The notes beneath the pieces are model-generated. The model ran no database searches and was not told where the DNA came from. It was given only the letters and a program-made list of their open reading frames with translations. This document shows positions 1 through 32,000 of a DNA stretch of 32,000 bases, in pieces. The position numbers and the translations under genes are program-made. Each line of letters opens with the position of its first letter. Within the stretch, counting starts at the first letter, position 1. The stretch is from Dickeya dadantii NCPPB 898 (lineage in GTDB: Bacteria > Pseudomonadota > Gammaproteobacteria > Enterobacterales > Enterobacteriaceae): positions 3,071,337-3,103,336 of the forward strand of contig NZ_CM001976.1 of the NCBI RefSeq assembly GCF_000406145.1, read 5' to 3'.

Positions 1-315
1 AAATCACATTATTAGTGTATTAATTTAATATTGAGAGCATCATCTATATGCAAATAGAATAACCATTATATTTAATAGCAGATAAAAATATTGCCACGCT
101 GATGCCTTGCCGTCACCGTGACCGACAATGCCGATTGTCCATCCCCGCATTACCGCATCCTGTGTTTGCTGATAACTGAGCCATCACCCATCGCTGCCCA
201 TCGCCATACGTCAACTGGTTTAATAACGGGCATATAACGCGAGACAACGCGTGAAAACATCCTGTTATCTCCGCCGTTATTACTCTGCCTGAAAAACCAA
301 CGACTGGACTCACAC

Positions 316-627
316 ATGAATGAAACTGATAAAAGCATCGTCTCTCTATTTATCATCGGCACACTGATTGCCGCCGGCAAAGTGCTGGCGAGCAGTGAGC
401 CCATCACACTGCGGCTGTTTATTGGTCGCGTGATGCTGGGAGGTTTTGTCTCAATGATGGCAGGCATTGCGCTGGTACAGTTCCCTGACCTGTCGCCCGT
501 TGCTATCAACGGCATTGGCGCCGCACTGGGCATCGCCGGCTACCAAACTATCGAACTGCTTATCCAACGCCGTGTTCGCCAGTTGGGCAAAAAAAACACA
601 CCGGAGAAAAATAACGATGCTCAATAA
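316..627 (+). CDS. phage-type holin, three predicted TM segments
   Basis: ATG at 316, 103 aa. Hydrophobic stretches are SIVSLFIIGTLIAAGKVLA, LRLFIGRVMLGGFVSMMAGIALV and VAINGIGAALGIAGYQTIELLI, followed by a basic/polar tail (RRVRQLGKKNTPEKNNDAQ). The 3' end overlaps the endolysin ATG by 11 nt. It is the first gene in a holin-endolysin-spanin order. The SD is weak. Confidence 0.75.
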   Translation: MNETDKSIVSLFIIGTLIAAGKVLASSEPITLRLFIGRVMLGGFVSMMAGIALVQFPDLSPVAINGIGAALGIAGYQTIELLIQRRVRQLGKKNTPEKNNDAQ

Positions 628-1105
628 TCCTAACCTTATTGCGTTTTTGGACATGCTGGCTTTTTCCGAAGGGACCGCAACACATCCGCTCACCGGTAAT
701 CGCGGCTACGATGTCATTGTTACCGGGATTGATGGCAAACCAGAGATTTTCACCGATTACCGGGATCATCCATTCGCCAATGGCCGTCCGGGAAAAATCT
801 TCAATAAGCAGGGACAGCGCTCCACCGCTGCCGGGCGCTATCAACAGCTCTACCGCTACTGGCCAGCCTACAAAACACAGTTGGCGTTGCCGGATTTCGG
901 ACCTGATTCGCAGGATACGCTGGCGATCCAGCTGATTCGGGAGCAACGCGCGTTGGACGACATTATGCAAGGCCGGCTTACCAGCGCCATTACCCGATGC
1001 AACAACATCTGGGCTTCGCTGCCGGGGGCTGGCTATGGTCAGCGTGAGCATAACGCCGAGCGGCTGATCGCCGTGTACCGGCAAGCGGGCGGAAAACTGG
1101 CATGA
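617..1105 (+). CDS. R: endolysin, phage lambda R-like lytic transglycosylase (162 aa)
   Basis: I chose the internal ATG at 617 of ORF 467..1105. From there the protein aligns (from memory) end to end with lambda R: AFLDMLAFSEGT (catalytic Glu), GYDVIV, FTDYRDHP, AAGRYQ, NIWASLPGAGYGQREH. The 50 aa upstream are Arg/Ser/Cys-rich and overlap the holin frame. Confidence 0.9.
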   Translation: MLNNPNLIAFLDMLAFSEGTATHPLTGNRGYDVIVTGIDGKPEIFTDYRDHPFANGRPGKIFNKQGQRSTAAGRYQQLYRYWPAYKTQLALPDFGPDSQDTLAIQLIREQRALDDIMQGRLTSAITRCNNIWASLPGAGYGQREHNAERLIAVYRQAGGKLA

Positions 1106-1542
1106 AAAGCGCCATGATCATCGCTGCCATCATGATGACGCTTAGCGCTGGGGTCGGCGTGCAGTCCTGGCGGTTGCACAACACCCGCCAGTTAACCGAA
1201 CAGCAAGCGCAGACACTGTCGTTGCAACAGACCGCGCTGGATGAAAAATCCGGCCAGTTGAAAGCATTGTCCGAGCAAGCTGAACGCAACAATCTTGAGC
1301 AGGCGCGGCTGCGCGACATGGCCGCCGAGACGCAGGCAGCGCTCTCTGAACGGCAAAAAATGGTGATGAGGTTACAACATGAAAACGACGCGCTTAAACG
1401 CTGGGCTGACACTGACCTGCCTGCTGATATTATCCGGCTGCGTCAGCACCCCGCCTTCGCCGGTGGTCGCGCTTACCGTGAATGGTTGTCCCAGACTGAC
1501 GCCATGTCGGTTCCCGGCGGCCAGTCCGCAAACCAACGGTGA
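1102..1542 (+). CDS. Rz: i-spanin (Rz-like inner-membrane spanin subunit)
   Basis: ATGA start/stop overlap with the endolysin. It has an N-terminal TM segment (AMIIAAIMMTLSAGVGV) followed by a Gln/Glu/Ala/Leu-rich helical periplasmic region. A +1-frame lipoprotein gene starts inside it. Confidence 0.8.
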   Translation: MKSAMIIAAIMMTLSAGVGVQSWRLHNTRQLTEQQAQTLSLQQTALDEKSGQLKALSEQAERNNLEQARLRDMAAETQAALSERQKMVMRLQHENDALKRWADTDLPADIIRLRQHPAFAGGRAYREWLSQTDAMSVPGGQSANQR

Positions 1543-1717
1543 GCTGAATAGTCTGCTGGATGAAACTGAAGCTGCGCTGGCGACTTGCGCCGACCAGGTG
1601 GATGCCATTATTGCCTGCCAGGCAAAAAGCGATGCAACGCCCGGCGCCACTGTCGCATCAGGGAAACAAACGGGCAAACAGGATTCGACAGGAATTGGTA
1701 CGCCGGCGCCACAATGA
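1379..1717 (+). CDS. Rz1: o-spanin (Rz1-like outer-membrane lipoprotein), overlapped architecture
   Basis: The ORF starts inside Rz in the +1 frame. Signal peptide and lipobox are MKTTRLNAGLTLTCLLILSG|C, and the mature N-terminus is Pro-rich (STPPSPVV). It runs 175 nt beyond the Rz stop, giving an unusually long 112 aa. Confidence 0.75.
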   Translation: MKTTRLNAGLTLTCLLILSGCVSTPPSPVVALTVNGCPRLTPCRFPAASPQTNGELNSLLDETEAALATCADQVDAIIACQAKSDATPGATVASGKQTGKQDSTGIGTPAPQ

Positions 1718-2109
1718 TCTCGTCTTTAAGGCCGGGTAAGCCATTGGAAGATAACGTTGGGAAACGATGTTTCAGACTTGGATGTCAGGGCGACTGAGCC
1801 AGGAAACTGAGGTATTCCCATTCAAGTCAGTCGCTCATAGCTCCCCCCCAAATCAGGTCGTGTTTTCTCTGGTGCCGTCAGGCCGTTATCAAAGAGTTCG
1901 CTATTTATAAGCCTATGCTTTTTCGTTCGGCCGCACAGCTTTTCTCTGACAGAACCTTTCAACGAATTTTTATGCTTTTCAGAACAGTGCATTGGGGTCG
2001 CAGGTGTTGTCTGAATATTCATCTTTACGGGAACAAAGGTAAAAGCAGGGCTGGAAGTAATGCCCGATCCAGTGGTTACGCTATTGCAATAGGCCTGCCG
2101 CGGCGGCAA

Positions 2110-2132
2110 TAAAAAACCGCCCGAAGGCGGCC
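2110..2132 (-). terminator. rho-independent terminator of the 65-aa ORF
   Basis: On the minus strand: GC stem ccgcc/ggcgg (about 2117-2130) with a 4-nt loop, followed by a run of 6-7 T (the A-run at 2110-2116 on plus). It sits about 20 nt after the stop at 2150. Confidence 0.7.
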
Positions 2133-2149
2133 ATCACGCGTCGAGATAA

Positions 2150-2347
2150 TTAATCGTTCTCTAACGCACGCTGAATGATATCGGCGGTTTGAGTGATTCT
2201 AGTACTGATCGCATCCAGAGCAACTTGCACACCACTTTCGCTGGCACCCTCTTTGATGATTTCGAGGATAGCGGAGACGACTATCTCTCTTTTCTCTTCA
2301 TCACTTCTTGCGACATCATGTTGATCATAAAAATAATTCTTAAGCAT
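2150..2347 (-). CDS. small acidic helical protein, 65 aa, function unknown (weak resemblance to YmgB/AriR-type connector proteins, from memory)
   Basis: The ATG is preceded by AAGGAG at about 7 nt, and a dedicated terminator lies immediately downstream. The composition looks coding (MLKNYFYDQHDVARSDEEKREIVVSAILEIIKEGASESGVQVALDAISTRITQTADIIQRALEND). Confidence 0.6.
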   Translation of the reverse strand: MLKNYFYDQHDVARSDEEKREIVVSAILEIIKEGASESGVQVALDAISTRITQTADIIQRALEND

Positions 2348-2823
2348 AAGGGCTCCTTTTCATTATCAATGGGCGCAGCATATCGCTAAGATTATTCCGG
2401 ATAAAGCATTATCATAGGTAATCAATGAATGCTTGTTGTTATTTCACGCATTTACATGCCCTCTCCTGTTCAATCATTGAACTAAACGCACGGGAAAACC
2501 GTTTTGACTATAAGCACCGGAGCAAAGGCAGCGTGGCCGGCATACCGCCAAAAACACTGGCGATTATGCGCCGAATGGCAAGTAGTGCATCTGCGTTTTG
2601 ATTTCACGTTCTGAAAGCAAAGGGGTTTCTGATTGGGAGGGACATTAGCAAAGGAACAGGCGATATCTGGACACATGACAATCAGCCAAACGGCACGATA
2701 CGACCGCAAAATACCGATTGTGCTGGCGGTCGGCGGTCAGAATAAACAATTAAAGTAAGTGCATATCTAACGATGAAGAAAAATCATTTTAGGAAAAATA
2801 TTAGGAAAAGAGAATTGCAGGCA

Positions 2824-2846
2824 CAAAAAAACCGCCTCGTGGCGGT
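2824..2846 (-). terminator. rho-independent terminator of the tRNA operon
   Basis: On the minus strand: stem accgcc/ggcggt (2831-2846) with a 4-nt loop, followed by a 7-T run (A-run 2824-2830 on plus). It lies about 45 nt downstream of the tRNA-Leu 3' end. Confidence 0.7.
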
Positions 2847-2890
2847 CATGTTCTTTAAATTATTTTATTATTCATCAAGGCGTTAGCACA

Positions 2891-2977
2891 TGGTGCCCAG
2901 AGCGGGACTTGAACCCGCACAGCGCGAACGCCGAGGGATTTTAAATCCCTTGTGTCTACCGATTCCACCATCTGGGC
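2891..2977 (-). tRNA. leuZ: tRNA-Leu (anticodon UAA), 87 nt with long variable arm and encoded CCA
   Basis: The reverse complement reads GCCCAGATGGTGGAATCGGTAGACACAAGGGATTTAAAATCCCTCGGCGTTCGCGCTGTGCGGGTTCAAGTCCCGCTCTGGGCACCA. It is near-identical to my recollection of E. coli leuZ. The anticodon loop is TT-TAA-AA. Confidence 0.97.
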
Positions 2978-2985
2978 TCAGATTT

Positions 2986-3059
2986 TGGAGGCGCGTCCCG
3001 GAGTCGAACCGAGGTGGACGGATTTGCAATCCGCTGCATGGCCACTCTGCCAACGCGCC
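2986..3059 (-). tRNA. cysT: tRNA-Cys (anticodon GCA), 74 nt with encoded CCA
   Basis: The reverse complement reads GGCGCGTTGGCAGAGTGGCCATGCAGCGGATTGCAAATCCGTCCACCTCGGTTCGACTCCGGGACGCGCCTCCA. The anticodon loop is TT-GCA-AA. An 8-nt spacer separates it from tRNA-Leu, as in a cysT-leuZ operon. Confidence 0.97.
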
Positions 3060-3106
3060 TTACCTTGATTACTGCTAAATCGATTTCTAGTGGGAAACGA
3101 GACTAA

Positions 3107-3134
3107 AATTTAACTCATAACCCTTTGTTTTCAA
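3107..3134 (-). promoter_or_regulatory. candidate sigma70 promoter for the tRNA pair
   Basis: On the minus strand: -35 TTGAAA (3129-3134), 16-nt spacer, -10 TAAATT (3107-3112), about 45 nt upstream of the tRNA-Cys 5' end. This is a pattern match only. Confidence 0.3.
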
Positions 3135-3375
3135 ATCGTTTTTCGCATCCTGCTTAACAGGATGGACGGCATTATGGACTAACTCTGAGTATATGGCAAG
3201 ACCCTTTATGCAATTTTTTCCTATAAGCATTTATGCAAAATGCCCGCCTATCCTTCACCTTCCGAGCTCCACAAACCTGGCGCTTTCACAGAACCTTGAG
3301 CGTACCCTACCAGACTGGCGCCCTCCTTTCCCAACCATGGTCATCTCATGCCATGCAGTGGCCGGCAACGCGCTA

Positions 3376-4791
3376 TTACTGTGTATCCGGCTGTTTCGCA
3401 GATGATTGTGTCATTGGGGGATACAGTCTGGAGCTTTCCCAATCGATCCGCTCAAACAAAATAATAGTAATAGCTGCCATTAATAGGTTTGTTATAGGAA
3501 ATGCCCACCACAGGCCGGAGATACCTAGCGAAGTATAGTGGGATAATCCCCATGCCAGCGGGATCTGCACCAGCCATTGAGAAATCAGCGCCAGCGTCAT
3601 GGTCGTCATGGTGCGTCCTGTGGCGCGAAAAGCACCATTTAGAGCCATCTGCAATCCAATCAACCCATAGCTTGGCGCGATGATATGAAAGAAAAGCGTC
3701 CCGTGATTAATAACCTGGGTCTGTTCGGGCGCAAATAAACCAATAATATCAGGCGCAAAAGCGAATCCTGTCAGGCCAATCATTGTCAGTGTTAAAAATG
3801 AGATCGTTGCGCTTAAACGCCCAATCGCACGCGCACGCTCAAATTTTCCCGCCCCAACATTTTGTCCAACCAGTGTTGCGGTGGCGATTGACATGCCAAT
3901 AGCCGGTACAATAACCAGCGCATTAATATTAATCACCACACCGTAGGCTGCCGTAACCGCCGTTCCCAGCTCGGTCACCAGAGACATCATGCCACTTGCA
4001 CCCAATGCATGAGCACAGAGTTCAATTGACGCAGGCATTCCCAGCCGAACGACAGATTTAACCATATCGAATCTGGGTTTCATCGCGCGGAAATAAATCT
4101 TAAGGCTGATACGGCTGAAACGTAAGGCCAAAAATCCTGCTACCATCGCAATGCCTTGATTAATGAGAGTAGCGATACCAGCACCCGTTACGCCAAATGC
4201 GGGAATAATCCCATAACCAAAGATAAATAGCGGATCCATGATGGCGTTGAGAATCAGCGTACCCAGCGTGATCAATAATGGAATACGGACTTCGCCCGCG
4301 CCCCTCATCAGGGATTGCAGCATCGCAAAGCCAAAGGTAAATACCAGACCACTGATGAGAACGCGCAAAAAGCTGAGTGCAAGAGGAAATACATCTTCCT
4401 GCGTACCGAGCGTATGCAACATCCAGGGCGTAAGAAAATATCCTACCACCGAGATAGGTATTGAAAATAGCAATGACAACATGAATACCTGGGCCGCAAT
4501 AGCGTTGGCATCGCGATGCAAGCGGGCTCCAATACACTGCGCGACCAGTGTCGTACCCGCTATGCTCAAGCCAATACCTAAAGCAAAAGCCAGAAAAATT
4601 ATAGGCTGGCTTACCGATATTGCCGCGACGGCTTTATCCCCCAAACGCCCCACCCAGAAAGCATCGGTCATGATGTATCCGGACTGTAACAGATTGGCCA
4701 AAATAACGGGCACGCCCATCTTTATCAGCGAGCGTAATATCGAACCTTGCAACAAGGTGTTTGATGTTTCACTGGAGAGTTCAGAAGACAA
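3376..4791 (-). CDS. MATE-family multidrug/metabolite efflux transporter (471 aa)
   Basis: The protein has about 12 hydrophobic segments with N- and C-halves of similar pattern and a typical MATE N-terminus (ILRSLIKMGVPVILANLLQSGYIMTDAFWVGRLG). The start is TTG at 4791, preceded by AAGGGA at about 7 nt. It is the last gene of the co-directional cluster. Confidence 0.9.
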   Translation of the reverse strand: MSSELSSETSNTLLQGSILRSLIKMGVPVILANLLQSGYIMTDAFWVGRLGDKAVAAISVSQPIIFLAFALGIGLSIAGTTLVAQCIGARLHRDANAIAAQVFMLSLLFSIPISVVGYFLTPWMLHTLGTQEDVFPLALSFLRVLISGLVFTFGFAMLQSLMRGAGEVRIPLLITLGTLILNAIMDPLFIFGYGIIPAFGVTGAGIATLINQGIAMVAGFLALRFSRISLKIYFRAMKPRFDMVKSVVRLGMPASIELCAHALGASGMMSLVTELGTAVTAAYGVVININALVIVPAIGMSIATATLVGQNVGAGKFERARAIGRLSATISFLTLTMIGLTGFAFAPDIIGLFAPEQTQVINHGTLFFHIIAPSYGLIGLQMALNGAFRATGRTMTTMTLALISQWLVQIPLAWGLSHYTSLGISGLWWAFPITNLLMAAITIILFERIDWESSRLYPPMTQSSAKQPDTQ

Positions 4792-4826
4792 GACGTAATC
4801 CCTTACTGTAAATGGTTATGGAAAGC

Positions 4827-4931
4827 TTACCGTCATATCAAATAAATCGAGCGCAATCAGATGGCGACACCATCATGGCGCCATACCGGAAGCCAGGAAG
4901 CCTGAGTGATCAATCATTACCGTCTTATCCA
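4827..4931. repeat. two copies of a 15-bp direct repeat in the MaoC-MATE intergenic region
   Basis: TTACCGTCATATCAA (4827-4841) and TTACCGTCTTATCCA (4917-4931) share 13/15 identity and start 90 bp apart, upstream of the MATE start. Confidence 0.5.
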
Positions 4932-5009
4932 GAACGGGATATCAAAAACAAAGTTCATGCATTGCGCATCCGGCAATATAATTTCATCACTGTGTAATTA
5001 TTAATACGA

Positions 5010-5552
5010 TTAAGGCGATGCAGAGCAATCGCTCACCCGAAAAACAAGAAGCTTGCCGATTAGTTCCTGACGAGTTCTGTTATCCTGACCCAACGTACAA
5101 ATATGAATACTCATTAATGCTCTGTCCGGTTTGGCGGAAGATATATCTATTGCAGTAATTTTTGCTTTTATTCGTAATATATCGCCTGGTCGTGTAGGCC
5201 GAAGCCAGTTGATCTTCTCAACCCCAGTGCCAATAATGCCATGCGCCAGAGGTAAGCTTTTAACCAGTAGATTCATGGTAATACTTACCGTGTGCCACCC
5301 GCTTGCGGCCAGCCCTCTGAAGATGGAGTCTTTTGCCAGCCTATCGTCCATATGAAAAGGCTGCGGGTCATACTTCATCGAAAACTCGGTGATTTCATCC
5401 ACACTGACATGATATTCAGAGCTATAAAAGACCTGACCGACTTTAAGGTCATCGAAATACAGTTTCGATGGTGTTACATCCCTCACCTCGCTTCCTGTAA
5501 CGTATTCCTCAACACTACTCAAATAGTCGTTTGAATAATTTTCATCATGCAT
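5010..5552 (-). CDS. MaoC-like hot-dog fold (R)-specific enoyl-thioester hydratase/dehydratase (180 aa)
   Basis: The ATG is preceded by GGGAGG. MaoC-type features include DPQPFHMD, FRGLAASGWHT and a C-terminal hot-dog beta-sheet region. Local GC is low (26/60 in the line 5161-5220). Confidence 0.85.
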   Translation of the reverse strand: MHDENYSNDYLSSVEEYVTGSEVRDVTPSKLYFDDLKVGQVFYSSEYHVSVDEITEFSMKYDPQPFHMDDRLAKDSIFRGLAASGWHTVSITMNLLVKSLPLAHGIIGTGVEKINWLRPTRPGDILRIKAKITAIDISSAKPDRALMSIHICTLGQDNRTRQELIGKLLVFRVSDCSASP

Positions 5553-5662
5553 ATTAAATCGCCTCCCTTACCAACATGAATATATATTCCGGATGCTAAC
5601 AGCCAAGTACCCCGATGCGCCGTATTTCCCATACGCCACAGTCGATTAAAATTAGAAACAGT

Positions 5663-6388
5663 CTATGAAAAAGCCATCCAACCTGTTTTATTTTTAACTC
5701 GCCTCATACGAAATTTTGCAAAATTTTCCGCATTGTCGAAAAACAAATAAATGTTATAACGAAACACCTGTGCAAACGTTAACCCGGGTGGATACACATA
5801 ACTGTGCCCAGGATAAATGCGGGCCTTTTCGGGTAACATCGCTTTAAGACGTTCAATACTCGAAAATAAGCTTGCCGCATCCGCATAATTGGAACACAGC
5901 CCGCAGCCCTCAATGAACAGCGTATCGCCAGTAAAGACGTGCGGACCGATCCAATAACAAGTACTTCCCGACGTATGGCCCGGCGTAATGATCGGGCGAA
6001 TAAGCATCCCCGCCGCTTCCCAGGAGCGATCTTCAAACATACGCATTGCTGGAATACAGAATCCCGAAGATTCCGCCTCCTTACGTGATATCCACACCGG
6101 GCAACCATGTTTATTCGCCAAAGACTCAGCAAGATCAATATGGTCAGGATGAGCATGGGTGATCAATATTCCCACAAGCTCTGCATTAGCATGCTTCAAC
6201 GCGGTTTCCAGTGTGTCTATTTCCCATGCCGGATCAATCAGCAACGCCTGGTTCAGGCGGCGGTTAAGCACCATATAGTTGTTATTGATAAAGCGACCAC
6301 GGCGAACCTTGAGTGTCGTCACCGCGATATCGTCTGATGACATCGCGCACGCTAACGCCGACGACGTCACCTTATTTTTCAGCCACAT
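5663..6388 (-). CDS. metallo-beta-lactamase-fold hydrolase, glyoxalase-II-like (241 aa)
   Basis: It carries the zinc motif ILITHAHPDHIDL (HxHxDH), a later TPGHTSGS, and GDTLF / PGHSY elements. GGAG lies about 9 nt upstream of the ATG. Confidence 0.85.
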   Translation of the reverse strand: MWLKNKVTSSALACAMSSDDIAVTTLKVRRGRFINNNYMVLNRRLNQALLIDPAWEIDTLETALKHANAELVGILITHAHPDHIDLAESLANKHGCPVWISRKEAESSGFCIPAMRMFEDRSWEAAGMLIRPIITPGHTSGSTCYWIGPHVFTGDTLFIEGCGLCSNYADAASLFSSIERLKAMLPEKARIYPGHSYVYPPGLTFAQVFRYNIYLFFDNAENFAKFRMRRVKNKTGWMAFS

Positions 6389-6644
6389 AGCACCTACTCC
6401 AAACCGTCAATGGCAAAAGGCATTATTTCCCGACCGGGAATCACAACCAGACATCGTTATTTAAGGAACAGCACGGTAATTTGGATCTCGTATTATCCCC
6501 TGCACCTGACGGAATAACGGCATCTATGCCTAACCATTTAGTGACGCCGGCAATCCAATTCCGGCGATACCGACGGTACTATGCCGATATCGTCGAACCT
6601 ATTTCTGGTTATTTTAATACTGTCATTAGTCCATTCTCCCAGGC

Positions 6645-7931
6645 TCACGCTTTAGGAATGATGACTTTCAGATTTTCAAAACCATGTAAAAAATTGGAGT
6701 AGCTACGTTCCGGCTCTTCAAGTACTTCGATTCTGGAAAAACGCTTGAGAATTTCTTCCCAGATAACCGTCAGTTGCATTTCGGCAACCCGGCTGCCGAT
6801 GCAGGCATGTACTCCAACGCCAAAGGAGAGATGCCGGCGGGCGCGTTCACGGTCGATGCTGAAGGTATCGGGATCTTCAATCGCCGAGGCATCGCGGTTA
6901 CCGGACGTGTACCACATGACGACACGGTCGCCTTCCTTGATGTTTTTGCCACGGATTTCAACATCGCGGGTGGCAACACGGCTCATAAAGTTGACCGGGG
7001 GGTGAAAGCGCAGCGTTTCCGATATCATCGGCATCACCAGCTTAGGATTTGCTTTGAGTTTGGCGAACTCTTCCGGATATTTATCAAGCAAGTAAAGGCT
7101 GCTGGAGATAGTGTTACGCGTCGTGTCGTTACCACCGATGATCAGCAGCACAATGGTGCCGCGGAACTGTTCTAACGTCATATCGCGCGTGTCGGGGTGA
7201 TGAGCCAGCATCGAGATAAGGTCATAGCTTGGCGGCCCATTACGGCGTTTTTCCCACAGCGCCTCAAAGACTTGATAGCATTTAACGGTTTCTTCCGCCT
7301 TTTGCTCCCAGCTTTTCACCAGGCCATGCCCCGGCTCGAACATCAGCAGGTCAGACCAAAATGTCAGCTTACGGCGCTCTTCAAACGGAAAGTCGAGCAG
7401 CGTCGCCAGTACTGTCGCCGTAAGCTCCTTGGATACCAAATCCACCCAGTCAAAAGGCTCGCCGATTGGCAGGCTGTCGAGAATAATTCCCGCACGTTCC
7501 CGCATTATCGGCTCCATTTGAGCCAGGCTGGAAGGCCCCACGGCCGGTGTTACCGCCTTGCGGTGTTTAGTATGCTCAGGGGGATCCATCGTGATGAAGC
7601 CAACGTTTTTGCGCCGTTCATGGCCCAGAGCCTGCAGCGCCGCTTCGAGTTTGATCTTCTCTTCAATCGATTTCAGATCGATGTTCTGCGTGGAGGTGAA
7701 ATCACGATAGTTATTGCCAACAGCGCGAATATCCTCCCACAGCGTGAGCGACCAGTAAGGCCCAAATTCGCTTTCCGGCGTGAAATGCACCGGGTCTTCG
7801 CGTCTGAGACGTTCAAACATCGGCAATTCGGCAGCATTAATGAAACGATCCCGACTTGCCGGGTTGATTTTCTCCAACGGGACCGCGTCAATATCCTCAA
7901 AAACATCCTGTAATTGTTTAGTCATTTTCAT
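6645..7931 (-). CDS. cytochrome P450, CYP153-like (428 aa)
   Basis: Motifs present: heme loop HLSFGVGVHACIGSRVAE, I-helix LLIIGGNDTTRNT, ExxR (ETLR). Long stretches resemble CYP153 alkane/fatty-acyl omega-hydroxylases as I remember them (EDPVH, GPYWS, MDPPEH, FDWV, VMWYTSGNRD, EMQLTVIWEEILKRF). No ferredoxin or ferredoxin reductase lies next to it. Confidence 0.93.
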   Translation of the reverse strand: MKMTKQLQDVFEDIDAVPLEKINPASRDRFINAAELPMFERLRREDPVHFTPESEFGPYWSLTLWEDIRAVGNNYRDFTSTQNIDLKSIEEKIKLEAALQALGHERRKNVGFITMDPPEHTKHRKAVTPAVGPSSLAQMEPIMRERAGIILDSLPIGEPFDWVDLVSKELTATVLATLLDFPFEERRKLTFWSDLLMFEPGHGLVKSWEQKAEETVKCYQVFEALWEKRRNGPPSYDLISMLAHHPDTRDMTLEQFRGTIVLLIIGGNDTTRNTISSSLYLLDKYPEEFAKLKANPKLVMPMISETLRFHPPVNFMSRVATRDVEIRGKNIKEGDRVVMWYTSGNRDASAIEDPDTFSIDRERARRHLSFGVGVHACIGSRVAEMQLTVIWEEILKRFSRIEVLEEPERSYSNFLHGFENLKVIIPKA

Positions 7932-7953
7932 CCACTCATTACGTTTTTAGACA

Positions 7954-7996
7954 GTGCTGCAACACTTTCGATAGTGCTTCGATAATGCCGCAGCAC
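7954..7996. repeat. nested inverted and direct repeats in the NRPS-3/P450 intergenic gap
   Basis: A 7-bp inverted repeat, GTGCTGC (7954-7960) and GCAGCAC (7990-7996), encloses two TTCGATARTG copies (7967-7976 and 7978-7987) with an 11-bp period. Confidence 0.4.
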
Positions 7997-8059
7997 ATGG
8001 CCGCAGAAGGGGCCTATTGACGAATTCCGGCACCTTCCATGGTACGCGGACGCAAGCCT

Positions 8060-11000
8060 TTACTGGGCTGCGCCCACATGCACAAACTGAAGCCACCATC
8101 GCGCCAGCTCGGTGACATGCGGGGCTTTCAGCACGGTAAAGTGCTGCGCCGGTCCCGCGATGGTTTCCAGCTCTTCAACCCAGCGGGCCCATCCCGCCGC
8201 ATCTTCACCTCGACGATGACGATCCTCGTCGGCATCCCTCCACGGATCGCGCACCTGTATCAGGTTTACCTGGCCGCGGTAGCGTGCCGCCGGCAGATAG
8301 TGCGTTTGTCGCGCGGCATAAAAGGTTTGCCACGAGCCTTGCAGCAGCCGCGAAGACGAATTGACCGGAATTTTCCCCGCGCGATGCAGGTGCTGGTGCA
8401 CGGCAGCCAACACCTGTTCAAGGTCGTGGCTGCCGTAAAGGGATTCATCAATCTCCAGCGTCGTCTCTAAATTGAACCCGATGCTTTCGACATACTCGCG
8501 CAGGCACGCAGCCAGGCTCGGCGTTACGGCGGCATCCATACTGCCGAGAGGCGCTTCGGAATCGATCAGCGTCAACGACGCCACGCGGCCCCCCTGGGCC
8601 GTTAATCGGCGCGCCATGTCGAACGCAACCTGCCCGCCGAAAGAGTGACCAAGCAGATGAATCGGCGTCTTTTCACTGATACCCGCCAGACGAATAGCCG
8701 CCAGGTTACGTGCAGCCGCCGCTTCAACCGACAGCTCAGGGACGTCAACGCCATCAATCCCTTTAGGCAGCAAGCCATAAACCGGCTGCCCGCCGGGCAA
8801 TGCCTGTACGAACGGCATGAAATCCGTAACGCCCGCCCCGGCACCGGGCACGCAAAACAGCGGCGTGCCATTGGCCGCGCCTTTTTGCAAGGTGATTAGC
8901 GGATTGAAATCAGCCGTCGCCGCGGCAACTGAGCGCGCCGCTGGGCGTTGCTTCGCGCCAGCCTCACCGGGCGCCGGATGACAGAGCGCATCAAGCTGAT
9001 CGATCGGCGCATCCGGGGTGGAAACCATCGCTTCAAGCGTGGCGAGATAGCCGACGGCCATACGCTCGGCGGTTTCACGGCGAAACAGATCGACGGCATA
9101 TTCCAGAATGCCATCCATACCCAGCGGCTCACCGTCCTCGCTGTATTTTTCGTACAGCATGAAATAGAGATCCCACTTGGCGTTACCGCTGTGGGCGGGG
9201 TAGACCTGCGCCTTCAGGCCAGGAATATCAAAGGTTTCCGATGGCGCGTTTTGCAGAATCATCATGGTCTGGAACAGCGGATAATGCGACGGCGAGCGCA
9301 CCGGCAATAATTCGCCGACCAGCTTCAGGTAAGGAATATCCTGATGACCATACGAGCTTAACGCCTGTGTGCGTACCCGTTCGAGCACCTCATTAACACG
9401 GGGATTCCCGGAGGTATCGACACGCATCACCCATTGCGTCAGGAAACATCCCACCAGCTCATTCAGCGCGTCGTCGCTACGCCCTGCGGAAACCGCGCCA
9501 AGCGGGATATCTTCGCCCGCGCCCAGTTGGGTGTAATAGATGCCCAGCGCCGCCTGCAATACCATCGACAACGTCATATTGCGATCGCGCGCAAGGGCGC
9601 TCAAACGCCGGTGCAAACGAGCATCGATCTGCAAAGGCAACATCTCGCCGCGATAGCTGGGTTTTGCCGGGCGCGGGTAATCCTCCGGCAGCGCGAGCGT
9701 CGCGGGTAAGCCCGCCAGCGTTGTCTTCCAGTACGCCAACTGTTCTGCAAACAGGCTGTTCGGATCATTCGGATCGCCGAGTAGCTCACGGTGCCACACC
9801 GCGTAGTCGGCATATTGCACCGGCAACGGAGCGAACCGCGGCGCGTGGCCGGCAAGACGCGCCTGATAGGCACGCGTGAGATCCCGTGTCAGCGGTGCCA
9901 GCGAAAACGCATCGCAGGCAATATGGTGGAATAGCATCACCAGAATGTGGGTTTGTGGCCCGACCCGGAGTATCGAAGGACGGAACGGCAGATCAACCGA
10001 CAGATCGAACACCGAGGTAATTGCGGTAAATACCGCCTGATGCACCTGCTCCGCGCTCACTTCACTGTACGGGATGTCGAAATGGACATCGGCGAATGGC
10101 GCGACCACCTGCACCGGTTGCCCCTCCACCACCCCAAAACGGGTGCGCAGCGTTTCATGACGCTCCACCAGATCGTACAGCGCCGCCGTTAACGCCGCCT
10201 GATCCAGCTCGCCCTCAAGCGAGACGACAATCGGCGTATTGAGCGATGAATTATCACCACGGGTATTCTGCCCAACCCACATCAACTGCTGGCCGTAAGA
10301 TACCGGCAGGGGATCGGGGCGCGGCTCGACCTTACGTAGCGGCTGACGGACGTTGGTATGCTCATCAAGCTGTTTCGCCAGACTTGCCACCGTAGGGTTT
10401 TCAAACAGCAGCCGCACCGGCAGTTCAATACCCAAGCGGCTGCGAATACGGGCGATTAATCCGGTAGCCAGAATCGAGTGTCCGCCCATCGCAAAAAAGT
10501 CATCGTCAATGCCGATTTGCGGATGCTGAAGTAATTCGGCATACAGCTCGCACAGCGCCGCCTCCCGCGCGTTACGCGGCGCCCGATAGGCGGTGGCATC
10601 GCTGAATTCCACCGCCGGCAGCGCCTTGCGGTCCACTTTTCCGTTAGCGGTCAGCGGGAATTGCGCCAGCGCCACGATACGCGCCGGCACCATATAGTCA
10701 GGCAAACGTTCACTCAGATAATCCTGCAACGCCGCCTCAGAGGCGTGCAGCCCAGCGCTAACCACGTAGGCGACCAGACGCTTGCCGCCGCCGTTATCCA
10801 CCGCCAGCACCAACGCGTTATCGACGTGCGGATGCTCGGCCAGACGCGCCTCTATCTCGCCCAGCTCAATACGAAAACCACGCAGCTTGACCTGTTGATC
10901 GTTACGCCCCACAAAAACAAGGTTGCCATCGTCCTGATAGCGCACCAGATCGCCGGTGCGATACAGGCGGGTGCGCGGCTCAGCCGAAAACGGATTGGCA

Positions 11001-13779
11001 ACGAAACGTTCGGCGGTCAGCTCGGCACGATTCAGATACCCCAGCGCGACGCCGTCCCCGCCGATATACAGCTCGCCAATGGCGCCTAATGGCGCGGGAT
11101 GCTGATGCTTATCCAGCACGTAAAGCTGGGTATTGCCGATGGGGCGCCCGATAGGAATGCTGGCCGCATTGGCCGCAACGTCATGGATCGGGTAGGTAGT
11201 GGCAAAAGTGGTGGTTTCAGTCGGGCCGTAGCCATTAACCAGCTTCGCCGATGGCGTCGCGCGCAGCACCTGGGCAATGATGTTCGGATCGAGCGCATCG
11301 CCGCCGATGAACAGAGACGTGAACTGCGCAATCACCGGGGCCAGTTCGCTATACAGCTGGTTGAACAAGCCCACGGTCAGCCACATCTGGTTCACGCGAT
11401 GCTGCTGAAGCGTACGCACCAGCCGTGCCGGCGTGAGCAAGGTATCCTGATCAATCACCACGCAGGCGCCGCCATTGAGCAACGGCGCCCATATCTCCAG
11501 CGTACTCGCATCAAAGGCCGTGTTGGCGGCAAGCGCCATGCGATCGCCCGGCGCAAACACGCCGACACCGCTATTAATCACCAGACGATTGATAGCGTAA
11601 TGCGGCACCAATACGCCTTTCGGTATACCGGTGGAACCGGAGGTATAGATGATATAAGCCGGCGCGGCGGCGGCAACCTGCACGTCGACGGCGTCGGCGC
11701 TCGCCTGCGTCACCTCAGCGCTATCGACGTCAATCACCGGCAGATTGATGTCTGCCGCCAGCGCGTGATGGCCGTCGCTGATCAGGAAGCGAGCGGAGCA
11801 ATCCTCGATAACCCAGCTTAACCGCTCTTGCGGCGCCAGTGGATCCAGCGGCACGTAGGTCGCGCCCGCCTTGAGTATGGCAAGCGTCGCCGCCAGCAAT
11901 GCGCTGCCACGCGGCAGCAATAGCGCCACGAAATCCCCCGGCTGTACCCCGCGGGCTACCAGCACCTGCGCCAGTTGGTTGGCGCGCTGATTCAGACGGT
12001 CATAACTCATCCGCGCTTCGCCGTCGATGACCGCAATCGCTTCTGGCGTGCGGGCCGCCTGTTGCTCGAACAACCGGTGAACAGGCTCATTCGCGGGATA
12101 AGCGGCTGCCGTCGCGTTCCAGTCAACCAGCAGTCGCGTGCGTTCGCCAGCGGGCAGAATTTCCAGCGCATGCATCGGCCTGACGGGGTCGCCGTCCAGC
12201 GCATCGGCCAGGCTTTTCATGGTCTGCTGGAGATAGCCGATAATCCGTTGTGCAGACAACGGCGCTGCCGCGAGCACGTTCAGGCGCAACGTCTCACCGA
12301 AGTCATCCACCGACACGGTCAGCGGGTAATCGGTGCGCTCTTCGAAGCCGTGCCATTCCACGTCATCACGTTCACCGGACACATCAACGCGTTCGTCTTC
12401 CGCCTGCTGGTTGTGGCGGTAGTTGAACAGCACATTGAACAAGGCCGTCGGCGGCGCAATACCGCTGCAACGCTGAGCCAAACTGAGAGCAGCGTGTTCA
12501 TGATCCAGTAATGCCGCCAGACGCTTGTGCGTCAAACGGACACTCTCTTCCACGCCGACATTCCCCAGGTCCAGGCGGATCGGCAGCGTATTAATGAACG
12601 GCCCCATGATCTGATCGGCGCCCTCGCCGGCCTGCAATCGGCCCAGCAGGATGGTGCCGAACACCACCGTGTCGCTGTCGCTGGCGCGTGCCATCACCTG
12701 CCCCCACACCAGGTGACAGAGGCTCCCCATGCTGACGCCAAGACGGCGTGCATGAGCACGTAAACGCGCGACGATAGTCGGCTCTACATTGTGGCGCAGC
12801 TCAACAACGCTGGCGTTGTCCACCGCCCCATTAGCCATGCCAAACGCGAGCGTCGGCGCATCGATGTCTCCCAGCATCTGGCGGAAGAATTGCTCGTGCT
12901 GTGCATCGGACGCCCCTGCACGTATCCTGGCGATCAGGCGACGGAACGGTTGCGGCGCGGGCAATAGCTGACCACGCCCCATGATAAAGGCCGTAATATC
13001 GCGGATCATGATCTGCAACGAGGCGATATCATCGACCAGGTGATGCAGCAGCATCAGCATTTCCCAGCGCCCGCTTTGCCGGTCCTGCGCGACATACAGG
13101 CTCAGCAGCGGCGCCTGAGTCAGGTCAATGCGGTAATGCGATGGATGATAGCGTTCGACCAATTGCGCCATGACAGGCCCATTGGCCGGGTCCAGCTCCA
13201 CTTCCGTGACCTGGACGCGGGCGTGACGCAGCACTACCTGTGCCGAGCGCGACAGCCCGCGCGAGAAAAACGCCGTGCGCAGAATGTCATGCCGGTTAAT
13301 AGTGTGCTGAACCGCCGCCACGTATTGCGTCATCACCTCACGGTTAGCCAGTGAGATCCTGGCGAACTGTAGGTAAGGGTCCCCCTTGTCGCTCAACTGG
13401 TGCAGGAAGAGGATCCCTTCCTGCAACGGCGTCAATGCGTAGATATCCTGCACATTCGCTACGCCGCCCGGTACGCTGGCGACAATATGCGCAATATCAG
13501 CCTGAGTGAGATCAATCAGCGGCAGCATATCTGGCGTCAGCCGGGTAGTCTCCGGAGCGATCCGATTCGCCGGCACGCCTGAACCGCTATTCCCGCCTGG
13601 CGAGGATAACTCTCGCCCCTGGCGCAGCGCGTCGACGAGCGCCGGTTTGTGCTCCCGCAACGCCGCCTTGATATCAGGGGTCAACGACCCCTTCGCTGCC
13701 TTGATGACCAGAGATTCGCCATCCAGCGATAAGGCGATATTGGCTTTCCCCAGTCTCTGCCACAGGTCATCGAAATCGA

Positions 13780-13783
<4 letters not shown>
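8060..13783 (-). CDS. NRPS-3: docking-C-A(Val-like)-PCP-C-TE (1907 aa)
   Basis: Motifs present: PLQEGILF, RHDILRTAF, HHLVDDIAS; AYIIYTSGSTGIPKG, NGYGPTETT, YRTGD, LRGFRIELGEIE, PLTANGKVDRKAL; FFAMGGHSI; SYGQQLMW, RHETLRTRF, HHIACDAFS; GHSFGG. An ATGA overlap links it to NRPS-2. Confidence 0.95.
8063..8911 (-). other. NRPS-3 domain: thioesterase (TE)
   Basis: aa ~1625-1907: PLFCVPGAGAGV, the GHSFGG nucleophile elbow, LIDSEAP (Asp) and AGPAQHFTVL (His). Confidence 0.85.
8984..10321 (-). other. NRPS-3 domain: terminal condensation domain (LCL-like) with no cognate A/PCP
   Basis: aa ~1155-1600: LPVSYGQQLMW, ERHETLRTRF, an intact HHIACDAFS, YADYAVW, YWKTTL, HQDIPY, YPLFQTMMIL. The TE follows it directly. 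Confidence 0.85.
10364..10588 (-). other. NRPS-3 domain: PCP
   Basis: aa ~1066-1140: DDFFAMGGHSILATGLIARI. Confidence 0.9.
10616..12130 (-). other. NRPS-3 domain: adenylation, hand-read code DALWFGGTFK (closest to Val codes)
   Basis: aa ~552-1056. I read the ten Stachelhaus positions by aligning to GrsA-PheA from memory: D758 A759 L762 W801 F825 G827 G851 T859 F860 K1049. Confidence 0.7.
12149..13576 (-). other. NRPS-3 domain: condensation (paralogue family with HHLxDDIxS)
   Basis: aa ~70-545: VQDIYALTPLQEGILF, DPYLQ, RHDILRTAF, LLHHLVDDIAS, VVFGTILLGR...MGPFINTLPIRL, FNYRHN. Confidence 0.9.
13616..13783 (-). other. NRPS-3 N-terminal TubC-type (beta-hairpin) docking domain
   Basis: aa 1-56: MIDFDDLWQRLGKANIALSLDGESLVIKAAKGSLTPDIKAALREHKPALVDALRQG. 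This fits the helix / beta-hairpin / helix pattern of TubC-like docking domains. Confidence 0.7.
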
Positions 13784-17271
<3,488 letters not shown>

Positions 17272-17325
17272 TCTTTATCCTCCGTGATAATAACTTTTAT
17301 TCGATGGTGATTGACGTAATGCAAT

Positions 17326-17352
17326 GCGACGAAACGACCGGGCGACGAAACG
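17326..17352. repeat. 11-bp direct repeat in the NRPS-1/NRPS-2 intergenic gap
   Basis: GCGACGAAACG occurs at 17326-17336 and 17342-17352 with a 5-nt spacer. It lies inside the only sizeable gap between core genes (119 bp). Confidence 0.5.
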
Positions 17353-17390
17353 GCCAGGGTCGTTTGGCAAGCGTGTTGGGAATAGCATCG

Positions 17391-20300
17391 TCACAGGCGA
17401 GTCTCCGCAAGCTCGATGGTTCTGGCCGCAAGGTCTGCCAGAATAGGCGTGTCAAAAAGTGTGCGTATCTCGATGCTGAGCCCTCTTCGACGCAACTGTT
17501 CAATCAAACGCACGGCTAGCAGCGAATAGCCGCCGAGTTCAAAAAAGTGGTCCTGACGTCCGATCCGCTCGACACCCAGAAGTTCTTCCCAGATAGACGC
17601 CATGGTGATTTCCATGCTGCCCTGTGGCGGAACATACGCGCGCCGGGCGAAGGACATCTCATCCGGCGGCACCAGGGCGTTACGGTCTATCTTGCCATTC
17701 GGCGTCAGCGGTAAAGATTTGAGCGTCACGAAGGCGGACGGGACCATATAATCCGGCAACGTATCCTGAAGGTGCTTACGTAACGCCTTACGGCTAAACA
17801 GGGTCTGTACCAGACCTTTGAGCGTCGCCGCGTGTTCCAGCGCCGGCAACGCATTCTCAGGCACGATCCAATCGATCAAACAGGCCACCTCGTTCACACC
17901 GGCCTCCTGTAGCTTCTCCGCCACGGACAGTGCGGATTCCGGCGTACCAATAAATGACAGCTCGCGGGTATAGCGCTTGAAAGCGAACTCCAGCATGCTG
18001 CGTTTATCCGCGCTGGGGAGCGTATCGAGGTGAATGTTCTGCTCTTTGAGCCAGCCCGAAAGTAAACTGAGGTGCCCTTCCAGATAATCAAGGAACGGCC
18101 CTTTCGCCTGTTCCAACACCTCGTCAAGGTTCTCCCCCAGGTAGGTATGAATCATCACCGTCACCGTGCCGGTGCGGGGATCGAATCCCGCGTTTTCACG
18201 CGCCGTGCGGTATATCTCGATATTTTTAGCCAGCTTCTCGATATTCTGCGTGAGCATGTGGGTCAGCAAATGCGCCCCGCTGCGGCCGGCATACTCAAAG
18301 GTTTCCGATGCACCGGCGGCGGTTACCCAAATCGGCAGTTGCTTTTGCACCGGCGCGGGGTAAATCCGGACTGAAATGTCCTCCCCATGACTATCCCGGC
18401 GGGAAACACTGCCGCCCTGCCACAGCGTTTTCAGCTCCTCAATGCCTTTCTGCATCAATTCGCGGCGCTCATCGTAATTCTGCGGCGCCAGGACAAAGTC
18501 CTGCTTATTCCAGCCAGAAGCGACGCCGATGCCGACGCGGCCGTTCGACAGGTTGTCGAGTATCGCCCAGTCTTCCGCCACGCGGAGCGTATCGTGCAAC
18601 GGCAGCACCACGCTGCCGGGACGCAGCTGGATATGGCGTGTTCTGGCCAACAGCGAGGCGCTTAACAGCGCTGGATTGGCGAACAGCCCCCCGACGCGGT
18701 GGAAGTGACGTTCCGGCGTCCACACGGCGGTGAAACCGTGTTTATCACCAAACTCCGCCACCTCCGCGTAATGGTTATAAGCCTGTACGGCATCGCTGCT
18801 GGCGCCGAAGAAGAACAGGCTAAAATCGAGGTTGTCACTGTGGGCCGATGCCTCTGCCACATACTCTTCGGTGGCGCCGGGAACCACATACGCCACCAGC
18901 CGCGTCTCCCCGGAGATATCTTCTCTGGCGACCACCACCGCTTCACGCACCCAGGGATGGCTCAACAACCGCGCTTCGATTTCACCCAGTTCGATACGAT
19001 GCCCACGCAACTTCAGCTGATGGTCGGTACGCCCGAGGAAAATCAGGCGGCCATCGGCCATAAACTGCGCGAAATCCCCGGTACGATAGAGACGAGCCGC
19101 CGGATCGGTTGAGAACGGATCGGAGATAAAACGTTCGGCGGTCAGCTCTGGACGCTGGTGATAACCACGGGCAACCCCGTCGCCGCCGATATACAACTCC
19201 CCGATAGCGCCCATCGGCACCGGTTTGCCATGCTTATCCAGCAGATAGACTTGCGTGTTGGCAATCGGGCGGCCTATCGACTGGTTGTATTGCGTGACGT
19301 CCTCTGCATTGACGCGATTGCAGGTTGACCACACCGTGGTTTCCGTCGGCCCGTAGAGGTTCCACAATGACTCGCCGAAGGCATGCAAACGCGTCGCCAA
19401 ATCGCTGGGCAGCGCTTCGCCGCCGCAAAGGATCTTCAGTTGCTTGTGCGGTGTGGCGTCGGTATCCACCAGCAAGCGCCAGGTGGTCGGCGTGGCTTGC
19501 ATGATGGTGATGTTCAGGGTTTGCAACAGGTTAAGCAGCGCGTGAGGATCCATCGCCTGACTGCGGCTCGCCAGCACAATCGACGCGCCCGTCATCAACG
19601 GCAGATACAGCTCAAGCCCGGCAATATCAAATGAGATGCTGGTGACCGAGAGCAAACAATCTTCGGCGCCGAGGTTGAACAGTGCCTGCATCCCGCTCAG
19701 AAAATTGACCACCTGACGATGCTCAACCATCACCCCTTTCGGCTTGCCGGTAGAACCCGAGGTGTAAATCACGTAAGCCAGGTGGCTGGCGTTGAGCGTC
19801 GCCACATCGGGGTTGCCGCCAGGCAGTTCTTCCCAACGAGCGCCATCACGCTCCAGATCGACCACCGTGACATCACTGCCGGTCGTCGCCCCAAAGACGT
19901 CGCGTCCACGCTGGTCAACCACCAGTACCTTAGGCGTGGCATCCTCAAGAATATAAGCCAGCCGTGTGGTGGGATATTCAGGGTCGAGCGGCACGTAGGC
20001 CCCGCCGGCTTTGAGGGTCGCCAGCAAAGCTACCAGCATCGTTTCAGTGCGTTCCGTACACACCGCTACGCGCGTATCCGGCCTCACCCCCTGGGCTATC
20101 AAATGGTGAGCAAGACGGTTGGCACGCTGATTAAGCTCGGCATAGCTGAGGCGAACGTTCCCCATTTGCAGCGCCAGCGCCTGTGGTCGTTGTTCGACCT
20201 GCCACTCGAACAACTGATGGATCGTCGCCGTCGCCGGGAACGGCACCGCGGTATCATTCCAGGTTTTCAGCAGATGCCGGCGCTCTTCCGGCGGCAGAAT

Positions 20301-23300
20301 ATTGAGTTCATACAGCGGCATTGGCGCGGCCGCCGGAACCCCATCGGCTTCAAGCGCCGCCACCAGGCTACTGATGCTCTGGTGGAAGTAGCCAAACAGG
20401 CGCGCACAAGAAAGCGACTCAATCGCCTGAACGCCAATATCAAACCCATCGCCGAAGTCATCGACAGAGACAGAGATCGGGTAGTTGGTGCGCTCTTCAA
20501 ATCCGTGCCATACCACGCCATCAAATTCGATATCACCTAACACATCAATGTCGGTCGGGCGGTTGCGGCGGTAGTTGAACACGGCGCTGAACATCGGCGT
20601 CGGCGCCACAATCCCACTACTTTGTTGAGCCAGCGACAAGGTGGCGTGTTCATGTTTGATCAGCGCGGTGAGGCGCTGATGCGTCTGGCGCACCGCATCG
20701 GCGGCATAAACCTCGCCGACATCAAGCCGCAACGGCAGCGTCTTGATGCAAGGGCCCATGATTTTGTCACTGTTCTCACCGTGCATACGCCCGGACAGGA
20801 CCGTACCGAACACCACCGTATCGCTGCCGCAGGCAGCGCTTAGGACTCGCGCCCAGCTCAAATGGCACAGGCTACTCACGCTGACGCCGAGGCGGCGAGC
20901 CTGAGCGCGCAGCCGTTGAGCCAGCGGCGCTTCAAGCGAGCGCCGTGTTTCACCGATCCGCTGGCCTTTAAGGTGGCCGTTCTTGAGATTAAACGGCACC
21001 GACGGTTCGGTGATGTCCGCCAGCATGTCGGTGAAAAACGCCGATTGCTGTTGGGTATCGTTACGGCGCTGCAACTGCGCCACGTGATGACGAAATGGCA
21101 ATGCCGCCGGCAAACGCGCTCCCTTGTCATGGAGGAACGCCTGAATGTCGGAGAGCAAAATCTGTAGCGAGGCAATGTCATCCACCAAATGATGGATATA
21201 CATCAAGGCTTCCCAGCGGGCCTGCGCTTCATCATAGGCCACCACCATGTGCAGCAACGGCGGCTGCGTGAGGTCGATACGGTTGACGTGAGGATCAAAG
21301 CGCGCCTTCATCTGCTCAACGACCGGGCCATCCTGAGCATCAAACGTGAGCGCCGCAACATGCAAACGCGCGTGGCGGAGCACGACCTGCACAGGCGTTT
21401 CCACCCCTTCCCAGATAAACGCGGTGCGCAAGATATCATGACGATCAACCACGCATTGGATAGCCTCAAGATAGCGATCCAGCGTCTGCCGGTGCGTAAA
21501 CGACAGATGACCACACTGAAGGTAAGGGTCGCCGGCTTCATCGAACAGATGGTGGACCAGAATGCCTTCCTGCAACGGCGCCAGCGCATAGATATCCTGA
21601 ATATTGGCGATGCCTCCAGGTATGCGCGAAACGATCTGGTCTATTTGCTGTTGAGAAAGCGACACTAACGGGAAAAGCGCGGGATGAAGCGCGGTGGTCG
21701 CCGGCGTGACCACATTCTCCGGGATGACGAACGCTGAGGAAGCATCGTCCTCAAGCCTGATTTGCGCAGCAAGATCGGCCAGAACGGGATGCGCGAAGAG
21801 GGTGGGCACATCGGTATACAACTGCTGCTCACGGAGCGCTGCCTGCAGTTGCATCGCCAGCAATGAATGCCCGCCCAGTTCGAAGAAATTGTCCTGCCGC
21901 CCGACCTGCTCAACGCCGAGCATTGTCCGCCACAGCTGCGCCAGAATAGATTCCGTACCGGCGTTCGGCGCTTCAAAGTCGCGCTGCACGTAAGCACTGT
22001 CGTCCGGTAGCGGCAAGGCTTTGCGGTCGATCTTGCCATTGGCCGTCAGCGGCAGCGATTCCATCACCACAAACGCCGCCGGGATCATATAGCTGGGCAG
22101 TTGCGTGGCGAGCACCTCGCGCCATTGCGCCAGCGCGCCATTGCCGCACGTCGCCTCTGGCACCACATAGGCCACCAGACGGGCCTCGCCACCATCGGGC
22201 GTAATGCCGATGACGGTGGCGTCTTTGATGTGCTCAAGCGCCGCAATACGCGACTCGATTTCACCAAGCTCAATGCGATACCCGCTCAGTTTGATTTGGT
22301 GATCGCGGCGGCCAAGAAACTCAATGCGGCCATCGTCAAACCAGCGCCCGATATCGCCGGTACGGTAGACTCTGGCCCCGGCGACCCAGGGGTCGGCAAT
22401 AAACTGCTGGGCCGTCAGTTCAGGGCGATTCATGTATCCCACCGCGACGCCTTCGCCGCCGATCCAGATTTCACCCGCCATACCCGGCGCGCAAAGCTGA
22501 CCCAGATTATCGACCACGTACATACGGGTATTGGCGATCGGTCGCCCAATACTCAGGCGAGTATCCTGGCTGTGCTCAAAACCGCGCATCCAGGCCGACG
22601 ACATAATGGTGGTTTCCGTCGGGCCGTAGCCATTGATGTAACGGCAGCGCTCGCTCCAGCGTTCAATCAGCCCGAGCGACGGCGCCGACCCCGCGGTCAG
22701 AATGGTCATGCCTTCAGGCACGCGTGCGGGATCCAGGTGCGTGAGATACGGCGGCGGGAAGGCCGAGAAACGAATGTCGTTTTCGGTCATGTACGCCATC
22801 AACGCGGGCGGGTTCTGAATCAACGCATTCGACAGCAGGTGCAGTTCGCAGCCGCGCGTCAAGGTACCGAAAATCTCGCCCGCCGAGGCATCAAAGGTAT
22901 AGGGCGCGAACTGGGTGATCGGTTGCCCGGCGCTAAAAATCCCGATGTGTTCGCACCAGGCACAGAAATTGATCAGGCTGCGATGCGCGATCTCTACGCC
23001 TTTCGGCGTACCGGTGGTGCCAGAGGTATAGATGATGTAGGCAATAGTGTGCGAATCGATAGTGTGCGAATAGATAGTCTCAGCGGGGTTATCCTCACGC
23101 GACCCGCCATCCGTTTGCGCCTGCTCCAGATAATCCTCAACCAACAGCAAGGTGCTGCTTTCGTCCGCGCTGAAACTCGACCGATCGGCCCGGCTGGTCA
23201 GCGTCCAGCGCACTTGCGCATCGTTAATGATGAACGCGCGACGCTCGCCCGGCGCATCCAGGCCGACAGGCACATAAGCGGCGCCCAGCTTGATGATGCC

Positions 23301-24311
23301 CAGCATGGCGGCGATCAGGTTCGGCGTTTTGTCCATACTCAGCACGATACGATCGCCCTGGGTCACACCGACGCGGCGCAGCCCTGCCGCAATCCGTTCG
23401 GCACGTTCGGCCAACTGCCGATAGCTTAACCGCACGTCGCCTGCCACCAGCGCGGTGGCCTCGTTTCTGGCCGCCACTTGCTCGGCAAACAGCGCATAGA
23501 GCGAACGATCCAACGCCACGTCTAGCTCAGTCGCATTCCACTCATGAATAACGCGTTCAATTTCTGCGTTACTGAGCAGCGACTGTTCACCCAGCGTGCG
23601 CTCACTGCGCTGTACAAAGCTGGACAACAGCTGCTGCAGGCGATTGAGAATGTTATGCGCATCCGCTTCGGTCATGTCGCCGTGGCGATAATGCAGCGCT
23701 AATGACAGCGTGGCCCCGGTCCGCACAATAAGATGCAGCGGCACGTGCGGCGCGCGATGCTCATTTTCCGAGCCCGACTCGTCATACACACTGATCAGCG
23801 AGTCGAAAAGCGGTGGATTCGATGGGGAGCCTACTCCGGGCGAAAGGGCATCAGGTATCGGTTCGGCATGGCGCTGATGCTGCTCAAACACTGAGGCGAT
23901 ATCGTGAAACCAGTCGCGCAACGCGAGACTGGCATCAATGTGCATGCGTAGCGGCAAGGCGTGGTATTCCCCCCCGTCATGGGCTGGGAACCGTTTGCCG
24001 AACAGCACCTCATCCTCACCGCTGTACTTGCTCAGCAACAAACCCCATGCCGCCGTCATCAGCACGTCCCCGGTGACGGACTCACGCTGCGCCAGCGCCA
24101 GCAGTTCGTTACTCAACGCCCGCTCGACCTGGGAGACGAGCACGCGGACGTCCTGCGCAGAGGAGGAAGCGGCGGTCCCGGCATCCTCGCGCTCAATAGC
24201 ATTAACAAGGCTGACGTTTGCCGTTCTTGACGCCCCGGTAAGGTATCGCTGCCAATACGCCGCGGCGGTGTCCTTACGCGACAAGAGCATATTCTCCTGC
24301 ATGATAGCCAT
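17391..24311 (-). CDS. NRPS-1: orphan C-lobe-A(unknown)-PCP-C-A(Gly)::LLM monooxygenase-PCP with docking tail (2306 aa)
   Basis: Motifs present: AYIIYTSGTTGTPKG, NGYGPTETT, YRTGD, PLTANGKIDRKAL; FFELGGHSL; PLQEGILVHH, RHDILRTAF, HHLVDDIAS; LAYVIYTSGSTGKPKG, NLYGPTETT, LRGHRIELGEIE; DFSLFFFG...GFTAVWTPERHF; LPLTPNGKIDRNAL; FFELGGYSL. The tail is ARTIELAETRL. GGGAG lies about 9 nt upstream of the ATG. Confidence 0.95.
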   Translation of the reverse strand: MAIMQENMLLSRKDTAAAYWQRYLTGASRTANVSLVNAIEREDAGTAASSSAQDVRVLVSQVERALSNELLALAQRESVTGDVLMTAAWGLLLSKYSGEDEVLFGKRFPAHDGGEYHALPLRMHIDASLALRDWFHDIASVFEQHQRHAEPIPDALSPGVGSPSNPPLFDSLISVYDESGSENEHRAPHVPLHLIVRTGATLSLALHYRHGDMTEADAHNILNRLQQLLSSFVQRSERTLGEQSLLSNAEIERVIHEWNATELDVALDRSLYALFAEQVAARNEATALVAGDVRLSYRQLAERAERIAAGLRRVGVTQGDRIVLSMDKTPNLIAAMLGIIKLGAAYVPVGLDAPGERRAFIINDAQVRWTLTSRADRSSFSADESSTLLLVEDYLEQAQTDGGSREDNPAETIYSHTIDSHTIAYIIYTSGTTGTPKGVEIAHRSLINFCAWCEHIGIFSAGQPITQFAPYTFDASAGEIFGTLTRGCELHLLSNALIQNPPALMAYMTENDIRFSAFPPPYLTHLDPARVPEGMTILTAGSAPSLGLIERWSERCRYINGYGPTETTIMSSAWMRGFEHSQDTRLSIGRPIANTRMYVVDNLGQLCAPGMAGEIWIGGEGVAVGYMNRPELTAQQFIADPWVAGARVYRTGDIGRWFDDGRIEFLGRRDHQIKLSGYRIELGEIESRIAALEHIKDATVIGITPDGGEARLVAYVVPEATCGNGALAQWREVLATQLPSYMIPAAFVVMESLPLTANGKIDRKALPLPDDSAYVQRDFEAPNAGTESILAQLWRTMLGVEQVGRQDNFFELGGHSLLAMQLQAALREQQLYTDVPTLFAHPVLADLAAQIRLEDDASSAFVIPENVVTPATTALHPALFPLVSLSQQQIDQIVSRIPGGIANIQDIYALAPLQEGILVHHLFDEAGDPYLQCGHLSFTHRQTLDRYLEAIQCVVDRHDILRTAFIWEGVETPVQVVLRHARLHVAALTFDAQDGPVVEQMKARFDPHVNRIDLTQPPLLHMVVAYDEAQARWEALMYIHHLVDDIASLQILLSDIQAFLHDKGARLPAALPFRHHVAQLQRRNDTQQQSAFFTDMLADITEPSVPFNLKNGHLKGQRIGETRRSLEAPLAQRLRAQARRLGVSVSSLCHLSWARVLSAACGSDTVVFGTVLSGRMHGENSDKIMGPCIKTLPLRLDVGEVYAADAVRQTHQRLTALIKHEHATLSLAQQSSGIVAPTPMFSAVFNYRRNRPTDIDVLGDIEFDGVVWHGFEERTNYPISVSVDDFGDGFDIGVQAIESLSCARLFGYFHQSISSLVAALEADGVPAAAPMPLYELNILPPEERRHLLKTWNDTAVPFPATATIHQLFEWQVEQRPQALALQMGNVRLSYAELNQRANRLAHHLIAQGVRPDTRVAVCTERTETMLVALLATLKAGGAYVPLDPEYPTTRLAYILEDATPKVLVVDQRGRDVFGATTGSDVTVVDLERDGARWEELPGGNPDVATLNASHLAYVIYTSGSTGKPKGVMVEHRQVVNFLSGMQALFNLGAEDCLLSVTSISFDIAGLELYLPLMTGASIVLASRSQAMDPHALLNLLQTLNITIMQATPTTWRLLVDTDATPHKQLKILCGGEALPSDLATRLHAFGESLWNLYGPTETTVWSTCNRVNAEDVTQYNQSIGRPIANTQVYLLDKHGKPVPMGAIGELYIGGDGVARGYHQRPELTAERFISDPFSTDPAARLYRTGDFAQFMADGRLIFLGRTDHQLKLRGHRIELGEIEARLLSHPWVREAVVVAREDISGETRLVAYVVPGATEEYVAEASAHSDNLDFSLFFFGASSDAVQAYNHYAEVAEFGDKHGFTAVWTPERHFHRVGGLFANPALLSASLLARTRHIQLRPGSVVLPLHDTLRVAEDWAILDNLSNGRVGIGVASGWNKQDFVLAPQNYDERRELMQKGIEELKTLWQGGSVSRRDSHGEDISVRIYPAPVQKQLPIWVTAAGASETFEYAGRSGAHLLTHMLTQNIEKLAKNIEIYRTARENAGFDPRTGTVTVMIHTYLGENLDEVLEQAKGPFLDYLEGHLSLLSGWLKEQNIHLDTLPSADKRSMLEFAFKRYTRELSFIGTPESALSVAEKLQEAGVNEVACLIDWIVPENALPALEHAATLKGLVQTLFSRKALRKHLQDTLPDYMVPSAFVTLKSLPLTPNGKIDRNALVPPDEMSFARRAYVPPQGSMEITMASIWEELLGVERIGRQDHFFELGGYSLLAVRLIEQLRRRGLSIEIRTLFDTPILADLAARTIELAETRL
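17421..17639 (-). other. NRPS-1 domain: PCP2 (core GGYSL instead of the usual GGHSL)
   Basis: aa ~2225-2297: QDHFFELGGYSLLAVRLIEQL. Confidence 0.85.
17667..20294 (-). other. NRPS-1 domain: interrupted adenylation domain A2, hand-read code DILQLGLVWK (Gly)
   Basis: aa ~1340-2215. Positions read: D1562 I1563 L1566 Q1605 L1628 G1630 L1652 V1660 W1661 K2207. This matches the canonical Gly code DILQLGLIWK at 9/10. Cores A1-A8 lie before the insert and A10 after it. Confidence 0.8.
17802..18839 (-). other. NRPS-1 domain: luciferase-like (FMN-dependent) monooxygenase inserted in A2
   Basis: aa ~1825-2170 (about 345 aa): NLDFSLFFFGASS, AEFGDKHGFTAVWTPERHF, GRVGIGVASGW, PIWVTAAG. It sits between RLVAYVV and LPDYMVPSAFV, the same position as the MOx insert of MtaG/MelG-type modules. 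Confidence 0.8.
20307..21728 (-). other. NRPS-1 domain: condensation (same paralogue family)
   Basis: aa ~862-1335: IQDIYALAPLQEGILVHH, DPYLQ, RHDILRTAF, YIHHLVDDIAS, VVFGTVLSGR, FNYRRN. Confidence 0.9.
21756..21980 (-). other. NRPS-1 domain: PCP1
   Basis: aa ~778-852: QDNFFELGGHSLLAMQLQAAL. Confidence 0.9.
22008..23549 (-). other. NRPS-1 domain: adenylation A1, hand-read code DAGALAGIMK (no confident match)
   Basis: aa ~255-768. Positions read: D474 A475 G478 A517 L538 A540 G561 I569 M570 K760. The scaffold is strikingly GrsA-PheA-like (PPPYLTHLDP, ILTAGSAPS), but 239 is Gly and 278 is Ala. Confidence 0.6.
23043..23078. repeat. in-frame 15-bp tandem duplication inside A1
   Basis: AGTGTGCGAATCGAT (23046-23060) and AGTGTGCGAATAGAT (23061-23075), 14/15 identical, with partial copies on both sides. 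They encode TIYSH-TIDSH-TIA immediately before core A3 (YIIYTSGTTG). Confidence 0.85.
23562..24311 (-). other. NRPS-1 N-terminal orphan C-lobe (C-terminal half of a condensation domain, no HHxxxD)
   Basis: aa 1-250 begin at the YWxxxL motif (AAAYWQRYL) and continue with LMTAAWGLLLSKYSGEDEVLFG, ALPLRM and PLFDSLISVY. No N-lobe and no catalytic His motif are present. Confidence 0.7.
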
Positions 24312-24314
24312 TGG

Positions 24315-26201
24315 TTATGCTCCCTCTGTGACAACTTGCCTGGAATGGTTTTTTAAAACATTCAGTAAGTTGGATACGCTTTCGGCGTTCCTGCCGAATT
24401 GATTGATGATCGCGCCGTGCTGAATACGCGCGGCAAAACCGTATTTGATGAAGGTTGACAGAGTGCCGGTTGGGCTGAGATCGACAAAAAACGTCTGGTT
24501 TTTCTCAGCCAACGCCTGCATTACGCCGTAGAAATCGACAGGCTCGCGCAAGACTCGCCAGAAATACTCGCTGTCCCATTGTTCAACCGCAGTACCTAAC
24601 ATGGCGGAGTACACCGGCATTACGGGGGCGTTTTTCGGCAAGGTATCGACCAAGGCTCGGAAATCGTGCTCGATAGCCGCTATCCCGGACGAGTGGAAGG
24701 GTTGCTCAACCGGCAGCAGCATCGAGATAATATTCTGCTGCGTCAGGCGCTGTTTGAGAGCCGACAGGCTCGCCATAGCACCGCTGACCACAAAATTATT
24801 CTGGAAGTTAATACTGGCTAACTCGGCGCCCTGATAAAGCGCGGCATTGGCATGGAAGTGCGCCACCGGCGCCAGCACGCTCATCATCCCGCCGCCGGCG
24901 GTTTTGTTACTCAGCAAGTGCGCCTGAGACACCACCAGTTTCATGGCGTCATCCAGCGTCAATACACCGGCCACGACAGCCGCGATGCACTCGCCCAGGC
25001 TGTATCCCAGCACGGCGTCAGGTTCGATCCCTTCTGCTTTGAGCATACCGGTCAGGCTGACGCCAATGCTGAGCAACGCCACATTGGACTGCGCCACATC
25101 AGAGAACGGCAGGTGGTGGCGGGCGTCGTCATACAGCGCCTCCAGAAGACCGTGGCCGGTGTGTTGACGACACAGGGCGTCACACCTGTCCATCTGGCTG
25201 CGAAAGGTACTATTACGACGATAAAGCTCACGCCCCATGCCGTAATACTGTGACCCCTGCCCCCCGAACATAAACACCACACGAGGGGTGGCGGATGGTG
25301 CCGCTGGCGCTCTGGCAACGTTTTTTACCGTTGGCTTACCCGGCAACGCCATCGGCTGTGCTTTTATTTTCTCAAACAGGCTGGTCAGTACCTGCCCGGG
25401 TCCGATTTCGTGCTGTTTAACTTCGCCGGACGCCAGCAGCCGCGACAGACTTTCGTACCAACGAACGGGATGACTTATCTGGCGCGTTAACAAGTCAAGA
25501 TAATCGGATTCTGGATAATCGAGCGCTGTGTAGTTGGAAATAACCCGCGCATTGAGCGGATTGAAAGTAAAGCGTTGCGCAAATTGTGCAAACTGCGCTT
25601 CGATATCTCGCATATAGCGAGAGTGAAAAGCCGCACTCACGTTTAGCCTGACGTAGCGTGCGCCGGCATCCGTAAACAGCGTTTCGCAGGCAACGATGTC
25701 GTCATGAAGACCCGAAATGACGATTTGCTGGGCACTGTTGATGTTGGCGATATCAATGCCGCTAAACGGCGACGCAGCGAGAAGCTCCGCGACCCGGTTC
25801 AGCTCGATGCCCACGATGGCGGCCATCGCGCCGCGCGGCGCTTTCGACATCAACATGCCGCGCTCTCTGACCAGCGCGACGCCGGTTGCAAAATCAAACG
25901 CCCCCGCGGCAAACAGCGCGGCAAACTCCCCCAGACTATGACCCGCGTAGCAATCCGGCGCATCCAATCCGTTTTGTCGACTGGCGAGAACCCCGAGCGC
26001 TGAGACAACAAACAAAGCCGGCTGGGTGAACATCGTCTCACCCAGCACACCCTGAGGATCGTTGAGGCATAGCTCGCGAATTGAGAAACCGAGCACCTCA
26101 TCGGCCTCGCTGACGAGCCTGGGGAAACGCTCGAACAGCGCATTCCCCATCCCTTTGTGCTGCGATCCCTGACCAGGAAATACCCAAATTGAAGAAGACA
26201 T
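24315..26201 (-). CDS. tandem trans-acting acyltransferase AT1-AT2 (628 aa from the ATG at 26201)
   Basis: There are two FabD-like halves. I prefer the ATG at 26201 (AGGAG 5 nt upstream; MSSSIWVFPGQGSQ) over the GTG at 26234. The stop lies 3 nt before the NRPS-1 ATG. Confidence 0.9.
   Translation of the reverse strand: MSSSIWVFPGQGSQHKGMGNALFERFPRLVSEADEVLGFSIRELCLNDPQGVLGETMFTQPALFVVSALGVLASRQNGLDAPDCYAGHSLGEFAALFAAGAFDFATGVALVRERGMLMSKAPRGAMAAIVGIELNRVAELLAASPFSGIDIANINSAQQIVISGLHDDIVACETLFTDAGARYVRLNVSAAFHSRYMRDIEAQFAQFAQRFTFNPLNARVISNYTALDYPESDYLDLLTRQISHPVRWYESLSRLLASGEVKQHEIGPGQVLTSLFEKIKAQPMALPGKPTVKNVARAPAAPSATPRVVFMFGGQGSQYYGMGRELYRRNSTFRSQMDRCDALCRQHTGHGLLEALYDDARHHLPFSDVAQSNVALLSIGVSLTGMLKAEGIEPDAVLGYSLGECIAAVVAGVLTLDDAMKLVVSQAHLLSNKTAGGGMMSVLAPVAHFHANAALYQGAELASINFQNNFVVSGAMASLSALKQRLTQQNIISMLLPVEQPFHSSGIAAIEHDFRALVDTLPKNAPVMPVYSAMLGTAVEQWDSEYFWRVLREPVDFYGVMQALAEKNQTFFVDLSPTGTLSTFIKYGFAARIQHGAIINQFGRNAESVSNLLNVLKNHSRQVVTEGA
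24360..25283 (-). other. AT2: AT-like domain lacking the malonyl-binding Arg (Gln instead)
   Basis: Motifs: VVFMFGGQGSQ, the GYSLGE nucleophile, QPFHS. The position 25 residues after the Ser (FabD R117) is Gln in LVVSQAHLL. Confidence 0.75.
25359..26189 (-). other. AT1: FabD-like malonyl-CoA:ACP transacylase domain
   Basis: Motifs: IWVFPGQGSQ, GHSLGE, Arg at Ser+25 (LVRERG), SAAFHS. Confidence 0.8.
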
Positions 26202-26272
26202 AAATCTCCTATTACTGTTCCCTTGGACTGTCACTTAACGTTGCTTGTTTATCCCAACAGCGACTCGTTAAT

Positions 26273-26542
26273 TCAGGACTTGATTGCTTCCGCCGGTAGA
26301 TGGGCTTCAATCGTGCCGATCAAATCCCCGAGCGTGTAAATCCCGCGCTTGTCACCGTCGTTTACCTTGATGTGGAGCCGCTTCTCAATCTCGTACCAGG
26401 ACTCAAGCATCTCGATCGAATCCACACCCAGTTCACCGCCGATAAATGAATCCAGGTCCACGACATCAGGGGTAAATCCGGTGTTTTTGATGCCGTTAAT
26501 AATGTCGAGAACAACGGAGAGAATGTCTTTCTGAGCGTCCAT
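26273..26542 (-). CDS. free-standing acyl carrier protein (89 aa)
   Basis: It carries the phosphopantetheine-attachment motif GGELGVDSIEMLE and has an acidic helical composition. It lies 24 nt downstream of the oxoamine synthase. Confidence 0.9.
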   Translation of the reverse strand: MDAQKDILSVVLDIINGIKNTGFTPDVVDLDSFIGGELGVDSIEMLESWYEIEKRLHIKVNDGDKRGIYTLGDLIGTIEAHLPAEAIKS

Positions 26543-26566
26543 TTCTGATTTCCTTCAGCTAATCCA

Positions 26567-27811
26567 TTAGAGCGCGTCAAACTCGCGCGCAACGTCAGTA
26601 ATAATGTCAACGGCTTGATCGATCTCTTCCCGGGTATGGGAAGACATCACGGAGATACGCAGACGTTCTTTATCAGGAGGGACCATCGGGTATTCCATGA
26701 TATTGGCGAACAGGCCGCGTTCAAAAAGACGGCGGTTTATGTTGCCCACCACGGAGATTTTCCCGAAGAAGACGGGAATGATCCCCGACTCGCCGCGAAG
26801 AATGTTGAAGCCTTTGGATTCCAGTTGGTCCTGCATGTAGCGCACGTTGTCATGCAGCAGCGCAATGCGTTCCGGCTCGCGTTCCATCACGTCCAACGCC
26901 GCGGAAATAGCCGCAATGGTCGGCTGCGCTAAACCCGAGGTAAACAGGTAAGGATAAGAGAAGTTTCGCAGCATAAAGATATGCTCGCGGCTGCCGGAGA
27001 TGAACGCGCCCTGCGCGCCGAGCGATTTGCTGCAGGTGGACATACGCAAATCAACCTGACCCAGCAGGTCTAAATGCTCAAGCGTTCCCTTGCCGGTTTG
27101 CCCTAAGGTGCCTAAGCCGTGAGCGTCATCGAGAATGGTGATGATGTCGTGCTCCCGGCAGATATCGATGTAACGCTTGAGATCGATGATCGAGCCGTCC
27201 GTAGAACGCACGCCTTCAACCGTGGAAAATATTTGCGTATGAGGTTTCAAACGCGCCCGAATTTTAGGCAACATCTGTTCAAACTCATCCAGCCGCTCGG
27301 GATCGAAGGTAAAGAACGGCACGTTGGTCATTTTGACCGCGTTGATCACGCTGGCATGGCTGTTCTGGTCATAGATGATGATATCGTTGCGATTCATCAA
27401 TCCATTCACCCAACACAGGTTCGCCATATAACCACTCGGCAGCAGCACCGCGTCTTCATGGCCGGCTAACGCCGCCAGACGCGTCTCAAGATCCCGATGT
27501 TGCCTGGTGTAACCGGAAAATGCCGGCGACCCGCCGGTACCAATACCGTATTTTTCTACCGCTTCGACTACCTTATTTTTCACATAAGGATGGTTAGCCA
27601 GACCGAGATAGCTGTTTGAACCAAACACCAATACATTTCTGAAGTCGTCGCTATGCAGGTCTTTGTACTGCATGCGCGCATCAACCGGCCCCACGCCCTG
27701 GCGTCCGAACATGAAGCCTTTTTCCAGCTCTTTCAAATAGGTGCCATAGCGTAATTTCACGCGTTCCTTGAAAGGCTTACGTTCAAGTTCGATCAGATCA
27801 TGAAAATCCAT
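26567..27811 (-). CDS. PLP-dependent alpha-oxoamine synthase (BioF / KBL / serine palmitoyltransferase family, 414 aa)
   Basis: Motifs present: FGSNSYLGL, DQNSHASVI, ILDDAHGLG, and the PLP-lysine motif STCSKSLGAQGAF. Confidence 0.92.
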   Translation of the reverse strand: MDFHDLIELERKPFKERVKLRYGTYLKELEKGFMFGRQGVGPVDARMQYKDLHSDDFRNVLVFGSNSYLGLANHPYVKNKVVEAVEKYGIGTGGSPAFSGYTRQHRDLETRLAALAGHEDAVLLPSGYMANLCWVNGLMNRNDIIIYDQNSHASVINAVKMTNVPFFTFDPERLDEFEQMLPKIRARLKPHTQIFSTVEGVRSTDGSIIDLKRYIDICREHDIITILDDAHGLGTLGQTGKGTLEHLDLLGQVDLRMSTCSKSLGAQGAFISGSREHIFMLRNFSYPYLFTSGLAQPTIAAISAALDVMEREPERIALLHDNVRYMQDQLESKGFNILRGESGIIPVFFGKISVVGNINRRLFERGLFANIMEYPMVPPDKERLRISVMSSHTREEIDQAVDIITDVAREFDAL

Positions 27812-27862
27812 TATAAAAACCTCCTTGATTATTGATTCTCTCTCAGAGAGAGATTCCGATTG

Positions 27863-28852
27863 CTAAGGCGCAATAAAACCGTTGGCCCGATACCAGGAAA
27901 CGCACTCCTCCACCATCTGGCTTAAAGAGGAAGGCTTATAGCCCAGCTCACGCTCTGCCTTGGCGCTGCTAAAGTAATAAACCCCTCCGAAGACACGCAG
28001 ACGATAGGCATCCAGCACCGGTTCGCCGCGCACCAACCAGGGCAACTTTTCCTGAAGCAGGGTTTTCAGATAGAAAGACGGATAATGGGTCTTGGGCCGT
28101 TCCGCCTTGCACGGCACGATTGATTCAATGGTGTTGATAAGCTCGCGATAGCGGACATTGGCGCCCGCAATCAGGTAGCGCTCGCCTGAGTGTCCTTTGG
28201 TTAAGGCGCTGACGTGCGCGTCACCGACATCGCCCGCGCCGCAAAAACTGGCGCCGCCCGGCGGCAGGAACGGCAGCTGGTTATAGTTCACCGCCAACAC
28301 CATGCGCCCCCACTGCATCGAATAGTCGTAGGCACCCAGCACTTCCGTCGGGTTCAGAATGACGGCGGACAAGCCGCGATCGCAGGCGCGGTACACCAGT
28401 TCCTCAGCGAGCAATTTGCTTTTGGCATAGGGGTTTTTCGCACGAAACCCCGCCAGCACGGTCTTTTCGGTCGCCTCGGCGGCGGGGTCGTTATGCGCCC
28501 CTATCGTCGAGCTGGTGCTGGTATACACCAGACGCGACACCCCGCACGCCAGCGCCGCCTCAATCACCGAGCGCGTCCCCTCAACATTGACCGCTTCCAG
28601 CAGCGGCCAGTCACGGGCGTTGCTGCTGGTATTGCCCGCGGTATGAATCACCCCGTCGTGCCCGGCCATCGCCGCTTGCAGGCGCTGGCTATCATGCAAT
28701 TCGCCGCGCACCAGGGTGACGTCGAACGATTCCAGAAAGCTCACGTTGGATGACGCTCGCACATACGCCGTAACCTGATGTCTGGCGGCGACCAAGGCTT
28801 TTATAACGTTAAGCCCAACAAATCCGTTTGCTCCGGTGATCAGTATTTTCAT
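27863..28852 (-). CDS. extended short-chain dehydrogenase/reductase, NAD(P)-dependent (epimerase / DFR-like fold, 329 aa)
   Basis: It has the Rossmann motif ILITGANGFVG and the catalytic YAKSK (YxxxK). An ATGA start/stop overlap links it to the PKS. Confidence 0.9.
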   Translation of the reverse strand: MKILITGANGFVGLNVIKALVAARHQVTAYVRASSNVSFLESFDVTLVRGELHDSQRLQAAMAGHDGVIHTAGNTSSNARDWPLLEAVNVEGTRSVIEAALACGVSRLVYTSTSSTIGAHNDPAAEATEKTVLAGFRAKNPYAKSKLLAEELVYRACDRGLSAVILNPTEVLGAYDYSMQWGRMVLAVNYNQLPFLPPGGASFCGAGDVGDAHVSALTKGHSGERYLIAGANVRYRELINTIESIVPCKAERPKTHYPSFYLKTLLQEKLPWLVRGEPVLDAYRLRVFGGVYYFSSAKAERELGYKPSSLSQMVEECVSWYRANGFIAP

Positions 28853-31800
28853 GGTGTTTGATCTTGCTGATTAAGTTTTTCAAGCGTTTTCAGGAAGGCC
28901 TTGCGCCCTTCCCCTTTGCTGCGCATAGGCAGCGCCGCCGGATTTTTATCCGGATGGTTGGCGACCCCTTCAAGCAGAATCACGAACTGCTCAAGCAGTT
29001 GATCCAGCTGCGCTATCTGGGTATCCATCCCCCGGCAGTCAAGGCGTAAAAGCACACTGTGCGCCTCAACGCTGACCACCAGCGCCACGTGCAGCCCAGG
29101 CTGAACTGCAAAGAGAGCAGAAACGGCCTGGTTCAAACCGGCCTCGTCGCCGTCAGTCAGCAAAGCAACCGCGCTATCAAACAGCGGCGCATCGCCAACC
29201 CAGCGCTCAATCCGCTCAAGCGTGGCCCCGGTATGGTCGAAACATTTTTCAAGCTGTGTTTCAACGTCTTTGAGCCAAAGCGCGGTCTTGTGACGCCCAA
29301 CCACCTGAACGCGCACGGGTATCATCTGAGGATGTTCATCATTAACCTGCCGAACCAGACCGAACTGGGAATGCCTGGCCCGCGCATGGCGATTGGTGAG
29401 AAGCGCCCAGCCAGCGGCCATCAGCGTCTCAACGGAGATCGCCTGACGCTGGGTACAGATTTGCAGGGCCGCCACCGTGTCCCGATCGATTCGCCGCTCC
29501 ACGGACAGCGTTTGCGGCGCAGACGCTTCGGCATCCTGAACCTCTGCGCCGCCAAGCAGCGCCGAAGCCATCAACGCGCCGGCCTCGTCTTGGGCGTGCG
29601 GTTCTTGGGCATGCAGTTGCTCAACCCAGAACGCCTGCAATTGCTCATCGTCTAGCGCTTCCACGTTGCGTTCATTCTGCAGGCCGGCAAACCATGCCTG
29701 CGGTACGGTAGGGGCTCCATCAGGAACCGGCAGCGCGGCGACTTCGTTGTGGCGCGTGTGCGGCGGCGGCGCGTCAAGGCGCAGCGCGGCGTAAAGATCG
29801 CAAGGTTCTTTCGCAAAGGGGTAGCCGGGGAAAGCCACGCGACGACGTAATGCCTCGTGGTGTAACAGGCCCCAGTCAATGTCGCAGCCATGCGTCCACA
29901 GTGTGGCGACTTTGGCGAGCTGCTGCGTTTGCACCAATACATGAATAAAGTGCTTACCCGCCTCGCCGGCGATCAACTGCGGGACATCTTTGGTTTCACG
30001 CACGTTGCCGTTATAAATATCCAGCTTGCTATGCTCAGAGGCCGGGCGAGCAATAAAGCATTCCAGTTTCGTCAGCAGATCATCCATGCTCGTCGCCACG
30101 ATGGCCAACCGATGATCAAGCGTGACACGCCCAATCTGGCTGGTGTAGGCCAGATCAGCGAGATGAAGCGCGCTTCCCTGCTGCGTAACAAAGTCACGCA
30201 TCTCGACGGCGTAAGCCGCCAGACGCTCCGCCCGGTGTGCCGACAGCACCACTATTTGCGGCCGGTTCTCGGCGTTATCCCTGACGACAGGTGTGTGATC
30301 ACGACTGCGCATGAGCGCCTCTTCAGGGGACTCAACCACCACAAATGCGGTAGAACCGCCCATGCCATAGGCGTTAATCCCCGCCAAACGCGTGCCTCTG
30401 GCATTGGTGCGCCATTCCTGCGCCTCGCGCGGGAACAGGAACACAGACGTCTCGTGTTCGAACGACGTATTGACGCGATCAAGGTTGACACAGGGCGACA
30501 GACGACCGTGCTGCATGCTCAACAGCACCTTAATCAATGAACAAACGCCCGATGCCGCTTCCATATGCCCAAGGTTGGCCTTGGTTCCCAACGCGCAAAA
30601 ATGTTGCGCGTGAGTGTGGCGACGCAGCGCGTTGGACAGCGCCTTCAGTTCAATCGGATCGCCCAACTCGGTCGCCGCACCGTGGCTTTCGATATAAGTC
30701 AGCTCGTTAACGTCGATACGCGCCTCGTCCAGCGCCCGAACGGCGGTTTCCTCCATCACGGCCAGATTCGGCAAATATTGCCCTGCCCCCGTGCCCGCAT
30801 GGCCGATGCTTGAACCGCGCAGCACGCCATAAATATGGTCGCCATCCGCCAGTGCGGCGCTCAGGCGCTTCAGTACCACCATGCCGCTGCCTTCGCTTGG
30901 AATCAGGCCATTGGCGCGCTCATCGAAGGTATGTTCCTTGCCGTCCGAAGAGAGCACGTTCATCTCCTGGAGCAGCATATATTTACTGGGGTGGAGGCTA
31001 AGGTTTATGCCGCCGGCGAGCGCCATATCACACTCACCACCGAGAATGGCCTTACGTGCGATGTGCACGCTCGTCAGCGATGAGGCACAGGTGGTGGCAA
31101 CGCTGAAACTCGGGCCGCGCAGATTCATCAGGAACGAAATGCGATTCGCCAGCTCACTGACGACAGAACCGGCCCCCGGATATCGACCCGTGCGGGCATA
31201 AAGTTCGGCCATGACCCAGGTGAAATCTTCATTCATCGCGCCGACATACACGCCCACTTGCTGAGACGTGAGCGCTGACGGGGTGTAACCGGCGTTCTCC
31301 AGGGCATGCCAGGCGGAACGCAGCAAAACACGCACCTGAGGATCGAGACGACTGGCTTCATCACTGCTCATGCGGAACATCTCAGGATCAAAGACATTCA
31401 CGTTGCTGAGGAAACCGCCGCGATTCACGTAACGCGGATTGCCGTTATCGTCCGGCGTGATAGCCCAACGCGCATTCGGGATGGTGGTCAGGTTCTCTTT
31501 GCCCGCCTGAATATCCGCCCAGAAATCCGCCAGATTCTCGGCGCCGGGGAACTCGCCCGCCACACCGATAATCGCCACGGCATCACTGGCGGCATTCACA
31601 CTGGCTGATAACGATGAGCGGGCAGCATGCAACCCCAAGGTATTCGTGGGCGCGTTAGGCATAGCCCGTTTGGCATAAGGCACGGCAGGCGCGTCGGCGT
31701 GATGGCTGTTCACCGTCTCTGCGGTAAGATGCGGCGGCGTCTCTGCCGGCACCTGCCGGCTCTCCTGCGTTGCGCCATAACGTTCGCACAGATACCCGGC

Positions 31801-31998
31801 CAGTTTGGCCGTGGTATTAAACTCAAACGGCGCCGTTTTCGGCAGCCCGTCATACTCTTTCTCAAGCACGGCGCGCAATTCCATCAGCATGATGGAATCC
31901 ATACCTAACTGCTCAAAGGTGGCATCCACGGCGATATCGCCGGCGGGAAGCTTGATGATGGCCGAAATACGCTCCCTCAGCGCGTTCTCGCTCTGCAT
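28849..31998 (-). CDS. trans-AT-type PKS: ACP-KS-flanking linker-orphan C-lobe (at least 1049 aa; the 5' end may be cut by the window edge)
   Basis: The ORF stays open to within 2 nt of the window end, so the ATG at 31998 may be internal. Motifs present: LGMDSIML (ACP); TTCASSL, ESHGAATELGDPIE, GTKANLGHMEAASG (KS Cys-His-His). No cis AT, KR, DH, ER or downstream ACP is present. Confidence 0.9.
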   Translation of the reverse strand: MQSENALRERISAIIKLPAGDIAVDATFEQLGMDSIMLMELRAVLEKEYDGLPKTAPFEFNTTAKLAGYLCERYGATQESRQVPAETPPHLTAETVNSHHADAPAVPYAKRAMPNAPTNTLGLHAARSSLSASVNAASDAVAIIGVAGEFPGAENLADFWADIQAGKENLTTIPNARWAITPDDNGNPRYVNRGGFLSNVNVFDPEMFRMSSDEASRLDPQVRVLLRSAWHALENAGYTPSALTSQQVGVYVGAMNEDFTWVMAELYARTGRYPGAGSVVSELANRISFLMNLRGPSFSVATTCASSLTSVHIARKAILGGECDMALAGGINLSLHPSKYMLLQEMNVLSSDGKEHTFDERANGLIPSEGSGMVVLKRLSAALADGDHIYGVLRGSSIGHAGTGAGQYLPNLAVMEETAVRALDEARIDVNELTYIESHGAATELGDPIELKALSNALRRHTHAQHFCALGTKANLGHMEAASGVCSLIKVLLSMQHGRLSPCVNLDRVNTSFEHETSVFLFPREAQEWRTNARGTRLAGINAYGMGGSTAFVVVESPEEALMRSRDHTPVVRDNAENRPQIVVLSAHRAERLAAYAVEMRDFVTQQGSALHLADLAYTSQIGRVTLDHRLAIVATSMDDLLTKLECFIARPASEHSKLDIYNGNVRETKDVPQLIAGEAGKHFIHVLVQTQQLAKVATLWTHGCDIDWGLLHHEALRRRVAFPGYPFAKEPCDLYAALRLDAPPPHTRHNEVAALPVPDGAPTVPQAWFAGLQNERNVEALDDEQLQAFWVEQLHAQEPHAQDEAGALMASALLGGAEVQDAEASAPQTLSVERRIDRDTVAALQICTQRQAISVETLMAAGWALLTNRHARARHSQFGLVRQVNDEHPQMIPVRVQVVGRHKTALWLKDVETQLEKCFDHTGATLERIERWVGDAPLFDSAVALLTDGDEAGLNQAVSALFAVQPGLHVALVVSVEAHSVLLRLDCRGMDTQIAQLDQLLEQFVILLEGVANHPDKNPAALPMRSKGEGRKAFLKTLEKLNQQDQTP
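28939..29646 (-). other. PKS C-terminal orphan C-lobe (half condensation domain, no HHxxxD)
   Basis: aa ~785-1020 start at QAFWVEQL (the YWxxxL position) and continue with LMAAGWALLTNRH, MIPVRVQV and PLFDSAVALL. No N-lobe precedes it, only a Pro-rich linker. Confidence 0.65.
29794..30267 (-). other. PKS post-KS flanking / AT-docking linker
   Basis: aa ~578-735: QIVVLSAHRAERL, LADLAYTSQIGR, LWTHGCDIDWGLL, RRVAFPGYPFAKE. This is typical of AT-less KS modules. Confidence 0.7.
30331..31584 (-). other. PKS domain: ketosynthase
   Basis: aa ~139-556 with C304, H439 and H478 present. The active-site context is ATTCASSL rather than the usual DTACSSSL. Confidence 0.9.
31765..31998 (-). other. PKS domain: N-terminal ACP
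   Basis: aa 1-78: DATFEQLGMDSIMLMELRAVL. Confidence 0.85.
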
Positions 31999-32000
31999 AT

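Follow-up and report, generated by a model that had tools for sequence, protein, structure and literature searches.

The solanimycin cluster of Dickeya in a D. dadantii-type allele, with SolC predicted to be an alpha-oxoamine synthase

The 12 co-directional genes of the window (the whole stretch of 32,000 nucleotides of Dickeya dadantii NCPPB 898 DNA that was analysed) are the published solanimycin (sol) antifungal cluster of Dickeya plant pathogens, and their detection here is a re-discovery. The explanation that best covers the whole is that the operon encodes a solanimycin hybrid trans-AT PKS/NRPS in a D. dadantii-type allele, working by the stepwise mechanism described below, and we regard it as highly probable.

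Identity, extent and context of the cluster

All sol genes lie on the minus strand. ATGA overlaps join solA to solB and solG to solH, and the remaining gaps measure 3 to 256 nt, which confirmed the arrangement of twelve same-strand genes with overlaps or short gaps that the earlier note had described. The window contains solB to solL and the last 1049 codons (3' 3.15 kb) of solA, whose reading frame is cut by the window edge at 31998; the first 4309 codons of solA (5' 12.9 kb) and the promoter lie outside. Approximately 28.6 kb of a cluster of roughly 40.3 kb is thereby covered. All 12 reading frames were intact, every catalytic motif checked was present, and the gene organisation was the commonest, MK10-type one.

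SolG, SolI, SolJ and SolL all exceeded the curated cut-offs of the solanimycin-specific (equivalog-type) NCBI models. Over 23,493 nt the DNA matched a D. dadantii locus (L014) at 98.57%, and over 23,542 nt it matched D. solani at 92.99%; both values fall inside the range of 65.4-100% DNA identity published for sol clusters (PMC9765074). When all window proteins were compared by tblastn, solC to solL were collinear with the D. solani loci L017 and L018 at 86-98% amino acid identity. The solA and solB products agreed in size and domains with Table 1 of PMC9765074, and the two genes were collinear in a sol-like locus, L020. The other protein sizes also agreed with that table, and no identical SolG sequence is on record. 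A tRNA-Leu(UAA) and tRNA-Cys(GCA) pair (2891..3059, minus strand; ARAGORN; Rfam tRNA 60.6 and 54.1 bits) sits directly downstream of solL, and the remnant of a phage lysis cassette (316..1717, plus strand) flanks the cluster, with PHROGs matches to holin (E = 1.6e-41), endolysin (4e-60) and the Rz and Rz1 spanins (Rz-like, 6e-36 and 1e-22). This pair and the lysis flank match the published sol context, for which a leuZ/cysT integration hot spot was described (PMC9765074). Because curated models, DNA and protein identity, gene order, protein sizes and the tRNA/phage flank all agree, the cluster is assigned to sol; the suggestion in the earlier note of a possible Dickeya sol cluster was correct on the models, the 93-98.6% DNA identity and the synteny.

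Compared with the sol cluster of D. solani MK10 (PMC9765074; PMC10204066), the window has the same 12 genes in the same order and strand with the same domain content, protein sizes that differ by a few residues at most, 93% nucleotide and 86-98% protein identity, and a shared tRNA and phage-remnant context, whereas its nearest allele is that of D. dadantii (98.6% nt). In MK10 the 12 sol genes form one operon, and antifungal activity requires solA, B, C, D, F, G, H and I. Two compounds result, solanimycin A and B (m/z 963.48 and 979.47). Their N-terminal unit is 2-amino-3-hydroxy-hexadecahexaenoyl ('Ths'), followed by Gly in solanimycin A or alpha-hydroxy-Gly in B, and then by five dehydroalanines (Dha) (PMC10204066). 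The C-terminus is a valine-containing C15H29NO5 tail of still unsolved structure (PMC10204066), so the statement in the earlier note that the structure was not fully solved still holds.

Polyene assembly and the N-terminal amino acid

The solA fragment (28849..31998, minus strand) is the tail of a trans-AT PKS and comprises a T domain, a KS, a KS-linker and an extra region of about 300 aa (Pfam PP-binding 6-70, ketoacyl-synt 139-506 and RhiE-like linker 584-650). Its KS triad Cys303/His439/His478 is intact. The earlier note had seen a line with a single KS module, which is an artefact of the window edge: full SolA of D. solani MK10 has 5358 aa and four KS domains (PMC9765074), in the order KS-DH-KR-T-KS-DH-T-T-KS-DH-KR-T-KS. 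Pfam found no Acyl_transf_1 match in the SolA fragment, and a KS module without a cis AT is accompanied by a free-standing AT protein, SolE, as in trans-AT systems. The solE product (24315..26234, minus strand) carries two Acyl_transf_1 stretches in one ORF. AT1 (residues 16-292) scored 376.6 bits against the FabD model (cut-off 260.9) and has the motifs GHSLGE, an Arg in VRERG, and AFHS of a malonyl-type enzyme. AT2 has GYSLGE and VVSQA, and looks like an acyl hydrolase because of its GYSLG motif and the Gln that replaces the malonate-binding Arg. The two trans ATs of the earlier note belong to one gene, and the second is hydrolase-like. Since both ATs are solE, the multimodular proteins are SolA, SolF, SolG and SolH (PMC9765074) rather than SolA, G, H and I as given in the earlier note. 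In the first step, SolA with malonyl transfer by SolE-AT1 would build a C14 hexaenoyl thioester, a product shown via a shunt aldehyde.

The conversion of this thioester to the amino-hydroxy acid would be carried out by SolC and SolB, probably with the carrier SolD. The solC product (26567..27811, minus strand), published as an 'aminotransferase', is a PLP-dependent member of the alpha-oxoamine synthase family. It matched the NCBIfam models of BioF (4e-86), KBL (2e-85), SPT (2e-84) and ALAS (2e-60) and stayed under every equivalog cut-off of the BioF, KBL and SPT models, so it is not any single one of those enzymes. Its top 50 PDB matches were all oxoamine synthases (from 2e-63 downward), and no true aminotransferase was found among the family and structure matches. 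The catalytic set is complete, with the xSNxYLG motif (GSNSYLG, 64), the stacking His (SHAS, 151), Asp-x-x-His (DDAHG, 228), the PLP lysine (CSKS, 260) and the carboxylate-binding Arg (RLRIS, 383). These matches bear out the name 'oxoamine synthase' that the earlier note had used. We infer that SolC is, judged by its sequence, a true alpha-oxoamine synthase, which would join the acyl thioester, in a Claisen condensation, to an amino acid that keeps one carboxylate, e.g. aminomalonate, as in the sphingofungin enzymes SphA/SphF. Glycine is excluded as the donor because labelled glycine left the N-terminal group unlabelled (PMC10204066). SolB (27863..28852, minus strand) is an extended SDR of the NAD-dependent epimerase/dehydratase family (Pfam Epimerase 2.2e-35; NCBIfam HpnA 1.4e-69, OleD 2-alkyl-3-oxoalkanoate reductase 2.7e-37) and probably a 3-keto reductase; it would then reduce the 3-keto group, and the published transamination would be superfluous. 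Deletion of solB accumulates an aminomethyl ketone, R-CO-CH2-NH2, which is the formal product of an oxoamine synthase (PMC10204066). SolD (26273..26542, minus strand) is a free-standing acyl carrier protein of 89 aa (NCBIfam ACP models 1.7e-8), 97.8% identical to D. solani SolD.

A comparable off-loading system is that of sphingofungin in Aspergillus fumigatus (PMC10936153), with the PKS SphB, the oxoamine synthase SphA using aminomalonate, the 3-ketoreductase SphF and the P450 SphH. In both systems a TE-less PKS would be off-loaded by an enzyme of the oxoamine synthase family that was likewise annotated 'aminotransferase', a 3-ketoreductase would complete a 2-amino-3-hydroxy acid head group, and a P450 is encoded in the cluster. 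Unlike SolC, however, SphA is fungal; SolC matches bacterial BioF, KBL and SPT (E 1e-63) much better than SphA (8e-23), and the sol amino acid becomes an NRPS starter unit.

The amino acid would next enter SolF (17391..24311, minus strand), an NRPS of half-C, A* (unknown substrate), T, C, A(Gly) with an inserted monooxygenase, and T by Pfam and NCBIfam. The protein is 94.3% identical to D. solani SolF and has 2306 aa, compared with 2300. Stachelhaus codes of all four A domains of the cluster were read by motif anchors, and the assignments of unknown, Gly, Ser and Val made earlier were borne out. The code of SolF-A1, DAGALAGIMK, had no known match. The A*-T pair would act as a loading module for the amino acid made by SolC and SolB, because Asp235 and Lys517, which bind the amino and carboxylate groups, are kept, the pocket is roomy and hydrophobic, and only a dead half-C lies upstream. 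This N-terminal piece (23592..24311, minus strand) is a truncated condensation domain of the C-terminal lobe only (Pfam Condensation 41.6 bits, positions from 191; BLASTP); by hhalign it aligned to columns 264-395 of the cluster's C domains with a probability of 93% (E 3.5e-7), and the HHxxxDG / catalytic His motif is absent from it. The C-terminal 'unknown' domain of SolA (28942..29646, minus strand) resembles the C-terminal lobe of the NRPS condensation-type fold and likewise has no HHxxxDG motif. It matched Pfam Condensation at positions 192-440 under the cut-off (E 1.6e-4, 21 bits) and the cluster's own C domains weakly (hhalign E 0.006, probability 6.5%). Its AlphaFold model is of low confidence (pLDDT 53), and the top 50 PDB fold matches of that model were all C/Cy/E/X domains (E 2e-7 to 4e-4). 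On this modelled fold the end of SolA looks like a truncated condensation-like half-domain consisting of the C-terminal lobe only. Neither the SolA nor the SolF piece forms a complete two-lobed C domain with HHxxxDG.

The published route (Murphy et al. 2023) reaches the same unit differently, by polyketide extension, C-2 oxidation and transamination, and passes an enzyme-bound chain to SolF. In it, the C14 polyene is lengthened by SolA module 2 into a C16 beta-keto thioester, at which the P450 SolI turns C-2 into a ketone; SolC is the transaminase, and SolB reduces the 3-keto group; cyclosporin and oxaleimide were cited as precedents (PMC10204066). Acetate entered the N-terminal group while labelled glycine and serine stayed out (PMC10204066), and deletion of solF accumulates the C14 aldehyde expected of a stalled line, not a free amino acid (PMC10204066), which counts against an oxoamine-synthase step. 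An aminomalonate-type donor must also be assumed for SolC, and no recognisable gene for making one was found. SolI is essential, and the solI deletion is pigmented; the P450 has a role in the published model and none in the oxoamine-synthase model, which counts against the latter. Nevertheless, the published route has to accommodate a SolC that bears every alpha-oxoamine synthase hallmark with no true aminotransferase among its matches, a transfer from SolA to SolF-T1 with no intact C domain, as the C-like pieces on either side have no His motif, and a SolF-A* that keeps the residues binding a free alpha-amino acid. We consider it somewhat improbable.

Glycine, iterative serine, and release

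The C-A(Gly)-T part of SolF (code DILQLGLVWK) would add glycine, and the inserted FMN monooxygenase would hydroxylate its alpha-carbon in some molecules, a step predicted from the domains and shown by MS. The luciferase-like FMN monooxygenase domain (17844..18824, minus strand) lies inside the Gly A domain, between core motif A8 and A9/A10 (Pfam Bac_luciferase 1831-2140; TIGR04020 MupA/Atu3671 family 426.8 bits, cut-off 244), with the A10 motif at residue 2201. In myxothiazol MtaG and melithiazol MelG a monooxygenase within a Gly-specific A domain also hydroxylates the glycine alpha-carbon; their insertion, however, lies between A4 and A5 and the chain is cleaved to a terminal amide (PMC10204066), whereas in SolF the insertion follows A8 and precedes A9/A10, and the product keeps its hydroxyglycine.

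SolG (13780..17271, minus strand) is a single-module NRPS of a docking domain, C, A(Ser), T and a short tail. It scored 2618.2 bits against NF041803 (cut-off 2200), aligned over 1-1163 of 1163, while SolF and SolH stayed under that cut-off, as expected for paralogues. Its identity is 99.1% with the D. dadantii protein and 97.5% with that of D. solani, and its A-domain code is DVWHVSLIDK (Ser). Fivefold use of this module has been reported (PMC10204066): MS/MS of the D. solani product gave five 69.02-Da (Dha) steps with labelled Ser and Gly in each (PMC10204066), and solG was verified as single copy by PCR and protein sizing in D. solani (PMC10204066). SolG would add serine five times, each Ser being dehydrated to Dha, we suggest, by dual E/C-type C domains (HHxxDDx) and/or SolK. 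Three C domains carry both dual E/C motifs, HH[I/L]xxxxGD and a second His motif: SolF-C (HHLFDEAGD, HHLVDDI), SolG-C (HHMLASKGD, HHLIDDI) and SolH-C1 (LHQLSDKGD, HHLVDDI). With their N-terminal HH[L/M]xxxxGD motif and modified second His motif they resemble the dual E/C domains of Pseudomonas lipopeptide synthetases (e.g. SyrE) and the dehydrating C domain of nocardicin NocB, and alpha-proton abstraction is the chemistry that Ser dehydration requires. The sol motif, in contrast, is HHLxDDI rather than HHxxxDG, and dehydration by sol C domains is putative, with SolK as an alternative candidate dehydratase. SolK (5010..5552, minus strand) is a MaoC-type hot-dog dehydratase/hydratase (Pfam MaoC_dehydratas 5e-12; 4.6e-37 to the MaoC-like dehydratase PDB 3exz).

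Iteration most likely proceeds in trans, with the chain handed between SolG molecules, by analogy with rhabdopeptide NRPSs and by the terminal sequences of the proteins. SolG begins with a TubC-type (beta-hairpin) docking domain (17122..17259, minus strand; Pfam TubC_N 33.0 bits, cut-off 26), as does SolH (42.0 bits, same cut-off). The two N-termini are 53% identical and conserved across five genera; their PDB matches to the AerJ and EpoB docking domains were weak. The C-terminal tail of SolG, ...RTIELDEMRL (13783..13812, minus strand), is nearly the same as that of SolF, ...RTIELAETRL (17394-17423, minus strand). The last 30 residues of the two proteins are 70% identical, and the tails are conserved in Dickeya, Rouxiella, Pantoea, Erwinia and a Serratia MAG. 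Because the SolG tail resembles that of SolF and the SolG docking domain resembles that of SolH, SolG is predicted to dock on another SolG and also on SolH. In vitro, however, SolG behaved mainly as a monomer (PMC10204066), which counts against the docking argument. The predicted arrangement parallels the rhabdopeptide/xenortide (RXP) NRPSs, among them Kj12ABC of Xenorhabdus stockiae (PMC6195595), which reuse single-module C-A-T subunits in trans. Their TubC-like N-terminal docking domains recognise the final few residues of a short C-terminal tail and are alike in successive subunits, and a condensation domain takes part in termination. However, RXP systems make libraries of variable length, whereas the number is fixed at five in solanimycin; the docking domains of SolG and SolH, whose pairing is predicted from sequence, are 53% identical compared with >70% in Kj12; and sol residues are dehydrated within a PKS hybrid.

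SolH (8060..13783, minus strand; docking domain, C, A(Val), T, C, TE by Pfam) is 92.6% identical to D. solani SolH (1907 aa, compared with 1908). Its A-domain code is DALWFGGTFK (Val), the second His motif in C2 is HHIACDA and the TE motif is GHSFG. SolH would add valine, as shown by d8-Val labelling, and its second C and TE would release or pass on the chain. The tailoring and export genes follow: solI, a cytochrome P450 (6645..7931, minus strand; NF041802 P450_SolI 935.3 bits, cut-off 850); solJ, a glyoxalase-II-like MBL-fold hydrolase (5663..6388, minus strand; NF041804 SolJ 467.3 bits, cut-off 350); and, as the last gene of the operon, solL, a MATE exporter (3376..4791, minus strand; NF041801 MATE_SolL 933.9 bits, cut-off 780), which would export the product.

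Other readings of this allele

The allele might instead make a structurally different congener, or be silent. It diverges most from D. solani in tailoring genes (SolJ 86%, SolK 88%), and its SolF is 6 aa longer. Variants in the sol family lose the monooxygenase domain, the SolH TE or solJ, or add a glycosyltransferase (including loci L004, L005 and L020), and solanimycin-type activity was seen in only about half of the Dickeya strains that Matilla et al. examined (PMC9765074). With 12/12 frames intact in the commonest MK10-type organisation and all checked catalytic motifs in place, we find this unlikely. A collinear reading, in which each module acts once to give a lipid- or polyketide-linked X-(oxidised Gly)-Ser-Val tetrapeptide, follows domain order and A-domain codes directly from the sequence and equals the 2022 in-silico model (Matilla 2022 Fig. 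5) as well as the product named in the earlier note, but MS/MS and isotope labelling of the 93%-identical D. solani cluster, with its five Dha steps, Ser and Gly label in all of them and a verified single iterative Ser module, refuted it for D. solani and leave it very improbable here.

The combination of domains that had appeared unrecognised and novel is already known: the cluster is published, all 12 genes were knocked out, and NCBI holds curated family models for four of its proteins. New here is the inference, from sequence features, that SolC would be a true alpha-oxoamine synthase rather than the published transaminase.

Gene content and identity of the sol operon

We found twelve co-directional reading frames in an unbroken series on the minus strand, from 31998 down to 3376, with ATGA overlaps at solA/solB and solG/solH and intergenic gaps of 3-256 nt elsewhere, as the earlier note had described. 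Pfam identified a PKS tail (3' part of solA, 28849-31998; carrier domain, KS and KS-linker), an extended SDR (solB, 27863-28852), a PLP enzyme of the class I/II fold (solC, 26567-27811), a double acyltransferase (solE, 24315-26234) and three NRPSs, namely solF (17391-24311; A-T-C-A[luciferase-like monooxygenase]-T), solG (13780-17271; C-A-T) and solH (8060-13783; C-A-T-C-TE), all on the minus strand like the 89-aa ACP (solD, 26273-26542). The last four genes, on the same strand, encode a P450 (solI), an MBL-fold hydrolase (solJ), a MaoC dehydratase (solK) and a MATE exporter (solL), also by Pfam. Motif-anchored reading gave the Stachelhaus codes DAGALAGIMK (no match), DILQLGLVWK (Gly), DVWHVSLIDK (Ser) and DALWFGGTFK (Val); with Pfam, these codes bore out the domain calls and the substrates (unknown, Gly, Ser, Val) previously read by hand.

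The earlier report of a single KS module proved to be a truncation artefact, because the solA frame continues past the window end. The two trans ATs it described do exist as domains, but both lie in one ORF: the first SolE domain carries GHSLGE, the malonate-binding Arg and AFHS, whereas the second has GYSLGE and Gln in place of that Arg, which agrees with its published interpretation as an acyl hydrolase (PMC9765074). The inserted monooxygenase (TIGR04020, 427 bits against a cut-off of 244) sits between A8 and A10 of the SolF Gly A domain. SolF-C, SolG-C and SolH-C1 were mutually 49-56% identical and share the dual-E/C N-terminal motif and HHLxDDI, and SolH-C2 is a different C-domain type with the motif HHIACDA. 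The terminal KS of SolA retains its Cys-His-His triad and has no carrier domain downstream, so that the free-standing SolD would be its obvious partner.

The sol operon that Matilla et al. described in Dickeya solani MK10 has 12 genes in 40.3 kb, with products of 5358 (SolA), 329 (SolB), 415 (SolC), 89 (SolD), 628 (SolE), 2300 (SolF), 1163 (SolG), 1908 (SolH), 428 (SolI), 241 (SolJ), 180 (SolK) and 447 aa (SolL) (PMC9765074). Protein sizes in the window were almost exactly equal to these, and four NCBI solanimycin-specific models were passed (bits/cut-off: SolG 2618/2200, SolI 935/850, SolJ 467/350, SolL 934/780). In the database, SolG was closest to 75 Dickeya proteins named "solanimycin NRPS SolG", which form one 90% cluster; it was 99.1% identical to entries from D. 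dadantii and 97.5% identical to D. solani. At the DNA level, the window was 98.57% identical to D. dadantii GCA_009903315.1 over 23,493 nt and 92.99% to D. solani over 23,542 nt; solC-solL lie collinearly with their D. solani counterparts, and the proteins are 86-98% identical. Dickeya identity was established by protein search, cluster members and loci fetched through the D. dadantii and D. solani SolG; a genome scan with SolG peptide patterns recovered Rouxiella, Pantoea and Erwinia and zero Dickeya, and an exact-sequence look-up of the window SolG found no match in the collection. Rouxiella, Candidatus Pantoea multigeneris and Erwinia tasmaniensis carry more distant, collinear copies, with variants as in PMC9765074 (solJ absent, SolH without TE, solL inverted).

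These results indicate that the window holds the sol cluster in its commonest, MK10-type organisation, as an allele of the D. dadantii type that is itself unrecorded. The solanimycin lead, which the earlier note had raised, was thus confirmed by literature, models and synteny, although the multimodular proteins it listed (SolA, G, H and I) differ from the published set of SolA, F, G and H (PMC9765074). It had also not recognised the gene combination, and had named high-identity synteny with a cluster of fully characterised product as what would remove novelty; because the synteny comparison gave high identity to a published, genetically dissected cluster, novelty is removed, while the product is only partly solved.

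Several gene calls differ among loci. In the window, a TTG start at 4791 gives a 471-aa SolL, against 447 aa in the MK10 annotation, and alignment of the NCBIfam SolL profile right from the first residue supports the longer form. A GTG start at 26234 gives a 639-aa SolE, and the ATG at codon 12 gives 628 aa. The solH gene, one intact 1907-codon frame here, is in pieces of 737 + 1217 codons in the draft of the nearest relative (GCA_009903315.1, locus positions 13480-19211), where only a 263-aa TE gene is called, likely an assembly or frameshift problem in that draft. One D. solani locus has solI split into 124 + 298 aa, and another has solF split into 113 + 2183 aa and a SolH of only 1823 aa, which points to mistakes in the sequencing or annotation of published genomes, or to frameshifts particular to a strain. 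A distant sol-like locus (GCA_977068475.1, CDRUYE010000007.1) encodes SolC, SolB and a SolA tail that are 84%, 73% and 62% identical, respectively; its SolA C-terminal region is annotated as a separate 397-aa gene, and its SolF homologue has 1952 aa in the gene table, where the Pfam families given for it do not include a monooxygenase domain.

GC3 broke within the operon (3376-7931 versus 8060-31998), at 0.44-0.50 for solJ, solK and solL, 0.60 for solI and 0.63-0.72 for solA-solH, and conservation against D. solani was lowest for solJ (86%) and solK (88%). This pattern is consistent with a variable module for tailoring and export that was acquired separately. Immediately downstream of solL lie tRNA-Leu(UAA) and tRNA-Cys(GCA), 9 nt apart (2891-3059, minus strand), then a GC-rich terminator-like hairpin with a T-run (2830-2847, minus) and a 65-aa ORF (2150-2347, minus) matching phrog_5901 (phage, function unknown; E 1e-9). 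Beyond it, a phage lysis cassette (316-1717, plus) comprises a holin (316-627), an endolysin within 467-1105, an Rz spanin (1102-1542) and an embedded or overlapping Rz1-like ORF (1379-1717), with no further phage genes in view. The two tRNAs followed by a holin-endolysin-Rz/Rz1 remnant match the published sol context (PMC9765074); of the three tRNAs in that context, glyW is absent from the window. The cassette probably corresponds to the prophage remnant noted beside sol clusters by Matilla et al.

SolC and the amino-polyene starter

Working on D. solani, Murphy et al. combined MS/MS and NMR with the feeding of labelled precursors (Ser, Gly, Val and acetate) and resolved solanimycins A/B into a 2-amino-3-hydroxy-hexadecahexaenoyl group, then Gly or alpha-hydroxy-Gly, a run of five dehydroalanines (Dha) and a valine-containing C15H29NO5 tail (PMC10204066). 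Gly hydroxylation in solanimycin B, formation of Dha from Ser and incorporation of Val were all shown (PMC10204066). This chemistry overturned the 2022 in-silico model, with which the X-(oxidised Gly)-Ser-Val product predicted in the earlier note is identical. In the published work the operon structure was shown, and solA, B, C, D, F, G, H and I were essential for antifungal activity. Deletion of solF gave a C14 hexaenal shunt product and deletion of solB an aminomethyl ketone; 13C-glycine labelled Gly and Dha, not the N-terminal group (the supplement text holds parent-ion tables only), and d8-valine was incorporated with all eight deuterons (PMC10204066).

SolC is called an aminotransferase in both sol papers (PMC9765074, PMC10204066), and in the published route it transaminates a P450-generated 2-keto group (PMC10204066). 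However, its sequence places it among oxoamine synthases. SolC matched BioF, KBL, serine palmitoyltransferase, ALAS and CqsA-type enzymes (E 1e-52 to 1e-86), its strong matches among solved structures were oxoamine synthases throughout, with no true transaminase among them, and it carries the alpha-oxoamine synthase motifs GSNSYLG, SHAS, DDAHG, SK (PLP lysine) and RLR. The R-CO-CH2-NH2 shunt of the solB deletion is the formal oxoamine-synthase product from a C14 thioester. In the sphingofungin pathway, a TE-less PKS, an oxoamine synthase using aminomalonate, a 3-ketoreductase and a P450 yield a 2-amino-3-hydroxy acid (PMC10936153).

The SolF N-terminus is the C-terminal lobe of a condensation domain only (Pfam 41.6 bits; hhalign 93%, E 3.5e-7), and the adjoining SolF-A*, the A domain with the unmatched code, keeps Asp235 and Lys517, and its pocket is lined by small residues. 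Judged from sequence, the pair resembles a module for loading a free, bulky alpha-amino acid. The SolA C-terminal region aligned with positions 192-440 of Pfam Condensation (E 1.6e-4; hhalign E 0.006) and gave no match in a PDB sequence search; the top fold matches of its structure model, which is shallow and of low confidence because the homologue search gave one protein only, were all C-family domains. These lines converge weakly on SolA ending in a catalytically dead half-domain similar to that of SolF. The two halves do not form a split condensation domain, as both map to the C-terminal lobe.

Because of the family, structure and motif evidence, the solB shunt, the loading-type SolF module, the dead half-domains and the sphingofungin precedent, we somewhat favour a Claisen-type role for SolC over the published transamination, which appears less likely. 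Together with SolB and SolD, SolC would build a polyenyl-serine starter by sphingoid-base logic, condensing the acyl thioester with a carboxylate-retaining donor (e.g. aminomalonate) as in sphingofungin, and the resulting free amino acid would enter the line at SolF, through its orphan A*-T pair. Against this role stand the published absence of glycine label from the N-terminal unit, the C14 aldehyde, rather than an amino acid, from the solF deletion, and the essential P450 SolI, which is left without a defined job. A literature search found no papers linking solanimycin with "oxoamine". In their simple form, condensation of glycine (KBL- or ALAS-like) and that of serine (SPT-like, then oxidation) are rejected on the strength of the published 13C-glycine feeding. 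Action of SolC on valine for the C-terminal unit is likewise rejected, because an oxoamine synthase would strip the alpha-deuteron and d8-valine keeps all eight.

Proposed docking and the five-fold use of SolG

SolG must act five times, because there is a single Ser module and five Dha (PMC10204066). The N-termini of SolG and SolH are TubC-type docking domains above the Pfam cut-off, 53% identical to each other, and the tails right after the carrier domain are nearly equal in SolF (...RTIELAETRL) and SolG (...RTIELDEMRL). Both docking domains and both tails were conserved in Dickeya, Rouxiella, Pantoea, Erwinia and a Serratia MAG. Rhabdopeptide NRPSs work repeatedly in trans with subunits of one module each, whose short tails pair through their final residues with a strand of such a docking domain; product length follows from the affinities (PMC6195595). 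Given this precedent and the near-equality of the two tails, the SolG tail is predicted to be able to bind either a second SolG or SolH. The SolG docking domain would thus be placed to receive the SolF tail and accept the SolG tail likewise, and the chain would pass from one SolG molecule to another until captured by SolH.

Murphy et al. proposed protomer-to-protomer transfer for SolG and claimed uniqueness (PMC10204066). SolG-on-SolG docking would give this transfer a concrete basis, and the uniqueness claim becomes doubtful. We tentatively propose that two published assignments may jointly need revising, with SolC an alpha-oxoamine synthase and SolG iterating on the rhabdopeptide principle; these refinements are what goes beyond published work. 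The cluster is already known, its gene set, knock-outs, distribution and most of the product structure being published and its proteins named by NCBI, and the discovery value is small. What remains is its use as a second, well-conserved allele for questions that the pathway still poses: five residues from one NRPS module, Ser dehydration, the amino-polyene starter and the C-terminal C15 unit. Through the SolC and docking comparisons, two of these can be put to direct experimental test.

Follow-up and report, generated by a model that had tools for sequence, protein, structure and literature searches.

A luciferase-like monooxygenase domain interrupting the glycine adenylation domain of SolF in the solanimycin gene cluster of Dickeya dadantii

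Gene content and identity of the locus

The window, i.e., the whole stretch of 32,000 nucleotides of D. dadantii NCPPB 898 that was analyzed, carries a set of biosynthetic genes on the minus strand (Table 1). Their order (solA-B-C-D-E-F-G-H-I-J-K-L), sizes, and domain strings agree with the published Table 1 for solanimycin biosynthesis (PMC9765074), and the lengths of SolG (1163 aa), SolI (428 aa), SolJ (241 aa), SolK (180 aa), and SolB (329 aa) are equal to the published ones. Exact D. dadantii database entries were found for SolF, SolG, SolI, SolJ, SolK, and SolB, and those for SolG, SolI, and SolJ bear solanimycin names. SolG, SolI, and SolB share 90% clusters with D. solani proteins, and the clusters of SolG, SolI, and SolJ are named solanimycin. 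SolI and SolJ scored above the cut-offs of the protein-specific "exception" models of NCBI. On sequence grounds, this is the D. dadantii cluster for solanimycin (sol), and its SolF ortholog is assigned as module 4. The novelty implied by the initial annotation, which was made without database searches, does not hold: the module has already been described in the solanimycin papers (PMC9765074, PMC10204066), and its insert is the domain of the solanimycin synthetase to which the hydroxylation of glycine is assigned there.

Table 1. Features of the sol locus and of the glycine module of SolF in the window
Feature	Position	Strand	Evidence
solJ, MBL-fold hydrolase	5663..6388	(-)	NF041804 SolJ, 467 bits vs cut-off 350
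solI, cytochrome P450	6645..7931	(-)	NF041802 SolI, 935 bits vs cut-off 850
solH, dock-C-A(Val)-PCP-C-TE	8060..13783	(-)	Pfam; DALWFGGTFK
solG, dock-C-A(Ser)-PCP	13780..17271	(-)	Pfam; DVWHVSLIDK; exact match WP_038911490.1 "solanimycin NRPS SolG"
solF ortholog, 2306-aa NRPS, [C-like fragment]-A1-PCP1-C-A2(LLM)-PCP2-docking tail	17391..24311	(-)	Pfam; exact match WP_038911491.1
SolF PCP2 (core GGYSL, Ser2263) and C-terminal docking tail ...LADLAARTIELAETRL	17394..17606	(-)	Pfam PP-binding, second stretch; motif aa 2260
SolF A2 C-terminal remnant (A9 LPDYMVP, A10 NGKIDR) after the insert	17667..17801	(-)	Motifs aa 2185, aa 2205
SolF luciferase-like FMN monooxygenase insert	17802..18839	(-)	SolF aa 1825-2170, 346 aa
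SolF A2 N-terminal part (cores A1-A8), Gly-specific	18840..20210	(-)	Pfam AMP-binding aa 1368-1718; code DILQLGLVWK
SolF Gly-module Condensation domain, HHLVDD variant of His motif	20436..21599	(-)	Pfam Condensation aa 905-1292
SolF A1, code DAGALAGIMK without clear substrate	22017..23489	(-)	A3 aa 423, A8 aa 667, A10 aa 758
solE, tandem trans-AT/acyl hydrolase	24315..26234	(-)	Pfam Acyl_transf_1, two stretches; PMC9765074
solD, free-standing 89-aa carrier protein (putative)	26273..26542	(-)	DSIE carrier-protein-like motif, read by eye in translation
solC, PLP enzyme, alpha-oxoamine synthase family	26567..27811	(-)	Pfam Aminotran_1_2; bioF/KBL/SPT models, E 1e-84 to 1e-86
solB, NAD-dependent SDR	27863..28852	(-)	Pfam Epimerase; exact match to D. 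dadantii protein
solA 3' part, trans-AT PKS ACP-KS-linker-C-like end, past window edge	28849..32000	(-)	Pfam

The published domain string of SolF is A-P-C-A-ox-P (PMC9765074, PMC10204066). The published prediction for its A1 domain is, as here, not clear (PMC10204066). The SolG module is proposed to iterate five times. The published size of SolD is likewise 89 aa (PMC9765074), and a weak match to the Condensation family was found in the last 400 aa of SolA. An Rfam scan of the whole window returned two tRNAs and nothing else. Shorter members of the SolF cluster, such as the 1823-aa P0206, were considered as variants lacking the luciferase-like monooxygenase (LLM) domain and were rejected: they are N-terminally truncated gene calls in which the LLM domain is present.

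Architecture of the interrupted glycine module

Motif mapping placed the cores of A2 at aa 1511 (A3), aa 1651 (A5), aa 1742 (A7), and aa 1760 (A8, GRTDHQLKLRGHRIELGEIE). A8 and A9 are 425 aa apart in A2 but 71 aa apart in A1, the other adenylation domain of SolF, which is not interrupted; this places the insert between A8 and A9. The set of adenylation cores is complete, with A8 directly upstream and A9 and A10 directly downstream of the insert, as in the A8-A9 interrupted type. The initial annotation was thus right that A2 is interrupted, but its placement of the insert between A8 and A10 was less precise than the A8-A9 junction (aa 1760/2185) found here. Its hand-read glycine code was re-derived when A2 was aligned in the GrsA-PheA register, and alignment in the same register gave the downstream codes for serine in SolG and valine in SolH.

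The Condensation domain of the glycine module couples the upstream acyl or aminoacyl group with glycine. The sequence IHHLVDDIASL is visible in its translation, and the His motif of the SolF C domain has been given as HHxxDDx (PMC10204066). In SolF, PCP2 is followed by a short C-terminal tail, and SolG and SolH each begin with a TubC_N docking domain detected by Pfam. Together with the tail sequence and the codes, these domains confirmed the earlier description of a non-terminal module whose PCP carries a docking tail and is followed by Ser and Val modules. The unusual PCP core that had also been pointed out is indeed present, at aa 2260, and is rare: GGYSL occurred in one of 92 PCP cores found after LLM-interrupted modules. 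It is kept across the sol clade (D. solani, Rouxiella, and P0207) with its Ser retained, and no link between this core and the LLM domain was seen among the 92 PCP cores and the sol clade.

Integrity of the monooxygenase domain

The translated insert contains DFSLFFFG, GFTAVWTPERHF, and GIGVASGW, from which it had been called a luciferase-like monooxygenase. The family profile search suggested at that time was run here and bore out the call. In NCBIfam, the insert matched TIGR04020 (MupA/Atu3671 family FMN-dependent luciferase-like monooxygenase) with an E-value of 9e-130 and 433 bits, compared with a curated cut-off of 244 bits, and covered 334 of the 341 profile positions (1-334). In Pfam, SolF aa 1831-2140 matched Bac_luciferase (PF00296) with an E-value of 4e-45. 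These matches are far beyond chance. The best sequence matches to the insert were mostly stand-alone proteins of 340-430 aa with about 50% identity, and the nearest solved structure was 6KET (PuwE; E 4e-95, 327 aa aligned).

An alignment with 119 homologs revealed that most of the conserved positions, among them putative FMN and active-site residues whose loss would have spoken against the call, are retained. Of the 68 family columns with a conservation of 95% or more, the insert keeps 62, including the putative FMN or active-site positions E43-R44-H45-F46, G75-S76, G100-R101, G109-W110, D114-F115, and R125, and the six changed columns look like conservative substitutions. A Pro at position 54, which is 100% conserved in the family, is altered in the insert; the same change occurs in SolF of D. 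solani, which produces solanimycin B (PMC10204066). When aligned with LuxA, the insert shares E43 and H45 with it, whereas the LuxA positions H44, C106, and R107 differ in SolF, and PuwE differs there identically. Between the insert and the D. solani domain, 334 of 346 residues are identical (96.5%), and the 12 substitutions all lie outside the conserved columns.

Comparison with known systems

The closest described system is module 4 of D. solani MK10, whose SolF (P0193) is an ortholog with 94% identity (2174/2306; PMC9765074, PMC10204066). The two proteins share the A-PCP-C-A(ox)-PCP order, the A8-A9 insert, the Gly code, the GGYSL core, an identical docking tail (AARTIELAETRL), and the neighboring genes solA-L; the D. 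solani protein differs in its length of 2300 aa, compared with 2306 aa here, with six alignment gaps.

MtaG and MelG, the precedent named in the initial annotation, are an apt comparison, since there, too, an inserted flavin monooxygenase splits a Gly A domain and hydroxylates the alpha-carbon of carrier-bound glycine (PMC10204066). They are set apart from SolF here by their description, as summarized in PMC10204066. Their insert lies between A4 and A5, whereas that of SolF lies between A8 and A9. Their module is terminal and followed by a TE, whereas that of SolF is internal and ends in a docking tail, with two further NRPS proteins before the TE that ends SolH. The carbinolamide formed by MtaG and MelG collapses to a terminal amide, whereas the hydroxyglycine of D. 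solani SolF is retained (PMC10204066).

PuwE of the puwainaphycin PKS/NRPS likewise carries an LLM of the TIGR04020 type within a megasynthase. It has been proposed as an alpha-to-thioester hydroxylase and as the source of the 2-hydroxy group in the 3-amino-2-hydroxy acyl chain of puwainaphycin (PMC4219810). Unlike the SolF insert, it sits between PKS and NRPS modules, outside any A domain, and acts on a beta-amino fatty acyl chain rather than on glycine. MupA, OnnC, CalD, MndB, and palmerolide module 9 are TIGR04020 LLMs as well, either stand-alone or PKS-embedded; the role assigned to them is alpha-hydroxylation or Baeyer-Villiger-type oxidation of intermediates on the carrier protein (PMC8739492). 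They differ in lying outside adenylation domains and in acting on polyketide substrates. Alpha-hydroxylation is also the general assignment for TIGR04020 domains of PKS lines (PMC8739492). Those members of the family that have been characterized or given a proposed function introduce a hydroxyl group at the alpha position of a thioester on a carrier protein. Finally, skyllamycin resembles solanimycin B in that the finished non-ribosomal peptide retains an alpha-hydroxyglycine, although a stand-alone flavin monooxygenase installs it and the carbinolamide is stabilized in a macrocycle (PMC10204066).

Survey of LLM-interrupted adenylation domains

Among the 150 best-scoring database representatives, 109 LLM-interrupted A domains were found, 81 of which had strict Gly-like codes. 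The A4-A5 insertion layout accounted for 69 of the 109. The next domain was C in 38 and E in 16 (54 together), and a TE followed directly in only one of the 109. An internal position of LLM-interrupted modules is thus the norm, and internal glycine modules of this kind are common in databases, contrary to the novelty implied by the initial annotation. The only sensible reading of an E domain after a Gly module is that the alpha-carbon has become stereogenic and that the chain continues.

A syntenic cluster of Rouxiella with 79% identity keeps the A8-LLM-A9 layout, the Gly code, the GGYSL core, and the docking tails. The search of genome contigs returned related loci in Rouxiella and in a Serratia MAG, at 79% identity, and no Dickeya genome. 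The A(LLM) homologs of Collimonas (P0210) and Cellvibrio (P0217) were compared by protein motif analysis.

Published chemistry of solanimycin and proposed function of the insert

In D. solani, solF is required for solanimycin production, glycine is incorporated into solanimycin, and labeled glycine enters the Gly residue (PMC9765074, PMC10204066). Solanimycin B (m/z 979.474) is solanimycin A (m/z 963.480) with an additional hydroxyl group (+16 Da) at the alpha-carbon of glycine; the extra oxygen was placed on that carbon by MS/MS, from fragments at 706.3367 for A and 705.3060 for B (PMC10204066). This position was derived from MS/MS of semi-purified, unstable material of D. solani, a strain other than the source of the window (PMC10204066). 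The ratio of A to B is approximately 60:40, i.e., hydroxylation is partial (PMC9765074, PMC10204066). The authors credited the SolF ox domain with the hydroxyl group and stated that the carbinolamide is uncleaved and that chain extension goes on (PMC10204066). When sol+ and sol- extracts were compared by XCMS, the sol-dependent ions were solanimycins A and B and their adducts only (PMC10204066). Some Dickeya SolF proteins, those of Dickeya sp. FVG1-MFV-O17 and FVG10-MFV-A16, are without the monooxygenase domain (PMC9765074). According to the mBio paper, about half of 15 Dickeya strains showed activity.

It is very probable that the insert, as part of module 4 of the solanimycin line, hydroxylates the alpha-carbon of glycine and that the carbinolamide is retained. 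Survival of an alpha-hydroxyglycine in the backbone, the first of the outcomes considered in the initial annotation, agrees with the published result for SolF of D. solani (94% identical), namely solanimycin B (PMC10204066). In the proposed sequence of events, A2 would adenylate glycine and load it onto PCP2, and the C domain would transfer the polyene beta-hydroxy-alpha-amino acyl group from upstream onto this glycine. The insert, with reduced FMN and O2, would then alpha-hydroxylate the N-acyl-glycyl-PCP2 thioester in part of the turnovers. The SolG C domain would take hydroxylated and unhydroxylated chains alike, leading to solanimycin A with Gly and solanimycin B with alpha-hydroxy-Gly, each then extended by five Dha, Val, and the polyketide tail. 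The carbinolamide would stay in the product, and chain release would be independent of it.

Several parts of this scheme are predictions. Hydroxylation presumably follows N-acylation, because an alpha-hydroxy-aminoacyl thioester with a free amino group would break down into glyoxylate and ammonia. FMNH2 is probably supplied by a housekeeping flavin reductase, because no flavin reductase was found by Pfam and NCBIfam among the cluster genes within the window. SolF of D. dadantii is expected to act like that of D. solani. Bioinformatics and product mass together suggest that the hydroxyl group is installed by the insert rather than by another oxygenase.

Alternative interpretations

The assignment of the hydroxyl group to the insert draws on those two kinds of evidence; the group could instead be introduced by another oxygenase, e.g., SolI or an enzyme from outside the cluster, with the LLM domain being silent or oxidizing another position, e.g., C-2 of the polyketide-derived amino acid. 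The presence of the P450 SolI in the same cluster, with a role that is proposed only (PMC10204066), the incomplete hydroxylation, the absence of a flavin reductase from the cluster genes in the window, and the derivation of the hydroxyl position from semi-purified D. solani material count against the preferred explanation. The partial hydroxylation and the origin of the alpha-hydroxyglycine of skyllamycin from a stand-alone enzyme (PMC10204066) also speak for such an alternative. We nevertheless regard it as very unlikely. The insert is located in the Gly module itself and adjoins PCP2, LLM insertion is strongly tied to Gly codes in many unrelated NRPSs (81 of the 109 interrupted domains among the best 150 representatives), the chemistry assigned to the family is hydroxylation alpha to a thioester (PMC4219810, PMC8739492), and the conserved columns of the insert are largely kept.

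Alternatively, the carbinolamide may serve as a delayed weak link like that of MtaG and MelG, at which the finished or nascent chain breaks in a maturation, prodrug, or self-destruct step, leaving the primary amide of the polyene amino acid and a glyoxylyl-(Dha)5-Val-polyketide. Carbinolamides are inherently labile when acyclic, and rings help to stabilize them according to the authors; solanimycin activity disappears during purification; solanimycin B breaks exactly at the carbinolamide bond in the gas phase to give the 705.3060 fragment; and MtaG and MelG, of the same enzyme family and with the same Gly substrate, do cleave (all PMC10204066). Against these points, solanimycin B is a main product alongside A and occurs intact, with the complete chain still flanking the hydroxyglycine, and the XCMS comparison gave no further sol-dependent ions (PMC10204066). 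Moreover, solanimycin A, which lacks the hydroxyl group, is more abundant, a semi-pure mixture of A and B is potently active, the domain is absent from some Dickeya sol clusters (PMC9765074), and in the survey a further C or E domain came next in 54 of the 109 interrupted modules and a TE directly in one. The programmed fragmentation envisaged in the initial annotation is thus unsupported, and we consider it very unlikely. A slow, non-enzymatic, extracellular collapse of the carbinolamide, which would convert solanimycin B into the polyene amino-acid amide and a glyoxylyl-poly-Dha electrophile, appears just as improbable. If true, the LLM domain would determine how long the antifungal lasts or which species is active, and the collapse could partly account for the instability of solanimycin that blocked structure elucidation.

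That the insert has decayed into a non-functional relic in this D. dadantii strain, as the loss of the domain in some Dickeya strains (PMC9765074) and the 12 substitutions relative to D. solani might indicate, is extremely improbable, given the unbroken open reading frame, a TIGR04020 score well above the cut-off, the location of all 12 substitutions outside conserved columns, and the domain being kept in all the full-length 90%-cluster members listed (D. dadantii and D. solani).

Significance

Retention of the hydroxylated glycine, which we favor, bears on a group that is very rare among known natural products in its acyclic form: the only other natural product with an acyclic alpha-hydroxyglycine found by the authors of the solanimycin work was spergualin. 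Since the survey suggests that LLM-interrupted modules with Gly codes are a common internal arrangement, in some cases with an epimerization domain next, far more non-ribosomal peptides may retain alpha-hydroxyglycine than is apparent from known chemistry.

Identification of the solanimycin gene cluster

The window, whose large genes are all on the minus strand, represents the biosynthetic gene cluster for solanimycin (sol). It contains genes for a trans-AT PKS (solA), an SDR (solB), a PLP enzyme (solC), an ACP (solD), and a tandem AT (solE), together with NRPSs (solF, solG, solH), a P450 (solI), a hydrolase (solJ), a MaoC dehydratase (solK), and a MATE pump (solL). The gene order and sizes agree with Table 1 of the discovery paper, in which SolF is given as A-P-C-A-ox-P (PMC9765074). 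Exact-sequence look-up identified SolF, SolG, SolI, SolJ, SolK, and SolB as existing Dickeya dadantii entries, including WP_038911491.1 and, under the name 'solanimycin non-ribosomal peptide synthetase SolG', WP_038911490.1. SolF showed 94% identity (2174/2306) to SolF of D. solani. In Rouxiella, a syntenic cluster with 79% identity was found, and the A8-LLM-A9 layout (LLM, luciferase-like FMN monooxygenase), the GGYSL carrier core, and the tails were all the same. The novelty implied by the initial annotation did not hold, as the module has been described (PMC9765074, PMC10204066) and the finding is already known.

A phage lysis cassette was observed in the left flank, where the G+C content falls from about 0.60 to 0.46–0.53. 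The cassette, the tRNA genes, and the G+C drop are consistent with horizontal acquisition; leuZ, cysT, holins, and lysozymes at sol clusters are already in the literature. The stop/start overlap of solG and solH suggests that the two genes may be translationally coupled.

Features of the sol locus, with positions in the window
Feature	Position	Strand	Evidence or remark
Phage lysis cassette	316-1717	+	PHROGs
Holin	316-627	+	PHROGs
Endolysin	617-1105	+	PHROGs
Rz spanin	1102-1542	+	PHROGs
Rz1, embedded	1379-1717	+	PHROGs
tRNA-Leu(taa) and tRNA-Cys(gca)	2891-3059	-	adjoin solL
SolJ, MBL-fold hydrolase	5663-6388	-	SolJ model, 467 bits (cut-off 350)
SolI, P450	6645-7931	-	NCBI 'solanimycin biosynthesis cytochrome P450 SolI' model, 935 bits (cut-off 850)
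SolH A domain			code DALWFGGTFK, Val
SolH N-terminal dock	13616-13783	-	TubC_N-type
solG/solH overlap	13780-13783		4 bases, stop/start
SolG C-terminal tail	13783-13842	-	
SolG A domain			code DVWHVSLIDK, Ser
SolG N-terminal dock	17104-17271	-	TubC_N-type
solF-solG spacer	17272-17390		119 bases
SolF, NRPS ORF	17391-24311	-	2306 aa
SolF C-terminal tail	17394-17453	-	
PCP2	17412-17606	-	core GGYSL
LLM insert	17802-18839	-	SolF aa 1825-2170
A2 of SolF			code DILQLGLVWK, Gly
A2 core A10 (NGKIDR)	SolF aa 2205		motif mapping
A2 core A9 (LPDYMVP)	SolF aa 2185		motif mapping
A2 core A8 (GRTDHQLKLRGHRIELGEIE)	SolF aa 1760		motif mapping
A1 of SolF	22017-23489	-	code DAGALAGIMK
SolF N-terminus, aa 1-250	23562-24311	-	Condensation profile, E 6e-11
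solC	26567-27811	-	best families: alpha-oxoamine synthases
SolA C-terminal 399 aa	28852-30048	-	Condensation profile, E 4e-4, below gathering score

A monooxygenase domain in the second A domain of SolF

The translated insert contained DFSLFFFG, GFTAVWTPERHF, and GIGVASGW, the strings quoted as LLM hallmarks in the initial annotation, and the HMM search proposed there identified the same family. SolF aa 1831–2140 matched Bac_luciferase (Pfam, E 4e-45), flanked by AMP-binding and AMP-binding_C/PP-binding matches, and the insert matched TIGR04020, 'MupA/Atu3671 family FMN-dependent luciferase-like monooxygenase', over nearly its full length (NCBIfam, 433 bits, cut-off 244 bits). The distance between A8 and A9 was 425 aa in A2 and 71 aa in the uninterrupted A1, indicating that the insert lies between these cores. 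The interruption of A2 after A8 was therefore as annotated, and the proposed A8-A10 interval was narrowed to A8-A9.

A-domain codes were re-derived by alignment to a GrsA-PheA segment that reproduced the published code DAWTIAAICK. For A2, the code was identical to the Gly code read by hand, and the SolG and SolH codes corresponded to the Ser and Val modules placed downstream. Motif mapping located the unusual GGYSL core in PCP2; SolF ends in a short tail, and SolG and SolH start with TubC_N, in keeping with the docking tail proposed after PCP2. All factual elements of the initial annotation were thus borne out.

Oxidation of the glycine residue

The D. solani cluster produces solanimycin A (m/z 963.480) and solanimycin B (m/z 979.474), with a Gly-(Dha)5 core whose Gly residue takes up labelled glycine (Murphy et al. 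2023, PMC10204066). In solanimycin B, the additional oxygen sits on the glycine alpha-carbon, and NH3 in the MS/MS fragment of solanimycin A (706.3367) is replaced by O in that of solanimycin B (705.3060). The authors ascribed this hydroxyl to the flavin monooxygenase domain in module 4 of SolF, with solanimycin A as the outcome when the hydroxylation step is skipped, and noted that the domain is inserted at a8-a9 in SolF, in contrast to a4-a5 in MtaG and MelG, the terminal Gly modules of the myxothiazol and melithiazol pathways (PMC10204066). The first option of the initial annotation, a retained alpha-hydroxyglycine, coincides with this published interpretation of product B, and the annotation's interpretation is partly supported.

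Installation of this hydroxyl by an oxygenase other than the LLM domain is highly improbable: the P450 SolI would be a candidate, and a stand-alone FMO does the job in skyllamycin, but LLM insertion is tightly tied to Gly-coded A domains. The annotation had also proposed programmed fragmentation of the chain at the carbinolamide, which we consider highly improbable. An acyclic carbinolamide makes such a break chemically plausible, the solanimycin compound is unstable, and gas-phase breakage of solanimycin B occurs at exactly this bond. Nevertheless, solanimycin B is a main product in its intact form, XCMS gave no other sol-dependent ions, solanimycin A is more abundant than B, and SolF of two Dickeya strains lacks about 500 aa matching the monooxygenase domain (PMC9765074).

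The residue check suggested in the annotation was performed by alignment with 119 homologs, in which the SolF LLM domain retained 62 of the 68 columns conserved at 95% or more. The six changes look conservative, and D. solani SolF also carries the only one that falls on an invariant column (Pro, position 54). The domain is identical to its D. solani counterpart at 334 of 346 positions; with none of the 12 differences on conserved columns and a TIGR04020 score far above the cut-off, decay of the LLM domain in this strain is very unlikely. Among solved structures, the oxygenase domain of PuwE was nearest (6KET, E 4e-95). In the alignment to the bacterial luciferase LuxA, E43 and H45 were conserved, and the positions of LuxA H44, C106, and R107 were occupied in SolF by R, A, and S, the same residues as in PuwE. 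The PuwE megasynthase is the proposed source of the 2-hydroxy group in the 3-amino-2-hydroxy acyl chain of puwainaphycin (PMC4219810), and TIGR04020 domains of PKS lines are usually assigned as alpha-hydroxylases acting on carrier-bound thioesters (PMC8739492).

Because no flavin reductase was found among the cluster genes of the window (Pfam, NCBIfam), reduced FMN would presumably be supplied by a housekeeping reductase. Hydroxylation most likely would follow N-acylation of Gly, since a hemiaminal such as the free alpha-hydroxy-aminoacyl thioester would collapse. This order agrees with the authors' view that more residence time on module 4 favours solanimycin B (PMC10204066).

Flanking modules and SolC

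The SolF and SolG tails (...DTPILADLAARTIELAETRL and ...DSPTLAELSARTIELDEMRL) were identical at 14 of 20 positions, PCP plus tail at 51 of 71, and the TubC_N docks of SolG and SolH at 31 of 56; the same likenesses were observed in Rouxiella. The SolG tail should therefore be able to bind both SolH and the N-terminal dock of SolG itself, which, judged from sequence, would fit the published proposal that five serines are added by head-to-tail iteration of SolG. This likeness is not mentioned in the solanimycin paper.

The code of A1 matched no standard specificity, and the solanimycin paper likewise has no clear prediction (PMC10204066). The substrate of A1 may be the polyene beta-hydroxy-alpha-amino acid in free form, a possibility that would accord with SolC and SolB producing a free amino acid. 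SolC is labelled aminotransferase or transaminase in both solanimycin papers (PMC9765074, PMC10204066). Its scores were 289 bits for bioF, 287 for glycine C-acetyltransferase, and 283 for serine palmitoyltransferase (all E ~1e-85), which places it, by family matches, among predicted alpha-oxoamine synthases and not transaminases. If an amino acid underwent Claisen-type condensation with the C14 hexaenoyl thioester, the aminomethyl ketone shunt product of the solB mutant would form directly, and the proposed P450-plus-transaminase route would become unnecessary. The authors' labelling data argue against glycine as the donor (PMC10204066). Matches of the SolF N-terminus and the SolA end to the Condensation profile began near position 190 and were confined to its C-terminal half; both regions, which lie where the PKS hands over to the NRPS, are predicted to be truncated and C-like. 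An NRPS-like domain of unknown function at the SolA end is mentioned in PMC10204066.

Distribution of LLM-interrupted A domains

SolF aa 1740–2215 (A7/A8, LLM, A9, and A10) was searched against 1.84 billion cluster representatives, and the best 150 hits (P0327-P0476) were annotated by phmmer probes cut from the window's own domains. An LLM domain lay within an A domain in 109 of the 150, as judged by this rough probe-based annotation of top scorers rather than a random sample. The same LLM family occupied two sites: A8-A9 in 40 cases and A4-A5 in 69, the latter with the A4 motif FDIS upstream of the LLM and Q278 and A5 downstream. Strict Gly-like codes were found in 81 of the 109, along with several near-Gly variants. 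GGYSL was rare, accounting for 1 of the 92 PCP cores located behind LLM-interrupted modules (mostly GGHSL and GGDSI), and was kept throughout the sol clade, in D. solani, in Rouxiella, and in the metagenomic P0207; no functional correlate of this core was found.

The PCP was followed by a C domain in 38 of the 109 and an E domain in 16, and 34 proteins stopped within 150 aa past the PCP, like SolF; a TE directly followed in only one. Thus, among these top-scoring representatives, internal placement is the rule and the terminal MtaG-type arrangement the exception.

About seven A8-A9 cases carried a beta-Ala-like code (VDWVVSLADK), from which units of alpha-hydroxy-beta-alanine (isoserine) would be expected. 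All 16 E-followed modules had the carrier core GGDSI, and most had the E1 and E2 motifs; in 17 NRPSs of other bacteria (proteins P0239, P0357, P0358, P0332, P0343, and 12 others), a Gly-coded LLM-interrupted A domain had a GGDSI PCP with an E domain (E1 PIQxWF, E2 HHxxxDG) behind it. An E domain after a Gly module is sensible only if hydroxylation has turned the alpha-carbon into a stereocentre and the chain retains this residue. These domain arrangements suggest that stereo-controlled, retained alpha-hydroxyglycine may be widespread among uncharacterised peptides.

Follow-up and report, generated by a model that had tools for sequence, protein, structure and literature searches.

The antifungal solanimycin is potent, and both its structure and its biosynthetic pathway have been only partly solved. 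Its gene cluster was described in Dickeya solani MK10 (Matilla et al. 2022, PMC9765074; Murphy et al. 2023, PMC10204066), where the sol operon is co-transcribed, in-frame deletion of solB, solC or solD abolishes antifungal activity in each case, and solI is essential (PMC9765074). The partial structure places an amino-lipid at the N-terminus, carboxyl-linked to Gly-Dha5-(Val-containing tail), with SolG working iteratively. The N-terminal lipo-amino acid, Ths, is 2-amino-3-hydroxy-hexadeca-4,6,8,10,12,14-hexaenoic acid, present as a 2-amino-3-hydroxy-hexadecahexaenoyl head group (PMC10204066). The solB deletion strain accumulates a C15 aminomethyl ketone (compound 6, hexaenoyl-CH2NH2, C15H19NO), the solF deletion strain accumulates a C14 aldehyde and not free Ths, and nothing was detectable in the solC deletion strain (PMC10204066). 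Feeding with [1,2-13C2]glycine labelled Gly and Dha and left essentially no label in the N-terminal group, and the authors exclude glycine (PMC10204066); the 2H-glycine result is uninformative, because alpha protons would exchange. The C-terminal MS/MS fragment C15H30NO5+ contains a single nitrogen and all eight deuterons of d8-valine (PMC10204066), so its nitrogen is that of valine, with the alpha-hydrogen retained. The published answer for the origin of the head-group amine rests on the label 'aminotransferase' for SolC.

KBL, an enzyme with the alpha-oxoamine synthase (AOS) fold, releases a 2-amino-3-oxo acid without decarboxylation, and this product decays to an aminomethyl ketone. In the fungal sphingofungin pathway, a PKS (SphB), the AOS SphA, which uses aminomalonate, and the 3-ketoreductase SphF, which complements yeast tsc10, lead to the same 2-amino-3-hydroxy-acid head group as in solanimycin (PMC10936153). 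Bacterial sphingolipid synthesis relies on Spt (with an ACP), bCerS and CerR (PMC11087976). In Pseudomonas fluorescens, the two-gene system SgaAB couples a cis-AT iterative PKS to a dedicated AOS that frees the chain with serine and decarboxylation to sphinganine; its cluster has no NRPS, stand-alone ACP or SDR gene (PMC12134224).

The three genes belong to the published sol cluster

The window, that is, the whole stretch of 32,000 nucleotides analysed here, comes from a Dickeya dadantii-like strain and contains three neighbouring minus-strand ORFs at 26273-28852. They are solB (27863..28852, 329 aa), solC (26567..27811, 414 aa) and solD (26273..26542, 89 aa) of the Dickeya solanimycin cluster, which the window covers from the 3' end of solA through solL. 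The locus is therefore not new: the cluster, its knockouts, the shunt products and a partial product structure are already in print. Gene content and order from solA to solL and the domain architectures match the published Table 1, as do the sizes of the SDR (329 aa), PLP enzyme (414 aa), ACP (89 aa), PKS end, AT-AT protein, NRPSs (2306, 1163 and 1907 aa), P450 (428 aa), MBL-fold protein (241 aa), MaoC protein (180 aa) and MATE protein (471 aa) (PMC9765074). Identity to Dickeya Sol proteins was also high: SolC is 94% identical to Dickeya proteins, and for SolI the figure is 100% to a D. dadantii protein and 90% to proteins carrying the NCBI name 'solanimycin biosynthesis cytochrome P450 SolI'. 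Window positions 1-10639 are 98.5% identical to D. dadantii 3937. Compared with D. solani MK10, the strain is D. dadantii-like, with SolC ~94% identical to other Dickeya; SolB, SolC and SolD are orthologous, keep their order and sizes (329, 414-415 and 89 aa) and lie in the same solA-solL operon, and the D. solani deletions and shunt metabolites carry over directly to the orthologues in the window.

The trio lies within one minus-strand run whose spacing is a 4-base overlap followed by gaps of 51, 24 and 38 bases. A trans-AT PKS (ACP-KS...) stands on one side and an AT-AT protein with three NRPS genes on the other, as the original prediction of an NRPS-PKS operon had correctly described. On the PKS side, the 3' end of solA (28849..32000, minus strand) comprises the last 1049 codons and runs off the window edge; D. 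solani SolA has 5358 aa (PMC9765074). Pfam matches revealed an ACP at aa 6-70, a terminal KS at aa 139-506 with Cys-His-His intact, a KS-AT-type linker, and a domain of ~350 aa whose match to condensation domains is confined to their C-terminal half. The KS motifs TTCASS, SHGAAT and NLGHME are kept in all cassette homologues.

On the other side, solE (24315..26234, minus strand) encodes a trans-acting tandem AT/AT-like (acyl hydrolase) protein with two stretches matching Pfam Acyl_transf_1 and a match to NCBIfam fabD at E 8e-113. Its true start is probably the ATG at 26201, giving 628 aa, the length of D. solani SolE, whose deletion has no phenotype and whose second AT-like domain has atypical specificity residues (PMC9765074). 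The next gene, solF (17391..24311, minus strand), encodes, by Pfam, a half-C domain followed by A1-T1-C-A2-T2 with a luciferase-like monooxygenase insert in A2; the A1 domain (about 22002-23531) carries the specificity code DAGALAGIM(K). The rest of the cluster (3376..17271, minus strand) keeps the order and sizes of Table 1 (PMC9765074) and was assigned with Pfam: solG (13780-17271, C-A(Ser)-T), solH (8060-13783, C-A(Val)-T-C-TE), solI (6645-7931, P450), solJ (5663-6388, MBL-fold), solK (5010-5552, MaoC) and solL (3376-4791, MATE). All ORFs from 3376 to 32000 were assigned as sol genes. The ORFs at 1-3400 had no Pfam match and were resolved by PHROGs.

SolC is an alpha-oxoamine synthase by sequence

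SolC is an aminotransferase or transaminase in the D. solani literature, whereas by sequence it is a C-C bond-forming AOS, and this is the new part of the present analysis. The best 11 NCBIfam matches were all AOS-type models (E 4e-86 to 5e-32), among them bioF (4e-86), KBL (2e-85) and SPT (2e-84), together with ALAS and CqsA-type models (range 4e-86 to 1.5e-54). Full-length homology was found to 50 PDB AOS chains at E <= 1e-20, with Thermus ThAOS, Sphingobacterium SPT and E. coli KBL as the best solved structures (E 2e-63 to 5e-59). All six AOS catalytic residues (H152, D229, H231, S261, K262 and R385) align with those of E. coli Kbl, E. coli BioF, ThAOS and SmSPT, so that the PLP-stacking His, the Asp and His of D-x-H, the Schiff-base Lys and the carboxylate-binding Arg are present. 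The Schiff-base lysine, K262, lies in the motif TCSKSLG (aa 259-265, window 27017-27037).

No aminotransferase model was among the 21 NCBIfam matches to SolC at E <= 0.01. Below the AOS models came aldolases, SHMT and Cys/Met-metabolism enzymes at E >= 1e-7, and the best matches thus lay outside class I/II aminotransferases. SolC does match Pfam Aminotran_1_2 (5.9e-42), a name that spans the whole fold class, and the sole aminotransferase family among its Pfam matches was a weak hit to DegT/DnrJ/EryC1/StrS (E 4e-5). From this family membership we infer that SolC would join an acyl thioester to an amino donor by Claisen condensation.

Within the family, SolC forms its own deep clade, neither BioF, KBL nor SPT, in a small tree that left out ALAS, CqsA and PKS-fused AOS domains and was read alongside the NCBIfam scores. 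It fell under every equivalog cut-off. It scored 289 bits against 426.45 for BioF (TIGR00858), 287 against 460 and 248 against 493 for KBL (NF005394 and TIGR01822), and 283 against 640, 254 against 500 and 175 against 670 for the three SPT models (CFB, Beta and Alpha). It is 25% identical to E. coli BioF and 30% to E. coli Kbl, and the synthase is thus not a genuine BioF. Identity to characterised AOS enzymes was 25-33%, on a long branch, which makes non-canonical chemistry possible. KBL (E. coli 1fc4) and ThAOS (7poa), which are among the closest solved structures and only 30-33% identical, use short acyl-CoA substrates; SolC differs from them in having no Arg of the V/S-R-F/T motif and in carrying an invariant GGSPAFSGY. 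Some SolC homologues are automatically named 'glycine C-acetyltransferase' or '8-amino-7-oxononanoate synthase'.

SolB is an extended SDR and SolD a divergent ACP

SolB contains the N-terminal TGxxGxxG NAD(P) motif of extended SDRs as TGANGFVG (aa 6-13, 28814-28837) and the YxxxK pair as YAKSK (aa 142-146, 28415-28429). Pfam assigned it to Epimerase (2.2e-35, profile positions 1-240 of 240) and 3Beta_HSD (6.7e-28), and NCBIfam to an HpnA-like model (1.4e-69, below cut-off) and the 2-alkyl-3-oxoalkanoate reductase OleD (2.7e-37). Its PDB matches included 3wj7 (4.8e-39) and cinnamoyl-CoA and dihydroflavonol reductases.

SolD has ACP length and a D-S-(L/I) site (DSI, aa 41-43), with the phosphopantetheine serine in GVDSIE (aa 39-44, 26411-26428). 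It matched NCBIfam ACP models at E 1.7e-8 (profile positions 4-79 of 83) and Pfam PP-binding weakly (E 0.024). These scores lie under the equivalog cut-offs, which marks this stand-alone protein as a divergent ACP. The ACP, AOS and extended SDR of the original prediction, with the motifs it quoted, were therefore all confirmed, at E-values far beyond chance.

The prediction had also likened the trio to the Caulobacter spt, acp and cerR genes. At the level of enzyme class this likeness stands, in that both systems have an AOS able to take acyl-ACP and an NAD(P)-type 3-ketone reductase. Beyond that it does not: SolC reached only 175 bits against 670 for the alphaproteobacterial SPT model and fell below all three SPT models. 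No bCerS was found among the ORFs from 3376 to 32000, and NDUFA9, the structural homologue of CerR, was not among the best 60 of 109 SolB PDB matches. The serine used by Spt is also excluded for SolC, by the mass of the solB-deletion shunt product.

The cassette is conserved, usually with an adenylation domain of shared code

Of 36 genome loci, 30 show the order [terminal KS + half-C]-SolB-SolC-SolD-SolE in synteny, and they are distributed over Enterobacterales, Lysobacteraceae, Xanthomonas, Collimonas, Cellvibrio, Gynuella and others. Wherever an examined locus has SolB and SolD as well, its AOS is PKS-linked.

We extracted A-domain codes by PheA numbering with Gly, Ser and Val controls, which read canonically; 28 cassette loci had a scored A domain. 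The code DA[GA]A[LM]A[GA][IV][LM] was present in an A domain after the cassette in 23 of these 28 loci (24 of 29 with the frameshifted locus L002), and that domain was the first A domain everywhere except in L013, where it was the second. Five cassette loci were without it within the sequence examined. The code retains Asp235 and lines the pocket with small residues only, so the SolF-A1 pocket is predicted to be wide, hydrophobic and of the amino-acid type, not glycine-like. Outside Enterobacterales, the domains sharing this code are only 35-50% identical overall, and the A domains that follow vary.

SolC holds 69-77% identity in distant cassette-bearing genera. Beyond enterobacterial sol clusters, homologues of SolI drop to 60-64% identity; those named come from Alphaproteobacteria or Pseudomonadales, with no close homologue named from the distant cassette-bearing genera. 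Judged by this taxonomic spread of named homologues, SolI does not seem to have spread together with the conserved cassette.

Proposed route to the N-terminal lipo-amino acid

We lean, though only slightly, towards the view that solB, solC and solD, with the terminal KS of SolA, make the N-terminal lipo-amino acid of solanimycin by an AOS route and that SolC is no transaminase. SolA would build a C14 hexaenoyl thioester, which the published shunt aldehyde shows indirectly, and the terminal KS may pass this chain to the orphan carrier SolD. SolC would then off-load the chain by joining it, in a PLP-dependent Claisen condensation, to a two-carbon amino donor, giving free 2-amino-3-oxo-hexadecahexaenoic acid. 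The carboxylate would be kept in one of two ways: glycine would condense with no decarboxylation, as in KBL, or aminomalonate would condense with decarboxylation, as in fungal SphA. Reduction of the 3-ketone would fall to SolB, a step for which the published solB-deletion product gives support: if SolB is missing, the beta-keto acid would decarboxylate to the C15 aminomethyl ketone. The conserved code suggests that SolF-A1 activates the reduced amino acid in its free form and charges T1 with it as the NRPS starter. With SolC acting as an AOS, the P450 SolI would not be needed to install the amine.

This AOS-then-reductase logic fits the published head group and the aminomethyl ketone, and C15H19NO is precisely what the acyl chain and a glycine-type unit would leave once decarboxylated. 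In its favour, the relatives of SolB include OleD, an extended SDR that reduces an unstable, free, decarboxylation-prone long-chain beta-keto acid, the role proposed for SolB; OleD differs in that it is matched weakly (129 bits, with the cut-off at 580) and serves olefin synthesis. The sphingofungin system resembles the proposed route in that its AOS off-loads a polyketide as a 2-amino-3-oxo acid before reduction of the 3-ketone. It differs in being eukaryotic, in having no stand-alone ACP and in making an end product, not an NRPS starter; SphA is distant from SolC (PDB 9pep, E 8e-23), and SphF contrasts with the extended SDR SolB. SgaAB shares with the proposed sol route the release of a bacterial PKS chain by a dedicated AOS and differs in the features listed above.

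Several observations stand against the AOS route. The main obstacle is the published [1,2-13C2]glycine feeding, which left the N-terminal unit unlabelled; serine-derived donors would likewise have been labelled, and a source of aminomalonate is not evident in the sol cluster. The solF deletion gives the C14 aldehyde and not free Ths, the solC deletion gives nothing detectable, and the five cassette loci without the A1-type code also count against it. Since the glycine labelling was negative, the source of the amine might be a compound other than free glycine or serine, for example aminomalonate. Other substrates were rejected: an SPT-like use of serine would have given C16H21NO2 in the solB deletion, not C15H19NO, with label from glycine expected; the BioF-like substrate alanine has the wrong mass; and valine is incorporated from d8-valine with all 8 deuterons, its alpha-hydrogen never being removed. 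We also rejected an order in which SolB acts as a thioester reductase ahead of an aldolase-type SolC, as the solB-deletion product is at the ketone oxidation level, which places SolC before SolB.

The labelling is better met by the model of Murphy et al. 2023, in which a KR-less module yields an all-acetate C16 beta-keto thioester, SolI oxidises C2 to a ketone, SolC transaminates on the carrier with PLP/PMP, and SolB reduces C3. We consider it a realistic but clearly less probable account. It agrees with the missing 13C-glycine label and with the essential role of solI (PMC9765074), and it gives the condensation-competent terminal KS its only free partner, SolD, on which a beta-ketoacyl-SolD would form. 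Indeed, with Cys-His-His kept family-wide, this KS could add a malonyl unit on SolD, producing the all-acetate thioester that fits the labelling. The SolC clade is moreover deep and divergent, and transamination is in principle within reach of fold-type I PLP enzymes. Against this, SolC matches AOS models only, with no aminotransferase model among its NCBIfam matches. To our knowledge, no characterised AOS-family member is a physiological transaminase, and cyclosporin Bmt and the oxaleimides, which the authors give as P450/transaminase precedents, involve enzymes outside the AOS family. SolI does not seem to accompany the cassette, a 2,3-dioxoacyl thioester would on chemical grounds be very labile, and the model has no task for one PKS module or for SolF A1-T1, whose code is conserved and of the amino-acid type. 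It is unlikely that SolC works in a non-canonical way, either helping to make a SolD-held aminomalonyl-like extender that the KS joins to the C14 chain, or using a carrier-bound amino acid thioester so that the product stays tethered. The intact terminal KS, the orphan carrier SolD and the C14 thioester stall in the solF deletion, which fits a need for a SolF-bound partner, speak for such variants; against them, serine- or glycine-derived units would still carry label, and the SolF-A1 pocket is not glycine-like. No AOS that takes an amino acid held on a carrier is known to us. The atypical specificity residues in the second AT-like domain of SolE (PMC9765074) also count in favour of these variants; that the cluster, as the authors note, has no genes for aminomalonyl-ACP synthesis (PMC10204066) counts against them.

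The original prediction had SolC act as a decarboxylating AOS that yields an alpha-aminoketone, SolB turn this by reduction into a sphingoid base, a 1,2-amino alcohol, and the NRPS peptide acylate the amine. Most AOS enzymes do decarboxylate, the solB deletion strain contains an aminomethyl ketone (PMC10204066), and SolH ends in C-TE, which could accept an amine nucleophile. By our own arithmetic, a ureido-linked amino alcohol is even isomeric with the N-terminal group C16H20NO2; it was judged unlikely, since it leaves SolF-A1/T1 without a substrate. We regard this version as highly improbable. The joining of the amine to the tetrapeptide is contradicted by MS/MS, which places the polyene unit N-terminal and acyl-linked through its carboxyl (PMC10204066), and the only nitrogen of C15H30NO5+ belongs to valine, with its alpha-H kept. 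A decarboxylated 1,2-amino alcohol also fails to account for the C16 acyl unit. That the trio consists of housekeeping genes (BioF for biotin, KBL for threonine catabolism, or membrane sphingolipid synthesis) merely lying inside the cluster can hardly be right. It draws on AOS family membership and on the automated BioF- and KBL-type names of some homologues; SolC is under every equivalog cut-off and 25-30% identical to E. coli BioF and Kbl, its AOS relatives are PKS-linked wherever SolB and SolD occur, and ceramide synthase is absent from the window. The operon is co-transcribed, and each of the published deletions removes solanimycin activity (PMC9765074), so the genes do affect the cluster product.

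SolC as an oxoamine synthase offers a concrete, testable alternative route to the sphingosine-like head group of solanimycin. We see an even chance that the broader form of this proposal holds: SolC would found a distinct, widespread AOS clade that takes the polyene made by a trans-AT PKS off a stand-alone ACP and releases it as a free 2-amino-3-oxo acid with its carboxylate retained. SolB and a dedicated wide-pocket A domain would complete a portable 'lipo-amino-acid starter' cassette for NRPSs, found across at least 30 gamma- and betaproteobacterial species, replacing the P450/transaminase route, with a donor that might be, for example, aminomalonate and not free glycine or serine. If so, bacteria would have a reusable path from PKS through AOS and reductase to A domain that feeds long-chain beta-hydroxy-alpha-amino acids to NRPSs, and a conserved cassette would be annotated in dozens of uncharacterised clusters of Lysobacter, Xanthomonas, Collimonas, Cellvibrio and other genera. 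Lysobacter reportedly makes hexaene lipopeptides, lysohexaenetide, which could be a related product.

The sol locus of D. dadantii

Every large ORF between position 3376 and the window end lies on the minus strand. The run opens with the 3' end of a trans-AT PKS gene (solA; last 1049 codons, open at the window edge), encoding an ACP, a KS, a KS-AT-type linker and a tail of ~350 aa. It continues with solB (28852-27863; extended SDR, 329 aa, with TGANGFVG and YAKSK), solC (26567-27811; PLP enzyme, 414 aa, TCSKSLG at aa 259-265), solD (26273-26542; ACP, 89 aa, with the DSI serine) and solE (24315-26234; tandem AT/AT-like). The junctions from solA to solE are tight, with a 4-base overlap and then spacers of 51, 24 and 38 bases. 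The solE ORF opens with GTG (639 aa); starting instead at the ATG of 26201, 11 codons further on, SolE would have its published size of 628 aa. Three NRPS proteins are encoded 3' of solE, reading half-C-A-T-C-A(luciferase-like monooxygenase insert)-T, C-A-T and C-A-T-C-TE, and genes for a P450, an MBL-fold protein, a MaoC hydratase and a MATE exporter end the run. The predicted trio of ACP, α-oxoamine synthase (AOS)-type PLP enzyme and SDR inside an NRPS-PKS gene run was borne out, with all quoted motifs found.

The solanimycin (sol) cluster of D. solani MK10 encodes the PKS SolA, SolB (329 aa), SolC (415), SolD (89), SolE (628), SolF (2300), SolG (1163), SolH (1908), SolI (428), SolJ (241), then SolK and SolL (PMC9765074). 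The window genes matched it one to one, with lengths near-equal to the residue. The closest SolC relatives were Dickeya proteins (94% identity), and the window P450 matched a D. dadantii protein with 100% identity and, at 90%, proteins named by NCBI "solanimycin biosynthesis cytochrome P450 SolI". The gene list and these identities indicate that the trio is solB-solC-solD of D. dadantii. As a discovery, the locus is already known: it is the published sol cluster, knockouts included. The cluster is a single transcript, and in-frame deletion of solB, solC or solD each abolished antifungal activity, in agreement with the expectation that losing any of the three affects the product; solE deletion did not abolish it (PMC9765074).

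SolC falls within the AOS family

In the NCBIfam search, the best 11 SolC matches were all AOS-type models (bioF 289 bits, KBL 287, BioF/Kbl-related 284, SPT 283/254/175, ALAS 205, CqsA-type 182), with SolC below the equivalog cut-off on every one; no aminotransferase model matched at E <= 0.01. The nearest solved structures were Thermus ThAOS (2e-63), Sphingobacterium SPT (1e-62) and E. coli KBL (5e-59), followed by cysteate-C-fatty-acyltransferase (5e-53), with sphingofungin SphA distant (8e-23). SolC residues H152, D229, H231, S261, K262 and R385 line up with catalytic residues of characterised AOS enzymes. We then compared SolC with E. coli Kbl (30% identity), E. coli BioF (25%), ThAOS (33%) and SmSPT (33%), the last two taken from alignment sequences; the reference AOS enzymes share 33-43% among themselves. 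The SolC family formed a separate long-branched clade with 57-94% identity within it. By sequence, SolC is therefore an AOS-family enzyme, but neither BioF, KBL nor SPT; its distinctness from genuine BioF had been anticipated. The literature search returned no link between solanimycin and "oxoamine", and SolC was named there only as an aminotransferase or tailoring enzyme. The "aminotransferase" label stems from the fold-class name.

SolB is an extended SDR, and SolD a divergent ACP. The nearest NCBIfam families of SolB were HpnA-like, sterol SdmB and OleD (2-alkyl-3-oxoalkanoate reductase), each below cut-off. Its best structure was 3wj7, an uncharacterised oxidoreductase, followed by cinnamoyl-CoA and dihydroflavonol reductases and NRPS R domains. 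The bacterial CerR homologue is NDUFA9 (PMC11087976), which was not found among the best 60 of 109 PDB matches of SolB, and the sol locus lacks bCerS. The proposed resemblance to Caulobacter spt/acp/cerR therefore holds for enzyme classes and fails for orthology.

A conserved cassette precedes an unusual A domain

A genome scan with SolC as query returned 36 loci, and the cassette (terminal ACP-KS with its tail domain, SolB, SolC, SolD and SolE) was syntenic in 30, one of them (L023) without detectable SolE. Among these loci, SolC identity was 84-90% in Serratia, Rouxiella, Pantoea and Erwinia, and 66-76% in Lysobacter, Xanthomonas, Thermomonas, Collimonas, Paraherbaspirillum, Cellvibrio, Gynuella, Alcanivoracaceae and Nevskiaceae. 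Across genera, conservation was much higher for SolC (69-77%) than for SolB (48-59%), SolD (43-57%) or SolE (38-58%), and the terminal KS kept its Cys-His-His in all cassette loci.

An NRPS sits after the cassette, and the code DA[GA]A[LM]A[GA][IV][LM] was present in 23 of the 28 loci with a scored A domain (24/29 with a frameshifted locus, L002, included). The coded domain was the first after the cassette everywhere except L013, where it was the second. In the window, the first A domain of SolF (A1) reads DAGALAGIM, then the K of NGKIDR. Asp235 in an A domain marks an alpha-amino acid substrate, and Gly/Ala at 239, 278, 301 and 322 would make the A1 pocket unusually open and hydrophobic. Outside Enterobacterales, these domains were only 35-50% identical to the window A1. 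Downstream A domains vary among loci; the other window A domains read canonical Gly, Ser and Val.

Beyond enterobacterial sol clusters, SolI homologues shared 60-64% identity. Those named in the protein search came from Caulobacteraceae, Phenylobacterium and other Alphaproteobacteria or Pseudomonadales, and none from the distant cassette-bearing genera. By this indirect test, the conserved unit appears to be KS/SDR/AOS/ACP/AT plus A1, with the P450 outside it.

In L002 (Rouxiella badensis DSM 100043, CP114060.1), tblastn placed the solA, solD, solE and solF homologues each in two frames, which could reflect sequencing-error frameshifts or a decaying cluster. Four further loci, from a Burkholderiales MAG, Chitiniphilus spp. 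and Lautropia (L031, L032, L033 and L035), carry a SolC-like AOS (56-64% identical) that shares the invariant GGSPAFSGY motif with the SolC clade in a different NRPS context; no SolB, SolD or SolE homologues were detected in them. Pfam annotation, applied to L032 alone, showed an A-T-C NRPS, an ABC/FtsX/LolA-like export set, an acyl-CoA-dehydrogenase-like gene and a PPTase. These enzymes may represent a second use of the SolC clade. The lysohexaenetides, Lysobacter hexaene lipopeptides, might be made by a related cluster in six Lysobacter loci (L006-L010 and L019).

A proposed AOS route to the N-terminal unit of solanimycin

Solanimycins A and B are Ths-Gly(OH)-Dha5-R2, where Ths is 2-amino-3-hydroxy-hexadecahexaenoyl (PMC10204066). 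We favour, with somewhat better than even confidence, an AOS route to Ths as a whole. A C14 hexaenoyl chain would arrive on SolD, and SolC would join it to a C2N donor by Claisen condensation, giving free 2-amino-3-oxo-hexadecahexaenoic acid; SolB would reduce C3, and SolF-A1 would activate the free amino acid. Such 2-amino-3-oxo acids decarboxylate spontaneously, as when the KBL product gives aminoacetone. This route accounts for the enzyme family of SolC, the orphan ACP beside it, the kinship of SolB with OleD, and the presence at the start of SolF of an A-T pair whose conserved specificity is wide and of amino-acid type. It also accounts for the aminomethyl ketone hexaenoyl-CH2NH2 (m/z 230.154) that piles up in the solB deletion (PMC10204066), because the unreduced acid would lose CO2 spontaneously. 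The nearest chemical precedent is fungal sphingofungin, in which the AOS SphA joins a polyketide to aminomalonate and C3 is then reduced by SphF, yielding the head group also seen in Ths (PMC10936153). SgaAB is a bacterial PKS and AOS pair, but its products are sphinganines (PMC12134224).

Other data speak against the AOS route. Deletion of solF accumulates tetradecahexaenal, the C14 aldehyde, instead of free Ths, and deletion of solC gives no new product (PMC10204066). From 2H- and 13C-glycine feeding, the authors ruled out glycine as the C1/C2/N source; with [1,2-13C2]glycine, Gly and Dha were heavily labelled and the N-terminal group reportedly carried almost no 13C, the label increments of the fragments being described as approximate (PMC10204066). 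The 13C labelling argues against glycine and serine-derived donors. The 2H-glycine result is uninformative for an AOS route because alpha protons would exchange. In the published model, SolI oxidises C2 of a C16 beta-keto thioester, SolC transaminates it and SolB reduces it (PMC10204066); the intact terminal KS could put malonate on SolD and give this thioester entirely from acetate, in keeping with the near-absence of glycine label. The AOS-only family matches of SolC and the position of SolI outside the conserved unit, by the indirect test, count against transamination. The long SolC branch leaves room for unusual chemistry. Given the labelling, the solF and solC deletion products, the intact KS and this branch, we regard the published model as unlikely but worth retaining, and carrier-bound or extender-unit variants of SolC chemistry as improbable. 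Very improbable is the original prediction of a decarboxylative AOS product whose amine is joined to the tetrapeptide: the polyene unit occupies the N-terminus and is linked as an acyl group, and the single N of the C-terminal fragment is that of valine, with all eight deuterons retained (PMC10204066).

The remaining value of the locus lies in a specific, testable pathway correction, with SolC as an AOS rather than a transaminase, and in a conserved starter cassette recognised across many uncharacterised clusters.

The valine-containing C-terminal fragment R2-NH3+ is C15H30NO5+ (PMC10204066). By arithmetic, C15H29NO5 equals valine plus C10H20O4 (dihydroxydecanoic acid) minus water. On this fragment arithmetic, the tail could be a fatty-acid-derived hydroxy acid in ester linkage with valine, formed via the terminal C domain of SolH, instead of a PKS extension of valine; solH (8060-13783), solI and solK are the genes set beside this reading.

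Cluster flanks and a remnant in strain 3937

A prophage-type lysis cassette adjoins the sol cluster on the plus strand (316-1717). Its holin (316-627) matched phrog_175 at 1.6e-41 and its endolysin (about 620-1105) matched phrog_90 at 4e-60; an Rz spanin (1102-1542) comes next, overlapped by an Rz1-like lipoprotein (1379-1717). Pfam gave no match in the four flank ORFs searched. These lysis genes also adjoin solL in D. dadantii 3937. The minus-strand tRNA-Leu(taa) (2891-2977) and tRNA-Cys(gca) (2986-3059) lie ~300 bases past the solL end, and GC content, 0.44-0.52 over 1-8000, climbs to about 0.54-0.62 across the PKS/NRPS genes, in keeping with an acquired island. In solC, solD and 3' solB (26001-28000), GC is 0.51-0.52, compared with 0.57-0.62 in the flanking PKS/NRPS genes.

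The chromosome of D. dadantii 3937 (CP002038.1) is 98.5% identical to window 1-10639, and the homology ends abruptly at 10639, inside solH. The strain retains only the last 858 aa of SolH (T-C-TE) and solI-solL, with a Wadjet-type jetABCD operon (DUF3375, JetB, SbcC-like, JetD_C) directly upstream in place of solA-solG, indicating that it holds a remnant of the cluster.

Two half-C domains on the minus strand flank the solB-solE genes, one at the SolA C-terminus (28942-29646; E 2.9e-4) and one at the SolF N-terminus (23532-24311; E 4.9e-11). Both match only the C-terminal half of Pfam Condensation (profile positions about 191-440) and lack the HHxxxDG half. The SolA-side domain is conserved across the family, and the two may form a docking pair.
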